Part shown: one piece after another, positions 1-64,000 of the stretch
Layout: every line of letters starts with the position of its first letter
How positions within the stretch are numbered: position 1 is the stretch's first letter
Assembly: GCA_045661145.1 (NCBI GenBank)
Contig: JAZRFC010000075.1
Location: 20,763 to 84,762, forward strand
Direction: 5' to 3'
Source: Clostridia bacterium
Lineage (GTDB): Bacteria; Bacillota; Clostridia; UMGS1883
DNA length: 64,000 bases
Made by a program: the position numbers and the translations under genes
Notes under the pieces: generated by a model
Seen by the model: the letters and a program-made list of their open reading frames with translations, nothing else
Database searches by the model: none
Told to the model about the DNA's origin: nothing

Positions 1-306
1 AAAGCCCTTGTTCTGCTTTTTAACAACCTTTATATAGTCATCAACAAAGCCTATCAGACCAAAGAGTACACCGCATAAAAGTATTGCACCGCATCTTAAA
101 TCCCTTATAAAAATTAATGTTGCAATAACTGTTGCCGCTATAAAAACAAGACCGCCCATTGTGGGTGTTCCCTGCTTTTTCTCGTGCCATGAGGGACCGT
201 CCTCTAAAATTGTCTGTCCGAATTTCAGCTTGCGAAGAAACGGAATCAGAACAGGTTCGCACAGTGCAGTTATTAGAAAGCTTATTACACATGCTTTTAT
301 CCACAT
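1..306 (-). CDS. mraY: Phospho-N-acetylmuramoyl-pentapeptide transferase MraY, N-terminal part only (gene runs off the window start)
   Basis: Own translation of the minus strand from the ATG at 306 gives MWIKACVISFLITALCEPVLIPFLRKLKFGQTILEDGPSWHEKKQGTPTMGGLVFI..., which has the MraY signature GP.SH.KK.GTPTMGG. It lies directly downstream of murE as in B. subtilis spoVD-murE-mraY. It is absent from the ORF track because it has no in-window stop. Confidence 0.8.
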   Translation of the reverse strand, partial: MWIKACVISFLITALCEPVLIPFLRKLKFGQTILEDGPSWHEKKQGTPTMGGLVFIAATVIATLIFIRDLRCGAILLCGVLFGLIGFVDDYIKVVKKQNKGF

Positions 307-312
307 AGTTAA

Positions 313-1749
313 TTACCCCTTCATTGTTGAAAGTATCTCTTTTACAACAACTCTTTCGTCAAAGTCGTGTTTAACATGGTCAATTTCCTGATATGTTTCG
401 TGTCCTTTTCCTGCAAGGATAATAATATCGCCCTCTTTGGCAATTTCCATTGCTTTGCGGATGGCATCCTTTCTGTTTACCACGGTGATGTGGTTATCCT
501 TTTTCATTCCTGCAAGGATATCCTTTATGATTTCCTCTGGCACTTCACATCTGGGATTATCGCTTGTAACCACAACAAGGTCTGAAAGCTCCTCTGCAAT
601 TTTTCCCATTTTAGGACGTTTGCTTGCATCACGGTTGCCACCGCATCCAAACAGGGTTATCACGCGCCCCTTTGCAAAGTCACGTACCGCAGATATGATG
701 TTCTCCATACCGTCGGGAGTGTGTGCATAGTCGATAATCACAGTATACGGAGTCGTTGTGCGAACAACCTCAATTCTTCCTTTTATGCTTTTTGCAAGGA
801 CAAGACCCTTTTCGATATCCGATATATCAATTCCGATATTTATACACGCACAAATTGCCGCAAGAGCATTGTAAACCGAGAATTTCCCAGGGATTCCAAG
901 ACGCATTTCGTGAGTTTCGTCTTTATATACAATGTCAAATATTACGCCTCTCTCACTCATTTTTATGTTATCTGCTTTTATGATCGATTCCTCGTCAATG
1001 GAATAGGTAAGCACATCTTCTCCTGCCGCAGAAAGACAGATTTGCGAATAGTCTGAATCAAGATTTATTGCGGAGGATTTACTCATTGCAAAAAGCTTTG
1101 CCTTTGCCTTTGCATAATTTTCCATGGTTTTGTGAAAATCAAGATGGTCCTGTGTGATGTTTGTTAAAACTGCTGTTTCAAAGGTTACACCGTACACTCT
1201 GTCAAGCTCGAGAGAATGGCTCGAAACCTCCATTACCACATATTTACCGCCGCTTTGCACCATCTTGTGAAAAATTTCAAAAAGGTCAAAGGACTCTGGG
1301 GTTGTACGGCTGCTTTCCGTAATGCAGTCACCGATTATTATCTGATTTGTGCCGATAAGGTCACATCGTAAACCCTTAAGCATAAGAATTTGCCTGATAA
1401 GATATGTTGTAGTGGTTTTTCCGTTTGTACCTGTAAGACCGATTATTTTAAGCTTTTTTTCCGGATGGTCAAAATACTCCGCGCTGGTGAGAGCCAATGC
1501 TTTTCTTGAGTCTTTTGCCTTTACATAGGTGCATCCGCAGTTAACATCGTCTTCGCCCAGAACTGCAACTGCACCATTTTTTATTGCGCTGTCGATATAT
1601 TTATGTCCGTCGGTTTCAAAGCCTTTTATTGCTATAAAGAGATAGCCCTCCTGAACTTTTCTGGAGTCATATGCTATGCCATTTATTTCAAGCTCTCCGT
1701 CTCCGAAAATTTCACAGTCAATATTTTTAACGAGTTCTTTTAATGTCAT
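313..1749 (-). CDS. murE: UDP-N-acetylmuramoyl-L-alanyl-D-glutamate--2,6-diaminopimelate ligase
   Basis: 478 aa with the Mur ligase P-loop GLTGTNGKTTTTYL and dcw-cluster context. Confidence 0.93.
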   Translation of the reverse strand: MTLKELVKNIDCEIFGDGELEINGIAYDSRKVQEGYLFIAIKGFETDGHKYIDSAIKNGAVAVLGEDDVNCGCTYVKAKDSRKALALTSAEYFDHPEKKLKIIGLTGTNGKTTTTYLIRQILMLKGLRCDLIGTNQIIIGDCITESSRTTPESFDLFEIFHKMVQSGGKYVVMEVSSHSLELDRVYGVTFETAVLTNITQDHLDFHKTMENYAKAKAKLFAMSKSSAINLDSDYSQICLSAAGEDVLTYSIDEESIIKADNIKMSERGVIFDIVYKDETHEMRLGIPGKFSVYNALAAICACINIGIDISDIEKGLVLAKSIKGRIEVVRTTTPYTVIIDYAHTPDGMENIISAVRDFAKGRVITLFGCGGNRDASKRPKMGKIAEELSDLVVVTSDNPRCEVPEEIIKDILAGMKKDNHITVVNRKDAIRKAMEIAKEGDIIILAGKGHETYQEIDHVKHDFDERVVVKEILSTMKG

Positions 1750-1761
1750 TATGCACCTCCG

Positions 1762-3945
1762 TCAATTCTCTTCCCTCTTAACAAATTTTACATAGATTTT
1801 TGTTCCTGCCGCCACTTCGGATTTTGCCTTTGGGCTTTGACTTACTGCTATATAATCAGCAGGAATTGTTCCGCTGTTTGCGGCATCAAGCTCCATACTG
1901 AGTCCTGCATTTTCGATAGTTGCCTTTGCATTTTTATAGTTCATTCCTATAACATCGGGAACAATTGCCGTTCCCTGAGTTTCTTCCTTTTGGGTGTACG
2001 CAATTACAACGCCACCCTTATGAAGCTTTGTTCCTGCTGCAGGAATCTGGTTTGTAATCTTTTCTCCGTTACCCTTGGGATTGATTTTAAGTCCCAGATT
2101 ATCAAGCTTTACAAGTGCTTCCTGCACAGTAAGCCCGTTAATATTAGGTACTGTTACAGATATTTTATCCTTGTTTTCCTCTGTGGGCTGAGGAGCATAT
2201 CCAAGGTAAGGAAGAACATCTTCAAAAATTCTTCCTACCGCCGGTGCTGCAATTGCACCACCGCCTGTTGCTCCTGCATGAGGCTCGTCAAGAAGCAGAA
2301 GACATACAAGCTGGGGATTGTCGGCAGGTGCTACGCCTATAAATGATGCAATGTATTCTCCGCTTCCTCGGGGAAGCTTTTCACTTGTTCCTGTTTTTCC
2401 GCCAATACGGAAGCCTGCAACATATCCGCCTTTACCTGTTCCCTCTGCTACAACGCGTTCCATCATACCGCGCATCTGCACGCTGGTTTCTTTGGAAATC
2501 ACATTGCGGACAAGCTCGGGTTCAAAGGTTTCAATTACATTTCCATCTGTATCGGTATATGCTTTTATTATACGGGGTTTCATAAGGTTTCCTTCGTTCA
2601 CAACGGCTGAAACGGCACTTATAAGTTGCAGTGGTGTAATTGTAAAGGTCTGCCCGAAAGATGATGTCGCCAAATCCACAACACCAAGCTTCTGATGGAA
2701 TGTTCCGGCAGATTCACCGGGGATTGTAAAGCCGGTCTTTTCAGTAAGGCCAAAGGCTTTATAATATTTTTGGAAAGTTGTTGCACCCATTCTTGAAGCA
2801 AGCTCCATTACAAACGGGTTGCAGGAATTCATAAGCCCCTGAGCGAAGGTTTCTTCTCCGTGTCCGGCGTGCTGCCAGCAATGGATACTGCGGTTTGCCA
2901 CCTGTCTGACACCTGAGCAGGAGAATACGTCCTGCGGAGATGCAACACCCTCTTCAAGAGCCGCTGCCGCAACTATTGTTTTAAAAGTCGAACCCGGCTC
3001 GTAGGAGTCTACAACGGCTTTGTTACGCCACATTTTTGTGACAGCCTTGTTATATGCTTCTGTATAAGCGTCACCCTCAAGTTCAAGGGCATCGAGTTGC
3101 TCTAAAAGAAGCTGATCCGTTATAACACGGGGGGCGTTCAGGTCATAAGTCGGAACTACTGCCATAGCAAGGATTTCTCCGGTATTGGGATCCATAACAA
3201 TAGCGGCACCGCCATTTCCCAGAAGATTTTCCTCATACGCCTGCTGAAGATGTTTTTCAGTATATCGCTGTATAGTTTCATCAATAGTCAGGACAACACC
3301 CTTGCCGTCCTGCGGTTCAATGTAGTTTTCGTATTTAAATGGCATTTCGTTGTTTGCAACATCCTTTGCCGCAACGATTCTGCCGTCAACACCGCGAAGC
3401 TGTTCATCAAGAACATTTTCCAGACCTTCAAGACCCTGATTGTCACTTCCCGTAAACCCGATAACTTGTGCCGCAAGCGAGCCGTAGGGATAGTAACGCT
3501 TTGAATCTTCTTCAAAATAAACTCCCGTAAGTTTTTCGCTTCTGATAAGGTCAGCAACGCTTTTTTCAACCTGCTTTGCAACGACCACCGACTGTCTGTT
3601 TGTACGGGAAATCTGTTTTCTTAAATTCGCCTCATCTACTCCAAGGATTTTTACAAGAGCGTTTACAACCTCTTCCTCATTTTTGCTCTTTTCTATTTCC
3701 TGGGGGTTCAGGGTAACTCTTTCAGCAGATGCACTTTGTGCAAGAATTTTTAAGTTGCGGTCATAAATGGAGCCGCGTTTTGCACTAATTATACTATCGC
3801 GGGTCTGCTGTTCAGCCGCCATTCTGCTGTATTCTTCACCGCGGACAAACTGTATCCATGCAAGTCTTATCAGAAGCACCAGCACGCCCACAAGGAAAAA
3901 AAGTGTTATTAATTTCATTCGTTTTTTTATGGCTCTTGTCGGCAT
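1762..3945 (-). CDS. Class B penicillin-binding protein (FtsI/SpoVD/PBP2B-like transpeptidase) with C-terminal PASTA domain
   Basis: 727 aa with an N-terminal TM anchor, the transpeptidase motifs STFK and KTGT, and a C-terminal PASTA-like segment (VPNINGLTVQEALVKLDNLGLKI). It sits between ftsL and murE. Confidence 0.9.
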   Translation of the reverse strand: MPTRAIKKRMKLITLFFLVGVLVLLIRLAWIQFVRGEEYSRMAAEQQTRDSIISAKRGSIYDRNLKILAQSASAERVTLNPQEIEKSKNEEEVVNALVKILGVDEANLRKQISRTNRQSVVVAKQVEKSVADLIRSEKLTGVYFEEDSKRYYPYGSLAAQVIGFTGSDNQGLEGLENVLDEQLRGVDGRIVAAKDVANNEMPFKYENYIEPQDGKGVVLTIDETIQRYTEKHLQQAYEENLLGNGGAAIVMDPNTGEILAMAVVPTYDLNAPRVITDQLLLEQLDALELEGDAYTEAYNKAVTKMWRNKAVVDSYEPGSTFKTIVAAAALEEGVASPQDVFSCSGVRQVANRSIHCWQHAGHGEETFAQGLMNSCNPFVMELASRMGATTFQKYYKAFGLTEKTGFTIPGESAGTFHQKLGVVDLATSSFGQTFTITPLQLISAVSAVVNEGNLMKPRIIKAYTDTDGNVIETFEPELVRNVISKETSVQMRGMMERVVAEGTGKGGYVAGFRIGGKTGTSEKLPRGSGEYIASFIGVAPADNPQLVCLLLLDEPHAGATGGGAIAAPAVGRIFEDVLPYLGYAPQPTEENKDKISVTVPNINGLTVQEALVKLDNLGLKINPKGNGEKITNQIPAAGTKLHKGGVVIAYTQKEETQGTAIVPDVIGMNYKNAKATIENAGLSMELDAANSGTIPADYIAVSQSPKAKSEVAAGTKIYVKFVKREEN

Positions 3946-4049
3946 GTTTTCACTCCTTTTTTGTTATTTTGACAGATGCTTCTTCCTTTTTTATAAACGC
4001 AAAAAGGGATTTGGCAAAAAATATCCTGTTGCCACTTCCCTTTATTATA

Positions 4050-4535
4050 TTAATATAAGTATTCCAGTATTCCCGATATGCGGTTTATAAATGCACTGAA
4101 TGAACTTTTCTCCTCAATCTTTAAAACTTCTCCGTTGTCAGTATTTCCAAGCGCAATATACTGTATCTGGTTTTTTGCAGGGGGCTTAAGGCCAAGGCGC
4201 TGTGCTTCCTGTTCAATCTTCTTCGGGTCAAGATTTCCCTCCGCCTTCACCTGCTGCTCAACAACCTTTGCACTTACAAGCTCAAGGTTTTCTTTAGTAG
4301 CTGAAAGCTTGTTGTACTCTGCAGTAATTGTGGCATATCTGAGAAGAACTATGAAAGACAATGCAAAAGCAACCAAAATTGCTTTTACAATGCGCTTTTT
4401 CATCTTTAACGCCTTCTTGTGCGATAACTTAACAGTTGTCTTTCCGGCAGTTTTCTTCTTCCCTGCGGATTTCTTCCTGGGAACATCTGATGTGTAGTAT
4501 TCAGTTTTTAATGCACTAGAACCGTCTGTATACAT
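4050..4535 (-). CDS. ftsL: Cell division protein FtsL/DivIC-like (septum formation initiator)
   Basis: 161 aa with a basic N-terminus, a single TM segment and a coiled-coil, located between rsmH and the PBP gene. Confidence 0.7.
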   Translation of the reverse strand: MYTDGSSALKTEYYTSDVPRKKSAGKKKTAGKTTVKLSHKKALKMKKRIVKAILVAFALSFIVLLRYATITAEYNKLSATKENLELVSAKVVEQQVKAEGNLDPKKIEQEAQRLGLKPPAKNQIQYIALGNTDNGEVLKIEEKSSFSAFINRISGILEYLY

Positions 4536-4548
4536 CGATACGCTCCTG

Positions 4549-5472
4549 TCAGATTATTTTTTCCACAGCTCTTAATTTACTGCTTCTCGCACGCGGGTTT
4601 TCGTCAAGCTCTTTTTCAGAAGGAACTATGGGTTTCCGTGTGATGCTCTTTACGGAAGGCTTGTTTCCGCAAACGCATACGGGGAAATCTTTTGGGCAGG
4701 TACAACCTTTCTCCAAGGATGCAAAGGTTGTTTTTACAATTCTGTCTTCAAGGGAGTGGAATGTAATTATCCCCATCTTGCCGCCCTTTTTAAGAAGCTC
4801 TGCCCCATCTCTTATTGCCTGTTCCAATATTTTAAGTTCTCCATTGACCTCAATCCTTATCGCCTGAAATGTCCGCTTTGCAGGATGTGGTCCATCCTTC
4901 CTTGCCGAAAGGGGGATTGCCGCTTTTATAATGTCTACAAGCTCAAAAGTTGTTTCTATGGGTGCTGTTTTTCTTCTCTCAACAATAAAATCAACTATTC
5001 TGCTTGCCCACCGTTCCTCTCCGTATGTGGAGATTATCTTAAAAAGCTCTTCTGACGAATAGGTATTTACTATATCCTTTGCGGTAAGGCTGTCGCGACT
5101 ATCCATACGCATGTCCAGTGGCGCGTCCTGCATATAGGAAAAGCCCCTCTCTGCATCGTCAAGCTGAGGTGACGATACACCTAAATCCGCTATAATTCCG
5201 TCAAATTTTTCTATGCCAAGGTTTTTTGCTATGTTTTTGATATTGGAAAAATTATCGTGCACTGCGGTGAAATCTTTTCCCTTAAAACGCTCATTGGCAT
5301 TTTTTATTGCAACTTCATCACGGTCTATTCCGATAACTTGTCCACCACGCTCCAAAATCAGAGATGTATGTCCGCCGCCGCCCAATGTAAAATCGGCATA
5401 TATTCCACCCGGTTTAACATCTATGCTATCAACGGTTTCCTTTAAAAGCACAGTAATATGGTTGAATTCCAC
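4549..5472 (-). CDS. rsmH: 16S rRNA (cytosine1402-N4)-methyltransferase RsmH (MraW)
   Basis: 307 aa with the [23 protein letters not shown]-binding motif, following mraZ. Confidence 0.93.
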
Positions 5473-5486
5473 AATGCTTCCTCCTA

Positions 5487-5921
5487 TCAGAAGCTGATTT
5501 CTTCCAGACTTTCTGCAGCTTCCTCAACAGTCATCTCTTCTTCACTCTGAGAATATTCCATCCAACGCTGTGCGTCCCATATTTCCACGCGCTTGCTGAC
5601 ACCGATAATAACAACCTCTTTTGTAAGAGCTGCATATTCACGGTGAGGCGGTGTAATAAGCACCTTACCCTGCTTGTCCGGTTCACCCTCTGCGGCACCG
5701 GAGAGGAATGTTCTCTGCAAGAAACGGGCACTCTTCTGATTAGAGGGAAGCTTGGCAAGATTGTCAGCAAGCTCTTCCCATACCTCCATAGGATATACAA
5801 ACAGACAGCCCTCAAAGCCCTTGGTGATCATGAACTGTTCGCCAAGCTGCTCACGAAACTTTGCAGGGATAATTACTCTTCCCTTCGCATCGATATTATG
5901 TGAGTACTCGCCTACGAACAT
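5487..5921 (-). CDS. mraZ: Transcriptional regulator MraZ
   Basis: [24 protein letters not shown] is a typical MraZ N-terminus. The ORF extends to 5936, but the start was chosen at the conserved MF(V/M)GEY. Confidence 0.9.
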
Positions 5922-6248
5922 CCAAACCACCTCCACTTCGTTGCACTTTCGTGCACTTTCCTACACTTTGAGTATATTTTACTATATATCAGCTGTGATT
6001 TCAATACTTTTTTAAAATTTTTTTGATTTTTTTGTTTTTTACATTATTATCTAAATATGGTAAATATTGGGCTTGGAGATACAATATTTTGTAAGCGAAA
6101 AAGAAATTCTGAAATAAAATTTTGAAAAATTTGTTTCAGGATTGTTAAATTTACGAAATTAAAGTAATTTGTTTTAAAAATCTCTTGCAATTTCATATAA
6201 ATTATATTATAATTCACAATGTTGGTAAAACAACTTAATATTCTATTT

Positions 6249-6324
6249 CGGGGTGTAGCGCAGCTGGTAGCGCGCCTGCTTTGGGAGCAGGATGCCGCAG
6301 GTTCAAGTCCTGTCACTCCGACCA
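6249..6324 (+). tRNA. tRNA-Pro (anticodon UGG)
   Basis: Cloverleaf read directly: acceptor CGGGGTG/CACTCCG, anticodon stem CCTGC/GCAGG with loop TTTGGGA, T-arm GGTTCAAGTCC and a 3' CCA. Confidence 0.9.
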
Positions 6325-6496
6325 CATCGAGTGTTCATAACGTGTTTATGGGCACTCATTTAATTTTGGTGTTGAATTAAAAAGGACTTCAACCTCCTAC
6401 ACCCCCTCTAACTAAATCTTCAAATAAAAACATTGCATTTTCACAACATTTAGTGTACAATATAGTATGGTATATACCACAAAAGAGGTGTTTATA

Positions 6497-7756
6497 TTGG
6501 AAAAACTGAAAATAACGGGCGGAAAACAGCTTTTTGGTGAAATTGCAGTTTGCGGTGCAAAGAATGCCGCTGTTGCAATTATTCCTGCTGCATTGCTTGT
6601 AAACGGTGTTTGCCGTATTGAAAACATCCCCGATATTAAAGATGTACGCTTAATTATAGAAATGCTTGTCCGTCTTGGGGCAAGTGTTACATATGTTGAT
6701 GACACAACCATTGAGGTAAATTCTTCGAAATTGAAAACTCACATAGCTCCTATGGAGCTTGCAAGCCGTATGCGTGCCAGCTATTATCTTCTCGGTGCAC
6801 TTCTCGGCAGAATGAACCGTGCGGAGGTTTCCCTCCCCGGTGGCTGTAATTTCGGCACACGTCCCATTGATCTGCATGAAAAAGGTTTTTCGGCAATGGG
6901 TGCAACGGTAAAAATTGAGGACGGCATTGTATATGCCGAGTCAAAACAGCTTACGGGAACAACAATCTATCTTGACACCGTAAGCGTAGGCGCAACAATA
7001 AACATTATGTTGGCGGCAGTTCTTGCCAAGGGCAGAACCATTATTGAAAATGCCGCAAAGGAGCCACACATAGTTGATGTGGCAAACTTCCTTAACGCAA
7101 TGGGTGCAAATGTCCGCGGTGCGGGAACAGATGTTATCCGTATAACAGGTGTTTCCGAGATGAAGGGCGGTACATACAGTATTATCCCCGACCAGATTGA
7201 AGCGGGTACCTTTATGCTTCTTGCTGCTGCGGCAGGCGGAGAAGTTCTCGTGAGAAATATTATTCCCACACATATGAACTGCCTTACCTCCAAGCTTGAA
7301 GAGATGGGCGTGAATGTTACGGAATATGATGATTCTATCCGCATTGAGCGTGACGGCAACCTCAAGGGAACGTCTGTAAAGACAATGCCCTACCCGGGAT
7401 TTCCCACCGACCTTCAGCCCCAGATGGTGGCACTTCTTTCTACCGTAGGTGGGAAAAGCACCGTCGATGAAAATGTGTGGGACAACCGTTTCCAATATAT
7501 AGACCAGCTTCTCAGTATGGGTGCTGACATTACCATAAACGGCAGAAGAGCAAACATTTCGGGAACTACTCTCCACGGTGCAGAAGTTACTGCAACTGAC
7601 CTCCGTGCAGGTGCCGCACTTATAATTGCAGGTGCCGCAGCTGAGGGTGTGACAGAGATAGCATCTCCTCACTACATTGACAGAGGGTATTCCGATATAG
7701 AACGACGGCTCCGCAGTATAGGAGTGAAAATCGAGAGAATTTTTACAGCAGACTAA
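6497..7756 (+). CDS. murA: UDP-N-acetylglucosamine 1-carboxyvinyltransferase
   Basis: GGKQLFGEIAVCGAKNAAVAIIPAALL is the MurA N-terminus. The TTG at 6497 (EKLKITGG) has an AAGAGG RBS and matches the MEK(L/I)..GG start of homologues. The ORF-track start of 6467 is also possible. Confidence 0.9.
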   Translation: MEKLKITGGKQLFGEIAVCGAKNAAVAIIPAALLVNGVCRIENIPDIKDVRLIIEMLVRLGASVTYVDDTTIEVNSSKLKTHIAPMELASRMRASYYLLGALLGRMNRAEVSLPGGCNFGTRPIDLHEKGFSAMGATVKIEDGIVYAESKQLTGTTIYLDTVSVGATINIMLAAVLAKGRTIIENAAKEPHIVDVANFLNAMGANVRGAGTDVIRITGVSEMKGGTYSIIPDQIEAGTFMLLAAAAGGEVLVRNIIPTHMNCLTSKLEEMGVNVTEYDDSIRIERDGNLKGTSVKTMPYPGFPTDLQPQMVALLSTVGGKSTVDENVWDNRFQYIDQLLSMGADITINGRRANISGTTLHGAEVTATDLRAGAALIIAGAAAEGVTEIASPHYIDRGYSDIERRLRSIGVKIERIFTAD

Positions 7757-7772
7757 AACGAAAGGTAACTGT

Positions 7773-8570
7773 ATGAGTATTTCAATATGCCCACTTTCCT
7801 CGGGCAGCAGCGGAAACTCAATATTGATACGAAGTGACTCGTGCGCAGTCCTTGTAGATTGCGGGATGACGGGAAAAGCCGCTGAAAACGAGCTTGCGCA
7901 GGCAGGTATTTCCCCTGAAAAAATAGATGCCATTATAGTAACCCACGAGCATATTGACCATATAAGCGGTGTGGGAATTATGTGCAGAAGATACAAAATT
8001 CCCGTGTATGCCACCCTTGGCACATGGAAAGCAATGATTAATTCCATTGGAAAAATTGACACATCACTGATACGCTACATTGCGGCGGAGGTTCCCTTTG
8101 AGATTTCGGGAACGACTTTCCACCCCTTTTCCACATCTCACGATGCGGCGGAAAGTATAGGTCTTGTTTTTTCAAAAGACGGAAAGTACGGCGGAGTTGC
8201 AACGGATTTAGGCACGGTGACAAAGCATATCTTCGATTTGCTTTCCCCCTGCTCCATTGCCGTGTTGGAAGCAAATCACGATGAGGTAATGCTTAAAAAC
8301 GGACCATATCCGTTGCATCTTAAAGAAAGGATTCTTTCCGACTACGGACACCTTTCCAACAAGCTGTGCGGTGCCCTTTGTGCCAAGTTGGTGCGTGAGG
8401 GTAAGCTCCGTCAGGTAATGCTCGGGCATTTAAGCACTGACAACAACACCCCACGCAGAGCATATGAAACCGTTGCAAACAGTATTGAAGCAACGGGCTT
8501 TAAAATAGGCGAGGATGTGGAGCTTTACATAGCAGAAAGATACTGTATGAGCGAGGAGCTTATTGATTGA
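7773..8570 (+). CDS. MBL-fold metallo-hydrolase (WalJ/YycJ-like)
   Basis: HEHIDH metallo-beta-lactamase motif at ~265 aa. It lies immediately upstream of rlmH, as yycJ does in Bacillus. Confidence 0.8.
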   Translation: MSISICPLSSGSSGNSILIRSDSCAVLVDCGMTGKAAENELAQAGISPEKIDAIIVTHEHIDHISGVGIMCRRYKIPVYATLGTWKAMINSIGKIDTSLIRYIAAEVPFEISGTTFHPFSTSHDAAESIGLVFSKDGKYGGVATDLGTVTKHIFDLLSPCSIAVLEANHDEVMLKNGPYPLHLKERILSDYGHLSNKLCGALCAKLVREGKLRQVMLGHLSTDNNTPRRAYETVANSIEATGFKIGEDVELYIAERYCMSEELID

Positions 8571-8571
8571 T

Positions 8572-9048
8572 ATGACAGTTAATATTATTTGTGTAGGGAA
8601 AATTAAAGAAGATTATTTTATAAAGGCAACGGCTGAATTTGAAAAACGACTCAGCCGTTTTTGTTCGTTCAATGTGATTTGTCTGCCCGACAAAAGTATT
8701 CCCGACAATGCCTCGCCTGCCGAAGAACAGATTGTTTTTAAAAAAGAGGGAGAGGAAATCCTCAAAAAAATCGGCAAGAGTGATATTGTTGTCGCAATGT
8801 GTATTGAGGGCAAGCAGCTTTCAAGCGAGGAACTTGCAGAGAAAATCCGTGATTTTCAGATGCAGTCATCCACTATCGATTTTGTTATCGGTGGCTCACT
8901 TGGACTTTCCGACGAGGTTAAAAGCAGAGCAAATCTTAAGCTCAGTATGAGCAAAATGACATTCCCCCACAGAATCGCAAGGCTGATGTTGGAGGAACAA
9001 ATATATAGGGCTTTTAAAATTAATAATAATGAAACTTATCATAAGTAA
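8572..9048 (+). CDS. rlmH: 23S rRNA (pseudouridine1915-N3)-methyltransferase RlmH
   Basis: MTVNIICVGKIKEDYF matches the RlmH (SPOUT) N-terminus. The ATG at 8572 is preferred over the upstream TTG at 8563. Confidence 0.9.
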   Translation: MTVNIICVGKIKEDYFIKATAEFEKRLSRFCSFNVICLPDKSIPDNASPAEEQIVFKKEGEEILKKIGKSDIVVAMCIEGKQLSSEELAEKIRDFQMQSSTIDFVIGGSLGLSDEVKSRANLKLSMSKMTFPHRIARLMLEEQIYRAFKINNNETYHK

Positions 9049-9084
9049 AAGGTACATATTGGGACTATCCCAATATGTACCTTT
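9047..9084 (+). terminator. Intrinsic terminator after rlmH
   Basis: Perfect 17-bp inverted repeat AAAGGTACATATTGGGA/TCCCAATATGTACCTTT followed by T-rich sequence. Confidence 0.7.
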
Positions 9085-9118
9085 TACTATATTTTCATTT
9101 TCTTTTAATTTTTCTTAT

Positions 9119-9147
9119 TAAGGGGGTTATATCCCCTTAATAATTAG
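9119..9147. repeat. Solo copy of the TTAAGGGG-N4-CCCCTTAATAAT palindrome module that terminates the ~180-bp repeat family
   Basis: TTAAGGGGGTTATATCCCCTTAATAAT here, versus TTAAGGGGAGTTCCCCTTAATAAT at 17898-17921 and its reverse complement at 14650-14673. Confidence 0.6.
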
Positions 9148-9644
9148 GATTGCATCTCCTATAATATAAATTGCCAAGCAGGTGTAACGCACACTCTGGT
9201 TGTTGCGACACAAACTTAACGGGAAGAATCCGCATCGAAAACTGATGCGGATTCTTTCCGTTTATTTATGGTATACGCACTAAACTACGGTTTTTGCAAA
9301 TTTTCTGTCGGCTACCGTAAAATTGCGAGCATCATTTTCCTCTGCAGGCGAGCAATTTTAGACGAACAGGCAACTGAGTGTTGCCTTAAAGTCGGCGGTT
9401 CAAAGACAGAAAATTTGCAAAAACAAAACAATACATTTAAAGAAAACCACGCCCAAGAAATATTACGCCCCTGCGAGGGCGTTTCAAGGGGTTATGGGGT
9501 CATAGGGGAGCTAATGGGGAAATCGCAATCCCCCTGCTCCCCTATAAAAGCTTTTTGGCTCCCAAAAGTACACCGTCCCTGCGACTCCGCAGATTGGCTT
9601 GCACTTCCGCAAAATGTTTAAAGAGTTTTAAACATTAAAACGCC

Positions 9645-9684
9645 GTAATGCTAATGCATCACGGCGTTTATTGACATTGTTAAC
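9645..9684 (-). terminator. Intrinsic terminator of pck
   Basis: On the minus strand the hairpin AACGCCGTGATGCATTAGCATTACGGCGTT is followed by TTTTA, immediately after the stop. Confidence 0.65.
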
Positions 9685-11451
9685 TTACTTTAAGTTGTTC
9701 TTAAGAGTCTCAAGTTCTGCCTTAATTTCTGCAGGAAGTCTGTCACCGAACTGAGCAAAGTATTTCTCCTGGTCAGCTACGTCTTCCATCCATACAGCCT
9801 TGTCTACGCTGAGAAGCTCTTTAAGCTGTGCTTCAGAGATTTCAAGGTCTGTTGTATCGATGTCGCTGATTTCGGGAAGGAAACCGATTTCGCTTTCCTT
9901 AGCGTCTACCTTACCATCACAACGGTCAACAATCCAATTAAGGACACGCATATTGTCGCCGAATCCGGGCCACATGAAGTTACCCTCATCGTCTTTTCTG
10001 AACCAGTTAACGTGGAAAATCTTGGGAGCTTTGTCAGCACCCATCTTTGCACCCATTTCAATCCAATGTGCAAAGTAGTCAGCCATATTGTAACCAACGA
10101 AAGGCTTCATAGCCATGGGGTCACGACGAACAACACCAACAGCACCTGTCGCTGCAGCAGTTGTTTCAGATGCCATTGTAGCACCTACGAATACACCGTG
10201 ATTCCAATCTCTTGCCTGATATACGAGGGGAGCAGTCTTTGCACGACGGCCACCGAATACGATAGCACTAATCGGAACACCCTGGGGATTCTCGAATTCC
10301 TTGGAGATGCAGGGGCAGTTTACTGCAGGAGCAGTAAATCTGGAGTTGGGATGAGCAAGGTTGCCTTCGTATGTCTTGCCGTTAACCTTATTTGCTGTCC
10401 ACTCTGTGCAGTTTTCGGGAGGATTCTTGTCAAGACCTTCCCACCAAACTGTCATATCGTCGTTATTGATAGCAACGTTTGTGAAGATTGTGTTCTTCTT
10501 TGTAGCTGCAAGTGCGTTGAAGTTTGTCTTTTCACTTGTACCGGCAGCAACACCGAAGAAACCTGCTTCGGGGTTAATAGCGTAAAGTCTGCCGTCTTCA
10601 CCGATTCTGCGCCAAGCGATATCGTCACCGATTGTCCAAACTTTGTAGCCCTTTTCTGTAAGATATTCCGGAGGAATAAGCATAGCAAGGTTTGTCTTAC
10701 CGCAAGCAGAGGGGAATGCAGCACAGATGTACTTAACTTCGCCCTGAGGATTCTCAAGACCGAGGATAAGCATATGCTCTGCCATCCAGCCTTCCTTCAT
10801 ACCCTGGTAGGAAGCAATTCTGAGTGCGAAACACTTCTTGCCGAGAAGTACGTTACCGCCGTATGCGGAGTTAACAGACATAATTGTGTTGTCCTGAGGG
10901 AAGTGAACAATATATCTTTCGTCGGGATTTACATCCTTCTTAGCGTGAAGACACTTAACGAAGTCACCGTCAGAGCCAAGAGCATCAAGGACGCTCTTAC
11001 CAACTCTTGTCATGATGTCCATGTTAAGAACAACGTAGATGCTGTCTGTAAGCTCTACACCAATCTTGGAGAAAGGTGAGCCAACGGGACCCATGGAGTA
11101 AGGAATAACATACATTGTTCTGCCTTCCATTGAGCCGTCGTAAAGAGCGTTAAGTTTTGCATACATTTCCTTGGGAGCCATCCAATTGTTGATAGGACCT
11201 GCTTCCTCTTCTGTTTCTGTACAGATGAATGTTCTGTCCTCTACACGAGCTACATCGTTAACAGCTGTTCTGTGATAGTAACAGCCGGGAAGCTTTTCCT
11301 GATTAAGCTTAATCATTTCGCCTGTGGAAACAGCCTCTTCACGGAGAGCCTCGAGCTGCTCTTCGCTGCCGTCAATCCAAACTACGTTCTGAGGACGGCA
11401 AAGTGCTTTCATTTCTTCAAGCCAGGTAAGTACTTTTTTGTTATCTGTCAT
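9685..11451 (-). CDS. pck: Phosphoenolpyruvate carboxykinase (GTP-dependent type)
   Basis: SAYGGNVLLGKKCFALRIAS and AAFPSACGKTNLAMLIP match the kinase-1a/P-loop motifs of GTP-PEPCK. Length is ~588 aa. The start was chosen at MTDNKK; the ORF itself extends to 11469. Confidence 0.88.
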   Translation of the reverse strand: MTDNKKVLTWLEEMKALCRPQNVVWIDGSEEQLEALREEAVSTGEMIKLNQEKLPGCYYHRTAVNDVARVEDRTFICTETEEEAGPINNWMAPKEMYAKLNALYDGSMEGRTMYVIPYSMGPVGSPFSKIGVELTDSIYVVLNMDIMTRVGKSVLDALGSDGDFVKCLHAKKDVNPDERYIVHFPQDNTIMSVNSAYGGNVLLGKKCFALRIASYQGMKEGWMAEHMLILGLENPQGEVKYICAAFPSACGKTNLAMLIPPEYLTEKGYKVWTIGDDIAWRRIGEDGRLYAINPEAGFFGVAAGTSEKTNFNALAATKKNTIFTNVAINNDDMTVWWEGLDKNPPENCTEWTANKVNGKTYEGNLAHPNSRFTAPAVNCPCISKEFENPQGVPISAIVFGGRRAKTAPLVYQARDWNHGVFVGATMASETTAAATGAVGVVRRDPMAMKPFVGYNMADYFAHWIEMGAKMGADKAPKIFHVNWFRKDDEGNFMWPGFGDNMRVLNWIVDRCDGKVDAKESEIGFLPEISDIDTTDLEISEAQLKELLSVDKAVWMEDVADQEKYFAQFGDRLPAEIKAELETLKNNLK

Positions 11452-11586
11452 TTTTATATCTCCTTTCAAAAATCCAATTTTTCCTGTTTATCATTATATA
11501 GTATAAATCGATATTTGTCTACTGTTTTTTTAATTTTTTTGCAAAATAAAATGGCAACCTGATAAATTCATCAAGTTGCCGTATCA

Positions 11587-12441
11587 TTATTTTGAAAAAT
11601 AGTCGCTTAGTTCACAAAACTGCTCTATCGAAAGAGCCTCTCCTCTTACGGTGGGTGAAAGACCTACTGATTCCACAGCTTTTGCAACTTCCTCTTTCGA
11701 GCCAAACACACCGCTTCCTGAAAGAGCATTTACAAGGGTTTTTCTCCTCTGTGAAAAAGCCGCCTTGATAAGCTTGAAGAAAAGCTTTTCATCTCTGGGA
11801 GTTACCGATGGAGTGTCAAGGATTTCCATACTGACAACGGCACTGTCCACCTTGGGTGCAGGGATAAATGCTCCTGCAGGAACGTGCTTTATGATTTCAG
11901 GTCTGGAAAAATACTGTGTAGTTACGGTGATTGCACCGTAATCTTTACTGCCGGGTTTTGCACAAAGTCTCTCGGCAACCTCTTTCTGAATCATTACAAC
12001 AATCTTTTTGAATGGAAGTCTGCTTTCAAGAAGATTCATTATAATGGGAGTTGTTATATAGTATGGGAGATTCGCCGCAACACTTACATCCATTCCCGAA
12101 AACTCGTTTTCCATAAGCTCTTTAAGGTTTACTTTAAGGCAGTCCTCCCATATGAATGATATATTGGAGAAGCCTGCCAGAGTTTCCTCAAGAACTTTCT
12201 CAAGCCTTTTGTCAAGCTCAATGGAAACAACCTTTTCCGTAGTCTGAGCAAGTGCCGCAGTGAGCACACCGAAGCCCGGACCGATTTCTATTACACCACG
12301 GGCATTTTCGCTGACTGCATCTGCCATGGCGAGGGGGACGGATTCATCGGTGATGAAGTTCTGTCCCATACTCTTTGCAAAAGTAAAGCCGTATTTCGAG
12401 CAAAGATATTTAATTATTTTGGGATCTGTAAGGTTATACAT
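11587..12441 (-). CDS. rsmA: 16S rRNA (adenine1518/1519-N6)-dimethyltransferase RsmA/KsgA
   Basis: FAKSMGQNFITDESV is the KsgA N-terminal motif, at 284 aa. Confidence 0.92.
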   Translation of the reverse strand: MYNLTDPKIIKYLCSKYGFTFAKSMGQNFITDESVPLAMADAVSENARGVIEIGPGFGVLTAALAQTTEKVVSIELDKRLEKVLEETLAGFSNISFIWEDCLKVNLKELMENEFSGMDVSVAANLPYYITTPIIMNLLESRLPFKKIVVMIQKEVAERLCAKPGSKDYGAITVTTQYFSRPEIIKHVPAGAFIPAPKVDSAVVSMEILDTPSVTPRDEKLFFKLIKAAFSQRRKTLVNALSGSGVFGSKEEVAKAVESVGLSPTVRGEALSIEQFCELSDYFSK

Positions 12442-13106
12442 TACTTTTCCTCCATTGCCGAAAGTTCAGAAAAACTTTCTATATACATATCGCAGGTTTC
12501 TTTAAGCTCAGGTGTATACTGACGGCTTCTTTCGTCATAGACTCCGCAGACAAGCATACCTGCTCTTTTTGCGGTTTGTGCCGCAGTAATCACATCCTCA
12601 AACACAAGGCACTTTTCGGGAGATACCCCTGCTTTTTGTGCCGCAAGAAGATAAACCTTGACGGAATTTTTCCCCTCGCCCGCTTCGCAGGTATTGGCAA
12701 AACCGTCAAAAAGGTCATATATTCCATTGTTTTTAAGTGCAGGCTTAAAGAAGTATTCAGGGGAGCTTGTGCAAAGCACAATTTTCTTCCCATTATTTTT
12801 AAGATATTCAATAAACTCTTTTACAAAAGGCTTCATCAATACATTGTGGGAATATTCGTGTATTGCCATATCTGTCCATTCCTGCATAAGCTCCTCGGGA
12901 GTATCAGGCAAATTAAAACGGTTTTTCGTATAGTTGGCAATCTCCGAAAAGCTCATTGCGGCAATATTGTGAACATAGTCCTCGGGAACCTTTATTCCAC
13001 GCTTGTTTTCGAGGAACTCGTAATCTATCCTCTCCCATATTCCCAATGAATCCATTATGGTGCCGTCCATATCAAAAACAGCGGCATCAAATGTATTTAA
13101 TTTCAT
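12441..13106 (-). CDS. HAD-superfamily hydrolase (beta-phosphoglucomutase-like subfamily IA)
   Basis: AAVFDMDGTIMDS motif I (DxDGT) and 221 aa. Confidence 0.8.
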   Translation of the reverse strand: MKLNTFDAAVFDMDGTIMDSLGIWERIDYEFLENKRGIKVPEDYVHNIAAMSFSEIANYTKNRFNLPDTPEELMQEWTDMAIHEYSHNVLMKPFVKEFIEYLKNNGKKIVLCTSSPEYFFKPALKNNGIYDLFDGFANTCEAGEGKNSVKVYLLAAQKAGVSPEKCLVFEDVITAAQTAKRAGMLVCGVYDERSRQYTPELKETCDMYIESFSELSAMEEK

Positions 13107-13118
13107 AATATCTCCTCT

Positions 13119-14570
13119 TTATTTTGAATACTGCTGAAGAAGACTATTCTTAACCTGCCACAGTTCGGGGGATAAATCCACATAGTAAGTGTGAGGATTT
13201 TCGAAACGCTTAACTTCGTCCCAGATTGTTTCCACCTGTTCCTTGCAGTATTCACGAATTTCGGAAAGGGTAGGAAGATTTGCCACCTTTTCCCCGTTTT
13301 CAAAAATTTTCACAAGAAGCTTTCTTGCAGTAAAGTTCGTAACCGTCTTACGTTTCCATGTGTGGATAGGGTCAAATATTTCGTAAGGATGGCTACTGTC
13401 TATTTCCTCATTGTGAAGAGTCATAACATCAGCAATTGCCTTGCCCGTTTCATTATCATAAAGTCGGTAAACCTGCTTGAAATCAGGGGTTGTAATTTTT
13501 GCAGGGTTTTCGCTGATTTTGATTTTGGGAACTACTTCACCATTTTCCTCAACACCTACAAGCTTGTACACACCGCCGAAGACGGGCCAGCTTCTTGCGG
13601 TAATAAGCCTTTCACCAACACCGAAAGAGTTAATCTGTGCACCGTGGGAAAGGGTGTCGCGGATGATATATTCATCAAGCGAATTGGATACTACTATACC
13701 GCAATCTTCAAAGCCCTCTTTATCCAATTCCTTGCGTATCTTTTTGGTAAGATAAGTGATGTCACCGCTGTCAATTCGTACTCCCTTGGGTCTGTGTCCC
13801 CTGGGAAGAATTACTTCCTTGAAAACCTTAATTGCATTGGGAAGTCCGCTTTTAAGAACATTGTATGTGTCGATAAGGAGCGTACAACTGTCGGGATAAA
13901 CCTCCGCATATGCCTTGAACGCATCATATTCTGTGGGGAACATCTGCACCCAGCTGTGTGCCATTGTTCCGATAGCAGGGATACCGTAAAGCTCGTCACT
14001 GAGGGTATTTGCAGTACCTACACAGCCCGCAATATATGCAGCCCTTGCTCCTAAGATAGCACTGCTTGCACCGTGCGCACGACGGGAGCCAAATTCCATA
14101 ACTGCTCTACCCTCTGCCGCACGGACAATTCTATTGGTCTTAGTGGCTATAAGTGTCTGATGGTTAACAAGGAGAAGAAGCATCGTTTCAACAAGCTGTG
14201 CCTGAATTGCAGGCCCCTTGACAATTACCAGAGGCTCATTGGGAAATACGGGCGTACCCTCCGGCATTGCCCATACATCGCAGGAAAATTTGAAATTTGC
14301 AAGATAATTAAGAAACTGTTCGTCAAAAAGGTTTCTAGAGCGAAGATATTCTATATCTTCTTTCTCAAATTTAAGGTTTGAAAGATACTCTACTACCTGC
14401 TCCGTTCCTGCCATAATGGCAAATCCTCCGTCATCGGGAACACTGCGGAAATAGAGGTCAAAATAACACACCTTCTCCCCTGTTCCGTTCTTGAAATAGC
14501 CGTTTGCCATAGTAAACTCATAAAAGTCGGCAAGCATTGAGTAATTTTGTTCTTTCAACATAGTAACCAT
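13119..14570 (-). CDS. pncB: Nicotinate phosphoribosyltransferase
   Basis: LADFYEFTMANGYF N-terminus and 483 aa, the typical Firmicute NAPRTase size. Confidence 0.9.
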   Translation of the reverse strand: MVTMLKEQNYSMLADFYEFTMANGYFKNGTGEKVCYFDLYFRSVPDDGGFAIMAGTEQVVEYLSNLKFEKEDIEYLRSRNLFDEQFLNYLANFKFSCDVWAMPEGTPVFPNEPLVIVKGPAIQAQLVETMLLLLVNHQTLIATKTNRIVRAAEGRAVMEFGSRRAHGASSAILGARAAYIAGCVGTANTLSDELYGIPAIGTMAHSWVQMFPTEYDAFKAYAEVYPDSCTLLIDTYNVLKSGLPNAIKVFKEVILPRGHRPKGVRIDSGDITYLTKKIRKELDKEGFEDCGIVVSNSLDEYIIRDTLSHGAQINSFGVGERLITARSWPVFGGVYKLVGVEENGEVVPKIKISENPAKITTPDFKQVYRLYDNETGKAIADVMTLHNEEIDSSHPYEIFDPIHTWKRKTVTNFTARKLLVKIFENGEKVANLPTLSEIREYCKEQVETIWDEVKRFENPHTYYVDLSPELWQVKNSLLQQYSK

Positions 14571-14646
14571 CTCCTGTTTTTTAAAACAGAGTTATTGACA
14601 AAGTCAATAACTCCCCTTCTAACCATAATCCGCCACCTGTAAATTC

Positions 14647-14828
14647 AGGGGATTATTAAGGGGTTTTCCCCTTAATGATAAAATCGCCAAAATCGGGGGC
14701 GTGTACCTCGATTTTGGCTCCTTACAAGGGCTGGCACGGTGAGTGCCGCGCGAGCGTAAGCCCTTTTCTCGAACTGAAATGTTTTATGAAATAAAACTTT
14801 CGGTTCGAAAGGCTGACCTTGTCAGCCG
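14647..14828 (-). repeat. Copy A of a ~180-bp structured intergenic repeat, in inverted orientation
   Basis: The reverse complement aligns to copies B and C through three hairpin modules (details in the findings). Confidence 0.7.
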
Positions 14829-15113
14829 TTAACCGTTCTCAATGGCATCTTCCAGCCAGAATTCTGCAATATCAATTGCCTCAAAAAGGCTTTCACGGGT
14901 TGCTTTCTTGATAACCTTTTCCTTGCCTACTCCCTTGTTGGTGCAGAGGTCTATTGTTACGCTATCCGCAACTTCAAGGTCGCCAACCTTTTTCTTTGAC
15001 TTAATTGTGAAAATGATAATATATTTTTCGCTGAGGTCACCGTAATAAATTGTATCTCCACGGCGTACCATCGGTTTACCCTTATAGGTAAAAAGCTTCT
15101 GTTCTGCTGCCAT
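14829..15113 (-). CDS. Hypothetical small protein (~95 aa)
   Basis: The ORF runs 14829..15149. MAAEQKLFTYKGKPMVRRGDTIYYG... has no recognised family. The start was chosen at the second Met. Confidence 0.5.
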   Translation of the reverse strand: MAAEQKLFTYKGKPMVRRGDTIYYGDLSEKYIIIFTIKSKKKVGDLEVADSVTIDLCTNKGVGKEKVIKKATRESLFEAIDIAEFWLEDAIENG

Positions 15114-15239
15114 TATACTCTCTCCTTTATATAAACAAATAGTTTGCATAATTATTTAGTCTATTCTACCACAAAAGTTTAAAATAGTAAAGTATTTTTT
15201 AATATGTTTCTTCTACGCATATTTTTACCCAAAAAAGTA

Positions 15240-15268
15240 TTGATAATTTTCCCCGATTGTGATATAAT
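15240..15268 (+). promoter_or_regulatory. Sigma-A type promoter of the SRP RNA gene
   Basis: TTGATA, a 17-bp spacer, then TGaTATAAT as an extended -10. Confidence 0.6.
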
Positions 15269-15275
15269 TATAAAG

Positions 15276-15566
15276 CTGTACCGGCCGGGGAGGTAGCGGT
15301 GCCCTGTATCCGCAATCCGCTATAGCGGAGGTTATGTCCCCGATTGAGGCGTTTTTTCAGTACGGCAGGAGCATTTAAGTGGTGTTGACGGTTGGGTCTT
15401 GCGCAATATCGGCCCGTGAACCTTGTCAGGCGGGGAACCGAGCAGCAATAAGCGGTCTCCGGTATGTGCCGCGAGGGTGCCTGACCCGAGCTAACTGAAT
15501 GATTTCCGCGTAGTGAATAACGTCGATTTCGGGGTGTACAGCGAAATGCGGATGGCAATGCCATCC
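15276..15566 (+). ncRNA. ffs: Signal recognition particle RNA (long Bacillus-type scRNA/ffs, ~290 nt)
   Basis: Domain IV motif TCAGGCGGGGAACCGAGCAGC, compared with E. coli TCAGGTCCGGAAGGAAGCAGC. It has GC-rich pairing 5' and 3' ends, a promoter just upstream, and the conserved synteny with dnaX-ybaB-recR found in Bacillus. The ends are approximate. Confidence 0.8.
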
Positions 15567-15690
15567 TTTCGAAGCAAAAGTTTTATTACATAAAAGCATT
15601 TGCTTCGAGAAAAGGGCTTTCGCTCGCGCGGCACTCACCGTGCCAGCCCTTGCAAGGAGTCAAAAACGAGGTACACGCCCCCGTTTTTGA
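15567..15690 (+). repeat. Copy B of the ~180-bp structured repeat (lacks the terminal TTAAGGGG palindrome module)
   Basis: TTTCG, hairpin 2, then GGGCTTTCGCTCGCGCGGCACTCACCGTGCCAGCCC, then CAAGGAGT, then CGAGGTACACGCCCCCG. Confidence 0.7.
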
Positions 15691-15788
15691 TAGATTTTAA
15701 TATGTTTTAAAATAATATTCAAGGGATAAAAACAAATGGTGTTTTATCCCTTTACTTAAATACCAAGTTGTTAAAAGGGGGTATTTGC

Positions 15789-17366
15789 GTGGAGCATCAG
15801 ACTCTTTACAGAAAGTGGCGGCCGAAAACTTTTGACGATGTTGTAGGTCAGCAACACGTTACACAAACCATAAAAAACGAAATAAAGAACAACGTATGCG
15901 GACATGCATTCCTTTTCTGCGGAACACGCGGAACGGGTAAAACCTCCACAGCAAGAATCCTCAGTAAAGCCGTTAACTGTGAAAGCCCCATTGACGGAAA
16001 TCCTTGTAACAAGTGTGCAACCTGTCAGGGAATTGAAAACGGCAGTATAATGGACATTATTGAAATTGATGCCGCAAGCAACAGCGGTGTTGACAATATC
16101 CGTTCCCTCCGTGAAGAAGCGGCATATACAGCCGCCGTTACAAAATACAAAGTGTATATTATCGACGAAGTGCACGCTCTTAGTAAGGATGCGTTCAATG
16201 CCCTGCTGAAGCTTTTGGAAGAGCCCCCTGCTCACGTTAAATTTGTTCTTGCTACGACCGAGGCAAACAAGGTGCTGGGGACAATTTCTTCCCGTTGCCA
16301 ATGCTTTGATTTCAAGAGAATTACTCCCGAAGATATTTATGGCAGACTTGAATATATCTGTAATGCCGAGGGCATTATGGCAGAGGACAAGGCTCTCCGC
16401 ATGATTGCACAGCATGCTGACGGCTCTCTACGTGATGCATTAAGTGCTCTTGAGCCGTGTATTGCTGCAGGCAGAGAGATTGACACGGAATTTGTAGCAG
16501 ATTTTTTGGGCAGAGCCGAAAACCACTCGGCGCTTGAGCTGTGTGGCTGCATTGGCAGAAACGATGCCGCAGGAGTAATAAGCTGTATTGACGATGTTTG
16601 TTCGAGAGGTAAAAACCTCTCTCCGTTCATAGAAACACTTATCCGTGCAATGCGTGATATGCTTGTTATTTCCGTTTCGGGACAATGTAAAAGTGATTTT
16701 GACGAAACTGAATATGAAGCTCTTAAGGAAAGCAGTTCAAACTATTCCACGGAAAAATTGTTATTTGCAATAAAATCCCTTTCTGAAGCTGTTTCGACAG
16801 CAAGATTTATGACAAATCCCAGAGTAGTTTTTGAAGCGGCACTTATTAAACTATGTACAAAGAGCAATGACGGCAGCTACGATGCGCTTCTCAGCAGAAT
16901 TGCAGAGCTTGAAAAAAAGATTGAGAGCGGAAATATTTCCGTAACTCCTGCAAAAACAAAGCCTGCACAGGAAGAAAAATCAGCTCCAAAAGTTGAAGTG
17001 CCTGCCCCCGAGCCTATTCCCGACCTTCCACCCAGCGAATTTTTAAGCAAGATTAAGGGTGCGTGGCCTGAAATCATGACAGACCTGTCCCAGAGCATAC
17101 TGCTCTATACGACGCTTATAAACGTTGAGCTTCGGGAAGAAAACGACAAGTTGGCACTCACATTCCCCGACGATGGAGGAAGAGCAATGCAGGATATGGT
17201 GGCAGAGGGTATTGACCTCATAAACGGAGCAATCAAATCCCACACAGGACTTGATGTACACACGGTAACAAGGTTGCAGAGTGATTTTTCCGCATTTGCA
17301 ACCAAGAAGAAAGAACACGATCCTATGGAAGATATAATGAATCTTCCCATAACAAATATAGAATAA
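15789..17366 (+). CDS. dnaX: DNA polymerase III subunits gamma/tau
   Basis: AAA+ clamp-loader Walker [10 protein letters not shown], with SRP-RNA and ybaB/recR context. The GTG start at 15789 ([11 protein letters not shown]) follows the RBS AAAGGGGG. The ORF-track start is 15768. Confidence 0.92.
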
Positions 17367-17383
17367 GAAAGGATGTTTTAAAT

Positions 17384-17740
17384 ATGGCAAGAGGTGGCGG
17401 ATTTCCCCGTAATATGGGCATGGGCGGTATGGGCAATATGAATAATATGATTAAGCAGGCCCAGAAAATGCAGGAGGAAATGTTAAAGGCACAGGAACAG
17501 CTTAACGAACAGGAATTTGAAGCAAGCGTAGGCGGCGGAGCTGTATCCGTAAAGGCAAACGGCAGAAAAGAGCTTGTTGAACTTACCATTTCTCCTGATG
17601 CAGTTGACCCTGATGATGTTGAGATGCTTCAGGATATGATTGTTTCAGCTGTTAATGAGGTCCTCAGAAAGGCTGATGAAGCTCAGGCAAACAACCTTAA
17701 GGGGCTGACAGGTGGCCTTAACATCCCCGGATTATTCTAA
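17384..17740 (+). CDS. ybaB: Nucleoid-associated protein YbaB/EbfC
   Basis: 118 aa with [19 protein letters not shown], between dnaX and recR. Confidence 0.9.
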
Positions 17741-17744
17741 TACC

Positions 17745-17924
17745 GGATGCAAAGCATCCTTTCGCAACAAAAGTTTTACTGCGTAAAAGCATTCGTTGCG
17801 AGATTCGGGCTTTCGCTCGCGCGGCACTCACCGTGCCAGCCCGTTCAAGGAGTTAAAATCGAGGTACACGCCCCCGATTTTAACGGATTCAAACATTAAG
17901 GGGAGTTCCCCTTAATAATCCCCC
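17745..17924 (+). repeat. Copy C of the ~180-bp structured repeat (full length)
   Basis: Starts with the hairpin GGATGCAAAGCATCC right after the ybaB stop and ends with TTAAGGGGAGTTCCCCTTAATAATCCCC. Confidence 0.7.
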
Positions 17925-17955
17925 TTGAAAGTTTTTCTCTTAGGAGTTGAATTAA

Positions 17956-18546
17956 ATGTATCCCGTTTCATTACAGGAACTTATTGACGAATTTAATAAA
18001 CTTCCCGGTATTGGTCACAAGAGTGCAGTAAGGCTGGCTTTCCACGTGATGAATATGCCCGAGGAAAAGGTACAGAAATTTATTAACGCTGTAAACAGGG
18101 CAAAAACAAGCGTGCATCTTTGCAGTAAGTGTCAGAATCTTACGGATAAGGATGTATGCGACATTTGTTCATCCGACAAGCGTGACACACATATTATTTG
18201 CGTTATGGAAAGTCCCAAGGACGTTACTGCCCTTGAAAAGACCAGGGAATATAACGGACTTTACCATGTTCTCCACGGAGCAATATCCCCTATGGACGGA
18301 GTCGGTCCAGATGATATTAAGATTAAGGAACTTATTTCCCGTCTTACTCCCGAAGTGACTGAGGTTATTATGGCAACAAACCCCACAGTTGAGGGCGAGG
18401 CTACGGCTATGTACATAGCAAGGCTCTTAAAACCGATGGGGATTACTGTTACAAGAATTGCCCACGGTATCCCCGTAGGCGGTGACATTGAGTATGCCGA
18501 CGAGGTTACTCTAACCCGTGCTATTGAGGGTCGCCGCGAAATATAA
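17956..18546 (+). CDS. recR: Recombination protein RecR
   Basis: [23 protein letters not shown] (HhH), a C4 zinc finger (CSKC...CDIC) and a Toprim region. Confidence 0.93.
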
Positions 18547-18721
18547 AAAGCACAAAAAAGGTTATGTGATAACAGACTCACATAACCTTTTTTGCTGTGT
18601 CGCAACAACAGGTATTATACCTGTATTGGTATTATAGCACACAATTTCCAATATTGCAATACATTTGTTATGCATACATTTAAAATATTTATATATATAA
18701 TTGTATTGCAGAGGTGATTTT

Positions 18722-18913
18722 ATGAAAAAATTTAAAATACCATCTATTCCGCCAACAACCAACAAATGTATAAGATTTCCAAACGATATAATTGGTGAAG
18801 TTGAAAAAGCGATTGAGGGGAAAAATTGCACCTTTACTGCCTTTGTTGTAGAAGCGGTAAAAGTTGCTCTGGAAAATATTGAAGATGAAAATAAAGAAAA
18901 TCCGCAAACATAG
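18722..18913 (+). CDS. Small ribbon-helix-helix-like protein (YlcI/YnfO-like, ~63 aa)
   Basis: IRFPNDIIGEVEKAIEGKNCTFTAFVVEAVKVALEN fits a beta-strand plus two helices. The start at MKKFKIP has an upstream GAGGTGA RBS. The ORF extends to 18701. Confidence 0.5.
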   Translation: MKKFKIPSIPPTTNKCIRFPNDIIGEVEKAIEGKNCTFTAFVVEAVKVALENIEDENKENPQT

Positions 18914-18945
18914 TTTGCGGATTTTTTATTTATTTTGCACTCTCG
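18905..18945. terminator. Bidirectional intrinsic terminator between the small RHH ORF and hslO
   Basis: AAATCCGCAAAC/GTTTGCGGATTT hairpin flanked by T-runs. Confidence 0.6.
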
Positions 18946-19811
18946 TAAAGAGATTCTAATTCCTCTTTAGTATATTTATAAATATTATCACAGAAATGGC
19001 AGGTGATTTCAGCTTTGCCGTCTTCCTCTATAATTTTTGTAAGTTCGTCTTTGCCGAGGCTTATGAGTGCACGGTCTGTACGGTCACGGGAGCAATCACA
19101 CTCATATTTAGTAGGAACATTGTCAAAATATTCGATTTCGTAGTCCGAAAGAAGCTGTTCAACTATATCTTCGGGCTTTTTGCCGTTTGAGAGCATCTCC
19201 GTAACGGAAGAAATTGACTGAACAGTTCTTTCCACGTTGTCAATATCCTCATCATAGGCACCGGGACGCACCTGCAGGATAAATCCGCCTGCCGCCTTAA
19301 TCGTATAGTCTACATCAACGAGCACACCAAGAGCAACTGCTGTTGGAAGTTGTTCACTTGTTGCATAGTACTGTGTCAAATCTTCGGCAACCTCACCATT
19401 AACAAGGGGAACCTGCCCTACATACGGCTCTTTAAGCCCGAGATCACGGATAATTCCAAGCATACCGTCACGACCTATTGCACCGCCTACATCAAGCTTA
19501 CCCTTATCATTAAGAGGTAAATCTACAAGGGGATTTCCCACATATCCTTTTACATTGGCATTTCCGTCGCCTACTGCAACAACTTTTCCGATAGGACCTC
19601 CGCCGTTTAACTGAATGGTCAGGCTGTCATCAGCACTTTTAAGCATACTTCCCATAATTGCCGCAGCTGTAAGTGTTCTGCCGAGAGCCGCCGCAGCTGT
19701 TGGTGACATTTTGTGTATTTCCTGAGCACGGTTACAAAGCTCAGTTGTATCGGCTGCTACCACACGGATAGCACCGTTTGAGGTTATTGCGTTAACTATA
19801 TAATCTGCCAT
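18930..19811 (-). CDS. hslO: Redox-regulated chaperone Hsp33
   Basis: 293 aa with a C-terminal zinc centre CDCSRDR...CHFC. Confidence 0.9.
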   Translation of the reverse strand: MADYIVNAITSNGAIRVVAADTTELCNRAQEIHKMSPTAAAALGRTLTAAAIMGSMLKSADDSLTIQLNGGGPIGKVVAVGDGNANVKGYVGNPLVDLPLNDKGKLDVGGAIGRDGMLGIIRDLGLKEPYVGQVPLVNGEVAEDLTQYYATSEQLPTAVALGVLVDVDYTIKAAGGFILQVRPGAYDEDIDNVERTVQSISSVTEMLSNGKKPEDIVEQLLSDYEIEYFDNVPTKYECDCSRDRTDRALISLGKDELTKIIEEDGKAEITCHFCDNIYKYTKEELESLYESAK

Positions 19812-19889
19812 AGTATCACTCCTGCATTTAGTTGATTGTATAATTCTTAACTAAATATACAATTTATATACTTAATTAAAAATTATACA

Positions 19890-19924
19890 AAAGGCAGAGG
19901 CTAAGCCTCTGCCTTTTTGCATAG
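19890..19924 (-). terminator. Intrinsic terminator downstream of rplL
   Basis: AAAAGGCAGAGGCT-AA-GCCTCTGCCTTTTT. Confidence 0.7.
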
Positions 19925-19936
19925 TCAAAACTAAAA

Positions 19937-20308
19937 TTACTTAAGTTCAACCTTTGCGCCAACTTCTTCAAGCTGAGCCTTGATCTTTTCAGCGTCGTCC
20001 TTAGAAACAGCTTCCTTAAGAGTCTTGGGAGCACCATCAACTGCTTCCTTAGCTTCCTTAAGGCCAAGACCTGTGATTTCACGAACAACCTTGATAACCT
20101 TAATCTTTTCTGCACCTGCATCTGCAAGAACAACGTCAAATTCTGTCTTTTCTTCAGCTGCTGCACCTGCATCGCCAGCTGCTGCTACCATAGCAACGGG
20201 AGCTGCTGCGCTTACGCCAAATTCTTCCTCCATAGCCTTTACGAGCTCAGCTACTTCGAGGAGCTTGAGTTCTTTAATTTCAGCAATAATTGTTTCGATC
20301 TTACTCAT
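19937..20308 (-). CDS. rplL: 50S ribosomal protein L7/L12
   Basis: 123 aa with [32 protein letters not shown]. Confidence 0.95.
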
Positions 20309-20342
20309 TTTTACTTACCTCCTATAATAAGTTAAATAATTT

Positions 20343-20966
20343 TTATTCTTCTGTAGGAGCTGCTGCTTCTGAAGCATCAGCTTCCTCTGCTGCAGGAGCT
20401 TCCTCTACGGGAGCTTCTACTACTGCTTCCTCTGCGGGAGCTTCTTCCTTCTCAACCTTGATGTCAGCGGGCTCTACGCCGTTATCAACAAGTGCCTGCA
20501 ATGTACGTGCAAGATTGCTGATAGGTGCGTTGAGGCTGCCGAGCAACTTAGCAAGAAGAGTTTCACGGTTGGGTGTAGCTGCAAGTGTCTTAACTTCGTC
20601 AAGAGCGAGCACCTTACCATCCAGGAAACCTGCCTTGATTTCGAGCTGTTCGTGAGTCTTTGCAAACTCAGCGATAACCTTTGCGGGAGCAACTTCATCT
20701 GTCATGCTGAGTGCAAGAGATGTAGGTCCGTTAAGGATAGGATCGAGCTCGTCAAAGCCAACTTCCTTCGCTGCAAAGCGTGCAAGAGTGTTCTTAATAA
20801 CCTTGTACTCTACGCCTGCTTCGCGAAGCTTGTTACGAAGCTGAGTATCTTCTTCAACTGAAAGTCCGCAGTAATCAACGAATACGCCGGAAACTGCTGT
20901 CTTAAACTGTTCAGACATAGAAGCTACTATCTGCTTCTTTTCTTCGAGAACTTTCTGACTAGGCAT
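20343..20966 (-). CDS. rplJ: 50S ribosomal protein L10 (with ~35-aa Ala/Glu-rich C-terminal extension)
   Basis: 207 aa. The L10 core carries the tail VEKEEAPAEEAVVEAPVEEAPAAEEADASEAAAPTEE. Confidence 0.92.
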   Translation of the reverse strand: MPSQKVLEEKKQIVASMSEQFKTAVSGVFVDYCGLSVEEDTQLRNKLREAGVEYKVIKNTLARFAAKEVGFDELDPILNGPTSLALSMTDEVAPAKVIAEFAKTHEQLEIKAGFLDGKVLALDEVKTLAATPNRETLLAKLLGSLNAPISNLARTLQALVDNGVEPADIKVEKEEAPAEEAVVEAPVEEAPAAEEADASEAAAPTEE

Positions 20967-21149
20967 GTTTTCACCTCACTAATAATAATGAAAAAGGGAT
21001 TCTTCGCCCATAGACGCAAAGAATCCCGAATTTTTGTAGGAATACTTCCTCGGCAGGACTTACCTTTATGCCTGCTGTCTATGGAACTAACGGTGCTATT
21101 ATACACCGCTTGTTAACTTTTGTCAAGAACTAATTTGATTTAAATCAAA
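20967..21149 (-). promoter_or_regulatory. rplA-rplJ intergenic region, probably the L10 leader (autoregulatory L10(L12)4 binding RNA)
   Basis: A ~180-nt structured, GC-richer leader sits between rplA and rplJ, as in other bacteria. It was not fitted to a covariance model. Confidence 0.4.
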
Positions 21150-21842
21150 TTAGCCAATCTTGGATGCATTGATTTTGATGCCAGGGCCCATTGTGCTTGC
21201 TACTGCAACACTCTTAAGATACTGACCCTTAGCTGTAGCGGGCTTCGCCTTGATGATAGCTGCCATAAGAACATCAAAGTTCTCCTTGAGCTTCTCAGGA
21301 CCGAAGGAAGCCTTACCGATGGGGCAGTGAATGATGTTTGTCTTATCAAGACGATACTCAATCTTACCTGCTTTTACATCGTTTACAGCCTTAGCAACGT
21401 CCATGCTTACTGTACCTGCCTTGGGGTTGGGCATAAGGCCCTTGGGTCCAAGGATTCTAGCGATACGTCCGATTACACCCATCATATCAGGTGTAGCGAT
21501 TACTACGTCGAAATCAAGCCAATTTTCTTTCTGAATCTTTTCAACGTATTCTTCTGCGCCTACATATTCAGCGCCTGCTGCCTGTGCTTCGTTAGCCTTT
21601 TCGCCTTTCGCGAAAACAAGAACTCTAACCTTCTTACCTGTACCGTTGGGAAGAACTACAGCACCTCTAACCTGCTGGTCTGCGTGACGGGAGTCAACGC
21701 CGAGCTTTGCGTGGAATTCGATTGTTTCGTCGAACTTAGCGCTTGCAGTCTTTACAACGAGGTCAAGAGCTTCGGCAGGATCATACTGCTTGCCGGCTTC
21801 AATAAGCTGTGCACCGGCTACATATTTCTTACCATGTTTCAT
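21150..21842 (-). CDS. rplA: 50S ribosomal protein L1
   Basis: 230 aa with [20 protein letters not shown]. Confidence 0.95.
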
Positions 21843-21898
21843 TACTGTTAACCTCCTTGTGGTTCATCGGGAATTACCCCTCCCACATTACTCTTAGA

Positions 21899-22324
21899 TT
21901 ATTCTTCTACTGTTACGCCCATGCTTCTTGCTGTACCTGCGATCATGCTCATAGCAGCTTCAAGACTTGCAGCGTTGAGATCGGGTCTCTTAAGTTCTGC
22001 AATCTGCTGAAGATCTGCCTTGGAAAGCTGAGCAACCTTCGTCTTGTTAGGTACACCACTACCACTCTCGATCTTACAAGCCTTCTTAATGAGGACTGCA
22101 GCCGGGGGAGTCTTAGTGATGAAGCTGAAGGATCTGTCCGCATAAACGGTAATAACAACGGGGATGATTAATCCTGCGTCTTTAGCTGTTCTCTCGTTGA
22201 ATTCTTTTGTGAACTGTACGATGTTAACACCGTGCTGACCGAGAGCCGGACCAACCGGAGGAGCCGGTGTAGCCTTACCTGCGGGGATTTGCAACTTGAT
22301 ATAACCTGCGATTTTCTGAGCCAT
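21899..22324 (-). CDS. rplK: 50S ribosomal protein L11
   Basis: [35 protein letters not shown]. The start was reassigned to the ATG at 22324, which has an AGGAGG RBS. The ORF-track start of 22456 adds 44 unlikely residues. Confidence 0.92.
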
Positions 22325-22424
22325 GGTTTTGCACCTCCTTGAAAAAAATGTGGTGATAACGAACACTCTTTGAGTGTCCTCCCATCTATAACAAGCCTTG
22401 CGGCTTATTAACAAATAGTACGTA

Positions 22425-22952
22425 TTATTCCAGCGGTTCAATCTGGTAGAAGTCAAACTCTACCTGCATTTCTCTGCCGCCGAACATGGTAACCATAACG
22501 CTAACCTTACGTTTTTCGTTATTGATTTCCAATACTTCACCCATAAAGCCTTCCATAGAGCCGTCGGTAATACGAACTGTATCGCCAACGTCAATGCCAA
22601 GGTCAACTGTCACAGTTTCAACACCGAGACGTTCAACCTCTGCTTCAGAAAGCGGAACGGGTTTGCTTCCCGGTCCTACAAAGCCCGTACAACCACGGGT
22701 ATTGCGAACCACATACCAACTTTCGTCGGTCATTTTCATTTTTATAAATACATATCCGGGGTAAATCTTTCTGGTAACGGCTTTCTTTTCACCCTTATCG
22801 TTTTCCTCGATTGCTTCCTCGACAGGAATGCAAACTTCACCGATAAGTTCACCGAGGCCGCGGTTTTCAACAGTTTTTTCAATACTGTCTTTTACCTTGT
22901 TTTCGTAACCCGAATAAGTATGAGCAACATACCACTTAAATTCAGCACTCAT
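22425..22952 (-). CDS. nusG: Transcription termination/antitermination factor NusG
   Basis: [16 protein letters not shown] (NGN domain) with a C-terminal KOW domain. Confidence 0.93.
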
Positions 22953-22993
22953 AATATATCAGGCGAAGCGCCCTTCCTCCTTTACTGTAATAA

Positions 22994-23209
22994 TCAGCGA
23001 ATAATGAATTTACCGGCTAAGAAAGTAAAGAGTGCATCAAGGCCGAAAATTACAAGACCGATGAGGATAAGTGCCGCAATAACAATCAAAGTGTTGTTAA
23101 GAAGCTGTTTCTTTGAGGGCCAAACAACCTTCTTGAATTCGGATTTAGTACCTTTAATAGATTTGCCGATACGACGGAAGAAGCCTTCCTTTTTAATATT
23201 TTCTCCCAT
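22994..23209 (-). CDS. secE: Preprotein translocase subunit SecE
   Basis: 71 aa with KKVVWPSKKQLLNNTLIVIAALILIGL. Confidence 0.9.
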   Translation of the reverse strand: MGENIKKEGFFRRIGKSIKGTKSEFKKVVWPSKKQLLNNTLIVIAALILIGLVIFGLDALFTFLAGKFIIR

Positions 23210-23225
23210 TAAAGTTCACCTTCTA

Positions 23226-23375
23226 TTACTTAGATTCTTTATGCAGTGTGTGCTTGCGGCAGAAAGGACAATACTTATTCATTTCAAGTCTGTCAGGATT
23301 GTTCTTCTTATTTTTAATAGTATTGTAGTTACGCTGCTTGCATTCTGTGCATGCCAATGTTATTTTAACTCTCAT
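23226..23375 (-). CDS. rpmG: 50S ribosomal protein L33
   Basis: Own translation gives [49 protein letters not shown] (49 aa) with the L33 CxxC...CxxC zinc ribbon. It is too short for the ORF track. Confidence 0.9.
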
Positions 23376-23722
23376 GATTCTGCGCCTCCTGAGTAAGAAT
23401 TTGCCTCGATTTTTTATGCACGTAAAAAAAACCCTGCATAGCGAGGTAAGAATAATATACCATATGTGATTTTTTTTGTCAACACATTTTTTCGGGAAAT
23501 TTTCATTTTTTTAGGTCATTACTATATATAAGGAAGAAAGGGAGCCAACGGCACAAGATAGGCATGGGATTACCTCAAAAATGATAAAATATTTAATGTT
23601 CTTTTATGTAAAAATTCATCCTGCCTTTTGAATTAAAATCTGCATTCAATTCAGTTAATTTATTCTCTGCCCATTTAGTGTCTTTATCAATCCACCACTT
23701 TGAATCAGGATAACATACATTT

Positions 23723-23919
23723 GCACGAAGTGCAACATCGTTTACACCTTAGGTGTAACATCATTGATGCGAAGCATCACATCGTTTGTGCAATAGCACA
23801 ACATCATTTTGTGTCCGTGAATATTTTTTGTTTGTGGCAAAGCCACAAAATGATGTTCAGGCAAAGCCTGAAATGGTGTTGACCGTAAGCGGTCAAATGA
23901 TGTTGTGTCCATAGGACAC
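23723..23919. repeat. Array of 8 short hairpin units (~22-23 bp period); units 1-4 end in AACATC(A/G)TT and units 5-8 end in its reverse complement AAATG(A/G)TGTT
   Basis: Read directly from the sequence (details in the findings). It is not CRISPR-like because there is no conserved repeat and no spacers of spacer length. Confidence 0.6.
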
Positions 23920-23957
23920 AAATACAAAAAAGCAAGCCTTACGACTTGCTTTTTTGA

Positions 23958-24033
23958 TGGTGGGAACAATAGGGCTCGAACCTATGACCCTCTGCTTGTA
24001 AGGCAGATGCTCTCCCAGCTGAGCTATGCTCCC
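23958..24033 (-). tRNA. tRNA-Val (anticodon UAC)
   Basis: The reverse complement GGGAGCATAGCTCAGCTGGGAGAGCATCTGCCTTACAAGCAGAGGGTCATAGGTTCGAGCCCTATTGTTCCCACCA has anticodon loop CTTACAA. Confidence 0.9.
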
Positions 24034-24036
24034 ATA

Positions 24037-24111
24037 TGGTGACCCGTACGAGATTTGAACTCGTGTTACCGCCGTGAAAGGGCGGTGTCTTAACCGCTTG
24101 ACCAACGGGCC
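24037..24111 (-). tRNA. tRNA-Glu (anticodon UUC)
   Basis: The reverse complement GGCCCGTTGGTCAAGCGGTTAAGACACCGCCCTTTCACGGCGGTAACACGAGTTCAAATCTCGTACGGGTCACCA has anticodon loop CTTTCAC. Confidence 0.9.
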
Positions 24112-24115
24112 AAAG

Positions 24116-24192
24116 TGGTAGCGGCGAGTGGGCTCGAACCACCGACCTAACGGGTATGAACCGTTTGCTCTAGCCAACTGAGCTACACCGCC
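24116..24192 (-). tRNA. tRNA with CAU anticodon (elongator Met, or Ile2 if lysidine-modified)
   Basis: The reverse complement GGCGGTGTAGCTCAGTTGGCTAGAGCAAACGGTTCATACCCGTTAGGTCGGTGGTTCGAGCCCACTCGCCGCTACCA has anticodon loop TTCATAC. Confidence 0.85.
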
Positions 24193-24225
24193 ACATGTAC
24201 AAGACTTTCGCCTGACACATTGGCT

Positions 24226-24254
24226 ATTATAATATAGCGTTTTACAAAAGTCAA
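24226..24254 (-). promoter_or_regulatory. Consensus sigma-A promoter of the tRNA Met-Glu-Val operon
   Basis: On the minus strand, TTGACT then a 17-bp spacer then TATAAT. Confidence 0.65.
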
Positions 24255-24277
24255 GTATTTTTTTCACTTTTTTTCAA

Positions 24278-24712
24278 TTATTTCCGAAGCAGCTCGTCAA
24301 ATGCCTCTATATAGCCATTCAGTCCCTTTCCCGTAATCGTCTTTTGGGCAACAAGGGAAATATAGGAAAACTGACGGAAGCTTTCCCTCTCCTCTATTTT
24401 GGAAATATGCACCTCTACCGTGGGGATTGCTACTGTCTTGAGTGCATCTAAAATAGCGATGCTTGTATGCGTATAAGCGGCAGGGTTTATGATTATCCCG
24501 TCAGTATTCCCGTACGCCGCCTGAATTCTGTCTACAATATCTCCCTCGTGATTTGACTGATAGAACTCCACCTCCACGCCTTTTTTGTCGGCGTGTGCCT
24601 GAACCATTTCTACCAAATCATTATAGGTAGACTTTCCGTACACATCAGGCTCGCGTATTCCCAGCATATTAAGATTGGGGCCGTTAATAACAAGTATCTT
24701 CATAAGTATCAC
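24278..24712 (-). CDS. aroQ: 3-dehydroquinate dehydratase, type II
   Basis: MKILVINGPNLNMLGIREPDVYG and 144 aa. Confidence 0.92.
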   Translation of the reverse strand: MILMKILVINGPNLNMLGIREPDVYGKSTYNDLVEMVQAHADKKGVEVEFYQSNHEGDIVDRIQAAYGNTDGIIINPAAYTHTSIAILDALKTVAIPTVEVHISKIEERESFRQFSYISLVAQKTITGKGLNGYIEAFDELLRK

Positions 24713-24940
24713 CTTTTATTCATTATTTTAAAATAGGGGATGTTAAAAAAGTCCAGACCGCAAAAAGGCAATAATAATATGGAAATTTAGGTGGTGCTTA
24801 AATCCAAAAACATCTTAATTTGGTTGAAAAATCTCACTTTATTCGATTTTTCTAAGTTTTTAAGCCTTTTTTGCTACGGGCAAACTTCGCCGCTCGCTGT
24901 ATACACATACAGCTTCGGGTAACCCACGGCAAGCCGTGGC

Positions 24941-26188
24941 TCAGTTTGTCCGTTCTGAAGCATTTTTTCCTATCCCCGTACATTTAAGAATTTGTGAGGC
25001 AGTTTCCTGCCACGTTTTTTGCGATTTTACGGAAAAGTGGCTTAATTTCTCGTACAAAGGAAAACGCACCTCGTACATTTCCCGGAGTTTTGATATGCCG
25101 CCTTGGGACAAGGGTCTGCCTTTAGTGGATAATCTTTCAACGTCACGGTCAATGAAAACAACCGTTCCATTCTGGTGTATTATATCGTAGTTTTCTTCCC
25201 TTGTCACAGCACCGCCGCCTGTCGCAATTACACAACCTGACTTTTTGCAAAGGTCGGCGAGGGTTTCCGTTTCTATTTTGCGGAAATGTTCCTCTCCATA
25301 TTTTTCTATAATTTCGGCAGGAGTTTCACCTTTTTTGGCAATTTCCTCGTCACTATCATAAAACTCCCTGCCCAGAAGCTCCGCAAGGTATTGCCCCACG
25401 GTTGATTTTCCCGAGCCGGGCATTCCCACGAGTATAATATTCTTTGTATCTTTTTCAATAATATTTTTTATGCGTGTAATTTCGCTGTCGGGAATTTCCT
25501 TGCCTGTAAATATTTCCGAGGCTTTTTTTGCCTGAGCTACAAGCATACCCAAACCGTTTGCCGTTTTGAGTCCTCGCTTTTCAGCATCAAGGATAAGTTT
25601 AGTTTTTGAAGGGTTGTAGATAAGGTCAAGCACGGCTTCACATTTTTTAAAATCATTAATTTCAACAGGTGACTTTCCCGTTTCGGGATACATTCCCACG
25701 GGAGTTGCATTTACAATAATCTGTGCGTCGTAATAGCTTTCCATATCCCCTGCCTTGATTTCGGCAGAAGTTACCGTCCGCACACTTTTTGCACCCATAT
25801 CGCTAAGAACACAGACCACGGTTTTTGCCGCACCGCCGGTTCCGAGGATGACCGCATCCTTTCCTATTATATCTGCACCCGTTTCCTTTATCTGATAAGA
25901 AAACCCGTAATAGTCCGTGTTATAGCCAACAAGCTTTCCGTCTTTTTTAAGGACAGTATTTACTGCCCCGATTCGGAGTGCATCGGGAGAGATTTCATCC
26001 AGATATTCGATTACGGTCTTCTTATATGGAATTGTGACATTAAGCCCGTCAAACTCCTTTTTCCGAAAGAACTCCCCTACCTCGTTTTCCGCAAGCTCCT
26101 TATATTCATAGGAATAGTCGGCAAGCTCATTATGGATAGGTTTTGAAAAAGAGTGACTGAGCTTTTTCGCAATTAGGTAAATGTTCAT
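24941..26188 (-). CDS. Bifunctional shikimate dehydrogenase / shikimate kinase (AroE-AroK fusion)
   Basis: The N-terminal ~270 aa is shikimate dehydrogenase with a GTGGAAKTVV Rossmann motif. The C-terminal ~140 aa carries the shikimate kinase P-loop ILVGMPGSGKSTVGQYLAELLGREFYDSD. Confidence 0.88.
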   Translation of the reverse strand: MNIYLIAKKLSHSFSKPIHNELADYSYEYKELAENEVGEFFRKKEFDGLNVTIPYKKTVIEYLDEISPDALRIGAVNTVLKKDGKLVGYNTDYYGFSYQIKETGADIIGKDAVILGTGGAAKTVVCVLSDMGAKSVRTVTSAEIKAGDMESYYDAQIIVNATPVGMYPETGKSPVEINDFKKCEAVLDLIYNPSKTKLILDAEKRGLKTANGLGMLVAQAKKASEIFTGKEIPDSEITRIKNIIEKDTKNIILVGMPGSGKSTVGQYLAELLGREFYDSDEEIAKKGETPAEIIEKYGEEHFRKIETETLADLCKKSGCVIATGGGAVTREENYDIIHQNGTVVFIDRDVERLSTKGRPLSQGGISKLREMYEVRFPLYEKLSHFSVKSQKTWQETASQILKCTGIGKNASERTN

Positions 26189-26193
26189 TAAAA

Positions 26194-27342
26194 TCAGGCC
26201 TCTCTGTAACTGCCAAGGTATTTCACGTTTTTCTCACCCAAAGAGTATTCAAGCAAGTCTATTATGGCAGGAAGCTTTTCGGAATAAACCGACACATCTA
26301 TATCGAAATAGAACATAAATTCGAAGTCGCTTTCGGGGATGGGACGGCTTTCCAATTTAATAATGTTGATGCCGAGAGAATAGAAATTTGCAATTACGCT
26401 GTAAAGAGCACCTGCTTTGTGAGGTGTCCTTATAAGAAGGCTTGTTCTATCGGCACCGGGGTAAATTTCAAGATTTTTGGAGAAGCAGATGAACCTTGTA
26501 TAGTTATTCTTTGTGTTCTGCACATAGGGCTTTACAACCTGCAGGCCATACTGCACCGCACAGATTTCTCCTGAAAGTGCGGCAACATCGCATCTTTCGG
26601 ATTCCGCTACCATTTTCGCAGCAACGGCTGTGTTTTCACATTCTGTTACCTTTACGCCCTTGCCAAGGGATTCAAGAAATTCACTGCACTGGCTGATTGC
26701 CTGAGGATGAGAATAGATTTCCTTTATATTTCCTAACTGAGTGCCCTTTTTGGAAAGCAGGCTGTGTTCTATCTGCATTCTTGTACTGCGGACAATACTG
26801 AATTTATGTTCACTCATAAGGTTGTATATCTGCGTAACACTACCTGCACTGCTGTTTTCAAGAGGCACTACGCCATACGCACAAAGTCCGCTTTCAACCG
26901 CATGGAAAACCGCCTCGAAAGAATTGCAATACATAATTGACGGTTTTTCAAAAAGCTTCTGACAAGCAACTGAGGAATGTGCCCCCTCTACACCCTGACA
27001 GGCAACAAATGCCTTTTCGGGAAAAAGGTTGGGGGTTTCCTGCATAGCCTTTTTAATACTCTCGGAAAGCCCTGATTGGGGAGAAAGGAATTTACTCTGA
27101 TAAGTACGGCTGAGGTCAAGAATGGAGCCGTAGAGTCTTCTTGCATAGTCACCGTATTCCTCGCCTGCATTTTCCTCTACTTTTTCAAGGAGTTTTCTTT
27201 CTCTTTCGGAATCATATACAGCCATTCCCGATTCTTTTTTATATGCGGCTACTTCCTTTGCTACATTCATTCTTTTTGTGAAAAGCTCTACCAATTCCTT
27301 ATCTATACTGTCTATTTCTTTTCTGCAATCTTCAAGATTCAT
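26194..27342 (-). CDS. pheA: Bifunctional chorismate mutase / prephenate dehydratase (P-protein) with ACT domain
   Basis: N-terminal AroQ-class chorismate mutase (DSIDKELVELFTKRMNVAKEVAAYK), then a prephenate dehydratase domain and a C-terminal ACT domain. Confidence 0.88.
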   Translation of the reverse strand: MNLEDCRKEIDSIDKELVELFTKRMNVAKEVAAYKKESGMAVYDSERERKLLEKVEENAGEEYGDYARRLYGSILDLSRTYQSKFLSPQSGLSESIKKAMQETPNLFPEKAFVACQGVEGAHSSVACQKLFEKPSIMYCNSFEAVFHAVESGLCAYGVVPLENSSAGSVTQIYNLMSEHKFSIVRSTRMQIEHSLLSKKGTQLGNIKEIYSHPQAISQCSEFLESLGKGVKVTECENTAVAAKMVAESERCDVAALSGEICAVQYGLQVVKPYVQNTKNNYTRFICFSKNLEIYPGADRTSLLIRTPHKAGALYSVIANFYSLGINIIKLESRPIPESDFEFMFYFDIDVSVYSEKLPAIIDLLEYSLGEKNVKYLGSYREA

Positions 27343-27354
27343 TTTTTCTGCACC

Positions 27355-28422
27355 TCACAAAATTTTATTTGCAACAGCTATTGCCGCTGCTGCTTCGATG
27401 CAGGCTACTGCCCTTTTTACAATACAAGGGTCGTGTCTGCCCTCTACTACAAGTGTTGTATTCTCTTTTTTGGAAAGAGACACACTCTTCTGTTCCTTTC
27501 CGATAGACGGAGTGGGTTTTATTGCCACCTTAAATATTATGGGCATACCACTTGATATTCCACCTAATATTCCGCCGTGGTTATTAGTTTCGGTTACTAT
27601 TTTTCCGTCTTTTACCATAAAGGCATCGTTATTTTCGCTTCCTCTTATTCTTGAGGAATCAAAACCTCTGCCGAACTCTATTCCCTTTACGGCAGGGATG
27701 GCAAATACTGCTGACGAAATACTGCTTTCCCATCCTCCGAAAAATGTGTTGCCAACACCGGCAGGCACACCTGTAATTGCACATTCTATTGTGCCGCCGA
27801 TACTGTCTGCATCCTTTTTGGCAGAGAGAATTTCCTCTTTCATTTTTTCGCCCTTTTCATCATTCAATACAGGGAAAGGCTTACTGTCTACAAAATCACT
27901 TTTAGTAACATTGCAGGGGTCAAAGCTGTCGTCCTCCACACTGCCTATTGAGGAAATATGCGCACCTATAAAAATGCCCTTTTCCTCCAAAAGTTGCTTC
28001 AGAATTCCGCCTGCTATACAAAGAGTGGCCGTGAGCCTGCCCGAAAACTGACCTCCGCCGCTTACATCTCTGTATTCACCAAATTTGCTCCATGCCGCAA
28101 AATCAGCGTGACCGGGACGTGGAATGTCTTTAAGGTTTTCGTAATCCTTTGAACGGGTATTGGTATTTTCTATGATACCGCAAAGGGGTGCACCGTTTGT
28201 AAAGCCGTTTGTAATTCCTGCAACAAACTTTACCTTATCCCCTTCTTTTCGGGTGGTGGAAAATTCATCATTACCCGGGGCACGTCGTGCCATAAAGAGG
28301 GAAAGCTTTTCCTCATCAATCTTAATTCCTGCAGGCAAGGCCTCGATAACTACGCCCATCGCCTCGGAATGAGATTGCCCAAAAAGAGATATTCTGATTT
28401 TTTCACCTGTCGTAAAGCTCAT
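27355..28422 (-). CDS. aroC: Chorismate synthase
   Basis: SLFGQSHSEAMGVVIEALPAGI signature. The start is set at MSFTTGEK (28422), overlapping the aroA end by 20 nt. The ORF extends to 28491. Confidence 0.9.
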   Translation of the reverse strand: MSFTTGEKIRISLFGQSHSEAMGVVIEALPAGIKIDEEKLSLFMARRAPGNDEFSTTRKEGDKVKFVAGITNGFTNGAPLCGIIENTNTRSKDYENLKDIPRPGHADFAAWSKFGEYRDVSGGGQFSGRLTATLCIAGGILKQLLEEKGIFIGAHISSIGSVEDDSFDPCNVTKSDFVDSKPFPVLNDEKGEKMKEEILSAKKDADSIGGTIECAITGVPAGVGNTFFGGWESSISSAVFAIPAVKGIEFGRGFDSSRIRGSENNDAFMVKDGKIVTETNNHGGILGGISSGMPIIFKVAIKPTPSIGKEQKSVSLSKKENTTLVVEGRHDPCIVKRAVACIEAAAAIAVANKIL

Positions 28423-29674
28423 TGCACTTACCTCCAAGCATAGTAAATTTTTCGTAGAATTCAGGGTAGGATTTATTGACCGCTTCGGCAATGTCTATGG
28501 TAACATCTCCCTTGCACACGAGAGATGCTATTGCACCACTCATTGCAATGCGGTGGTCGTTGGCACTTGTTATATTTCCGCCTGTAAGCGTGCTTCCCGT
28601 AACATAAATATTATTTTCATCAAAATCTATTTTTCCGTCAAGGGCTGTTATCATATCAACGGTGGTTTTAACACGGTCGCTTTCCTTGTCACGGAGCCGT
28701 TGTATATTTTTGAATACGGTAGTCCCCTCTGCCCTTGTTGCTGCTACACAAAGAATCGGAACAATGTCGGGAATGTCCGCACAATCTACCGTGATTGCCC
28801 TGAGATTTGATTTCTTTACAGTTACGCTGTTTTTGTCACGGGTTATATCGGCTCCCATCTTGTTGAGAATCTCCAAAGCACGGCTATCACCCTGAAAAGT
28901 ATCTTCACAAAGTGATGTGCAGGTAATACCCTCTTCCGAGCCGATGGCACCTGCCACTAGCCAGAATGCACCGTTTGACCAATCGCCCTCTATTTCAAAA
29001 AAATCAGTTGACGTAAACCTCTGCCCCTCGGGGACTATGTATCCGTTTTCCGTCTTTTCGGTATTTACACCAAATTTTTTCATAATGTCGATTGTTATAT
29101 CAATATACGGTCCGCTTTTTATGGGAGTGGTTGCCTTAATTTCTCCGCCGCCTGTTACACCAAGAGCTAAAAGGAGTCCCGTTATAAACTGACTGCTGAT
29201 GTTTCCGGGGATTTCAAAAATATTCCCCGAAAGCTGTCCCTCTGTTTTGCAGGGCAGAAAGCTTTCACCATAAGAGGTTGTTACTCCATTTTTGTTAAGC
29301 ACTTCGCACAAGGGAAGCAAGGGGCGTTCCCCCAGCCGTTCTGCACCTGTAAAGGTGCATTTTTTTCCAAGTGCCGCCGCAAATGGAAGCATAAAGCGGA
29401 GGGTTGAACCGCTTTCACGGCAGTTCAGAACACATTCACTGCCCTGCTTTTGGATGGGATAAACTGTCACTCCGTCTTTTGTATATTCAACTTTCCCACC
29501 GAGGGATTCTATGCACTCTATCGTTGCCTTTGTATCCTCGGAATAGGAGTTTGTTATAATCTTTGTTGGTCTGTCTGCCGCCGCCGCACATATAAGTGCC
29601 CTGTGCATACAGGATTTTGACGGTGGAGCTGAAACCGTTCCGTTTAGTTTTGAGGGTGAAAGCAAAACTTTCAT
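28403..29674 (-). CDS. aroA: 3-phosphoshikimate 1-carboxyvinyltransferase (EPSP synthase)
   Basis: 423 aa with an MKVLLSPSKLNGTVSAPPSKS... N-terminus and the EPSPS fold motifs. Confidence 0.92.
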   Translation of the reverse strand: MKVLLSPSKLNGTVSAPPSKSCMHRALICAAAADRPTKIITNSYSEDTKATIECIESLGGKVEYTKDGVTVYPIQKQGSECVLNCRESGSTLRFMLPFAAALGKKCTFTGAERLGERPLLPLCEVLNKNGVTTSYGESFLPCKTEGQLSGNIFEIPGNISSQFITGLLLALGVTGGGEIKATTPIKSGPYIDITIDIMKKFGVNTEKTENGYIVPEGQRFTSTDFFEIEGDWSNGAFWLVAGAIGSEEGITCTSLCEDTFQGDSRALEILNKMGADITRDKNSVTVKKSNLRAITVDCADIPDIVPILCVAATRAEGTTVFKNIQRLRDKESDRVKTTVDMITALDGKIDFDENNIYVTGSTLTGGNITSANDHRIAMSGAIASLVCKGDVTIDIAEAVNKSYPEFYEKFTMLGGKCNELYDR

Positions 29675-29675
29675 C

Positions 29676-30737
29676 TCATTCCATTCCTTCCTTTACAATG
29701 GCTAAAAATTCATCCATGCTGATATTTATAACTTCGCACTCGCCCACGCTTGTGGGTACTACAAGGGAAACTCTTGTGTCGTCTGCTTTTTTGTCGCTCT
29801 CGGCTCTTTTTAAAAGCACATCGGGAGAGTAGGGACATTTTACATCAAGGGCAAAAAGGTCAAGCATTTGTTTCAGTATATCACAAGTACCTTGTTTGCA
29901 CAAGCCACGCTTTTCCCATGCCTTTGTCACGATGTACATTCCCATTGCAACACATCTGCCGTGAGAAAGAGTGTAGTTTGCTTCCGTTTCGATTGCGTGT
30001 CCTGCCGTATGTCCGAAATTAAGGATTTTTCGGATTCCGCTTTCAAATTCGTCTTCTTCTACCACATCTCTTTTTATTTCAATACATCGGATAATAATTT
30101 CTTCAAGATTTTTTCTGTAATCCGCCATAAGGAGTCCGTCTATTTTCCTGCCACGTATAACGGCATACTTTATGACCTCTGCCATACCGTCGTCAAAATA
30201 TTCTTCGGGGAGAGTAGAAAGTACATCGGGGTCAAAAATTACCGCCTCGGGCTGATAAAATGCCCCTGCAAGATTTTTCCCTTGCTCAAGGTCGATTCCC
30301 GTCTTTCCGCCCACGGAAGAATCCACCGCTGCAAGAAGTGATGTGGGAATCTGCACAAATTTTACACCTCTCATATAGGTTGCCGCAGAAAAGCCCGTAA
30401 GGTCCCCCGTCACACCGCCGCCAAGGGCAAAAAGAGTGTCCTTTCTGGAAAAATGATTTTCAGCAAGGAAGTTCAGGATTTCAAGATATGTCTTTGCATT
30501 TTTAGATGATTCTCCAGCTGGAAAAACAAATTCAAAAACGCTCATCCCTATTTTTTCAAGGGGTGCCTTTACCCTTTCCATATACAGAGGAGCAACATTG
30601 GAGTCGGAAACTATCAGAGCTTTTCCGCCCATGCCAAGCTCCGCTGCATATTCTCCCACACGGTCTATTGAACCCTTTTTCACTATGACATCATATTTTT
30701 TTGAAGCATTAACCAAAATCTTTTTCATATTAACCAA
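29676..30737 (-). CDS. aroB: 3-dehydroquinate synthase
   Basis: 353 aa with the glycine-rich NAD motif GGGVTGDLTGFSAATYMRG. Confidence 0.92.
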   Translation of the reverse strand: MVNMKKILVNASKKYDVIVKKGSIDRVGEYAAELGMGGKALIVSDSNVAPLYMERVKAPLEKIGMSVFEFVFPAGESSKNAKTYLEILNFLAENHFSRKDTLFALGGGVTGDLTGFSAATYMRGVKFVQIPTSLLAAVDSSVGGKTGIDLEQGKNLAGAFYQPEAVIFDPDVLSTLPEEYFDDGMAEVIKYAVIRGRKIDGLLMADYRKNLEEIIIRCIEIKRDVVEEDEFESGIRKILNFGHTAGHAIETEANYTLSHGRCVAMGMYIVTKAWEKRGLCKQGTCDILKQMLDLFALDVKCPYSPDVLLKRAESDKKADDTRVSLVVPTSVGECEVINISMDEFLAIVKEGME

Positions 30738-31560
30738 TACTTTCCTTTATTTTTGTTCCCTCTTCCAAAAGTGCATGAAGTCTCGTCTTATCCCCCGTTT
30801 TGATAGCATCACTGTATTTCTGGAGCTCTGTTATAATATTGTCTATTTCAAAGCAAAGATTATCACCGTTTTCCATAAACAGTTCTGTCCACATATCGGG
30901 ATTAAGCTTTGCAACACGGGTTAAGTCACGGTAGCTTCCTGCCGAAAAGCCCTTGTGCACACGGGAGTTGGGGCTTTTTACATAAGCATTTGACACCACG
31001 TGGGCAAGCTGGGAGGTATATGCAATAATTTTATCGTGCTCCTCCGCGGAGCTTACCGTTACACTCTTAAAGCCTGCTTTCTGGAGAAGCTTCTTGGTTT
31101 TTTCAAGAATTTCTATGGTTTCATCTTTGTCGGGGACGAGAATCATTGATGCATTCTGAAACATTGATGCACGGGAATATTTAAATCCCGAAAACTGTGT
31201 TCCCGCCATAGGATGTCCCCCCATAAAACGGTAACCGTATTTTTTTGCAAGTGAAAAACCTTTTTTGCAGATTTCTCTCTTTGTGCCGCCACAATCAATC
31301 ACTGTGGTGCCTTCGGAAATAAAGTGGGAATATTCCTCCATAAATTCTATGGTTGCTTCGGGGTAAAGTGCTATAAAAACATATTCACAGCTTCCTATAT
31401 TTTCTTTCGTCAATTCATCTGTCAAAGCGTTTTCAAGTCTTGCCCGTGCAATTGTAACTTCGTCACGGTCACAGCCGAAAACTTCTATGTCCCCTGCTTC
31501 CATAAAGGCTTTCGCCATAGAACCCCCGATAAGCCCAAGACCTGCCACTGCAATTTTCAT
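30730..31560 (-). CDS. tyrA: Prephenate dehydrogenase
   Basis: MKIAVAGLGLIGGSMAKAF Rossmann N-terminus and 276 aa. Confidence 0.88.
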   Translation of the reverse strand: MKIAVAGLGLIGGSMAKAFMEAGDIEVFGCDRDEVTIARARLENALTDELTKENIGSCEYVFIALYPEATIEFMEEYSHFISEGTTVIDCGGTKREICKKGFSLAKKYGYRFMGGHPMAGTQFSGFKYSRASMFQNASMILVPDKDETIEILEKTKKLLQKAGFKSVTVSSAEEHDKIIAYTSQLAHVVSNAYVKSPNSRVHKGFSAGSYRDLTRVAKLNPDMWTELFMENGDNLCFEIDNIITELQKYSDAIKTGDKTRLHALLEEGTKIKESIG

Positions 31561-31561
31561 A

Positions 31562-32563
31562 TTACTTCATTGCCTCCATTACTTTTCTTACCGTATCTGA
31601 AACATCCTTAAACTGTGCAGGGGTAAGGGACTGTGCACCGTCGCAGAGTGCTTTCTGCGGGTTATTATGAACTTCTATCATAAGACCGTCGGCACCTGCA
31701 GCAACCGCTGAAAGAGCAAGGGGTTTAACAATTCTTGCAATACCGCAGGCGTGGCTGGGGTCAGCAATTACGGGAAGATGACTGAGCTCGTGAAGCATGG
31801 GGATTGCCGAAACGTCAAATGTATTTCTTGTTGCTGTTTCGTAGGTTCTTATGCCACGTTCACAAAGGATGATATTCTCATTACCCTCGCTCATAATGTA
31901 TTCGGCACTCATAAGAAGCTCCTTGAGAGTATTTGCAAGGCCTCTCTTTATAAGAATGGGCTTTTTCGCTTTTCCGAGTTCCTTTAAAAGTTCGAAGTTC
32001 TGCATATTTCTTGCGCCCACCTGAATAACATCAACATCCTCAAAGAGATGCAGGTGGTCGGCACTCATAATCTCCGTCACGATGGGAAGTCCCGTTTCCT
32101 TCTTAGCCTCTACAAGAAGCTTGAGTCCGTCCTCACGCATACCCTGGAAGTCGTAGGGTGAAGTTCTCGGTTTAAATGCACCGCCACGGAGGAAGTCTGC
32201 ACCTGCCGCCTTAACCGCTTGTGCCACCTCTATAATCTGCTCCTCGCTTTCAATAGAACAAGGTCCTGCAATAATTCCGAAGTGACCGTCGCCGATTTTT
32301 ACTCCTCCACAATCAATTACAGTGTTTTCGGTGCGGAATTTACGGTTGGCATTTTTGAAAGGTTCTGTTACACGGGTAACCTGTGTCACTATGTCAAGCC
32401 CCTCCAAAAGCTCTGTATCAATACGGCTAGTGTCACCGATAAGTCCCAATACCGTCTGATATTCGCCGGAGGAAATGTGAACACGCACATTCTGGCTTTC
32501 AATCCAGCTTATTAAATTGTCGAACTGTTCTTTCTTTGCATCACTTTGTACTACTACGATCAT
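31562..32563 (-). CDS. 3-deoxy-7-phosphoheptulonate (DAHP) synthase, type I-beta with N-terminal regulatory domain
   Basis: 333 aa. The KDO8PS-like core ([14 protein letters not shown]...[12 protein letters not shown]) is preceded by a ~90-aa ferredoxin/ACT-like domain, as in the Thermotoga/Bacillus type. Confidence 0.88.
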
Positions 32564-32588
32564 TTTAATTTTCCTCCCTATAAAAAAT

Positions 32589-32618
32589 AAACTCTGCAGT
32601 GATTGTCACTGCAGAGTT
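32589..32618 (-). terminator. Attenuator terminator between the leader peptide and the DAHP synthase gene
   Basis: On the minus strand, AACTCTGCAGTGA-CAA-TCACTGCAGAGTT (13-bp perfect stem) is followed by TTTATTTTTTA, 25 nt upstream of the RBS AGGGAGG. Confidence 0.8.
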
Positions 32619-32636
32619 ATTAAAAACATTCTCTTA

Positions 32637-32720
32637 TTATTCGCAGCACAAATCACTTTTACTTTGAGACATAATAAAGTAAAAGTAAAAATATGCAGCT
32701 GCGAATACAAATAAGCTCAT
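32637..32720 (-). CDS. Leader peptide of the aro supra-operon, 27 aa: MSLFVFAAAYFYFYFIMSQSKSDLCCE
   Basis: Own translation. The RBS AAGGAG lies 7 nt upstream of the ATG. A run of Phe/Tyr codons occupies codons 10-15, and the peptide sits between the promoter and the terminator. Confidence 0.7.
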   Translation of the reverse strand: MSLFVFAAAYFYFYFIMSQSKSDLCCE

Positions 32721-32748
32721 GTCTTTTCTCCTTTAAAGATTTCTTGTT

Positions 32749-32781
32749 ATTATATTAGCACTCTAAAGTGCTAAATGTCAA
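32749..32781 (-). promoter_or_regulatory. Promoter of the aro supra-operon with an internal palindrome
   Basis: On the minus strand, TTGACA then an ~18-nt spacer containing the palindrome TAGCACTTTAGAGTGCTA, then TAATAT/TATAAT. Confidence 0.6.
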
Positions 32782-32798
32782 TAACTTTTTTAAAAATT

Positions 32799-34304
32799 TT
32801 ATTCTTCTGTATTTTCACTACGGTTACTGAGAGTTACCTCTACCTGAGCTTCCGAATAACCGTCGGCACCGGGTACCATTACTGTAACGGGAACTTTTTC
32901 TCCCTCTTTATAATACTTCAGTCTGTCCTGAAGCTGTGCCAGAGCAGAAACAGTATATCCGTCAAACTTTGTTATAATATATCCCTTTTTGATTCCTGCT
33001 TTCTGTGCACCGAGTCCTTCTATAACCTCGGTCACAAACACACCTACGGGCATACCGAAAGCTTCGCTGCTGGAAGAATCCACGTCTGTGCCTGTTATTC
33101 CGAGGAATCCCTGCTTATCCTCGTCGACCATTTCTCTTGTGCGACGAAGCATAAGCTCGTCAATGATGTCCTCTACATCAGAAATGGGAATAGCATAGCC
33201 CATACCCTCTACGCCTGTGGTGGCAATTTTTACAGAGTTTATACCGACAAGATTACCTGCCATATCCAAAAGCGCACCGCCGCTGTTACCTGAGTTAATT
33301 GCCGCATCTGTCTGGATAAAGGAGTTTGTTACAACTGATTTTCCGTCAGAGCTTTTCATAGTTATACTTCTGTTAACGGCACTGATGATACCTGTTGTTA
33401 CCGACTGACCGTAGCCAAGAGCATTACCGATGGCAACAACCCTATCCCCCGGTTTGAGGGTTGAAGAATCGCCGATTTTTGCAACCTTGATTTCTGACAA
33501 AACATCCTTGGGTACATCTGCAATTTTCACAGAAATTACTGCCAGGTCTTTACCGACATCATACCCCTTTACCACAGCATGGGGAATATCCTCATCCGTA
33601 ATTTTTCCGTTCTGCCCGTTTTCTTCAAGACGCTTCTCAACAGGACTGAATACAACACTTAACTCCTTTGTATTTGCCACAACATGGTAATTTGTAACAA
33701 TGAGAAGCTCCGTTTCGTTCTGTCCGATAATGATGCCGCTGCCGCTGGAGGTACTCTCCTGCTGATATGTGCCGAAAAATGTAATTACATCCGATACGCT
33801 ACGGTTGGTAATTGCAACTACAGATGGCATACAAGCCTGAGCAATAGATGATATATCTCCCTGCACGTGAGATTCATTCTCCCCCTTATGGAGAATCACC
33901 TGCGTAGGCTCTAACCGATAGGAGCCGCCCGTAAGTCTTGTCACAAACCTATTTGCAATGCTGAAAGTCGTGCCAAACAAAATCCCTGCAACAACAGAAA
34001 GAGCAACCACACGGGGCCAGATACGCTTTTCTTTCTTTATCGTATGTGTCACATTAAATTCGGGAATTCTCTCGCCAAGACTCGGCTCACCTGAATCTTC
34101 TGGAAAATCTTCCTCTGTTTTTTCGAAGGCAGAATCCTCAACCTCGCTGAAAGATTCTTCAAGTGTTTCTTCCTCTATGGTGATTGTTTCTGTTTCGCTT
34201 TCTTCCACATCAAATTTATTTTCAAATTCGTTATTCATAAGCTGCCTCCTTGTATCTTTGAGCTTTTGCTCGTTTATTATATCATAAAAGATAAAAGTGT
34301 ACAA
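32799..34304 (-). CDS. htrA: HtrA/DegP-family serine protease with PDZ domain (membrane-anchored, acidic N-terminal region)
   Basis: GNSGGALLDMAGNLVGINS catalytic Ser motif, an HVV...D triad and a C-terminal PDZ domain, at 501 aa. Confidence 0.88.
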   Translation of the reverse strand: MYTFIFYDIINEQKLKDTRRQLMNNEFENKFDVEESETETITIEEETLEESFSEVEDSAFEKTEEDFPEDSGEPSLGERIPEFNVTHTIKKEKRIWPRVVALSVVAGILFGTTFSIANRFVTRLTGGSYRLEPTQVILHKGENESHVQGDISSIAQACMPSVVAITNRSVSDVITFFGTYQQESTSSGSGIIIGQNETELLIVTNYHVVANTKELSVVFSPVEKRLEENGQNGKITDEDIPHAVVKGYDVGKDLAVISVKIADVPKDVLSEIKVAKIGDSSTLKPGDRVVAIGNALGYGQSVTTGIISAVNRSITMKSSDGKSVVTNSFIQTDAAINSGNSGGALLDMAGNLVGINSVKIATTGVEGMGYAIPISDVEDIIDELMLRRTREMVDEDKQGFLGITGTDVDSSSSEAFGMPVGVFVTEVIEGLGAQKAGIKKGYIITKFDGYTVSALAQLQDRLKYYKEGEKVPVTVMVPGADGYSEAQVEVTLSNRSENTEE

Positions 34305-34393
34305 ACTATATTTAAAATGTTAAAAAATTTTTAATAATCTTCCGTTGATTACTAAAGACCGTGACAAGGAAATTTATCACGGTCTTTACTGAT

Positions 34394-35749
34394 TTAAAAT
34401 ATTCCGATATACGCATCAAGCACAGAAGAAACCAAGATTGCAATAATACAAACGGGTGCAAGGTACTTAATGACAAATGTGAAGAGTGCTTTTTTTCCAA
34501 ACTTTCCGCTAAGCTCTACTTCCTCGATGATAGCCTGAGGCTTAATTACATATCCGATAAATATGCAGGTAAAGAATGCTACAATGGGCATCATTACACT
34601 GTTGGTAATGAAGTCAAAGAAATCAAGCATCTGCATTCCGATAATGGTAGCTGTATCCCAGATGCTGTAACCGAAGCAGGAAAGAAGTCCCATAACAATT
34701 GAGAATACAAATACCACTGCAAGAGCAATTTTTCTGCTCCATTTGAGCTTGTCGCAAACAATAGACACAACGGTCTCCATCAGCGAAATGGAAGATGTAA
34801 GTGCCGCAAAAAGCACAAGCAAGAAGAAAAGCGTACCTATAATCTGTCCGCCTGCCATACTCTCAAACACCTTGGGAAGTGTTGCAAACATCAGGCTGGG
34901 GCCTTTGCCGAGAGCCTCGGGAGAACCGTTTGAAAAGGCATATGTAGCAGGGATAATCATAAGACCTGCAATAAAAGCGATACCTGTATCAAAAATTTCA
35001 ATCTGTGACACGGAGCTTTCAAGATTAACTTCCTTTTTCATATAAGAGCCGTATGTTACCATAATACCCATTGCAAGGGACATTGAGTAGAAAAGCTGTC
35101 CCATTGCTGCAAGAACGGTCGTTCCTGAAAACTTGCTGAAATCGGGAGTTATGTAATATTTCACACCATCAATTGCTCCGGGGATTGTCATTGCATAGCC
35201 TGCAATAACTATTGAAAGGATAACCAGAACGGGCATCATAATTTTGCTGACCTTTTCAACACCCTTTTCAACACCAAAAAGAACAACGAGGGCGGTGAGA
35301 CCGATATATATAAAGAACCAGCCAACAGGCTCTGCCGCGGAGGTTATGAATCCGCCAAAATAACTGTCCTGTGCCGCCATAACACCGCCACCTGTACAGA
35401 ACGCATAAAGGTACTTTGTTACCCATCCGCCTATTACAGAGTAATAAGGAAGGATTATAGCCGGTACAAAAGCCGCAAGATAGCCAAGAAAAGCAAATTT
35501 CTTGTTAAGCTTTGTAAATGCACCTACGACGCTGAGTCCTGTCTTTCTTCCGAGGGCAATTTCTGCAGTCATAAGGGCAAATCCAAGTGTTACCGCAAGA
35601 ATAAGATATGTAAGGAGAAATATTCCGCCGCCATATTTTGCCGCAAGATATGGAAATCTCCAAATGTTACCAAGTCCTACCGCGCTTCCTGCCGCCGCAA
35701 GAACAAAACCTATTTTTCCGGTAAAACTGCTTCTTTTTTCGTTTGACAT
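34394..35749 (-). CDS. Sodium-dependent transporter, neurotransmitter:sodium symporter (NSS/SNF) family
   Basis: GLGNIWRFPYLAAKYGGGIFL signature and ~12 TM segments. Confidence 0.88.
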   Translation of the reverse strand: MSNEKRSSFTGKIGFVLAAAGSAVGLGNIWRFPYLAAKYGGGIFLLTYLILAVTLGFALMTAEIALGRKTGLSVVGAFTKLNKKFAFLGYLAAFVPAIILPYYSVIGGWVTKYLYAFCTGGGVMAAQDSYFGGFITSAAEPVGWFFIYIGLTALVVLFGVEKGVEKVSKIMMPVLVILSIVIAGYAMTIPGAIDGVKYYITPDFSKFSGTTVLAAMGQLFYSMSLAMGIMVTYGSYMKKEVNLESSVSQIEIFDTGIAFIAGLMIIPATYAFSNGSPEALGKGPSLMFATLPKVFESMAGGQIIGTLFFLLVLFAALTSSISLMETVVSIVCDKLKWSRKIALAVVFVFSIVMGLLSCFGYSIWDTATIIGMQMLDFFDFITNSVMMPIVAFFTCIFIGYVIKPQAIIEEVELSGKFGKKALFTFVIKYLAPVCIIAILVSSVLDAYIGIF

Positions 35750-35868
35750 AGAGTAGCCTCCTCCTGTTACAAAAAAGCAGAATCACCACTAAGGTGATTC
35801 TGTTACTTTGTATTATGAGTATATTTTACCATATATTTAAAATATGTCAAGTCTAGGCATAAAATAAT

Positions 35869-37404
35869 CTAACCAAAATATTTTCTGTCAAGGCTTCTGT
35901 AACCGATTGCCTCGGCAATATCCATTTCGTTAATCTTTTCTCTGCCGTCACAATCTGCAATGGTACGGGCAACCTTTAAAATACGGGTATATGCTCTTGC
36001 CGTAAGCCCCAGAGAGTCAAATGCATTTTTAAGCATCTTGCTTTCATTTTCTCCGATTGCACAATATTTTTCTATAAGAGAGCCTGAAAGCTGTGAATTG
36101 GTTGTAATTGATTCGTTTTTATAACGCTCTTTCTGTATTTCACGGGCGGCGTTCACCCTCTTTTTAATATCCTGAGAGCTTTCGCCCTTCATTGCCTTAA
36201 GGTCTGAATACTTTACGGGTGCCGCTTCAAGCTGAATATCAATTCTGTCAAGCATAGGACCGCTTAGTTTACCGAGATACTTTCGTATTTCCGTTTCCGT
36301 ACATCGGCAACGGTCACTGCCGTCTCCATAATAACCGCATTTGCAAGGGTTAAGTGCCACAACAAGCATTGTGTTGCAGGGATATGTATAGGATGCTGAC
36401 GCACGGGTGACGGTGATTTTCTTGTCTTCAAGAGGCTGACGCATCGATTCTATTACATCTTTTCTGTATTCGGGAAATTCGTCGAGGAAAAGCACCCCGT
36501 TATGAGCAAGGGAAATCTCCCCCGGTCTTGCTTTTGCACCGCCGCCAACTATACTTACCGCACTTGCACTGTGGTGAGGGGTACGGAAAGGACGTGTGGC
36601 GATAAGCTTCGTATTGGAATCAAGCTCCCCTGCAATTGAGTATATTTTTGTAACCTCAATAGCTTCCTCCAAGGTCATATCAGGAAGAATTGTGGGAATT
36701 CTCTGGGAAAGCATTGACTTTCCGCTTCCCGGGGTCCCGATGAGCAGAAGATTATGCCCGCCACTGACACACAGTTCAATCCCGCGACGGAGAGCTATTT
36801 GTCCGCGCACATCAGAAAAATCTATATTGTATTGCGCCGATGAAGAAAATACCGATGCAACATCACACACGGTAGGCTCAATCAGTTCTTCTCCCGTGAG
36901 GTGGCAAAATACATCTGAAAGGCATTTTGCACCGTAAATTTCCACGCCCTCTGTAAGTGCGGCTTCATCAACATTATCAAGCGGCACTATAATCTTTCTG
37001 ATTCCCCACTCTTTCGCAGAGGTAACAAGAGAAAGAACACCGTTCACCGGACGAAGCTCACCCGAAAGGCCAAGCTCACCTATAAACATATATGGGGAAA
37101 GGTCTGCCTTAAGCTGACCTGTTCCTGCCATAATGGAAATTGCAATGGGGAGGTCAAATTGAGTTCCCTCTTTTTTAAGGTCGGCAGGAGCAAGATTTAT
37201 AACTGCACGCTTTGCAGGAAATTGAAAGCCGCTGTTTTTAAGTGCGGCACGAACTCTCTCCTTCGCCTCCCGCACGGTGGCATCGGGAAGTCCTACCACA
37301 TCAAAAGCAGGAAGTCCGTTGGAAAAGTCCGCTTCTACTATTACGCTTTTACCCTCAAGACCCGAGAGTGCACCTGTGTTCACCTTAACTATCATAAAAA
37401 ACAT
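35869..37404 (-). CDS. comM: YifB/ComM-family Mg-chelatase-like AAA+ ATPase
   Basis: 511 aa with a Lon-like N-terminus, Walker A LLIGTPGSGKSM and an Mg-chelatase ChlI-like C-terminus. Confidence 0.88.
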   Translation of the reverse strand: MFFMIVKVNTGALSGLEGKSVIVEADFSNGLPAFDVVGLPDATVREAKERVRAALKNSGFQFPAKRAVINLAPADLKKEGTQFDLPIAISIMAGTGQLKADLSPYMFIGELGLSGELRPVNGVLSLVTSAKEWGIRKIIVPLDNVDEAALTEGVEIYGAKCLSDVFCHLTGEELIEPTVCDVASVFSSSAQYNIDFSDVRGQIALRRGIELCVSGGHNLLLIGTPGSGKSMLSQRIPTILPDMTLEEAIEVTKIYSIAGELDSNTKLIATRPFRTPHHSASAVSIVGGGAKARPGEISLAHNGVLFLDEFPEYRKDVIESMRQPLEDKKITVTRASASYTYPCNTMLVVALNPCKCGYYGDGSDRCRCTETEIRKYLGKLSGPMLDRIDIQLEAAPVKYSDLKAMKGESSQDIKKRVNAAREIQKERYKNESITTNSQLSGSLIEKYCAIGENESKMLKNAFDSLGLTARAYTRILKVARTIADCDGREKINEMDIAEAIGYRSLDRKYFG

Positions 37405-37542
37405 TCCTTATATAGAGATATACACAGTATATCACCACAAAAACCCAAAGTCAAATACTGCAAAAATTTTCTTGACTTAATTTTATTTAGATAGTATAAT
37501 ATTTAGGTATCTTGATTGAAATTAATTTCAGTCGCTTTGTTT

Positions 37543-37567
37543 CGGGGTGTAGCGCAGTTTGGTAGTC
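37543..37567 (+). pseudogene. Truncated 5' fragment (~25 nt) of a tRNA-Pro-like gene
   Basis: CGGGGTGTAGCGCAGTTTGGTAG is identical to the 5' end of the intact tRNA-Pro at 37938, then the sequence diverges. Confidence 0.6.
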
Positions 37568-37745
37568 CTCCTTGGACATTCAGTATACTCTTGCTGAATT
37601 TTGCGTTTGCTTTTTTATCTATATAAGAAATCCGCCGATTTTTGACCTATCGTTCAAAAATCGGAGCAGTCATTGAAATGTCTTACCGTATTTGACCGAC
37701 TACAGGGTATCTTTTTTATCCAATCTTAAAACTTAATACAAATTT

Positions 37746-37784
37746 CGGGGTGTAGCGCAGTTTGGTAGCGTGCTTCGTTCGGGA
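37746..37784 (+). pseudogene. Truncated 5' half (~39 nt) of a tRNA-Pro-like gene
   Basis: CGGGGTGTAGCGCAGTTTGGTAGCGTGCTTCGTTCGGGA matches the tRNA-Pro through the anticodon-loop region, then diverges. Confidence 0.6.
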
Positions 37785-37937
37785 CACTGCGATATTGGGT
37801 TCATTCGCAAAACGCCGAACCCCGACAAATCTTTTAACACCGCCACTTATGGCGACCAAGAAAACAAAATACATGTGGTCAAACAAGTTTTGACCACATG
37901 TTATCCCACAGACACGAAAAAATATGAAAATTTAATA

Positions 37938-38014
37938 ACGGGGTGTAGCGCAGTTTGGTAGCGTGCTTGCTTCGGGAGCAAGAGGCCGCGGGTTCAAGTC
38001 CCGCCACTCCGACC
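37938..38014 (+). tRNA. tRNA-Pro (anticodon CGG)
   Basis: CGGGGTGTAGCGCAGTTTGGTAGCGTGCTTGCTTCGGGAGCAAGAGGCCGCGGGTTCAAGTCCCGCCACTCCGACCA, with anticodon loop TTCGGGA and a 3' CCA. Confidence 0.9.
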
Positions 38015-38211
38015 ATCAAAATCTCAGTAACAAAGCGGTTTCTGAGGTTTTTGTTTTGTTTGGAAGCTCTAAATTTTGGCCACATAAAAAAGCGGTTCAA
38101 AGGAAAAGATGACTTTTTGTCTTTTGAAATCTAATAATTTTTACATTACGCATTATGCAATTAGAAATTTGCAACTATCTTGAAAATTTACTGTAATTAT
38201 TTCAAGTAGAA

Positions 38212-39660
38212 TTGGAGGTGCAAACTTTGACATCAGATGTATTTTTTGACGGGAACTTAACTAATTACGAAAAAACAATATATAGCATGGCAATTTCTTT
38301 TAGTCACTGTCACACTTATGTAATAAATGACGATGACATTTCAGAAATTGCTGCACTTCTTTGTGTAGACTACAAACTACTTTATAAAGCAATAAATTAT
38401 TGCACAAATGGAGTGATGCCCGCAGAAATAATAAAAATTGGAGAAAAATACTGCAATCAAAAACAAATAAAAAATGCTGACTTATTTAGTGCAATAGTTA
38501 GATTGTATTTTATATACAAGAACATTGACAAAATCTCAGATGATACCTCATACGATGCAATACTAAATAATTATAATATATTTCAAAGTTGCATTGGGGA
38601 ATTTGACTGTATAAATGCAACAATTGCAACCTTTGAATGTATGGCACATAATTTTTTCACTTTAGAATTCAATGTGTTTAATAGTAGTGATTATCAACCC
38701 AAAAGTCAACTAAATTTGTTAATGTCTTTTCTATCGTATGACCAACAAGATGTTTTTGATAGAAGATATCTCCCCTTTTTATATCGTACTATCAGTTACG
38801 AATTCATTACAAGAGTGAACTCTTTATATTTAATTACTATTGTACAAATTATTAAACATTCTATTTTTATGGATGATAAAATCAAAGCTATTTCAAATGA
38901 AATGTATAGCTACCTTTTGGAAATTATCCAAAACGCAAGAATAATTTCTGTGCAGTCGAATATTTTGTCACCACATAATCAGATTAACCCGAAAGTTCGT
39001 GGGAAGCATGAAAATACAACTAGATTACAAATTCTATATAGCTATGAAAATTTCGACTCGTATTATCTCAGGCTTGATTTAGCACACAAGGGGGAAGGTT
39101 TTATTCATTACAACAATAAATCTCCTGGTGGCATCAAATGTTGTTTATTTACTAAAGCAGAATATCAATCTGTTATTGATAGATTCCCGTTATCAAAGAA
39201 TTTTTTTATAGAATATAGTAATCGATATGCTTTAAAAGAGCTGAGTAATTTAAATTTGACCAAAGAAGAACTTGTTCTGTATGAAAAAATTCGCACAAAA
39301 AAAGAACACCTTCAGGCATTTGAAGATGTATACAACGAGAATAGTGTCATTGATTTTATAAATACAATATCATTAATGCTACCACCTTCTTGTAGAGTCC
39401 CTATCGATGTAGAAGAAAGGCATGCAACATATTGTTTTAATTATGATAAAATAATGTTTTATTCTGTCCTTTTGCAAATAGCCTTCTTTTCTCAAAATCA
39501 AGCAAAATTTGAGAAATTACTATCATTTATTGCATCTCTTGCATGTAAATATGGATTAATTACAGAAGATATGAAATCTGATTTTTCTTGCATTGAAGGA
39601 GTTTGTTTGATTATAGATGAAGCTAAAAACAGAACTATTTCTTACAACAATCAACAATAG
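38212..39660 (+). CDS. Hypothetical protein, 482 aa, no recognisable domain
   Basis: Long, very AT-rich ORF with a TTG start at 38212 and an alternative TTG at 38227 behind a GGAGGTG RBS. No motif was recognised. Confidence 0.6.
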   Translation: MEVQTLTSDVFFDGNLTNYEKTIYSMAISFSHCHTYVINDDDISEIAALLCVDYKLLYKAINYCTNGVMPAEIIKIGEKYCNQKQIKNADLFSAIVRLYFIYKNIDKISDDTSYDAILNNYNIFQSCIGEFDCINATIATFECMAHNFFTLEFNVFNSSDYQPKSQLNLLMSFLSYDQQDVFDRRYLPFLYRTISYEFITRVNSLYLITIVQIIKHSIFMDDKIKAISNEMYSYLLEIIQNARIISVQSNILSPHNQINPKVRGKHENTTRLQILYSYENFDSYYLRLDLAHKGEGFIHYNNKSPGGIKCCLFTKAEYQSVIDRFPLSKNFFIEYSNRYALKELSNLNLTKEELVLYEKIRTKKEHLQAFEDVYNENSVIDFINTISLMLPPSCRVPIDVEERHATYCFNYDKIMFYSVLLQIAFFSQNQAKFEKLLSFIASLACKYGLITEDMKSDFSCIEGVCLIIDEAKNRTISYNNQQ

Positions 39661-39744
39661 TCTTTTCTTTGTTTACACCGTATCAAAATTTAATACGCCC
39701 AAAAGCTATGGCACGGATTTTATGTCCGTGCCGTTTTTGTTTTA

Positions 39745-41175
39745 TTATGCCATTCTAAGCTCGGCTTTTTGGGCTGCTATTTCGGCTTTCATTTTCACTA
39801 TGAGTTTTGCAAGTTCGATTTCGCATTCTTCCTCTGTCTTGGCATATATGTTTCTTGCCATTCGTTTGCCGTAGGCATCCTTTGGCGAGTATCTGCCTTC
39901 GTATAGGTGGTCGTTTATTTTGCTGATGCATCCTGTACCGGGCTTTCGCATCTTGCCCTTTTTAGGCTCGAATTTTGTCTCCTGCGGTGGTTGCTCGCTA
40001 TCTGCTTGTACATTCTCGTCTGTGTCTTTTCCCATGCTGAATCGTGCGTTAATTTTGTCTGCGGCATTCTTTTTCATTTCATCTGTACTATGTAGGTATA
40101 TGTCTATTGTTGTTTTGCTTGATATGTGTCCGAGTATGGTGGATAGTGTTTTGATGTCCATTCCGTTGGCTACTGCGGTTGTGGAGAATGTGTGCCGTAG
40201 GTCATGGAATCGGACCTTTTTGCATTCAGCTCGTTCTAATACCACTTGCATCTGGTGATATACCGCTGATGGATCTCTTGGCATTCCTTCGACGCTTGGC
40301 GATGGGAACATCCACTCGGAATCTACTGTCTTCTTATATTCTTTTAGTATGTCCAGTATATTTTGCGGTAGTATTATACTTCGTATGGAGTCTTTTGTTT
40401 TAGGCTCTGTTATTATCAGTTTGCCTTTTACTCGGCCGACTTGTCTTCCTATGTCCAACTGTCCTGTTTCGAAGTTCAGGTCTTTCCATTTGAGTGCCAT
40501 ATCTTCGCCTCGTCTCATTCCTGTTGCAAGTACCATTATGAAGATTTCGTAGTATCCGTCATATTTGGCTTGTATGAAGAATCTTTTCAGTTCTTCCTTA
40601 CTTAGCACTTGCATCTCTCTTGCTTTCTTTGGTGGCAGTTTACATCCTACGGCAGGGTTTGTTTTGATTAGTCCATCATCTACCGCCCTTTGCAGTGCCG
40701 TTCTGCAGTTTGCGTGGCAGCTCCTGACTAATCTGTCGGATAGTCCTTTGCCGAGGGTGTCGGCATATCTTAGTCTGCCATTCTGCTTGAGGTCCGTGTA
40801 GAATTTTTGCAGGTCATTCTGTGTTAGTTTATTGAGGGGTATATCTCCGAGTTTTGGTATTATGTGTTTGTATATTCTTGATTCATATCCCTCTTGGGTA
40901 GTCATTTTCAGTCCCATCTTGCAGTAGTATTGATACCAGAAGTCTATCCATTCTCCGAAGGGCATACTGCTTTTGACTCGATTCCGTCTTGTGATGCCGA
41001 TTTTGTCCTTGAGTTCATTAAGCTTTTGATTGCATTCGCTCTCAGTTTTGGCAAGGACATTCTTTGTTATCGGCAAGCCCTCTATATCATAGTCTACTAC
41101 AATTCTACCTTCCCATCGGCCATCCTTTCGTAGTCTTATCGTACCTTCGCCGGGTTTTCTCTTTTTCTTTGCCAT
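39745..41175 (-). CDS. Tyrosine-type site-specific integrase with N-terminal AP2-like arm-binding domain and an extra arm-domain-like C-terminal extension
   Basis: N-terminus MAKKKRKPGEGTIRLRKDGRWEGRIVV. The catalytic region HDLRHTFSTTAVANGMDIKTLSTILGH...IDIYLH follows the R..H..R..Y pattern. The C-terminal 70 aa (KMRKPGTGCISKINDHLYEGRYSP...KTEEECEIELAKL) repeats the arm-domain pattern. The ORF extends to 41193. Confidence 0.85.
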   Translation of the reverse strand: MAKKKRKPGEGTIRLRKDGRWEGRIVVDYDIEGLPITKNVLAKTESECNQKLNELKDKIGITRRNRVKSSMPFGEWIDFWYQYYCKMGLKMTTQEGYESRIYKHIIPKLGDIPLNKLTQNDLQKFYTDLKQNGRLRYADTLGKGLSDRLVRSCHANCRTALQRAVDDGLIKTNPAVGCKLPPKKAREMQVLSKEELKRFFIQAKYDGYYEIFIMVLATGMRRGEDMALKWKDLNFETGQLDIGRQVGRVKGKLIITEPKTKDSIRSIILPQNILDILKEYKKTVDSEWMFPSPSVEGMPRDPSAVYHQMQVVLERAECKKVRFHDLRHTFSTTAVANGMDIKTLSTILGHISSKTTIDIYLHSTDEMKKNAADKINARFSMGKDTDENVQADSEQPPQETKFEPKKGKMRKPGTGCISKINDHLYEGRYSPKDAYGKRMARNIYAKTEEECEIELAKLIVKMKAEIAAQKAELRMA

Positions 41176-41189
41176 TTTATCATCTCCTC

Positions 41190-42365
41190 TCATAGTATTT
41201 CATCTAAGAAGCTCCCGACTATTTCGGATGCTCTCTTTTGCATATCGCCTGTTACATGTGTGTATGTATCTACTGTGAAGCTCGGATTTGTATGCCCGAG
41301 TATAGTTGACAGTGTTATCACATCCACTCCTGTTGCTAATGCATGTGTTGCGAAGGTGTGCCGGAGGTCGTGGAAGGATATGTTCGGCAGATTCAGTTTA
41401 CTTAAGAAGCTTTTCGCTTTCCTGTATGCTGCAGGCGGTGCTATGGGCAGCTTTGGATTCAGGAGGTTCGGGAATATCCATTCTGATATCCGTTTCCTAT
41501 TTCGGAGTCTGTCTGCCGTTATCTTAGGCAGAAGGATTTTTCTCTTGCTTTCGTCCGTCTTAGGTTCACCCTCATATATTTCGTCGCCTTTTAGCAGGGA
41601 TATGCTTGTCTTAATTCTTATGATGCCTTCTTTTTCATCGAAGTCTCTCCACCTTAGTCCGCATATTTCACCTCGTCTTAAGCCAGTGGTTAATTCGAGG
41701 TAGAAGAAGTCGCCCCATTCACTATCTTCATCTATGGTTTGCATCAGTATGTCAAGTTCTGCATTGTTCAGTACCTGAAGGTCTTTCTTCTTTTTCTTCG
41801 GCCTTTTTGTTTTCTTGGTAGGATTCTTTGGGATAAGGTGATTGTTTACCGCTATCTCCATTGCTCTGTGTAGTGTAGCATGTATGTCTATGATGGTGTT
41901 ATCTGCAAGTTCGTGTCCATACACGGGGTGCTCTTTGATTCTGCCCGTCTTCTTTAGTTTGACATACATTCTCTGCACTTCGTTTGTACTCAGGAAGGCA
42001 AGCTTCTTTTTGCCGATATGTGGTCTGATATATGTGTTGACGATTCTTCGATTCCTTTCTACTGTTTGAGGTCTAATTGTTCCGGGCAGGTATTCTGTGA
42101 GCCATTTATCTAACCATTCACTTACGGTCATATTACTGTCCTCGGTTAGTTCTACGCCACGATATTCCTCTTTTAGCTGATTGAACTTTTGCAGGAAGTC
42201 TTTTTGGTTTTTATCGGTTGCATATCTGAATATGGGATCGCCATTCTTCTTGTGTCCGACTACGATTCTGCCTTCCCAGTCACCATTAGCTTTCTGTCTT
42301 ACCATACCATCTCCTGAAGGTCTTCGTTTTGCCATTTTCATCACCTCGCTTTTTCTGTAACACAC
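41190..42365 (-). CDS. Tyrosine-type site-specific integrase with N-terminal AP2-like arm-binding domain
   Basis: MAKRRPSGDGMVRQKANGDWEGRIVVGHKK and HDLRHTFATHALATGVDVITLSTILGHTNPSFTVDTYTHV. The true start is probably the internal Met at ~42341 or ~42335. It overlaps the downstream integrase by 4 nt. Confidence 0.85.
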   Translation of the reverse strand: MCYRKSEVMKMAKRRPSGDGMVRQKANGDWEGRIVVGHKKNGDPIFRYATDKNQKDFLQKFNQLKEEYRGVELTEDSNMTVSEWLDKWLTEYLPGTIRPQTVERNRRIVNTYIRPHIGKKKLAFLSTNEVQRMYVKLKKTGRIKEHPVYGHELADNTIIDIHATLHRAMEIAVNNHLIPKNPTKKTKRPKKKKKDLQVLNNAELDILMQTIDEDSEWGDFFYLELTTGLRRGEICGLRWRDFDEKEGIIRIKTSISLLKGDEIYEGEPKTDESKRKILLPKITADRLRNRKRISEWIFPNLLNPKLPIAPPAAYRKAKSFLSKLNLPNISFHDLRHTFATHALATGVDVITLSTILGHTNPSFTVDTYTHVTGDMQKRASEIVGSFLDEIL

Positions 42366-42518
42366 ACAATACTGTAAAGGTTCGAGTAAGTCAAGCGAAA
42401 AAGCGAAACAAATTTACAAAGAATTTCAAAAGACATATAACAGTAATTTTATTGACATAAACCCAATAGAAAAGAGGTTAAGCATGCATTTTATGCTTAA
42501 CCTCTGGTTATATAGATT

Positions 42519-43076
42519 CTATTCCATTGTGCCTACTATTCTATTTATGTCACCGTCTGAGTCTACTATTATTGTTTTAGTTTTGCTCGGTGCCACATAT
42601 CCAAATCCTTCAATGTAGGTTTTATTTTTTTCTTCTATAATTTCATTTCGTATTTTTGTTTCTTCATCGGTGAGATAGCAGGTGTCCTTTGCCATAATTT
42701 CGTCATTCGGATTTATGGGTTCTGCCGGATTCTTTTCCCATTTCGCATAGAGAACATCAGGTTTTGTGAATTTAAATGTTGTTACCTGATTCTGCTTTGT
42801 TTGGGGATCGGTAAACCATCCCTTGAATGTGTATCCGTATTTTGTCGGGACATAACTTTCAAGGCTGATGCTCTCACCGTACCTTTTGGTTATAGGCCTG
42901 ATAAAGCTTCCACCATCAGATGCGAAGGTTAAGGTTACATTTCCTACGATTCCAAGTTCGTTGTCGAAGGTCACTCGGTACTTACTGATCCACCAAGGTT
43001 CTGCCAATGCTGTGGTTGTCATCAGCATCATTGCTACCAACGCCGTACACAACACTTTTTTCTTCATAATTTTCAT
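42519..43076 (-). CDS. Secreted protein with Listeria-Bacteroides (InlB B-type / Flg_new) repeat
   Basis: Signal peptide MKIMKKKVLCTALVAMMLMTTTALA, and YGYTFKGWFTDPQTKQNQ...DVLYAKW matches the Flg_new repeat. Confidence 0.65.
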   Translation of the reverse strand: MKIMKKKVLCTALVAMMLMTTTALAEPWWISKYRVTFDNELGIVGNVTLTFASDGGSFIRPITKRYGESISLESYVPTKYGYTFKGWFTDPQTKQNQVTTFKFTKPDVLYAKWEKNPAEPINPNDEIMAKDTCYLTDEETKIRNEIIEEKNKTYIEGFGYVAPSKTKTIIVDSDGDINRIVGTME

Positions 43077-43243
43077 CTCCTAAATTTGTATTTACCTTTC
43101 GGTAACACAAACATACCACAGAAGATGGCATAAGTCTACGAAGTTTTTTCAAGGACTTTTTCTTTGTTTAAGGCGTATCATATTTTGATATGCCGATGCA
43201 TGCAAATAGCCTGTCACTAAACAAAGTGACAGGCTATTCGTTA

Positions 43244-43465
43244 TTATTTACTTCCAACTATGATAGCTTCGTATGCATCAAAATAATCTTCTGTATTACT
43301 GCTAAGTCCGCTTGCTTTCCACGCTTGCTCAAAAGTAATATCATTTGTGTTACTCAAAATAATGTAGGTAGAATCTTTTACGGCATTATGCAATCTTCCC
43401 GTAAGTTCTAATCTGTATTTGTATATATATGGAAGTTCTTTTACTTTCCATGTTCCGTCACTCAT
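43244..43465 (-). CDS. Hypothetical small protein (73 aa)
   Basis: ORF only; no motif recognised. Confidence 0.35.
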   Translation of the reverse strand: MSDGTWKVKELPYIYKYRLELTGRLHNAVKDSTYIILSNTNDITFEQAWKASGLSSNTEDYFDAYEAIIVGSK

Positions 43466-43495
43466 TTCATAGTGAGTAGAGGAATAACAAAATTC

Positions 43496-43981
43496 TCAGT
43501 TTTTGATGTATTCAGTTATTTTATCTTCGGGAGTTGCATCGTATGTTTTTACAACATCAGGAGCTTCACCAAACGAAACATCTACTATCTCAAAATACTT
43601 ATCATAATCATCATAATCAATTAAAAGTTGTATGGAATCTTTTATATAATAATTAGCTTTTCCTTCAAGTGCTTTGTCAGGAATTGATGCTTTAAGATTA
43701 ACACCGATAACATATTCAATAGGATTATCGTTTAACTTTTTGATTACATTTTCATCTTTTATGGCAAGTTTTTTCTTCGTGTGCTTTTCATCGTCAAGTG
43801 TTATTTCTAACCACACACCGTCTTTTCTTGAGTTTATAAATTGTTGAGCAGAACACATTACCGAACCTGAAGAAGTAATAGTTTTCTCATCTTTATGATT
43901 TTGAAAATATATAATTCCCGACACAATAACAACGATAAGTAAAGAGATTATTAAGTATGTATATTTCTTTTTCATACACAT
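43496..43981 (-). CDS. Hypothetical membrane-anchored protein
   Basis: An N-terminal TM segment (YLIISLLIVVIVSGIIYF) is followed by a soluble domain. 161 aa. Confidence 0.5.
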   Translation of the reverse strand: MCMKKKYTYLIISLLIVVIVSGIIYFQNHKDEKTITSSGSVMCSAQQFINSRKDGVWLEITLDDEKHTKKKLAIKDENVIKKLNDNPIEYVIGVNLKASIPDKALEGKANYYIKDSIQLLIDYDDYDKYFEIVDVSFGEAPDVVKTYDATPEDKITEYIKN

Positions 43982-43987
43982 GCCTCC

Positions 43988-45817
43988 TTACTTTATCTCA
44001 ATATTTATTTTGTCTGCATATCCTTTGTATGTTTCGTAATCTCCAATATTTGAGCTACTAATCAGTATCTCATCAGAATCAATTTCTGCCGCTACTGTTG
44101 GTTTTGAAACTTCAATTCCATCAACAATGACCTTTATGTAATTCTCGTTGTTTGGATATTCCGATATCTTCTTTGTTGCTTCCCTAAAATCTGCCCTTGC
44201 TTTTTCTGTGATTTTCAGTTCTAATGCAACTCCTGTTACATTACCCGCAGCAGGTCCGTCTTCTGGTCGTGGCAACCAACGCACCTTACAAGACAAAATA
44301 TCTTCATCGGTAATAATGTAATTGTTGTCCTTATCCATAATTTTCAGTACGCTTCTGTTATGAAAATTCACATCCTTGCTGTAATTAATCCGAACAGTTG
44401 ACAATCTTGGGTTAATATCCATTTTCAGCATCTTCATAAGTGCATTGTCGGAATCGCCAAGCATTGTTTCTATAAGCTCTTTTGGAGCGTCAATATGCCA
44501 TTCGTCATAATAGCTGCACACTTCATCGTTAAATTGACTTTCTTCAGGAACTATTTTAGCGATAGTTTTTTCTATTCCGGGATATGTTGCAGCTTCGCCA
44601 TAAAGCTTTACCATATAATCATATATCCCGAGAGCCTCATCAAAAGCTTCGCCCTCTGTTTTGAATACATACTGAAATGCACAAAGAACATCATTATAAA
44701 ATTCAACGACTACATGACCTTTTTTATAACCATTCTTTACAATATACATATTGCCTTCCTGATGCCGTGGAGCAGGATATGCTTCATCGCCTGAGTTTAA
44801 CAAATAACTTTCGTCAATATCCATTTCATCAAGCACTAATTCCTTACTGAGTCCTAAATAGGAATTCATAACTGAAGGACCATATCCCATATCAAGATTT
44901 GCAGGACTGCACGGATTGTATCCTACATAATAATTCAGTGCTTCTGCAAGATACCTGAGAGGTACATAGGTTCTTTCATTTATAATCCGCGCTTCGGTAT
45001 TCATATCATATTCCGTACCATTAATCGTATATTGTCTTTTTCCGATTATAAAGCTAAAACTATCTCCACCGGCACCACCGCTTATTTTACTTTCTTCTTC
45101 AGTTACAGTAGATATGAGAACCTTTTGAATATCAGGAATCCAAGTAACACTGCATCCGAGTTGCTCACAAAACTCTCTAACAGGTATTTGAGTTCTTCCG
45201 TCCACATCAATAAATGGTTTATCCATAAACATCATTTCTTTACCGTCAAGCTCAATTCTAAGCTCTCCATCAAAATCTTTAACATAAACATTTCCCAAAT
45301 ATTCCGGTGCGTTTGAGGCCTGTTCTATTTGATTATTTACAGTGATGAGTGCGATTTTCATATCCTCGGTGAATCTTGCTTTTATTTCAAGCATTCTTCC
45401 AAAGTAATATGAGGAAATATATATCTCATCGCCAATTTTGATTGTCATTGGAGCTGACGGAAACATCTCTGTTTTGTTTTCGTATTGACCATCTTTGGAG
45501 AATGTAGTGAAAAAATCATCACCAACGGTAAATATTGCTTTACCCATTGCACTTTCAGAGTTCTTGCAGTTTTCTCCTTCGGTTATTTCGTAGGTGTTTT
45601 CTGAGGTTTCCTTAATATCATATCCCAATAAAGTACAAAGTTCTTTAATTGGCAAATATTCTGTATCATCAATTACAATGTTATTTACATCATTATACGC
45701 TCCGTCAAGATAGACACTTCTCTTGCTTTCTGAATACACAGGTTCTTCTGCTGATGCAATCACCACCATAGAAAGAAACATTGTAACAGATAAGATAATA
45801 GCCAATAATTTTTTCAT
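43988..45817 (-). CDS. Secreted protein with three copper-amine-oxidase N-terminal-like (stalk) domains
   Basis: Signal peptide from MKKLLAIILSVTMFLSMVVIASA. It has three copies of the motif ..IDDTEYLPIKELCTLLGY.., ..DGRTQIPVREFCEQLGCSVTW.. and ..ERTYVPLRYLAEALNY... The ORF extends to 45874. Confidence 0.7.
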   Translation of the reverse strand: MKKLLAIILSVTMFLSMVVIASAEEPVYSESKRSVYLDGAYNDVNNIVIDDTEYLPIKELCTLLGYDIKETSENTYEITEGENCKNSESAMGKAIFTVGDDFFTTFSKDGQYENKTEMFPSAPMTIKIGDEIYISSYYFGRMLEIKARFTEDMKIALITVNNQIEQASNAPEYLGNVYVKDFDGELRIELDGKEMMFMDKPFIDVDGRTQIPVREFCEQLGCSVTWIPDIQKVLISTVTEEESKISGGAGGDSFSFIIGKRQYTINGTEYDMNTEARIINERTYVPLRYLAEALNYYVGYNPCSPANLDMGYGPSVMNSYLGLSKELVLDEMDIDESYLLNSGDEAYPAPRHQEGNMYIVKNGYKKGHVVVEFYNDVLCAFQYVFKTEGEAFDEALGIYDYMVKLYGEAATYPGIEKTIAKIVPEESQFNDEVCSYYDEWHIDAPKELIETMLGDSDNALMKMLKMDINPRLSTVRINYSKDVNFHNRSVLKIMDKDNNYIITDEDILSCKVRWLPRPEDGPAAGNVTGVALELKITEKARADFREATKKISEYPNNENYIKVIVDGIEVSKPTVAAEIDSDEILISSSNIGDYETYKGYADKINIEIK

Positions 45818-45824
45818 TGTGTAT

Positions 45825-46796
45825 TTACCTCCTTGCTTTTTTCTTCTTGATTTTATATCCAACCAAGAATCCAATACCGCCTACTAATAAAACAACAATC
45901 AAAGTAGCGACTACTTTTGCTTCTGCTGGGTTATTAAACACCCAATATAACAGATTTGCAGAAGGGCTGCTCAATGGTGGTAATTTCGCCTTTGCTTCTT
46001 CAGGGAATAACGAAACCACTTTCTCATAATCTGATGCTTTTATCGTATAATCACCCGTAGGTGCACTATACATTTCAGTTCTTGAACCACTAACCATGCA
46101 TTTATCCCACATATATACTGTGTAAGTTTTATCGCCTTTGTAAGCCACAATGTCAAAACTACCACTACTTGCTTGAGCAAGTACATTTTTTATGTCAGTA
46201 AGATAAATGTTATCCGCCAATTCATAGAACTTTTCCTTATCAATTTCAAAGGCATCACTTGTTCCGTTTAAGCGAATTTCAACCTTATCACATTTTGATT
46301 TTTCTACGCCCAACAGAGCAGTTAAAGAAATTTCATCACCTTCTTCAGTAAAGGTTGCGTTTATCTTGTCAATTCTTTCTTGTTCTGCTTTTTCATATTC
46401 GCCATCATTCAAATAGCTTTCAAATCGTTTCCAAATATCAAAGTCAGTATTTTTAATTTTAAGTGTAGCCGTATCATAGCTTGTAACTTCAAAAATGTTA
46501 GTTTCATTGTTTTCATCAAAATATGTAAAGAGATAAACATTTCCTGCTTTAACTTTAAAATCACCTATGGGGTTCGGTTTATTGTAATGCTGCTTTGTTC
46601 CGGTTAAAACATCACCCTTAATTTTAACACGAGGGCATACCGTAACAGTAGTATCATTATAGGCAAGCACTTCGCCGAAAAAGACTTGTGTATCATCATT
46701 GCTCAGCAAGCCTTCAGGAACATCGCCTGCAAAAACTGATATAGACATTGAAAGAATAATCACAAAAACGCCGAATAAACAGATAAACTTTTTCAT
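45825..46796 (-). CDS. Hypothetical type-I membrane protein (signal peptide, C-terminal TM and KKKKARR tail)
   Basis: ORF with this topology; no motif recognised. Confidence 0.5.
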   Translation of the reverse strand: MKKFICLFGVFVIILSMSISVFAGDVPEGLLSNDDTQVFFGEVLAYNDTTVTVCPRVKIKGDVLTGTKQHYNKPNPIGDFKVKAGNVYLFTYFDENNETNIFEVTSYDTATLKIKNTDFDIWKRFESYLNDGEYEKAEQERIDKINATFTEEGDEISLTALLGVEKSKCDKVEIRLNGTSDAFEIDKEKFYELADNIYLTDIKNVLAQASSGSFDIVAYKGDKTYTVYMWDKCMVSGSRTEMYSAPTGDYTIKASDYEKVVSLFPEEAKAKLPPLSSPSANLLYWVFNNPAEAKVVATLIVVLLVGGIGFLVGYKIKKKKARR

Positions 46797-46807
46797 TACG
46801 CCACCTC

Positions 46808-47362
46808 CTAATTTTCAATAACATAACTCTTTGTTGGCATTACATTTTTAAAATCAACTGCTTTTTCTAATTCTTCCCAAGTTGTTTTGGCAATTTCTTC
46901 TGTGCAAGTATCTTCCAAAAGATGTTGTCCAAATTCTTTTAGCATGTCATACAGTTCCTTTGAAAAGTTTATTTCATATACCGCATCACACCCCGAAACA
47001 TAATCTAAAGTATTTATAATAGCACTAACGTTTCCGTCCTTGTAATAAGATATGTAAGGATATAATTTGTTCAAATTATAACTGTACTTGGTATTGTCTA
47101 TATCTAATTTATGCAAGTCTTTTGCATCGAGAGATTCTGTCTTATTGAGTAAAGCTAGTGTTAAATTTATATAATTGTTCATAAACTCATAGTTGATTTT
47201 ATGTTGTTGCTCATAAGCTTTATAGATTGAACCAATCTGCATACATATTAAAACCACAAATAGAATAATAGCAGTTGTTTTAAATATTTTCTTTTTCATT
47301 GGCAAATACCTCCGGTAATTTTCCTTATATAATATTATATCAGATAATGGTTTTGCTTTCAA
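46808..47362 (-). CDS. Hypothetical membrane-anchored protein
   Basis: The TM segment AIILFVVLICMQIGSI follows the internal Met MKKKIFK at ~47299. 184-aa ORF. Confidence 0.45.
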   Translation of the reverse strand: MKAKPLSDIILYKENYRRYLPMKKKIFKTTAIILFVVLICMQIGSIYKAYEQQHKINYEFMNNYINLTLALLNKTESLDAKDLHKLDIDNTKYSYNLNKLYPYISYYKDGNVSAIINTLDYVSGCDAVYEINFSKELYDMLKEFGQHLLEDTCTEEIAKTTWEELEKAVDFKNVMPTKSYVIEN

Positions 47363-47643
47363 TCGGTATAGAAAATGAAAATAACGACTTTTCTTTTTAC
47401 TACTTGAATAAATGCTTCTATAAGCAAATTGACACCCTTAACAATTAAAGGGTGCCAATTTTATATTTATCCTATTTTGTACCCTTTAGAAACAAGCTCG
47501 GTAACAGTTTTCATACCGATTTCTTTGTTTTCAAAGAATATTTGTTTTGCATTTGGTGATTCCTTAATTGTTATAACTTTTTTATCCTCGTCTATCCACA
47601 CGGACCAAGCTTGTTCCATATTATATCATCATACCCCGCGAAA

Positions 47644-48357
47644 TTATTTTGCTTCTAAAATTGTTCTAAAGGTTTCAAGATCAACACCGTTTTTACCGTC
47701 CATGATAATAAATTCTGCCGTCTTTTCGCTAAAATTAAATCCCGACATTCTCATAAGTGGTACATCAAGAGAATTCACAAGCATAGCAGCAACTGTTCCC
47801 CTCGTAACATCATCAGGACCTTCTAAATATAAACCTGTAAATAACCCAAGTCTGCTTCCGGTCATCATATATCCATGTGGGAATTCACCTTGTTGTTCTG
47901 CCTTTTCCTTATATCCTAAAAGTGTAATAAGCATTTTTGCAAATTCCTGAACAGAAACATTCTTATCAGGCTCAAAAGTTGTTTCTGAAGTTCCTTCTAC
48001 CAATGCATTTACGTGTGCAAATGTAATTTCTTTTACTGCCCAATGATTTTCAATGTCATTGAAAGTAGGTCTGTATAGATAATCATTCAATATATCATTA
48101 TAATTCGCATTCATTCTTGTGATTAAAGCGGCTGCTTCTGCTCTTGTGATAACATCATCTAATCTTAAATTACCATCAGGATCGCCTTTAAGAATACCAA
48201 GTGACACCAACTCAGATGCCTCTGTTTCAAATGTAACAGGTGTACCGCCAATAATGTTGTCGCTCGCTACAGCCTTTTCTGTTGCAAATACGCTTATGCC
48301 CGAAAGCATCATAATCCCTACTAATATTAATGATAATAATTTTTTCATCAATCTCAT
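47644..48357 (-). CDS. SLH-domain-containing secreted protein
   Basis: Signal peptide, then ..GDPDGNLRLDDVITRAEAAALITRM.. and FNDIENHWAVKEI...FEPDKNVSVQEFAKMLITLLGY, which match the S-layer-homology consensus. Confidence 0.65.
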   Translation of the reverse strand: MRLMKKLLSLILVGIMMLSGISVFATEKAVASDNIIGGTPVTFETEASELVSLGILKGDPDGNLRLDDVITRAEAAALITRMNANYNDILNDYLYRPTFNDIENHWAVKEITFAHVNALVEGTSETTFEPDKNVSVQEFAKMLITLLGYKEKAEQQGEFPHGYMMTGSRLGLFTGLYLEGPDDVTRGTVAAMLVNSLDVPLMRMSGFNFSEKTAEFIIMDGKNGVDLETFRTILEAK

Positions 48358-48365
48358 CCTTTCAC

Positions 48366-49010
48366 TTATTTTGTTGCTAAATATTTGCTTTTTATTGTTT
48401 CTTCCGATATTTGATATTCCATCGTTTTTCCAAATGAAGTTTGCTGCATAAGAGGTACATCTATTGCTTTTATAAGGATTTTTGCAATCTCATTCTTGTT
48501 TATCACAAAATCTTCTGCATCGGGATAGAGGATGATTCCTATTTCATTTCCAACTTTTAAGTATCCGTGCGGATAACCACCTCTCTGCATTGCAAGTGGT
48601 TCGTAACCAAGCATAGTTACTAGTGTCTTCACGACTTCATAATATGTGATGTCTACATCAGGATTAAAAATATCATTTCCATATCCACACATGATTTTCA
48701 TACTTTGAACCACACCAATTTGATTTATGTATGGGTTATTATCGGGAACGTCAGTAAAAGTATTTGGCATCGTAACATTTGTCATTTTCAGAGTCTGTGT
48801 AACGATTTTTGCCATTTCTGATCTTGTAATGTTTTGATAAGGTCCAGAGCCAACATCACTCATTATACCTATCTCATACAACTGAGTTAATTCTGATTTA
48901 CGTGTAATCATTCCTTCATCTGTTGACATATTTTCAGCAAGCGCACAAACGCTTAAAAGCATCATAATTCCTACTAATACTATTGATATCAATCTCTTCA
49001 TAACATTCAT
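48366..49010 (-). CDS. SLH-like domain secreted protein (paralog of the preceding gene)
   Basis: FTDVPDNNPYINQIGVVQSMKIMCGYGNDIFNPDVDITYYEVVKTLVTMLGY, and it shares the GYPHGY segment with 47644..48357. Confidence 0.6.
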   Translation of the reverse strand: MNVMKRLISIVLVGIMMLLSVCALAENMSTDEGMITRKSELTQLYEIGIMSDVGSGPYQNITRSEMAKIVTQTLKMTNVTMPNTFTDVPDNNPYINQIGVVQSMKIMCGYGNDIFNPDVDITYYEVVKTLVTMLGYEPLAMQRGGYPHGYLKVGNEIGIILYPDAEDFVINKNEIAKILIKAIDVPLMQQTSFGKTMEYQISEETIKSKYLATK

Positions 49011-49028
49011 CCTTTCATATTTTCTTTA

Positions 49029-49187
49029 TTATTTGTCTCCATTCTTCTTTTTTCTTATCATAAGAATAATTAGTGTTATGAGCACCGCAAAGATAATTCC
49101 ATAAGCGATTATAAGGATTCCGTCCGGTTCACCTAAAAAAGCAAATATTTTATCATTCTGTGCTTCAGGAAGATATGAGTTTTTCAT
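49029..49187 (-). CDS. Possible small membrane peptide (52 aa): MKNSYLPEAQNDKIFAFLGEPDGILIIAYGIIFAVLITLIILMIRKKKNGDK
   Basis: Own translation. An AGGAGG lies 12 nt upstream. It has a C-terminal TM segment and a basic tail. It is not in the ORF track because it is under 60 aa. Confidence 0.3.
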   Translation of the reverse strand: MKNSYLPEAQNDKIFAFLGEPDGILIIAYGIIFAVLITLIILMIRKKKNGDK

Positions 49188-49203
49188 GATTTTTCATAAC
49201 CTC

Positions 49204-49530
49204 CTAATTTGTACTAAAATCAACTAACATTGTTCCCTTGTATCTTAGAGTCCCTTTTTGATTTATTGTATATCCGTTGTAGGAATACTCTGACACATAA
49301 AAGTTCAGTTTTTTATCTCCGGCAAGGAATGTTACAACATAAGAATCTTCGTCACAAAAGTTTTCAGCTTTTCTTGCAAGTCTGCTTTGATAATACTGTT
49401 TGTTTATTACTTTTGCTTCGACTTCTTTTTCGTTGCCGTATTTGTTCAAAATGATGCGTAAGAGAATTCCAACCGTAATTACAATTCCTATAAAGAGGAA
49501 TATAGTATTGATATAATCGCCTATACTCAT
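49204..49530 (-). CDS. Small membrane-anchored protein (DUF2500-like?)
   Basis: 108 aa with an N-terminal TM segment and a beta-rich tail. It lies downstream of HK1 and has a promoter-box-like sequence upstream. Confidence 0.5.
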   Translation of the reverse strand: MSIGDYINTIFLFIGIVITVGILLRIILNKYGNEKEVEAKVINKQYYQSRLARKAENFCDEDSYVVTFLAGDKKLNFYVSEYSYNGYTINQKGTLRYKGTMLVDFSTN

Positions 49531-49563
49531 AACATCACTCCGTTCTTTTTTCTTTGCTAAAGT

Positions 49564-49610
49564 ATATCATATAATGATATAAATTTTATTTTTATTGCAT
49601 AAAATGCACC
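49564..49610 (-). promoter_or_regulatory. Partial copy of a conserved promoter box (shared with 51713-51760 and 61847-61893)
   Basis: TATATCATATAAT...TTGCATAAAATGCAC. Confidence 0.4.
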
Positions 49611-49669
49611 TTTCTCTGTAAAATTGGTAAAAAAATAAATGCCGGACCCGAAGTTCGGCACTTATCTCA

Positions 49670-50956
49670 TTAAGAATTAAATATTATAAAAGATAATACA
49701 AATTCATTATCTGCTTGGTCTATTTTAAGCACATGATTATATTTTGAGAGTGCTTGTTTGATGTTTTCAAGACCAAAACCGTGATTTTCTTTATCTGTTT
49801 TTGTTGTTTTCATAGAAAGTTTTTTGCCTTTGCTTATGGAGTTAGAAATTTTGCAAAGGATAGCATCTTCTTCAAAGATAACAGATAGCTTTATATGCTT
49901 TTGTTCAGATTTGATTTTTTCACAAGCTTCAATGGCATTATCAAGACTATTACCAAAAATAATACATATATCTGTAGCATCAATAGACATTTTTTCAGGA
50001 ATCTGAACCGTCGATTCAAATTTAATATTCTTTTCTTCTGCCAGTGCTTTTTTTGTGCTTATAATAGCATCCAATGCAACATTTCCGGTATCAATAGTTT
50101 CGCCGGATATAAGTTTTTCACTCATTTCATCTATGTATTGAATACCGCCTTCATAGTCATTTCTTTGAAAGTAACCTCTTAAAGCAACCCAATGATTCTT
50201 TATATCGTGACGAAAACCTTTTATCTGATTTTGCATGACAAGAATATCGTCAAGATGTTTTGTCTGAGATTTTATCTGCTCTTTATATAATTGCTCTCGA
50301 TTCTCATATTCAGATTGCTTCGAAATATGTTCATATAAATACATAGAAGCAAATGCACTTGCAATAAGTCCAATACAAGTAAATAAAGCTACATTAAATA
50401 ATAATGGCTCATTTATATTATACATAAGTCTAAAAAGAACAAAAGCTGTTGTTATAGCAGGGGTAAAAACTACAACCAAAAGAATCCAATATGATGTTTG
50501 GACAAATAGTTTTTGATTTTTATATCTTAATCTTACAAAGTAGGTTATAAGCAAAAATATAAATTTTGAAGATAGTGCACCTGCAATCCAAAGAAGCTTA
50601 TTATCTATTAATTCAGATGTAGGAACGCCAAAAACAAGACCTAAAACATATAAAACAAACAATTCGCAACATCCGTTTAAAGTTATACCTATTATCGGAA
50701 TTAGTATCTTATTCTTTATGCTTCCTTTAAATAGCAGAGAAAAGAGAAATGCAACGAAATACATAATCAATGTATTTTGTAAAGTTCCAAAGTATAAATA
50801 AAAGCTTATATCAATAGTAACAGCAAGTACCAAATATCCAACAAAATATAGATATTTGGGCAGATCATCTTTTTTTTGCATAAATGTATCCAATATCATA
50901 TAAAAACAAGCTGATTCTATAAACCCTGTTAATAATTCAACTATCGTAAGCGTCAT
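49670..50956 (-). CDS. AgrC/LytS-like GHKL sensor histidine kinase (HK1), ~6 TM sensor domain
   Basis: A polytopic N-terminus is followed by an H-box (RHDIKNH) and an HATPase_c_5-type C-terminus. It overlaps the upstream LytTR regulator gene by 4 nt. Confidence 0.85.
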   Translation of the reverse strand: MTLTIVELLTGFIESACFYMILDTFMQKKDDLPKYLYFVGYLVLAVTIDISFYLYFGTLQNTLIMYFVAFLFSLLFKGSIKNKILIPIIGITLNGCCELFVLYVLGLVFGVPTSELIDNKLLWIAGALSSKFIFLLITYFVRLRYKNQKLFVQTSYWILLVVVFTPAITTAFVLFRLMYNINEPLLFNVALFTCIGLIASAFASMYLYEHISKQSEYENREQLYKEQIKSQTKHLDDILVMQNQIKGFRHDIKNHWVALRGYFQRNDYEGGIQYIDEMSEKLISGETIDTGNVALDAIISTKKALAEEKNIKFESTVQIPEKMSIDATDICIIFGNSLDNAIEACEKIKSEQKHIKLSVIFEEDAILCKISNSISKGKKLSMKTTKTDKENHGFGLENIKQALSKYNHVLKIDQADNEFVLSFIIFNS

Positions 50957-51672
50957 ATCCTATACTTCCTCTCTTTGAAATTAATAAAAGCAGTAGCAAC
51001 TTGCTTTTTGAATGTTCTGCTGATTGGGATAACCTTATCAGCATCATACAGAACGAGTTCTGTTTCTTTAATTTCACGGATATGATTGAGATTGATAACA
51101 AAAGATTTATGTACTTGAATAAACATAGTCTTGTCTATGCTATCATAAAGCTCTGCCATTGTTTTACAGATTTTATGTACTTTATCTTTTGTGTGAATGT
51201 GAATATAGTGCGCCTGACATTCAAAGTAAAGTATATCTTCACAAAAGAGTCTGATTTTGTTTCTGTTTTCTGTAAATACAAAAGTAGTACGTTCTTCCGA
51301 AAGTTTCTTTACTATATCGGCAAACACTTTATCAAATTCATCGTTAGAAACGGGTTTTATTAAAAATCTAAACGGCGAACACTCGAAGCAAGCCTGCATA
51401 TACTTTGTATGGCTTGTTACGAACACAATTATGACATGCTTATCAATTTTTCTGATAATATTAGCGGTTTCAATACCATTTAAGATATTCATTTCCATAT
51501 CAAGAAAAATTACATCATAATTGCCTTCGCCCATATTATACATCTTCACTAATTCTTCGCCGCTATAAAAGGCATCACAACTGACTTCGGGTTCGTTTTT
51601 ATCTAAAATATATTTCTCAAGAATATTTATGTATTCTTGGTTATCATCACATATTGCAATGTTCAACTCCAA
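50953..51672 (-). CDS. LytTR-family response regulator (AgrA-like; RR1)
   Basis: A receiver domain (LDMEMNILNGIE) with a C-terminal LytTR DNA-binding domain (FIQVHKSFVINLNHIREI). Confidence 0.88.
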   Translation of the reverse strand: MELNIAICDDNQEYINILEKYILDKNEPEVSCDAFYSGEELVKMYNMGEGNYDVIFLDMEMNILNGIETANIIRKIDKHVIIVFVTSHTKYMQACFECSPFRFLIKPVSNDEFDKVFADIVKKLSEERTTFVFTENRNKIRLFCEDILYFECQAHYIHIHTKDKVHKICKTMAELYDSIDKTMFIQVHKSFVINLNHIREIKETELVLYDADKVIPISRTFKKQVATAFINFKERKYRI

Positions 51673-51712
51673 TCATCCTCCTTTAGTTCTCACAAAAAAC
51701 TTTAAAGTTTAA

Positions 51713-51760
51713 TATATCATATAATAATGTATTCTTTGTGTTTTTTGCATAAAACGACAC
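51713..51760 (-). promoter_or_regulatory. Conserved ~47-bp promoter box upstream of the RR1-HK1 operon
   Basis: TATATCATATAATAATGTATTCTTTGTGTTTTTTGCATAAAACGACAC is near-identical (43/47) to 61847-61893. Confidence 0.55.
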
Positions 51761-52041
51761 TTAATTCGCAAAACTTGCATTTAATTATAACACAAACCGT
51801 GATACTTAACAAGTTTGCCCTGGCTATAACTATTTGTCTGACCGTCAAGCCAAGCACCGCGGATATATTTTTCGGAGACTGTTGGTATTATGCTATATAA
51901 TTTCCCATTTCCCTAACCTCATATTCTCTGTGCTTAAGGGCTGTACAAAGTTTTGATAACTATAATTCTAAATGATATATTTTCAAAATAGGTTTTTCAC
52001 TATATTTACTTTATCACAAATCTTACTTATTTTCCTTAGCT

Positions 52042-52764
52042 TTAACTCTCGTAAAAACTCGAATCTTCAAAAACATCTTTACTTACAATATATTCACACA
52101 ACATATCACGACCGTCACAATCAATAATCTCACATTCTTTATTGAGAACTAGCCCGCACTTTTCGCACAACATGTCTAGAAACTTAACAACACCTTCATA
52201 GCATTTTTCCATATATGTTTTTGTAAACATAGTTGCCAGCGATTCTTTAGTTGTCCCCATCGGTATTTTTGCATCGCTTGTTATATAATGACCTTCGGCA
52301 ATCTCATTGTTTTTAAAGTGAGTTATATCATTTCTTAACTTTATTATAGATTTTGTAAGTGAATAATAATTATCTCTCTTGATTTCAGAAAAATCCACAT
52401 GAAACATTGTGCAAATAAGTTGAAGTTTTACATTATGTGAGGTTTTTAGTATATCTAACTCCGTACACCCGAGTCTTCTAGTAATAATGGTATTAAGAGC
52501 AGTTTCGTATAAATTAACAATAAATGTTGCTGCGATAGAACCATGATAAAGATTTTTTAGAAAATCTTCTTCGTTTATTTCATCGCAAGAACCATCATCA
52601 TAACGTAAAACATTATCATCATTCATATATGAAATTGCATCTTCAACAATTTTTGTTGATAACTTTTCAAAATTCAAAAATATACCAAAAGCCATAATTA
52701 GCACCCCTCTTTTATCATAAATCGAACTACAGCGGATATGGAGAAAAATCACATTGTTTTTCAA
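52042..52764 (-). CDS. Hypothetical protein with a HEPN-like Rx4H motif
   Basis: Predicted all-alpha. It contains LRNDITHF (R-x4-H). The probable start is MAFGIF at ~52695. No other family was recognised. Confidence 0.5.
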   Translation of the reverse strand: MKNNVIFLHIRCSSIYDKRGVLIMAFGIFLNFEKLSTKIVEDAISYMNDDNVLRYDDGSCDEINEEDFLKNLYHGSIAATFIVNLYETALNTIITRRLGCTELDILKTSHNVKLQLICTMFHVDFSEIKRDNYYSLTKSIIKLRNDITHFKNNEIAEGHYITSDAKIPMGTTKESLATMFTKTYMEKCYEGVVKFLDMLCEKCGLVLNKECEIIDCDGRDMLCEYIVSKDVFEDSSFYES

Positions 52765-52846
52765 CCTTATGTAATATTATACCATTGTCACAAGAAAACA
52801 ACAAGGGTAAGGAGTTTATATTCCCTACCCTCAAAATTAACTTTTA

Positions 52847-54574
52847 TCATTCCACTTTTTCAGAGATAATTACTCTGCGCATATTCTCATCCCACACAAC
52901 GTTCATATCAAGTGCATCTGCAACAAATCTTACAGGGACAAGTGTACGGTTGTTGATAATAACACCAGGAGAATCAAGACTGACAGGAGCATTGTTAACC
53001 AAAGCTATATTATCTCCGATACCAAGTTTAATCACTGCTTCATCCTTAACTGCCGTCACGGAACTTGTATCTGAATCCCAGGAAATTTCACAGCCAAGTG
53101 TTTCAAATATTTTTCTCATCGGAACCAGAACTCTGCTGTTGATTATGACGGGAGTTGTATCAAAATACAAATCAAGTCCGTTTACATAAACGGTAATCGG
53201 TCTTTCAGCGGACGACTTTTTTTCAGAAGCATCATCTGGGAGTGTTAAAATTCCTGACTTTGTAATGCCTGTATTGTTATCAAGAATTGAAAAGCTGTAC
53301 TTATTCTTTTCTATATAACCTAAACTGAAAAACTCAAAAGGCGTTATTTCAACACCGTATTTGTTAATCAGCCCTACGCCCGAGTCTTTCTTCGAAGCTT
53401 CCGCAACACCATTCTTAAAGGGCTGAATATCCGAATAGATAAACTCTGTAATTCTGTTTCCGTTGTTATCCAGTACTGCTTTATCTGTTGCCGGAGGAAT
53501 CCGCCCTGTGTAGCCGCTAATTATATTTATCCCGATAAGAACTTCGCCATTGACCATTACATTATAATCTTTCCGAGGAATTTTTATTTGTCCGTTTTTA
53601 TCTATATGATACCATTTTTCTGCTTCCGGTTCCTCACAAACCTTTGCAAGACCGTTTTGAAATTCCCATGCATGACTATATTTGAAAGGTATAACAAGCT
53701 CCCATTCCTTGTTTATATATCCGTATTTTCCTTCTTCTTCGGAATACACCAATGCAAGATTGTCGCTGAATTTATAAGGGAAGCTTCCTGCAAAGTAATA
53801 AGAATTACTTTCATCATTCAGATTTATATACCTCCAACCCTTATCAAAGACAGCAACAATGTCGTCATCACAAATTTCCAAATCATCATAAACACATGGG
53901 AGAATTTCCTCATGCTCGTCACCTATAACACCGTACTTTCCGTCTTTCTTTACCTTTGTGATTTTATACGGCCGACCAGTATGGTATTCATCATAAGTTT
54001 TCACATTTAAAGGATTTCCTTTTTTATGAAAGCATTGACGCACACCACCTTTTATGGTATGTATAACTCCGCACATTTCGTGGATATAATCATATTCGCA
54101 CGGTAAAAGCTCTTTCCCGTTTTCATCTATCATACCATATTTTTCACTTGAAACAACAATTGAATATCCGTCGGTTATCGGAGAAACAATATCGTATTTA
54201 CTTACATCGAAAAGTGCATTTCCTGAAGCATCAATTATTATTTTTGAACCGCCTGAGCTTACAAAATATTTTCCCTCCGAGAAAACATACGCTTCATCAT
54301 AGATAAACGGAGCTATTGTATTTCCTGAAGTATCTATAAGACCTTGTCTCATAAGAAGGTTTTTATCCGTTACAGTAAGACGCGCGACCCCGTTTTCCCA
54401 TGAATAATCAATACACGTGCTTCTGTAGTCTGTTTCAGGCTCAATCCACTTTAACGAAATCCCGTAGTCTTTTTCTAAAGATTCTGCAGATACTTCTGCT
54501 AAAACGGGAAAAGCAAACAGAATCTGAAACAGCAAAACTGCCAATATGCTTCCTGTTATAAAGCCTTTTTTCAT
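52847..54574 (-). CDS. Secreted protein with WG-containing (KWG-like) repeats and two C-terminal copper-amine-oxidase N-terminal-like stalk domains
   Basis: Signal peptide, then repeated ..KYGYINKEWELVIPFKYSHAWEFQNGLAKV.. type WG repeats, then C-terminal ..VLVPMRKIFETLGCEISW.. and ..TLVPVRFVADALDMNVVW... Confidence 0.65.
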   Translation of the reverse strand: MKKGFITGSILAVLLFQILFAFPVLAEVSAESLEKDYGISLKWIEPETDYRSTCIDYSWENGVARLTVTDKNLLMRQGLIDTSGNTIAPFIYDEAYVFSEGKYFVSSGGSKIIIDASGNALFDVSKYDIVSPITDGYSIVVSSEKYGMIDENGKELLPCEYDYIHEMCGVIHTIKGGVRQCFHKKGNPLNVKTYDEYHTGRPYKITKVKKDGKYGVIGDEHEEILPCVYDDLEICDDDIVAVFDKGWRYINLNDESNSYYFAGSFPYKFSDNLALVYSEEEGKYGYINKEWELVIPFKYSHAWEFQNGLAKVCEEPEAEKWYHIDKNGQIKIPRKDYNVMVNGEVLIGINIISGYTGRIPPATDKAVLDNNGNRITEFIYSDIQPFKNGVAEASKKDSGVGLINKYGVEITPFEFFSLGYIEKNKYSFSILDNNTGITKSGILTLPDDASEKKSSAERPITVYVNGLDLYFDTTPVIINSRVLVPMRKIFETLGCEISWDSDTSSVTAVKDEAVIKLGIGDNIALVNNAPVSLDSPGVIINNRTLVPVRFVADALDMNVVWDENMRRVIISEKVE

Positions 54575-54599
54575 ACACGGTAGTCCCCTTTATCCAAAG

Positions 54600-56255
54600 T
54601 TATTTCTTCAAATCTACTTCCACAAGCATTTTATCATCCGAGGGAGTGTACAACAGCTTATTTTCGTGAATAAAAATGTTATAGTCGTAAATGGAGTCGC
54701 TTGAACGAAAAATATTTGTCGGACTAGAGAATACACAGGTGCGTATATCCTTGTCACCGTCCGTGTCCCCGTAGGAGCTTGTTACAAGCATTCCACCTTC
54801 AACATATGATTCTGTGGGAAGAGTTGTTTCAAAAAGGTGTGCTCCTGCACCGCTTCCGATGCCATAATTAAGATACATTTCAACAATGGATTTTTCATCG
54901 CTTTTTGTATGAAGATAGAGGGTATCACCTCTGAGAACACCGTTGTAAAGAGGGAGTGAACTTTCATTAATCACAATTGTTTTTCCGCTTGCGCTGCTGT
55001 AACGGTACATCTTGCCGTCCTGTGAATATACAATCATTTCGCTGTTTGATTTTGTGTCGTTGTCCCAGCCTGTGAAAGCAAGGAAACTTAATACATTTTC
55101 AATCATCGGAGTAAGTGTTTCTGTGTCAAGATTGTAGCGATAAAGAGAACTGTTATTTTCGTCATTTGTATTATATCCCGTAAGATAAATGTTGTTTCCG
55201 ATTATCTGAATATCATTATACTCGTGACCTTCGCTGCCATGCCAGCTGTCGTAAGAAGGATGCTTTTTTTCTGCAAAAACCGTGTTTTCTGCAAGGATTT
55301 CGGTATATTCTTCGCTTCCGTCCTTATAATAAATAACTCTTGAAGCACCGGGACCGCCGCCACGGAAAACCCTTACCGAGTATCCTTCAAGGTCATAAAC
55401 CTTTTCGTTGCCTCCGATAAAGCTATGGAAATAATCACCTTCAATAGAATCTTCGATAGTGCCGTCGGGATTTATTTTATAGCGGTAATCTCTGCCCATT
55501 GAAGCACCTGTGCGGAAGGAGAAGTACATTCCGCTATCCTGAAGTGAAAAGTTAATAAGATTGTTTCCGAAATCAGCATAACCGTTGGGTACGGTAGTAT
55601 GAATAAGCTCATTTGCGGTAGGATTGTCAACGGGTGTACGATAAATTTTTCTGTCGTTTCCCGTGTAGTAATAATATGTTCCGTCCGTTGCGGCGTTAGG
55701 CATAATCTGAGTTCTTAAATCGGGAAGGCCAAGTGTTTTACAGATATAATTATCCGCAGTTATCACAAGTCCGTTTTTGTCATCATAACTGTATTTCCAC
55801 TCGAATTCATCAACTGCAAAACGCCATGTGAGAGGGAAGTAAGTAACATCACGGAAAAGTATCAGGGGATATTTCTCATTTGTGTTGTCAATTTCTTTTC
55901 CGTTTACAATAATATTGAAATTACAAATAGTAATTTCGTTTGACTTACCGTTTTTCCATTCCCATTTATAGTTGCGGTATGCACCCGAAATATTTTCCTT
56001 TGTTATTTCAAGGGTGTTTGTATCGCTACTCCACTTTGTAGCAACACCGAGGAAACGGCAATCGTAATATGTCATGGGGAAGTACACAATATCCTTGTAC
56101 TGAAGCAGGGGATACTGTCTGTATGAATTATCCACGCTTTGTCCGGAAAGTGTAACGGAGCAGGCAGGGATATTTGCAACCTCTTTTGCACAAACATTTG
56201 ATGCAAAACAAAGGATGATTAGTGTGAATAAAATTGCAACTTTTTTCATGTTCAA
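54600..56255 (-). CDS. Secreted stalk-domain + beta-propeller-like protein (DUF5050-like), paralog 1
   Basis: A signal peptide is followed by two stalk-domain copies (QYPLLQYKDIVYFPMTYYDCRFLG and KYPLILFRDVTYFPLTWRFAVDEFEW) and a Tyr/Gly-rich repetitive C-terminal region. The first ~170 aa are about 80% identical to 56252..57988 and 60176..61804. Confidence 0.7.
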   Translation of the reverse strand: MNMKKVAILFTLIILCFASNVCAKEVANIPACSVTLSGQSVDNSYRQYPLLQYKDIVYFPMTYYDCRFLGVATKWSSDTNTLEITKENISGAYRNYKWEWKNGKSNEITICNFNIIVNGKEIDNTNEKYPLILFRDVTYFPLTWRFAVDEFEWKYSYDDKNGLVITADNYICKTLGLPDLRTQIMPNAATDGTYYYYTGNDRKIYRTPVDNPTANELIHTTVPNGYADFGNNLINFSLQDSGMYFSFRTGASMGRDYRYKINPDGTIEDSIEGDYFHSFIGGNEKVYDLEGYSVRVFRGGGPGASRVIYYKDGSEEYTEILAENTVFAEKKHPSYDSWHGSEGHEYNDIQIIGNNIYLTGYNTNDENNSSLYRYNLDTETLTPMIENVLSFLAFTGWDNDTKSNSEMIVYSQDGKMYRYSSASGKTIVINESSLPLYNGVLRGDTLYLHTKSDEKSIVEMYLNYGIGSGAGAHLFETTLPTESYVEGGMLVTSSYGDTDGDKDIRTCVFSSPTNIFRSSDSIYDYNIFIHENKLLYTPSDDKMLVEVDLKK

Positions 56256-57964
56256 TCCTCCTGTTCTTCAAACTTGACCTCTACCACACGACCGAGGTCT
56301 TCGGGGATGTAGAGAAGCTTGTCGCTTTCAAGAAAGTAGTTTGGGTTAATAATGTCGCTTGATTTGAACGGCTCGGGAGTTCCGCGGAAAATGCAGGTAT
56401 GAATATCTTCCCCTGGCATTTCGCCATAGGAACGGGTAATAAGCTTACCATCTCTTATATCTGTATCTGCACCGAGAAAGGTATCAAGGAGGGTGCGCCC
56501 GTCGTATTTGCATATTGCATATCTATCGTATTCTTTTACAATTGTATGGATTCTGTCATAGTCCTGAGTGCAAAGATATATTTTCTCCCCGATGGATATT
56601 CCTGTGTTAATGGGAAGACTGTTTTCATCAACGACTACATTTTCCTTGCTTTCAACAGAATAACGATATAATTTTCCATCACGGTAATAAAGTACTATAT
56701 CAGAATCTTTTTTGGAAGCATTATCCCAACCACGGAAAACAAAGAAAGAAGAAATATTATTAAGCACAGGTGAAACAGTTCCTGTTTGTGTGTCGACACA
56801 GTATAGATTACTTGGACTGTCATCTGATACATCCTGTATCTTCTCTTCAGTATCGTCAATCTGAGGATATCCTGTTAAATAAATATTTTCGTCTGTTACC
56901 TGAGGAACACTGTAGTAAGTCCAACGTTCCTGATTTTTATAACGCTGTTCACCGAAACGTATGTTTTCAAGAACAATCTGTTTGTCAATGCCGTCTTTTG
57001 TGTAATATACAATGGTGCTTCCGGGGTGTCCGCTATTATATCCCGATACGGAAAAACCGTCAAAATTCAGAGTGTAATGATTATATCCAGAGTATTTGTT
57101 TTGTGACCTTTCGATTTTTTCGAATGTTCCGTCAGAATTGATTTTATAATTATAGTCAATTCCCGTTGATGCTCCGCCTATATGATAAGAAACATATACC
57201 TGACCGTTGTCATAAGAAAAATATGCCATTGTTTGGTCAGAAATGTAGTTGTCGGGAATGGTGTGAATGCATTCATACTGAGATAAGTTGTGTGCGGGAG
57301 CGCGATAAATTTTGTTGTCTGTACACTCGTAATAGTAGTATTTTTTGTCGGCAGCGGCTGAAACAATCTTGTGATGATCGGGGACGAAAACAGGGAGTGT
57401 TCGGCAAATGTAGTTATCTGCGCTTATCTTAAGTCCGCTTTCCTCAGTATAGCTGTATTCCCAGCCGAATTCATCAACTGCAAAACGCCATGTGAGAGGG
57501 AAGTAAGTAACATTGCGGAAAAGTATAAGTGGATATTCCTCATTTTTATTGTCAATTTCTTTTCCGTTTACAATAATATTGAAATTACAAATAGTAATTT
57601 CATTTGACTTTCCGTTTTTCCATTCCCAGTTGTAGTTACGGTATGCACCCGAAATATTTTCCTTTGTAATTTCAAGGTTGTTTGTATCTCCGTTCCACTT
57701 TGTAGAAACACCGAGGAAACGACAATCGTAGTATGTCATGGGAAAATACACTATATCCCTAAATTGCAGAAGTGGATACTGACGATTAATACTGTCAACC
57801 TCTTGACCATTGAATGTAACTTTACACTTAGGAATGTACGCGTATTCTTCTACCTCTCCTATGGATTCATCACTGAATCCATAGGGATTCTGTGCCAACA
57901 CACACAAGGGAATCAGTATTATAATTATAATTAAAGAAATGACTTTCACAAGGTTCTTTTTCAT
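56252..57964 (-). CDS. Secreted stalk-domain + beta-propeller-like protein, paralog 2
   Basis: Same architecture as paralog 1. The start is probably MKKNLVKV at ~57964; the ORF extends to 57988. Confidence 0.7.
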   Translation of the reverse strand: MKKNLVKVISLIIIIILIPLCVLAQNPYGFSDESIGEVEEYAYIPKCKVTFNGQEVDSINRQYPLLQFRDIVYFPMTYYDCRFLGVSTKWNGDTNNLEITKENISGAYRNYNWEWKNGKSNEITICNFNIIVNGKEIDNKNEEYPLILFRNVTYFPLTWRFAVDEFGWEYSYTEESGLKISADNYICRTLPVFVPDHHKIVSAAADKKYYYYECTDNKIYRAPAHNLSQYECIHTIPDNYISDQTMAYFSYDNGQVYVSYHIGGASTGIDYNYKINSDGTFEKIERSQNKYSGYNHYTLNFDGFSVSGYNSGHPGSTIVYYTKDGIDKQIVLENIRFGEQRYKNQERWTYYSVPQVTDENIYLTGYPQIDDTEEKIQDVSDDSPSNLYCVDTQTGTVSPVLNNISSFFVFRGWDNASKKDSDIVLYYRDGKLYRYSVESKENVVVDENSLPINTGISIGEKIYLCTQDYDRIHTIVKEYDRYAICKYDGRTLLDTFLGADTDIRDGKLITRSYGEMPGEDIHTCIFRGTPEPFKSSDIINPNYFLESDKLLYIPEDLGRVVEVKFEEQED

Positions 57965-57977
57965 ATATACCACACCT

Positions 57978-59258
57978 TTACACGTCAAATATTATAAACG
58001 ACAATACAAATTCGTTTTCTTTCTGTTCTATGTTCAACACATGCTTGTACTTTGAAAGCGCTGCCTTGATATTTTCGATCCCATACCCATGGTTTTTTCT
58101 GTCCTGTTTCGTTGTTTTGAGACTCATAGATTTATTTTCCGCACAAGAATTTGATATTTTACATATAACACAATCTTCATCATATATAATCTGGATACAT
58201 ATATATTTTTTGTCTTTCAGTTTTTCACACGCCTCAATAGCATTATCCAGCGCATTTCCGAAAATAACACATACATCTATAGGTTCAATTCCAAGATTCT
58301 CATAAATTTGAATATTGGTTTTAAATTCTATTTTCTTACTTTCCGCAATTAACAGTTTTGAGTTAATTATTGCATCTAATGCAATATTTCCCGTCGAAAC
58401 ACTTCTTTGCGTTTTGGAAATAGCTTCATCCATAGATGCTATGTATGCCTGACCCCCTTTGCTGTCGTCACGTCTGAAATATTCTTCTATTGCTGCCATA
58501 TGATTTTTTATATCATGCCTGAATTTTCGCAGTTCTCCTTGCATGAAAAGGATCTCATCCAAGTGCTTTGCCTGTGATTTAATCTGCTGTTCGACCACTT
58601 GTTGTCTTCCAGTAATTTCTGCCTGCTTTGCCATATTTTCATACAAATAAATCACGAAGAAATTACTGAGCATCAATCCCACAGAGCATATAACAGTCAG
58701 TATACTCAATTCCTGTTTTGGATTATGGTATGAGAGATTAAAAAACAAAAACTCTGCTACTGTGGTACTCGCAAACACCACAAAAAACAAAATCCAGTAT
58801 GAAGCAGTTTTCTTAGATTTGTTTTTACCGCCATAACAAACAATCTTGAATACGGCAAATCCAAATATTTTGGAAATCACCGTTCCCAGATATCTGAGTA
58901 TATCTGACTCCATTAATTGCTCAGTTGTTATTCCAAAAATTGCAGAAAGTCCGAACATGGTAATTATTTCTGTAATAACGCTTAATAAAATTCCCAATGC
59001 TGCAATAACCGGACGAAGCAAAAACGGGCATCTGTAAAAAAGCGAAGAAGTTATGATTACTGAAAAAATAACCACAGCGTTCCATATACCGAAATTGAAA
59101 AACATATTACCTATAAAAATACACACCGCCATTATACAAATAACAAACGGACGAATCACACTATTTAGTACTTCTTTTTTTTCAAAATATGTATCCATCA
59201 GCATAAGGTATAAATACGCCTCAACAAAACAAGTCATAAGTGTCATCAAAATATTCAT
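57978..59258 (-). CDS. AgrC/LytS-like GHKL sensor histidine kinase (HK2), paralog of HK1
   Basis: Same architecture as HK1. The H-box region KHLDEILFMQGELRKFRHDIKNH aligns with HK1 KHLDDILVMQNQIKGFRHDIKNH. Confidence 0.85.
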   Translation of the reverse strand: MNILMTLMTCFVEAYLYLMLMDTYFEKKEVLNSVIRPFVICIMAVCIFIGNMFFNFGIWNAVVIFSVIITSSLFYRCPFLLRPVIAALGILLSVITEIITMFGLSAIFGITTEQLMESDILRYLGTVISKIFGFAVFKIVCYGGKNKSKKTASYWILFFVVFASTTVAEFLFFNLSYHNPKQELSILTVICSVGLMLSNFFVIYLYENMAKQAEITGRQQVVEQQIKSQAKHLDEILFMQGELRKFRHDIKNHMAAIEEYFRRDDSKGGQAYIASMDEAISKTQRSVSTGNIALDAIINSKLLIAESKKIEFKTNIQIYENLGIEPIDVCVIFGNALDNAIEACEKLKDKKYICIQIIYDEDCVICKISNSCAENKSMSLKTTKQDRKNHGYGIENIKAALSKYKHVLNIEQKENEFVLSFIIFDV

Positions 59259-59971
59259 ATTAGCATATATTTCCTTTCCTTGTAGTTGATGAACTTCTCC
59301 CCGAATTCTTTTTTGTATTTTCTGCCCAACGGAATTTTTGCATTACTTTCATAAAGAGATATTTCATTATCTTTAATTTCTTTAACATATGCCATATTAA
59401 CCGCATAAGAATTATGCACACGGCAAATTTTTTCTTCACTTACCACACGGCAAAGTTCACTTAGAGACTTATGTATACGATAAATTCGTTCTTTTGTATA
59501 AATAAAAAGTTGATGTGACTGACTTTCAAGGAAAATAATATCTTCACAGTAAAGTCTGACTTTCTCGCGGTTTTCCAAAAAAATCAATGTACTTCTTTCC
59601 TCGGAAAGCTTTTCTTCTATATCCCTCAAGGTCTTTTTAAAATCTTCAAATGACATGGGTTTTATTAAAAAGCGAAATGGGGTACATTCAAAACATTCAC
59701 GCATATACTGCGTATGCTGTGTCACAAACACAATTATTACATGCTTGTCCATTTTGCGTATCAGGTTTCCTGTATTGATTCCACTGATCCCAGACATTTC
59801 CATGTCAAGAAAGATTGCATCATAATTTTGTTTTCGACAGTCGTATGCTTTCAGAATTTCTTCGCCACTGTGAAAAACATCGTAATACGGAGCATTTCTC
59901 TCCATTGAGTCAAGGTATTTTTCAACAGTATTTATATATTCAAAACTGTCATCACATATCGCAATATGCAT
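59255..59971 (-). CDS. LytTR-family response regulator (RR2), paralog of RR1
   Basis: MHIAICDDSFEYINTVEKYL aligns with RR1 MELNIAICDDNQEYINILEKYI. It has a C-terminal LytTR domain. Confidence 0.88.
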   Translation of the reverse strand: MHIAICDDSFEYINTVEKYLDSMERNAPYYDVFHSGEEILKAYDCRKQNYDAIFLDMEMSGISGINTGNLIRKMDKHVIIVFVTQHTQYMRECFECTPFRFLIKPMSFEDFKKTLRDIEEKLSEERSTLIFLENREKVRLYCEDIIFLESQSHQLFIYTKERIYRIHKSLSELCRVVSEEKICRVHNSYAVNMAYVKEIKDNEISLYESNAKIPLGRKYKKEFGEKFINYKERKYMLI

Positions 59972-60175
59972 TTTGTCTCTCCCTCAAATGAATTTATTAA
60001 ATTATAACAGAAATTGCAATGTTTTCTCATATAATTACGCAGACAACACTTTTAGATTCCTAAATTACACAACATTTATATATACTTTCCGCAAATGTGA
60101 GCCATAACTAATGCAATCAAAACAGTTCTTATGAATTTTAATTTATTTTAAAGTTAAAAGGGAAAATTAATTCAA

Positions 60176-61804
60176 TTACGGTTTCAACTTAACTTCGCAA
60201 AATTCTCCTGTTTCTATATTTCTATAAATCAGTGTATCTCCAAAAATTGTGATTGCAGTCGCATCATCCGCACTTACAAATGGAGATCTCACATGGTTGT
60301 TAAACCCCTCGTTAGACGCATCAAATACAACAAGTCTTGCACTTGGGTTTTCCGATTTATCCCTTGCTACTAAGTAGCCATTCTGATAGCTGAAGCTTGT
60401 ATTCGTTGAAAAAGTCATTATTCTTTCTCTACCCTGGTACGGAGGTGGTACAGAACCGTTAGGATCCCCGTACACATCTACATGCGAGCCGTTATCGTCT
60501 TTTGTAATAACATACATTCCCCAAAACGGACTTTTTTCAACGTAAGCTTCGTCTTCCTGTATAATTTGTATCATATCCAGAAATGTTCCCGAATTTTCTC
60601 TCACTTCAAAATACTGTCCCGAATCAACATGATATTGGTCAAGACATCCATCACAAGTGTAAATAACCACTTGACCTCTTGTTTCGCTATCGTATGCCTT
60701 AAAATTATCAACATTGTCTTCTATTTCCAAAATCTTTCCGCTTTTAACATTTATGGAATACAAAATTTTTACTTCTTCCTCACCCTTATATCCGATTACA
60801 TAAATATTATCTCCTACAATCTGAGGAGGGATAACATCAAGCGACGAATGTCGTCCAGGTGTTCCAAAAGAGATTTCGGGGATTTTAACCTCGGTTCGGT
60901 TTTCCCCAACATAGTAGCAAAAGCTCCAATCGCCGGTAAAGAAAGACAATTCAGCCGTAACACCATCGCCGTAGGCACAATAGTAACTTGCTGGACCGCT
61001 TGCCTTTTCAGCCTCTGTAAGTGTTTTATCCTTATTGATATAATATTTATGGTCTGATCCCATCGTAGCACCGCCGCTGCGGTAGGATAAATAAACCTTT
61101 CCGTCTGCATAGCTGAGTCCTGCAGGAATTCCGCTTTCAATGTGGTGAATAACCTCCTGCTTGCCGAGATCATTAACAGGTGTTCTGTATATGTTTCCGT
61201 TGGCTGAATTATGATGGTAATAATACTCTCCGTCACAGGTAAATCCGGCATACGCACCGACCATTTCAAGAGCAGATAAGTCCAGCATCTTAACTCTGTG
61301 ATTAGATGAATTTATTACAAGCCCGTTTTTGTTGTCAAAAAAGTATTCCCATCCAAATTCATCGACCGCAAACCGCCAAGTAAGAGGAAAATATGTCACA
61401 TCACGGAAAGTCAGGAGTGGATAAGGTTCTGTTTTATTATCAATCGTTTTTCCATTTACAATAATATTAAAATTGCAAATACTAACATCATTTTCCGTTT
61501 GGTTCTTACTCTCGCTTTTATAGGCAGTAAGAACAGAATTTATATTCTTCTTTGATATAGTAAGAGTATTTGTTACTCCATCCCATGCAGTTACAATACC
61601 GAGATGACGGCTATCAAAATAGGTCATAGGGAAATATGTAATATCCTTGTATACGAGCAGTGGGTACTGTCTGAATTCATTTTCAACTTTGTTTCCATTG
61701 AAATAAACATCAAATTCAGGCAAAACTGCAATTTCTTTTGCTGACACAGACATCGCAGGTATTACCATTACGATAATCATCAAAACAATAAACATCTTTT
61801 TCAT
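60176..61804 (-). CDS. Secreted stalk-domain + beta-propeller-like protein, paralog 3
   Basis: Signal peptide, then the stalk repeats QYPLLVYKDITYFPMTYFDSRHLG and PYPLLTFRDVTYFPLTWRFAVDEFGWEY. Confidence 0.7.
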   Translation of the reverse strand: MKKMFIVLMIIVMVIPAMSVSAKEIAVLPEFDVYFNGNKVENEFRQYPLLVYKDITYFPMTYFDSRHLGIVTAWDGVTNTLTISKKNINSVLTAYKSESKNQTENDVSICNFNIIVNGKTIDNKTEPYPLLTFRDVTYFPLTWRFAVDEFGWEYFFDNKNGLVINSSNHRVKMLDLSALEMVGAYAGFTCDGEYYYHHNSANGNIYRTPVNDLGKQEVIHHIESGIPAGLSYADGKVYLSYRSGGATMGSDHKYYINKDKTLTEAEKASGPASYYCAYGDGVTAELSFFTGDWSFCYYVGENRTEVKIPEISFGTPGRHSSLDVIPPQIVGDNIYVIGYKGEEEVKILYSINVKSGKILEIEDNVDNFKAYDSETRGQVVIYTCDGCLDQYHVDSGQYFEVRENSGTFLDMIQIIQEDEAYVEKSPFWGMYVITKDDNGSHVDVYGDPNGSVPPPYQGRERIMTFSTNTSFSYQNGYLVARDKSENPSARLVVFDASNEGFNNHVRSPFVSADDATAITIFGDTLIYRNIETGEFCEVKLKP

Positions 61805-61846
61805 AATATACCACCTTTAGTTCACTTAAAAATTCTTGAATTTTAG

Positions 61847-61893
61847 TATATCATATAATAATGTATTCTCTGTGTTTTTTCATAAAAAGACAC
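61847..61893 (-). promoter_or_regulatory. Conserved ~47-bp promoter box upstream of paralog 3
   Basis: TATATCATATAATAATGTATTCTCTGTGTTTTTTCATAAAAAGACAC. Confidence 0.55.
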
Positions 61894-62080
61894 TTTATTT
61901 GTAAAACTCGTAATTAATTATATCACTATTCTTTAAATTTAACAATCTATATTAATATACATTATATGGATGCAAAGAAAATATATTTATTTCTTTTTCT
62001 TCTTATGCTTTGCCCATATTTTTTCACCTCCTGCGAGACAAAGCATACCACATAAGAGAGAGGAAGTCCACGAAGTTTTT

Positions 62081-62446
62081 TTACAATCTTCCATGTCTTT
62101 TCTTAACATTTTCGATTGCCATCTCTTCAATGTCTTCCATGTAGTACTGAGTATAGGCACCACTCATGATCATCGTTTGCTTTTCAATGCTGACAGCAAA
62201 TTTGAAAAGCATATCGGCGACTCTGTCTGTGTGACCGGCGATTGTACAATCTACTGCCTGAACCAACAGTTTATTCATGTATGTACCTATGCTATCATAC
62301 TGAAGTTTTGAGAGATATTCTTCGATAGCTTCACCGCAAAATGCACTCTCACTTTTGTAGCCAAGGTCCTCAACATAATTTTTAATTTGTCTTTGAACCT
62401 CGATAGGAACATTGAAAGTCATCTTAACTTTTTTGTTCTTCTTCAT
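62081..62446 (-). CDS. Ribbon-helix-helix (CopG/MobC-like) protein, probable relaxase accessory factor
   Basis: The N-terminal MTFNVPIEVQRQIKNYVEDLGYKSESAFCGEAIEEYL fits an RHH fold. It lies immediately downstream of the relaxase gene. Confidence 0.5.
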   Translation of the reverse strand: MKKNKKVKMTFNVPIEVQRQIKNYVEDLGYKSESAFCGEAIEEYLSKLQYDSIGTYMNKLLVQAVDCTIAGHTDRVADMLFKFAVSIEKQTMIMSGAYTQYYMEDIEEMAIENVKKRHGRL

Positions 62447-62464
62447 TGTATTTTCACCTCCTTT

Positions 62465-63596
62465 TTACATTCCGTGATGGATACCCATCGCAGTATCTTT
62501 TCTGTATTCTTTTGTTCTTTCTTTTGAATCCACAATTGATTTTGTGAATCCTTCCTGGATGTCATGGTCAATGGACTGCTCAAACATTTTACAGAGATTG
62601 AATACAATGTCAGCATAGACTGGTGTAGCTCTGACTGTATTTGTATATAAATTGTTCCGCTTATTATCGTAGAGAGTCGCTTTTAAAACAGCATTTGCTA
62701 AGCGTTTTTGGAGATTAAGATTGTTCTCCAGACTATCGAAACATTCTTCAGGATCCTTGCGATAATATTTCAAGAGAGCCAACTGAACCTGACACCATTG
62801 TTGATACAATTCTTGCAGGTTTAGATCCTTGCTTACGACTTTTACAACCGCATCGACTTTGTCTTTTTGCTCACGAGAAAGGAACTGATAATTTTTCTTG
62901 CCGGTGTATCCTGCAAGAGACAATTTCAATTCATAAAACGCACCGACAAACTCATCGGGAGCTTGACCAACATCAGCACTAAACTCACTGACTTTTTCTT
63001 TCACGGACTCAACAATTTTATCTCGAAGAGATTGTCTCGCATCATAGAGCTGCTGCATCTCATCTTTGAATATAGTTTTGGTCAGCGACTCCTTGTAGCG
63101 TTCATAGTCTCTCGGGCAAATAAATTCGCCGCCGGGTTCCTTATTATACACAAGAAAATGAACATGATAGTGGCCTTGCTCTTTATGAAAGGCAGCGTAC
63201 CATTTCATATTTTCAGCAGGAATTCTGTGGTAGGATGCTATATCAAACTGCTTCGACCTGAGAAGATTTCTCCACGCATCAGGCGTATCATATCCAAGTC
63301 TTTCTGCATCAGTTTGCCTGAGAGATATGATTTCTTCCCAGACAATTCCTTTGTGATGATATATTTCCTGCGATGCCTTATGGAGATTTACATAGTCCTC
63401 TTGACCAAACAAACCATGTTCGCCCATCTTTACAACCCCAGATCTCTCGGCAGCATATTGAGTGAACACATCCGACCTGTACCTTGTATTAATTGTTTTA
63501 TCAACTCTGTCTCTCTTTGAAATATATTCTGTGAATCCGCCGCCGACAGGTTTACCTGTCTTGCAGTATCGTGTTGATATAAAAACTTTACTCATA
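62465..63596 (-). CDS. MobP/MobA-VirD2-like relaxase (mobilisation nuclease)
   Basis: The histidine motif HKEQGHYHVHFLV is of the H-x-[DE]-x2-H-x-H-x-H type, and Tyr residues sit near the N-terminus. The start was reassigned to ATG 63596 (MSKVFISTRY) behind a GGAGG RBS. The ORF extends to 63748. Confidence 0.6.
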
Positions 63597-63644
63597 ATTT
63601 TTCCTCCAATCTCAAAAATTCTTGTAATTTTGAAGACACCTGTT

Positions 63645-63680
63645 TTAACACCTGTTGAAACGCCCACACGGTGCGGGTCG
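63645..63680. promoter_or_regulatory. GC-rich inverted repeat upstream of the relaxase gene, candidate oriT/nic region
   Basis: GTGCGG-GTCGACGGGAATA-CCGCAC lies within an unusually GC-rich 250 bp directly 5' of the relaxase gene. Confidence 0.3.
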
Positions 63681-64000
63681 ACGGGAATACCGCACACCCA
63701 AACCGCACCTGTAGATGCATTTTTCAAACTCTCCGCCGGGCTTTGCACGGCGATGTAAGCCTGCTTGGGGCGGATAACGCACCAAGCTTTATCCTGCTTC
63801 CTTCAAAAACACCACGCCTCGCCGTTTCGGGGCGCCCCATCAGGTGATTTCTCGTACTTCCGTTTGTTCTTTTAAATCGATTTTAAGGGTTTAACATAGG
63901 GCTTATCTCTTCGGTTCGAGAGGTTAACTTTTCAGGGTGGTGTAACTACCTTACCCCAAATAGTTATATGCTGAAACCCCGCCTTAAGCCCTTGGTCATA

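Follow-up and report, generated by a model that had tools for sequence, protein, structure and literature searches.

What occupies the DNA downstream of the tRNA-Pro(CGG) gene in this 64,000-nt stretch (the window), and why does one of the two integrases encoded there carry an extra domain at its tail? The stretch belongs to a gut Clostridia genome, and the annotations of its relatives place them in Clostridia, Oscillospiraceae or allied families. An earlier, sequence-only reading proposed one AT-rich integrative mobilizable element (IME) inserted at the tRNA. The whole is in our view best explained, with somewhat better than even confidence, as mobile units stacked into a composite at a tRNA-Pro hotspot, running from 37568 to beyond 64000. 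The stack comprises three or more units in an array, every one of which ends in a conserved 33-bp site (M) in a single orientation, and it was probably built by a conserved integrase pair, IntA and IntB.

The sharp compositional change at the tRNA that had been reported holds: GC content is 0.42-0.46 across the first 38 kb and drops to 0.30-0.39 between 38 and 63 kb, apart from the integrase genes, which have 0.43. This mosaic is consistent with a composite origin. When the tRNA-Pro site is compared with relatives, loci L093 and L094 retain 77-84% nucleotide synteny with the window as far as the tRNA-Pro promoter, beyond which their genes are wholly different. Judged by this comparison, the DNA past the tRNA is foreign and variable. 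The features around its left edge are as follows.

37472..37500, plus strand: sigma-70-type host promoter (TTGACT-17-TATAAT; 11/12 in a consensus scan) belonging to the ancestral tRNA-Pro gene
37544..37567, plus strand: 24-nt remnant of the 5' part of the ancestral host tRNA-Pro, visible in the sequence itself
37746..37786, plus strand: 41-nt tRNA-Pro 5' half, ending just past the anticodon loop (TTCGGGA+C)
37787..37938, plus strand: 152-bp unit ahead of the complete tRNA; homologous units separate tRNA 5' halves at other loci
37939..38015, plus strand: complete tRNA-Pro(CGG) (ARAGORN, Rfam; compared with L093 and L094)

The ancestral promoter is kept in L093 and L094, each with a single tRNA-Pro after it. 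In the window the ancestral gene began at 37544 and only 5' fragments of it survive. Since synteny with both relatives stops at 37501-37541, we take the 37544..37567 fragment as the point where the foreign DNA actually begins on the left. Because neither strand of the anticodon stem of the complete tRNA (CTTGC/GCAAG) matches the host type (CTTCG/CGAAG), we regard this gene as an imported replacement, not the host's original copy; the proposed integration into the 3' end of the host tRNA is not supported by this comparison. The 41-nt 5' half carries the host-type stem strand CTTCG. Fragments like it are found in L002 and about 29 GTDB loci, and 5' halves ending exactly past the anticodon loop are present in 29 of the 44 loci that have a tRNA-Pro in range. 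The 152-bp unit contains an inverted pair of ATGTGGTCAAA (37873-37883 / 37889-37899) plus CCCACAGACA (37905-37914). No displaced tRNA 3' halves were found adjoining the elements, and there is no second copy of the tRNA 3' end anywhere within the 64-kb window, in agreement with the sequence-only reading. The M arrays leave the 5'-half fragments unexplained, and this counts against the composite reading.

Beyond the tRNA the order is M0, unit A (ORF482), M1, unit B (IntB-IntA-ORF185), M2 and unit C:

38047..38079, minus strand: M0, an M-like but degenerate site consisting of the tRNA terminator's T-tract and tail (CCAAAATTTAGAGCTTCCAAACAAAACAAAAAC), put forward as an attB-type copy
38212..39660, plus strand: unit A, a single 482-aa ORF (ORF482) with GC of about 0.30; an insertion relative to L001, L002 and L003
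39662..39694, minus strand: M1, 33-bp site closing the integrase unit at its 3' end (ATTAAATTTTGATACGGTGTAAACAAAGAAAAG; PWM score 34.4 bits)
39745..41193, minus strand: IntB, tyrosine recombinase, 482 aa
39748..39966, minus strand: DNA encoding the arm-like domain at the IntB C-terminus (about aa 410-482), conserved in the family
41190..42365, minus strand: IntA, tyrosine recombinase, 391-aa ORF
42519..43076, minus strand: ORF185, secreted Flg_new-repeat protein and first gene of the integrase unit, in the 3.5-kb block common to L003
43157..43189, minus strand: M2, 33-bp site closing the cargo/relaxase unit at its 3' end, with the integrase unit starting right next to it (PWM score 35.2 bits)

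ORF482 has no Pfam, NCBIfam or PADLOC match. Unit B spans 3.5 kb between M1 and M2; homology between the window and L003 is confined to 39723-43206, the flanks being unrelated, and by this alignment unit B is a discrete 3.5-kb module. The M consensus is TCAAAATTTGAG-N-GCAGTAAACAAAGAAAA, and shuffled sequences reach at most 7.4 bits under its PWM. M0, aligned to the consensus by eye with a 1-nt gap, scores under the PWM threshold; a similar tail follows the tRNA in L094, L001, L015 and L044. The repeats that delimit units are thus these 33-bp sites and not tRNA 3' ends, as had been expected of an attR.

Where does recombination take place? At M1 the window, L001, L002 and L003 diverge immediately past ...CAAAGAAAAG, and in the M alignment information content drops to zero directly past CAAAGAAAA. 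No inverted-repeat core is definable in M, a point against the composite reading. We infer that M is the actual crossover site. As strain-to-strain breakpoints in L083, L084 and L090 lie 130-260 bp past M, and not at M, it may be an arm or accessory site in some elements, with crossover elsewhere.

We surveyed M across 80 loci, a selection from the 564 or more stretches that matched in GTDB species genomes. All M copies except one (100/101) lie on the IntB strand and two or more copies are present in 31 loci, as the composite reading would have it; against it, M falls within 200 bp of the IntB stop in only 23 of 73 loci. In an integron-like alternative, M would be an attC-like terminal site (the analogue of integron attC), the tRNA-Pro terminator tail the platform site, and IntA/IntB would take up, excise and rearrange entire mobilizable elements along with single-gene cassettes. 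Such a system would account for the roughly three quarters of M copies that lie away from the integrase genes and close short units of 0.2-8 kb, often with a single gene (a chromate transporter, an ion channel, ORF482), for the nearly uniform orientation of M, for its constant position after a terminator with one-sided conservation, and for the IntB-to-tRNA stretch differing between samples of one species. However, tandemly accreted elements in decay would look just like this, and IntB pseudogene fragments adjoining some M copies show such decay under way. Moreover, the integrases lie inside units with no fixed platform, the breakpoints of L083, L084 and L090 are not at M, and evidence of cassette circles is absent. 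We consider a cassette system unlikely. Against the composite reading, too, it counts that neither an excised circle nor an empty/occupied pair for one same unit was found.

Unit C takes up most of the remaining window:

43244..61804, minus strand: unit C cargo, all genes on the minus strand, GC 0.30-0.39
62081..62446, minus strand: ORF121, a 121-aa gene also found after the relaxase in L098 and L099
62465..63595, minus strand: MobP3/MobL-family relaxase, 376 aa, its ATG preceded by GGAGG
63763..63794, no strand: GC-rich inverted repeat about 170 bp upstream of the relaxase start

The cargo encodes secreted or surface proteins (Cu_amine_oxidN1, SLH, WG_beta_rep) and a DUF2500 protein; the region as a whole is rich in signal-peptide proteins with Cu_amine_oxidN1, SLH, WG_beta_rep or Flg_new domains, in line with the secreted and surface proteins of the first reading. 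Of the Agr-like two-component systems in that reading, two pairs of histidine kinase (HATPase_c_5) and LytTR response regulator are present, but there is no AgrB among the ORFs scanned, and the label Agr-like therefore fits these pairs alone. The call of a MobP-like relaxase is well supported (NCBIfam 'MobP3 family relaxase', E=1e-63, above cutoff; Pfam MobL, E=1e-19). ORF121, a conserved partner gene of the relaxase previously called an RHH protein, matches no Pfam or NCBIfam model and may be RHH-like. The GC-rich inverted repeat is where it had been reported and is a candidate oriT; nucleotide-level conservation of it is absent in other loci. The right end of unit C lies beyond the window. 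In relatives of the relaxase module an M copy stands 2.3-2.9 kb upstream of the relaxase, and unit C (at least 20.8 kb; cargo, ORF121 and relaxase) has its predicted end at another M, near 65.9-66.6 kb.

Could all of this still be one AT-rich IME, 26 kb or longer, that entered the host tRNA-Pro(CGG) at its 3' end by classical site-specific recombination, with attR beyond the window and the M copies as internal accessory sites? The layout invites it: the integrases face the tRNA, the relaxase is at the opposite end and all genes over 39.7-63.6 kb are on one strand. Many relatives, too, carry relaxase and IntA/IntB in one M-bounded element with no M between; L083-L092 share a 7.46-kb M-to-M unit with HTH_17, HTH_36, MobL, IntA, IntB and an ion channel, and L012 and L041 have similar units. 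Such complete M-bounded elements speak for the composite reading as well. A sister subfamily integrates at tRNA 3' ends. In the window, however, a full-strength M copy separates cargo from integrases, only the 3.5-kb unit is common to L003, integrase GC (0.43) stands apart from that of the cargo, and ORF482 is inserted between integrases and tRNA relative to L001-L003. Furthermore, the adjacent tRNA is not the host copy and the tRNA 3'-end repeat is absent from the 26 kb. A single element is accordingly quite improbable. Of that proposal, the foreign, variable DNA and its relaxase module hold up; the integrases belong to their own M-bounded unit, and cargo plus relaxase form a separate one. 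Between them, units B and C have the requirements of an IME; the two may travel as one, or C may be mobilised in cis.

IntA and IntB are Tn916/Tn1549-like tyrosine recombinases with intact catalytic motifs. Both match Phage_int_SAM_3 and Phage_integrase, and they are 36% identical. The catalytic R, K, H-x-x-R, H and Y are invariant across the IntB family, and the corresponding motifs are visible in IntA. As first described, the same-strand genes overlap by 4 nt (ATGA), and the same overlap is found in L001. The probable IntA start is an ATG at position 42335, which yields the 381-aa length also seen in L001. In 52 of 57 loci the gene immediately upstream of IntB encodes an IntA homologue. From locus to locus, the identities of the two proteins to their window counterparts co-vary (Spearman 0.47, p=2e-4), and metagenomes contain fused IntA-IntB ORFs. 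IntA and IntB are a real tandem pair, a two-gene operon.

Under the composite reading, IntA and IntB would cooperate as a heteromeric recombinase, much like XerC/XerD, acting on the M at the terminus of each unit. The M of a circular unit would recombine with a resident chromosomal M, primarily the M-like tail of the tRNA-Pro terminator, and the crossover would fall at, or just past, CAAAGAAAA. Repeated events would generate same-orientation arrays in which some units carry integrases and many do not. The three arm-like domains of the pair could bind accessory repeats, namely the TCAAAATTTGA part of M and CTGTGG-N6-8-TGTGGTC motifs. These would be integrative mobilizable elements of a variant form, of which we found no description.

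Alternatively, the two proteins could act independently, one at the tRNA-Pro anticodon loop, leaving stacked 5' halves, and the other at M. Both retain all catalytic residues, and the two kinds of scar co-occur with the pair, M arrays standing alongside the 5' halves of the 29 tRNA-Pro loci. Yet the pair is equally conserved in the sister subfamily, which has neither M nor 5' halves and uses tRNA 3' ends; its lack of M also counts against the composite reading. The gene overlap and the co-varying divergence, moreover, point to one functional unit, and no displaced 3' halves adjoin the elements. Such a division of labour seems to us more doubtful still than a single element.

Finally, we turn to the tail of IntB. 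The protein comprises an N-terminal arm-like domain, a SAM-like core-binding domain, the catalytic domain, a linker of about 30 aa and a C-terminal arm-like domain. The repeat noticed in its last 70 aa is borne out: residues ~410-470 align to IntB's own N-terminus by BLASTP (42% over 52 aa, E=2e-9), family profiles of the two ends align with an hhalign probability of 97.5% (E=7.7e-12), and as judged by these alignments the two domains are homologous. AlphaFold2 predicts three strands and a helix for the C-terminal domain (pLDDT ~87) and the same topology for the N-terminal one. A protein search with IntB returned 6034 matches at E<=1e-10, the best 120 being mostly ~480 aa with 95-100% coverage, and 1192 representative clusters (50% identity) match the C-domain profile. 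IntB reaches residue 465 or beyond in 80/80 loci, and R415, G418-T419-G420-C421, E431-G432-R433, P436, Y449 and C456-E457 are near-invariant. Differences in the C-terminal 75 codons are concentrated at third codon positions, which indicates purifying selection on the domain.

Given its presence in all 80 loci, this selection and the predicted N-domain topology, we take the extension to be genuine, the first of the two possibilities originally raised. That it is a frameshift, a sequencing error or the functionless N-terminus of a lost third recombinase (a degenerate recombinases-in-trio array) is a negligible prospect, for while it does look like an integrase N-terminus and an origin by duplication or fusion is plausible, its unchanged position in all relatives examined, its occurrence in hundreds of clusters, its near-invariant residues, its substitution pattern and its confident fold prediction effectively refute an artefact or relic.

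The Pfam AP2/arm-binding models, whose type had been assigned to these domains, match neither end of IntA or IntB, and a Foldseek search of the PDB returned nothing. Among BFVD fold matches, four of the top six are phage integrases, with weak E-values. Topology, this weak fold match and the sequence pattern make the arm-like domains putative arm-binding domains. A second copy at the IntB tail is apparently undescribed; in the model, this second arm-type DNA-binding domain would sit on a flexible linker past the catalytic domain.

The gene to the left of tRNA-Pro(CGG) (37939-38015 by ARAGORN and Rfam) encodes a YifB/ComM-type ATPase (35869-37404). As the sequence-only reading had noted, GC content drops beyond the tRNA: values of 0.42-0.46 over the first 38 kb give way to 0.30-0.39 between 38 and 63 kb, with the exception of the integrase genes (0.43). 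Two comparison loci from other genomes, L093 and L094, have YifB proteins 90-91% identical to that of the window, a single tRNA-Pro(CGG) each, and 77-84% nucleotide synteny with the window that begins at about position 26 kb and runs as far as the tRNA promoter (37472-37500). Past the tRNA both are unrelated to the window, L093 continuing with a redox/transport set with a prophage end and L094 with a giant polyvalent protein. Since synteny stops at the tRNA promoter and different genes follow the tRNA, the AT-rich stretch is an island and not a contiguous part of the chromosome of its relatives, and the locus is a hotspot. Its recombination and mobilization features are the following.

39745-41193, minus strand: IntB, tyrosine integrase ORF of 482 aa
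41190-42365, minus strand: IntA, tyrosine integrase ORF of 391 aa
62465-63595, minus strand: relaxase, MobP3 (NCBIfam, E=1e-63) and MobL (Pfam)
63763-63794: GC-rich inverted repeat at the far end, a candidate oriT whose presence we could reproduce

The tandem arrangement of the integrases on one strand is borne out: the ORFs overlap by the four nucleotides ATGA, both contain Phage_int_SAM_3 and Phage_integrase domains, and their mutual identity is 36%. Matches to PF00589 (E=3e-24 for IntB, 7e-22 for IntA) place the two in the tyrosine recombinase superfamily. R226/R227, K264, H329, R332, H355 and Y365 are invariant across the IntB family, and the catalytic motifs TGLRRGE, EPKTDESKR, FHDLRHTF, LGH and DTYTH are readable in IntA. 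The solved structure nearest to the core-binding and catalytic domains is that of Tn1549 Int (6EMY, 6EN0 and 6EMZ; E=2.4e-18 for 6EMY).

Residues ~410-470 of IntB, behind the catalytic domain, align with its own residues 10-61 (42% identity, E=2e-9), and hhalign of the family profiles for the two ends of the protein returns a probability of 97.5% (E=7.7e-12). At E<=1e-10, 6034 proteins matched IntB in a protein search; the top 120 are mostly ~480 aa long, with coverage of 95-100% and ~60% identity, and in an alignment of 114 of the best 120 the C-terminal block is conserved to the same degree as the catalytic domain. Scanning GTDB species genomes, we matched at least 600 stretches, of which at least 564 encode IntB relatives, and kept 80 loci; in all 80, IntB extends to residue 465 or beyond. 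The profile of the C-terminal domain alone yields 1192 clusters at 50% identity. Over the last 75 IntB codons, differences are mostly in the third position (8/8/23 versus L001 and 9/9/26 versus L003). AlphaFold2 predicts a strand-strand-strand-helix fold for the isolated domain (pLDDT ~87) and, in the full-length model, at residues 16-64 and 421-480, with a low-confidence linker between the catalytic and C-terminal domains.

The C-terminal extension is thus genuine, being kept in 80 of 80 GTDB loci, biased toward third-position change and confidently folded in prediction. Conservation, distribution, selection pattern and predicted fold together exclude that it arose through a frameshift or an error of assembly, or that it is the dead remnant of a fusion. 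The sequence-only reading had offered the N-terminus of a lost third recombinase as an alternative; the supposed third copy is instead a conserved domain of IntB, and both integrases have arm-like N-termini of their own. Birth of the C-terminal domain by duplication of the N-terminal one is plausible. The proposed name AP2 for these domains is backed by no model, Pfam AP2 and arm models having failed to match the isolated N- and C-terminal segments. PDB fold (Foldseek) and sequence searches for arm-like domains found nothing, and in a BFVD fold search four of the six top matches were integrases, all weak (best E 7e-3, all >0.001). A few IntB relatives carry a further HTH-like extension behind the C-terminal arm-like domain (…IAEYMRTHPEVTNKSQIAKAVEVDRSTVGKYYDEIRKE), as in the 530-aa protein P0073 and just past the IntB match of L071; from these extensions, the IntB tail seems to gather DNA-binding modules.

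The two integrases travel together. Among the 57 loci whose upstream sequence is long enough, 52 have an IntA-type gene immediately ahead of IntB, the two genes of L001 overlap by 4 nt as in the window, and the divergence of IntA and of IntB from their window counterparts co-varies (Spearman 0.47, p=2e-4). Four metagenome ORFs of 720-789 aa (P0011, P0016, P0017 and P0041) have IntA-type and IntB-type sequences fused end-to-end or internally deleted; they may be pseudogenes or assembly/frameshift products, and they show that the gene order IntA-IntB is conserved. All loci are annotated as Clostridia, from families such as Oscillospiraceae, Ruminococcaceae and Acutalibacteraceae, and many of the records are gut or faecal MAGs.

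In the published tyrosine recombinase classification (PMC8138268), arm-binding domains are N-terminal, and the extra C-terminal features given are only a conserved RitC helix and, for the lambda-type group, a terminal helix that has been replaced. In the IME review PMC5704250, none of the phrases for paired or multiple integrases that we looked for occurs. Our literature search found no account of IntA/IntB with the C-terminal arm-like-domain architecture; a second arm-like domain behind the catalytic domain, conserved and selected, on an obligate-looking pair, is undescribed in the literature found.

Downstream of the IntB terminator we find a conserved 33-bp site, M, with the consensus TCAAAATTTGAG-N-GCAGTAAACAAAGAAAA. 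It comprises a TCAAAATTTGA part and a AAACAAAGAAAA part; a palindromic core CAAAG-N7-CTTTG, to which a few copies pointed, was considered and rejected, as it fits only 5 of 79 copies. Scanned with a weight matrix, the window yields two strong copies and no more, each on the minus strand (the best shuffled score is 7.4 bits), and a third, degenerate one adjoins the tRNA.

38047-38079: M0, degenerate M-like sequence, the T-tract and tail of the tRNA terminator
39662-39694, minus strand: M1, 34.4 bits
43157-43189, minus strand: M2, 35.2 bits

Across the 80 GTDB loci, M is oriented with the IntB strand in 100 of 101 copies; 31 loci have two or more copies, spaced from 0.2 to >8 kb apart, and M adjoins IntB in only 23 of 73 loci. 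Conservation ends sharply past CAAAGAAAA, and this is exactly the point at which the window, L001, L002 and L003 part company. The terminator of the preceding gene always stands before M, and many units have promoters and terminators of their own.

Homology between the window and L003 (IntB 73% identical) is confined to 39723-43206: ORF185, IntA and IntB, from M2 to M1, are common to the two, and the DNA outside is unrelated. L001 shares IntA-IntB-M1 with the window, and ORF482 is an insertion relative to L001-L003. M0-like tails also follow tRNA-Pro in L015, L044 and L001, as well as in the relative L094, which has no IntA/IntB nearby. From the M sites and these comparisons the window reads, rightward, as tRNA, M0, unit A (ORF482), M1, unit B (IntB-IntA-ORF185, 3.5 kb), M2 and unit C (cargo, ORF121 and relaxase). 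The window has its own integrases and a relaxase, as an integrative mobilizable element (IME) should, and no conjugation genes among the 18 larger ORFs scanned; as to a single att-bounded unit, M2 separates the relaxase and cargo from the integrases, and the far end lies beyond the window. Over 62000-63997, identity to relatives of the relaxase module is 87-88%, and in these relatives M stands 2.3-2.9 kb upstream of the relaxase, then DUF6076, HTH_17 and HTH_36; from this spacing we predict that unit C ends at about 65.9-66.6 kb.

Elsewhere integrases and relaxase do share a unit. Of 38 loci, 16 have a MobL/MobP3 homologue no more than 10 kb upstream, often directly against IntA, and 161 index blocks contained one M-bounded element, of 7.46 kb, for which ten places were listed, all of one layout: M / ... 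HTH_17, ORF, HTH_36, ORF, MobL, IntA, IntB, ion channel / M. Fragments of IntB genes beside M copies, at L012 (11715-11948, mid-gene) and L016 (~690-827, the C-terminal end), are evidence of decay: former integrase units have decayed in place. In L083-L092 (12.2-15 kb), which are from one species and have identical IntB, the genes between IntB and tRNA-Pro differ by sample (nitroreductase, thioredoxin/rhodanese, TnpV or a serine recombinase), with breakpoints either 130-260 bp past M (~13.45-13.5 kb) or at the tRNA 3' end. M can itself be a target: an IS with an rve transposase sits inside an M copy at L089 (12261-13378), with ~25 bp duplicated on both sides. No contig with terminal overlaps was found when we looked for excised circles, and the M1-to-unit-start junction was absent in the metagenome scan. 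Small 'Bacteriophage sp.' virome records with the pair, considered as excised circles, proved to be chromosomal fragments with tRNA-Pro.

A second IntA/IntB subfamily is represented by a 6-kb element at L047 (7044-13085) and L056 (7043-13090), 93% identical between the two and with unrelated flanks. It is without M, and its end consists of CCGTCTGTGGTATTTCTGTGGTCAAAAG, a hairpin and TGGTGGA. The L047 copy lies directly against the 3' end of tRNA-Ala(CGC), a case of classical integration at a tRNA 3' end. This M-less sister subfamily, the failure to find excision products, the breakpoints beyond M in L083-L092 and the minority of loci with M right after IntB all qualify the case for M as the crossover site.

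The tRNA-Pro locus itself seems to have a history of replacement. At the ancestral tRNA position only the first 24 nt are kept (37544-37567); 178 nt further on there is a 41-nt 5' half (37746-37786) that ends directly past the anticodon loop. Next comes a 152-bp unit containing GTGGTC/CCACAG repeats, and after it the complete tRNA. The anticodon stem of the complete gene is CTTGC/GCAAG, versus CTTCG/CGAAG in the host type, and this compensatory difference on both strands implies that the whole gene was replaced. Extra tRNA-Pro 5' halves are found in 29 of the 44 GTDB loci with tRNA-Pro in range. Such loci have one to three of them with a period of ~190-210 bp, each followed by a homologous ~150-bp unit with conserved TTGACCAC/CCACAGAC repeats, and there too the fragments differ from the complete gene on both strands of the anticodon stem. 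Stacks of this kind are seen in the window at 37544-37938 and in L002, L003, L012, L014, L015, L026, L027, L044 and others.

We read these stacks as traces of what would be serial, site-specific replacement of tRNA-Pro. Incoming DNA would cross over in the anticodon loop of the tRNA (once, in the window, in the D-loop) and carry in an entire tRNA-Pro with the ~150-bp leader and its terminator, together with M. We looked for displaced tRNA 3' halves over 10-26 kb and beside left-hand M copies, and found none. The second result gives no support to a nested model that puts a left-over tRNA 3' half at the far end of every IntA/IntB unit. In the window we likewise confirm the earlier failure to find a direct repeat of the tRNA 3' end or half, apart from an unrelated tRNA-Pro(TGG) at 6.3 kb. 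CTGTGG-N6-8-TGTGGTC repeats occur both beside the tRNA (37873-37914) and at a unit start (43090-43115), and these CTGTGG-N-TGTGGTC repeats, along with the non-core part of M, would probably be what the arm-like domains bind, of which each IntA/IntB pair has three.

Among known systems, the array behavior resembles the tandem accretion of ICEs, IMEs and cis-mobilizable elements in Streptococcus and Faecalibacterium, with which it shares the same-orientation arrangement. In the Firmicutes tandems, including those of the related genus Faecalibacterium, att copies in one orientation separate complete elements, integrase-less elements and remnants (PMC12084326). Here, in contrast, the att copy is a 33-bp site beside the tRNA terminator and not a tRNA repeat, units are as small as 200 bp or one gene, and the recombinase is the IntA/IntB pair. 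The proteins themselves have the N-terminal arm-like, SAM-like core-binding and catalytic layout of Tn916/Tn1549 Int, and relaxase-bearing integrative elements are common to both systems. Unlike in Tn916/Tn1549, however, an operon of overlapping genes encodes two paralogous integrases instead of one, IntB has a second arm-like domain past the catalytic domain, and no Xis gene adjoins int, an HTH_17 gene being located at the other end of complete elements.

XerC/XerD are also two paralogous, catalytically competent tyrosine recombinases, and by analogy each integrase could serve one half of an asymmetric ~30-bp site; the left and right parts of M are non-symmetric. However, Xer proteins are chromosomal housekeeping enzymes without arm-binding domains that act at dif, and NCBIfam Xer models score IntA/IntB at 63-72 bits against a cutoff of 330. 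The analogy is functional only.

More than one adjacent tyrosine recombinase gene is likewise present in Tn554 (TnpA/TnpB/TnpC), in RIT (RitA/B/C) and in the strand-biased circularizing integrative elements of Vibrio (with their own IntA/IntB), yet by domain content neither IntA nor IntB groups with any of these. The gene sets and end structures of Tn554 and RIT are not seen at the IntA/IntB locus. A RIT-like trio, suggested earlier, does not hold, there being two recombinase genes only, here as in the 52 of 57 loci. The Rit and TnpA groups, that of Tn554 TnpA included, are 'simple' tyrosine recombinases without arm-binding domains and with other signature insertions (PMC8138268), whereas IntA/IntB group by domain content with the arm-binding enzymes. 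The integron (IntI, attI, attC) resembles the locus in its one-orientation arrays of units and a terminal site with one-sided conservation, but here we see no evident platform that is fixed and carries a promoter, the recombinase genes are themselves part of a unit, and IntA/IntB fall far below the IntI cutoffs (TIGR02249, 48-49 bits versus 265; NF011946, 22-34 versus 435).

The best-supported reading is that IntA and IntB act jointly on M-type sites. Circular units would integrate beside an existing M, and the outcome would be arrays in which complete elements, units without integrases and remnants all share one orientation. We favor an IME or tandem array with a novel integrase module, whose heteromeric action we infer. 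A cassette-type system coupled to tRNA replacement is the less likely and more novel reading. In its full form, which we regard as a speculative and rather improbable proposal, gut Clostridia would harbor an unrecognised system in which heteromeric IntA/IntB and M build and reshuffle cassette-like arrays and import a replacement tRNA-Pro through crossover in the anticodon loop; IntB would be bivalent for arm sites through its N- and C-terminal domains, the arrays would grow beside tRNA-Pro, and the stacked 5' halves would be left from earlier copies. If true, the 5' half of the target tRNA, and not the 3' part as is usual, would be what this mode of integration displaces.

The layout with a C-terminal arm-like domain could alter how the intasome is bridged and directionality is set. 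The IntB family is abundant, with the at least 564 stretches coming from species-representative genomes and ~1200 clusters of its C-terminal domain, and it probably serves as a major route by which surface proteins, signalling systems and other cargo are moved. M and the stacked tRNA-Pro 5' halves can delimit elements annotated only as 'site-specific integrase'.

In the window, the cargo comprises signal-peptide proteins with Cu_amine_oxidN1, SLH, WG_beta_rep and Flg_new domains and two HATPase_c_5 kinase / LytTR pairs; T4SS and phage structural families had no match among the 18 larger ORFs scanned. The relaxase, first called MobP-like, passes the cutoffs of both MobP3 (NF041499, 215.6 versus 150 bits) and MobL (PF18555, 71.3 versus 28.5 bits). 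ORF121 (62081-62446, minus strand), its conserved partner gene, had been labelled RHH, which no Pfam or NCBIfam model supports: there was no significant match to either collection, RHH/CopG/MobC-type models included. No plasmid relatives of the relaxase end were found at the DNA level, and plasmid matches to IntB are distant (<=38% identity) and without the C-terminal domain.

The 'Agr-like' description of the two-component systems holds for the two kinase/regulator pairs (49670-51672 and 57978-59971) and not for AgrB, which had no match among the window ORFs scanned. For comparison, L099 (8275-11129) has after its relaxase module a full Agr-type set of LytTR regulator, HATPase_c_5 kinase, AgrB and a 52-aa ORF. 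A 240-aa ORF at 52042-52764 may be a cargo toxin or defence gene: its HEPN-type matches are all sub-threshold (RiboL-PSP-HEPN and Cthe_2314-like HEPN, E ~2e-3; the HEPN region of PADLOC Cas13a, E=3e-3), and defence-system models gave nothing significant for it or for ORF482. Finally, three paralogous secreted proteins of 540-580 aa (54600-56255, 56252-57988 and 60176-61804) have a common N-terminal region with weak similarity to Cu_amine_oxidN1. The first is adjacent to the second, and the third follows past the second kinase/regulator pair, an arrangement that suggests a duplicated cargo block.

Follow-up and report, generated by a model that had tools for sequence, protein, structure and literature searches.

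Two peptide-sensor-type two-component systems without signal genes on a mobilizable island of a Clostridia genome, one of which probably activates cell-surface protein genes

Introduction

What does an agr-type receptor pair sense, and which genes does it control, when no signal genes lie beside it? The window, as we call the 64,000-nt stretch of DNA analyzed here, contains two such pairs, RR1-HK1 and RR2-HK2. An earlier note on this DNA had described them as AgrC/AgrA-like cassettes without agrB and agrD, wired to secreted stalk-domain/propeller-like proteins and sharing a 47-bp promoter box.

Two orphan receptor cassettes

All ORF coordinates and the minus-strand assignment given earlier were borne out (Table 1). 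Pfam analysis identified both cassettes as paralogous AgrC/AgrA-like pairs of a HATPase_c_5 kinase and a Response_reg + LytTR regulator, and the described 4-nt RR/HK overlap was seen at both junctions. HK1 has ~6-7 hydrophobic segments within residues 1-205. The H, N and G boxes are intact in both kinases, and the receiver of RR1, read from the sequence and an alignment with ComE, displays IFLD at D58, IKP and VTS. The regulators share 51% identity and the kinases 41% (sensor half 27%, kinase half 55%). Among solved structures, those closest to the cassettes are of the S. aureus AgrC kinase module and of pneumococcal ComE.

The absence of agrBD near the cassettes was upheld. Pfam detected neither gene in 46 of the larger window ORFs (the seven at 23.9-30.7 kb not among them), tblastn with AgrB and AgrD from a related locus yielded chance-level matches only (E >= 4), and no small AgrD-like ORF preceded by a ribosome-binding site was found in the intergenic DNA of the element. 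The window cassettes are orphan agr-type receptor modules, comparable to VirSR and RgaSR.

Table 1. Features of the locus, in window positions.
Feature	Position	Strand	Remarks
tRNA-Pro(cgg)	37939..38015	+	integration site, element edge; ARAGORN + Rfam
Two tandem tyrosine recombinase genes	39745-41193, 41190-42365 (39745..42365)	-	Phage_integrase + Phage_int_SAM_3
Cu_amine_oxidN1 protein	43988-45874	-	Pfam
p184, p323	within 43988..49010	-	distal operon genes
50-aa gene	47467-47619	-	distal part of DUF2500 operon
SLHa, SLHb	48366-49010, 47644-48357	-	Pfam SLH
p52	49029..49187	-	52-aa single-pass membrane protein; homologues in L009, L011
DUF2500 membrane protein	49204..49530	-	PF10694, E 2.2e-11; first gene of box-driven operon
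Box copy 3 (P_DUF2500)	49561..49623	-	TTTTACAGA-N12-TTATGCAAT-N27-TATACT
Intrinsic terminator after HK1	49625..49672	-	hairpin -17.5 kcal/mol, z = -5.1, then U-run
HK1	49670..50956	-	AgrC-like kinase; HATPase_c_5, E 1.9e-25
RR1	50953..51672	-	receiver + LytTR
Box copy 1 (P_RR1)	51711..51773	-	TTTTGCGAA-N12-TTATGCAAA-N27-TATATT
Upstream sigma-70-like promoter	51784..51812	-	TTGTTA-17-TATAAT with TG
8.2-kb block RR2-HK2-par2-par1-WG-HEPN	51985..60176	-	absent from L011 (blastn, tblastn, junction alignment)
Weak-HEPN protein	52042-52764	-	sub-threshold Pfam, E about 2e-3; RNDITH motif
WG/Cu_amine_oxidN1 protein	52847-54574	-	WG_beta_rep + Cu_amine_oxidN1 (Pfam)
par1	54600-56255	-	secreted paralog in 8.2-kb block
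par2	56252-57964	-	secreted paralog in 8.2-kb block
HK2	57978-59258	-	HATPase_c_5, E 2.3e-28
RR2	59255-59971	-	Response_reg + LytTR (Pfam)
P_RR2, extended -10 promoter	60001..60030	-	TGTTATAAT; no recognisable direct repeats
par3	60176..61804	-	secreted; double stalk-like N-domain, C-terminal beta-propeller
Box copy 2 (P_par3)	61845..61906	-	TTTTACAAA-N12-TTATG-AAA-N27-TATACT; 1-nt deletion
121-aa partner of MobL	62081-62446	-	same order in L009, L011
MobL relaxase	62465-63748	-	PF18555, E 1e-19

A conserved promoter box

The proposed 47-bp box is real, with three minus-strand copies in the correct orientation, but its length had been underestimated, as it extends ~16 nt further upstream. It consists of two 9-bp repeats (TTTTRCAAA and TTATGCAAW) 21 bp apart, followed by 27 nt and an extended -10. 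In the 64-kb window the two-repeat pattern matches three times (0.30 expected) and a 33-nt core of the box twice (0.00 expected). The box occurs there only before RR1, par3 and DUF2500, and no further copy was found elsewhere in the 64 kb. Neither a box nor direct repeats could be recognised at cassette 2, and a search for an RR2 target site found none.

If transcription is taken to start 7 nt past the -10, the centres of the repeats fall at about -65 and -44, which places them upstream of a poor -35. Their 21-bp phasing is that of the experimentally tested RgaR/VirR-type repeats, in which G residues at -51 and -72 are critical (PMC10602386). Because the two repeats within one promoter agree at just 6-7 of 9 positions, reading them as repeats depends on conservation across promoters. 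The units are, moreover, palindromic in part (TTTGCAAA; in L008, TTTTATGCATAAAA), so that a dimeric helix-turn-helix protein is also possible.

P_RR1 and P_par3 are ~84% identical over ~130 nt, including the leader and the upstream promoter, which is duplicated at 61917-61945 and is possibly a basal promoter reading through the box. This likeness stems from duplication (descent) rather than convergence, P_par3 being a copy of the RR promoter region. P_DUF2500/SLH, which a terminator separates from HK1, resembles P_RR only in the pair of repeats, the distance between them and the -10. The leaders revealed no RNA structure (z -0.07 to +0.96) and no Rfam matches.

Related loci elsewhere

Outside the window, seven independent RR1-type loci (L008, L009/L010, L011, L012, L013, L081/L082 and L083) were compared, with regulator identities of 58-98% (94-98% for L009, L011 and L081) and both chromosomal and mobile contexts. 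In these loci the box was found only beside regulator and kinase genes, before the regulator and again before the first post-kinase gene wherever the sequence reaches that far; at the latter position the P_DUF2500 box is conserved in L009 and L011, and L008, L012 and L083 have equivalents. The DNA between the conserved elements (repeats and -10) varies. No box away from these regulator genes was found in ~330 kb of related DNA at <=2 mismatches.

The conserved box-driven target is the post-kinase operon, with SLH proteins and, in the closest loci, DUF2500 first; the position of DUF2500 is identical in L009, L010 and L011. N-terminal hydrophobic segments are present in SLHa, SLHb, p184 and p323. 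The proposal that secreted or surface products are encoded downstream of the cassettes is supported. The distal operon proteins are 80-96% identical to those of L011, from which 43863-45825 is missing. p52 is not AgrD-like; it weakly matches the conserved FtsW/RodA segment. One system probably turns on cell-surface protein genes via the conserved promoter. Of the proposed LytTR-dependent regulon, the promoter part is supported: the box has LytTR-dependent promoter anatomy and is conserved beside orthologous regulators, but the link to propeller/stalk proteins is only local.

Among HK1 relatives the kinase half is kept at 85-91% identity and the sensor half falls to 34-41%; P0129 displays 91% and 40%, P0128 80% and 78%. 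At a 60% threshold, at least 12 sensor types are distinguished. Behind a single regulator, 94-98% conserved, stand one to three tandem kinases (two or three in some loci), and tandem kinases with unrelated sensors are among them. Such a pattern is familiar from peptide pherotype systems (agr, com and blp).

L016 and L017, from related uncultured Clostridia, are canonical agr-like loci in the order RR-HK-AgrB-AgrD-Cu_amine_oxidN1 protein, to which HK2 and RR2 are 50% and 62% identical, respectively. Directly past the kinase terminator and before agrB, L016 has repeats CGTTTACGAAA and CGTCTACGAAA 21 bp apart, then 28 nt and TATACT; its 57-aa AgrD-like peptide reads ...NSPCTCPFYEPDEP... At L017 just a 136-aa truncated AgrB ORF was found, and no AgrD was detected at the locus. 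The window shares with these loci the RR-HK order, a terminator and then a repeat promoter past the kinase, and secreted Cu_amine_oxidN1 proteins downstream. However, the AgrB/AgrD slot holds the DUF2500/SLH genes in module 1 (RR1-HK1) and par2 and par1 in module 2 (RR2-HK2).

A mobilizable element and its 8.2-kb block

In this uncultured Clostridia genome, of gut or rumen origin, both signal-gene-free systems are cargo of a mobilizable island; the whole locus belongs to an integrative mobilizable element at tRNA-Pro that encodes two tyrosine recombinases and a relaxase of the MobL type. GC content falls from ~43% to 32-38% beyond the tRNA-Pro, which also adjoins the sister element L011 (91-97% identical to the window element). 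The element extends beyond the window end, its size being estimated at ~29 kb. In L009 and L011, MobL is followed by genes for an AlpA-like protein, an HTH_36 protein and DUF6076; a T4SS gene was not seen in either. This setting, with its tRNA-Pro site, recombinases and relaxase, had been missed by the earlier note.

Module 2 lies within an 8.2-kb indel relative to L011. The three secreted paralogs were confirmed (34-48% identical). The AlphaFold model of par3 (pLDDT 83, pTM 0.80) matched propellers only in Foldseek, e.g. LRP6, WD40 and tricorn, and par3 has 1321 homologues. The suggested wiring of the regulators to these paralogs proved to be local, as par3 orthologues elsewhere occur without a two-component system and without the box; what is conserved as output does not include the propeller paralogs. 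Translational coupling of RR2-HK2 to the paralogs stands as tight linkage but not as overlap, HK2 and par2 being 13 nt apart with a Shine-Dalgarno sequence overlying the stop codon. The suggested DUF5050 profile gave no match, and Cu_amine_oxidN1 was detected, together with WG_beta_rep, in the WG protein, but only below threshold in par1-3 (E 9e-5 to 8e-3). The HEPN-motif protein has its motif, but the Pfam match is sub-threshold.

Discussion

The reading we favor, with moderate confidence, is that the ~29-kb tRNA-Pro element carries two agr-derived modules without signal genes, that phosphorylated RR1 (RR1~P) activates the box promoters and that module 2 belongs to the 8.2-kb block. Module 1 would be the conserved core. 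Its AgrC-type polytopic sensor HK1 would detect a cue outside the cell, most likely a peptide produced elsewhere in the host or community, and phosphorylate RR1. We infer that RR1~P would bind the two direct repeats, spaced 21 bp start to start upstream of the poor -35, and thereby activate three promoters: its own, in positive feedback atop the basal upstream promoter; that of the DUF2500-p52-SLH surface-protein operon immediately past the HK1 terminator; and, in this lineage, that of par3. Module 2 may have been gained, or lost by relatives, within the block; it has a constitutive-looking promoter of its own and would share a transcript with par2, par1 and, probably, the WG gene. Box-driven read-through from par3 could link it to module 1.

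The cue need not be a pheromone. The kinases might sense an envelope, antimicrobial or other non-agr cue, making this a surface-remodelling stress circuit and not quorum sensing, with the promoter model unchanged. No agrBD lie within 10 kb in the seven RR1-type loci or in the window, and the proteins put out belong to the cell envelope (SLH proteins, DUF2500 and the small FtsW/RodA-segment-like protein). The AgrC-like orphan RgaS of C. difficile gives no response to AgrD1 (PMC10602386), and AgrC-family membership is therefore no proof of a peptide ligand. Nevertheless, the exchange of sensor halves on a conserved kinase half and the tandem kinases with unrelated sensors fit a polymorphic ligand better than generic stress, and the 50%-identical relatives of HK2 adjoin AgrB and an AgrD-like peptide; we regard a non-pheromone cue as unlikely, though a serious contender.

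Doubts about RR1 as the activator and about the cassettes being functional carry less weight with us. The box could be a promoter module copied by duplication or recombination, as the P_RR1/P_par3 homology by descent would suggest, or an operator bound by some other, dimeric regulator, as the near-palindromic units would allow, with RR1 inactive on it. We find this distinctly improbable, since P_DUF2500/SLH shares only the repeats, spacing and -10 and yet keeps them at 58-98% regulator identity, no box away from these regulator genes was seen in the ~330 kb of related DNA at <=2 mismatches, the same layout lies upstream of agrB in a canonical relative, and Pfam analysis of the element ORFs of the window revealed no further DNA-binding regulator near either cassette. 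Decay of full agr loci, with agrBD lost and signalling ended, is very hard to credit. Canonical relatives do have agrBD directly 3' of the kinase, and at L081/L082 one kinase is broken up into two ORFs of 58 and 339 aa; but both kinases retain intact catalytic motifs, the RR1 receiver looks intact, RR1 orthologues remain 94-98% identical between elements whose MobL relaxases share 78%, and module, box and terminator are retained in seven loci.

The orphan agr-type modules resemble staphylococcal agrBDCA in the AgrC-type polytopic HPK10 kinase and AgrA-type receiver-LytTR regulator, the paired 9-bp direct repeats ~21 bp apart adjoining a weak -35, the predicted positive autoregulation, and a hypervariable sensor half beside a conserved kinase half and regulator. 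In contrast, the window lacks AgrB, AgrD and an RNAIII-like effector, its predicted output being a surface-protein operon; the regulator gene precedes the kinase gene, the repeat is TTWTGCAAA where the AgrA site is ACAGTTAAG, and the locus resides on a mobilizable element. Of the NCBIfam models, AgrC scores best with either kinase, but at only ~60 bits against an equivalog cut-off of 500.

VirS/VirR of C. perfringens and RgaS/RgaR of C. difficile (PMC10602386) likewise combine an AgrC-like kinase with a VirR/LytTR-type regulator unlinked to agrBD, direct repeats phased ~21 bp apart upstream of the -35 (a likeness of phasing) and a small direct regulon. VirS reportedly senses the agrBD peptide, whereas RgaS does not. 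Unlike the unlinked RgaS and RgaR (PMC10602386), the window kinase and regulator genes are adjacent, with their 4-nt overlap, and multi-kinase arrays, exchanged sensor halves and a mobile-element location set the present systems apart from both. Partial agr systems on mobile elements have counterparts. The C. difficile phage phiCDHM1 has agrB, agrD and agrC but is not known to carry agrA. The window element, by comparison with this phage (PMC3901668), carries the receptor pair without signal genes. AgrC-like kinases are also found on C. perfringens plasmids, at only ~32% identity.

Two paralogous AgrC/AgrA-like cassettes

The open reading frames described in the earlier note were all present on the minus strand, with unchanged coordinates, and the expected Pfam profiles matched both kinases and both regulators (Table). 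HK1 and HK2 have the features of AgrC-type kinases: a polytopic sensor with about six to seven hydrophobic segments is joined to an HPK10/HATPase_c_5 module with the H-box histidine, and the motifs FRHDIKNH, LDNAIEA and GxGxxNI are present. The AgrC kinase module was their top PDB match and AgrC their top NCBIfam model, aligned over residues 40-421 with a score far under the cut-off. Like AgrA, RR1 and RR2 combine a receiver with a LytTR domain; ComE is the nearest solved full-length structure. The cassettes are indeed paralogs (RR1 vs RR2 51% identity, HK1 vs HK2 41%), the kinases sharing 55% identity in the kinase half and 27% in the sensor half. The 4-nt overlap of regulator and kinase genes was seen at both junctions. 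HK2 and par2, one of three secreted paralogs, were described in the earlier note as translationally coupled; the two genes do not overlap but are separated by 13 nt.

Table. Features of the window and of related loci
Feature	Position	Strand	Remark
Bacterial large SRP RNA	15276-15541	+	Rfam, 198 bits
tRNA-Pro(cgg)	37939-38015		integration site
482-aa ORF	38212-39660	+	no match in Pfam, NCBIfam, PADLOC
Direct-repeat pair	39663-39699, 43158-43194
Two tyrosine recombinases	39745-42365		Phage_integrase
Direct-repeat pair	43109-43149, 62041-62081
50-54-aa small protein	47467-47619; L009 17060-17224; L083 13482-13634, 16303-16455	- (window)	conserved
52-56-aa membrane protein	49029-49187; L009 15511-15681, 20799-20957; L011 12486-12641	- (window)	MKNSYLPEAQNDKIFAF...
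DUF2500 gene	49204-49530	-	DUF2500 (Pfam)
HK1	49670-50956	-	HATPase_c_5, E 1.9e-25 (Pfam)
RR1	50953-51672	-	Response_reg + LytTR (Pfam)
Terminator after WG	52802-52833
WG protein	52847-54574	-	WG_beta_rep + Cu_amine_oxidN1 (Pfam)
HK2	57978-59258	-	HATPase_c_5, E 2.3e-28 (Pfam)
RR2	59255-59971	-	Response_reg + LytTR (Pfam)
MobL relaxase + 121-aa partner	62081-63748		MobL E 1e-19
AgrB gene, then 57-aa peptide	L016 9643-10405
Regulator + three kinases	L081 1773-6264; L082 1298-5789		regulator 98% identical to RR1
Phage_Mu_F/ribonuclease-domain gene, four Barstar-like genes	L083 16769-18445		downstream of RR-HK-SLH module

The cassettes lie on a probable integrative mobilizable element

The first 37.9 kb of the window are ordinary chromosome, with mur/mraZ genes, ribosomal proteins, nusG and the SRP RNA. 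At tRNA-Pro(cgg) the GC content drops from about 43% to 32-38%, and two tyrosine recombinases, surface-protein cargo and a MobL relaxase with its partner gene follow. The region is probably an integrative mobilizable element that continues beyond the window end: tRNA-Pro, the two integrases and the GC drop mark its integration site, and the same junction is found in L011, a sister element in the same tRNA on a GTDB MAG contig ('Clostridia bacterium', SGB_2768) with 91-97% nucleotide identity. At the far end of the element in L011 and in the related locus L009, no T4SS gene was seen; DUF6076, AlpA-like and HTH_36 genes are located there. Absent from L011 is window 51985-60176, precisely the block RR2-HK2-par2-par1-WG-HEPN; hence cassette 2 is part of an 8.2-kb indel polymorphism. 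Segments 43863-45825 and 38061-39662 are also missing from L011. The latter, 1.6 kb between tRNA-Pro and the first integrase, holds the 482-aa ORF, and GC is 32% over 38001-40000. Two pairs of direct repeats of approximately 40 nt, 80-81% identical, occur inside the element, one copy (62041-62081) lying directly behind the gene for the relaxase partner. These repeats might mark the junctions of modules or represent sites of the oriT or att kind.

Signal-production genes were not detected

In line with the earlier note, neither AgrB (PF04647) nor AgrD was detected by Pfam in 46 of the larger ORFs of the window, all of them outside the seven-ORF stretch at 23.9-30.7 kb. Tblastn against the window with AgrB from L016 and L017, two loci of HK2 relatives, gave only chance-level matches (E >= 4), and the AgrD-like peptide of L016 gave nothing above that level. 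AgrB was likewise missing within 10 kb of the loci L008-L013 and L081-L083, and in the intergenic DNA of the element no small ORF preceded by a Shine-Dalgarno sequence was a plausible AgrD. Because AgrD peptides are short and divergent, the absence of AgrD is weaker evidence than that of AgrB. Two candidates were rejected: the 52-aa protein encoded after HK1 has a membrane anchor at its C-terminus and is not AgrD-like, and a putative AgrB in L012 (tblastn E 0.04-0.07) is a DUF11-type protein. Thus, the AgrB peptidase and the AgrD propeptide of an agr-type locus were both not found here.

A two-repeat promoter box precedes RR1, par3 and the DUF2500 gene

The 47-bp promoter box noticed earlier is real; it spans the second repeat (R2) to the -10 and leaves out a first repeat (R1). 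In gene direction the full box reads R1 (TTTTRCRRA), 12 nt with AAAGTGT or AAAGGTG, R2 (TTATGCAAW), 27 nt without a good -35, and the extended -10 TGATATAYT; R2 of the par3 copy carries a 1-nt deletion. The 33-nt core occurs twice in the 64-kb window (0 expected) and the two-repeat pattern three times (0.30 expected). These copies, all on the minus strand immediately upstream of RR1, par3 and DUF2500, are the only ones in the 64 kb. The sequence features expected of an autoinducible LytTR promoter, two repeats about 21 bp apart and a weak -35, are present in module 1 and were not found in module 2. Experimentally validated repeats of C. difficile RgaR have critical G residues at -51 and -72 (PMC10602386), a 21-bp phasing that the box matches; the comparison is one of phasing.

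P_RR1 and P_par3 are similar across approximately 130 nt, from a TTGTTA-17-TATAAT promoter upstream of the box to the ribosome-binding site at the end of the leader, and hence represent a duplication. P_DUF2500, which is separated from HK1 by a strong terminator hairpin (z = -5.1), has just the two repeats, the distance between them and the -10 in common with the other copies. An RNA element in box and leader was considered and rejected, with no Rfam match and folding z-scores of -0.07, +0.96 and +0.65. Searches of P_RR2 and other intergenic regions for direct repeats, and of the window for the L016-type repeat, gave nothing credible, and no operator for RR2 was identifiable.

Scans of viral contigs with RR1 and with the box did not extend the regulon. 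In metagenome contigs the box had 62 matches, all of them chance or unrelated, because relatives of the window proteins were encoded near none of them; what these scans show is that the box is uncommon in those collections. The box pattern also picked up an unrelated promoter-like sequence, in which TTTTGCGTAAG is repeated before TGATATTCT with a strong ribosome-binding site. It recurs in contigs L028, L032, L039, L040, L051, L052, L072 and L077 (two labelled human gut), where relatives of window proteins were likewise not found nearby.

The box is conserved across RR1-type loci

Related loci, the sister element L011 among them, were recovered via HK1 and RR1 homologues; the scan of genome contigs with RR1 gave five loci, three of them useful. 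Gene order is RR-HK-SLH-SLH in L008 and MobL-p121-RR-HK-HK-DUF2500-SLH in L009/L010, p121 being the relaxase partner. In L012 and L083 a chromosomal RR-HK pair is followed by SLH or Cu_amine_oxidN1 proteins, in L081/L082 the regulator precedes three tandem kinases, and L013 reaches its contig end within the regulator gene. The box precedes the regulator in all recovered RR1-type loci, and also the first post-kinase gene wherever sequence runs beyond the last kinase. Consequently, the operon after the kinase appears to be the conserved output. Its products are SLH proteins, and in L009/L010 and L011 it begins with the DUF2500 gene. A gapless alignment of 14 box instances revealed conserved R1, R2 and -10 blocks within variable DNA, at a regulator identity of 58-98%. 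The roughly 330 kb of related DNA contained no box with up to two mismatches away from regulator or kinase genes. The association of an AgrC-like kinase and a LytTR/VirR-like regulator with no linked agrBD is consistent across seven related loci. The proposal of a regulon shared with the secreted proteins was supported in part: the box is kept at RR1-type loci, but par3 orthologues in other genomes, located either in clusters of surface-protein genes (par3/par1/WG) or on different elements, have neither a box nor a two-component system beside them. Downstream of its RR-HK-SLH module, L083 carries a Phage_Mu_F/ribonuclease-domain gene and then four tandem Barstar-like genes.

Sensor halves vary behind a near-invariant regulator

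The HK1 homologue P0128 is 80% identical to HK1 in the kinase half and 78% in the sensor half, whereas P0129-P0150 are 82-91% identical in the kinase half and 34-43% in the sensor half. At a 60% threshold, at least 12 sensor types were distinguished. When the window is compared with L009, the regulator gene aligns at 91% and the kinase half at 82%, but a sensor-coding segment of about 600 nt does not align. Behind a regulator that stays 94-98% identical, the number of kinase genes in a row is one in the window and L008, two in L009 and three in L081, and their sensors are unrelated. The three AgrC-like kinases of L081 and L082 differ in the sensor half, and the gene of the first is interrupted, possibly by a frameshift, giving ORFs of 58 and 339 aa.

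Such a sensor/kinase mosaic is a hallmark of peptide pherotype systems (agr, com, blp); in the present loci no signal genes are linked to it. This mosaic is the main argument that the HK1-type ligand is polymorphic and probably a peptide, and in our view the most interesting result, which merits follow-up.

Relation to agr loci and known systems

HK2 has few close relatives. In L018 (72% relative), RR-HK is followed 11 nt on by a protein with a par-type N-domain; in L016 and L017 (50% relatives), the order is RR-HK-AgrB, then a Cu_amine_oxidN1 protein. L016, from an uncultured Clostridia MAG, has a canonical AgrB gene and then a 57-aa peptide, MKKFKSIAKRF...NSPCTCPFYEPDEP..., judged AgrD-like from the layout. 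The AgrB ORF of L017 is truncated to 136 aa, and a search for AgrD there detected none. The agrB promoter of L016 consists of CGTTTACGAAA-N10-CGTCTACGAAA, 28 nt and TATACT, the repeats lying 21 bp apart start to start; that of L017 has the same layout, and both sit after the kinase terminator. Since architecture and position are those of P_DUF2500, module 1 looks like an agr locus with surface-protein genes in the agrBD slot.

Clostridia genomes commonly encode AgrC/AgrA-like pairs that lack agrBD, most of them uncharacterised. Orphan systems (VirSR, RgaSR; PMC10602386) and partial agr sets on mobile elements (phage phiCDHM1, PMC3901668; distant AgrC-like kinases on C. perfringens plasmids) are already known, and thus an agrBD-less AgrCA pair in Clostridia, as stated, is a known type of system. 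The variant features are the location on a mobilizable element, the surface-protein regulon, a defined, predicted TTWTGCAAA repeat operator, and sensor-swapped kinases, single or tandem, behind one invariant regulator.

Proposed mechanism and alternatives

We propose that HK1 responds to an external cue by phosphorylating RR1, which would then bind R1 and R2. Phosphorylated RR1 would activate P_RR1 (feedback), P_DUF2500 and with it the surface operon to about 43.5 kb, and P_par3. The DNA between par3 and RR2 showed no terminator, so read-through may also reach module 2, which has an extended -10 promoter of its own and would share a transcript with par2, par1 and, probably, the WG gene. It is possible, although on balance rather unlikely, that the RR1-type module is an agrBD-less mobile 'listening post' on a tRNA-Pro mobilizable element, in which one near-invariant LytTR regulator works with one to three tandem AgrC-like kinases whose sensor halves have been swapped among at least a dozen types, the kinase halves remaining 85-91% identical. 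The element or its host would then read a number of peptide pherotypes, of host or foreign origin, that the module does not make, and would induce SLH and stalk/propeller surface proteins encoded by the element.

A competing explanation is that the kinases sense a non-peptide envelope cue, for which RgaS, an AgrC-like kinase that ignores AgrD1, is a precedent (PMC10602386); the sensor mosaic points to a polymorphic ligand, probably a peptide. The box might also be a copied promoter, or the operator of another regulator. Its repeat units are partly palindromic, which favours the latter, and the P_RR1/P_par3 pair is a duplication; retention of the box at diverged RR1-type loci is consistent with an RR1 operator. 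Decaying agr remnants are an unlikely explanation for the cassettes, because motifs are intact and conservation is strong. Should the sensors respond to peptides produced elsewhere, the element would be eavesdropping on the agr-type signalling of gut or rumen communities, and it would be well suited to mapping which sensor recognises which ligand; otherwise, this would be one more orphan LytTR two-component system over envelope proteins. Testable assets are the predicted operator of two TTWTGCAAA repeats 21 bp apart, the predicted three-promoter surface-protein regulon, and a natural series of sensor-swapped kinases with one conserved regulator.

Surface-protein genes near the cassettes

Par1, par2 and par3 are 34-48% identical to each other. 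The AlphaFold model of par3 (pLDDT 83, pTM 0.80) comprises a signal peptide, a double domain at the N-terminus that is well ordered, and a C-terminal domain made up entirely of beta structure, and its Foldseek matches are beta-propellers without exception, which backs the description 'propeller-like' as a fold and nothing further. The suggested Cu_amine_oxidN1 domain was confirmed in the WG protein, par1-3 giving sub-threshold matches only, and DUF5050 had no Pfam match. The 'HEPN' protein matches its Pfam profile below threshold, and PADLOC gave no credible defence assignment for it.

Two families of small proteins were observed among these genes. A 52-56-aa single-pass membrane protein recurs downstream of the kinase(s) in the window, L009 and L011, and weakly resembles a conserved FtsW/RodA (SEDS) segment, profile positions ~245-290 (Pfam E 1.6e-5, NCBIfam 1.3e-5). 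A 50-54-aa protein without a hydrophobic segment (ME..WSVWIDExKK.IT...KGYK.G), absent from the gene list of the earlier note, is conserved among the SLH genes.
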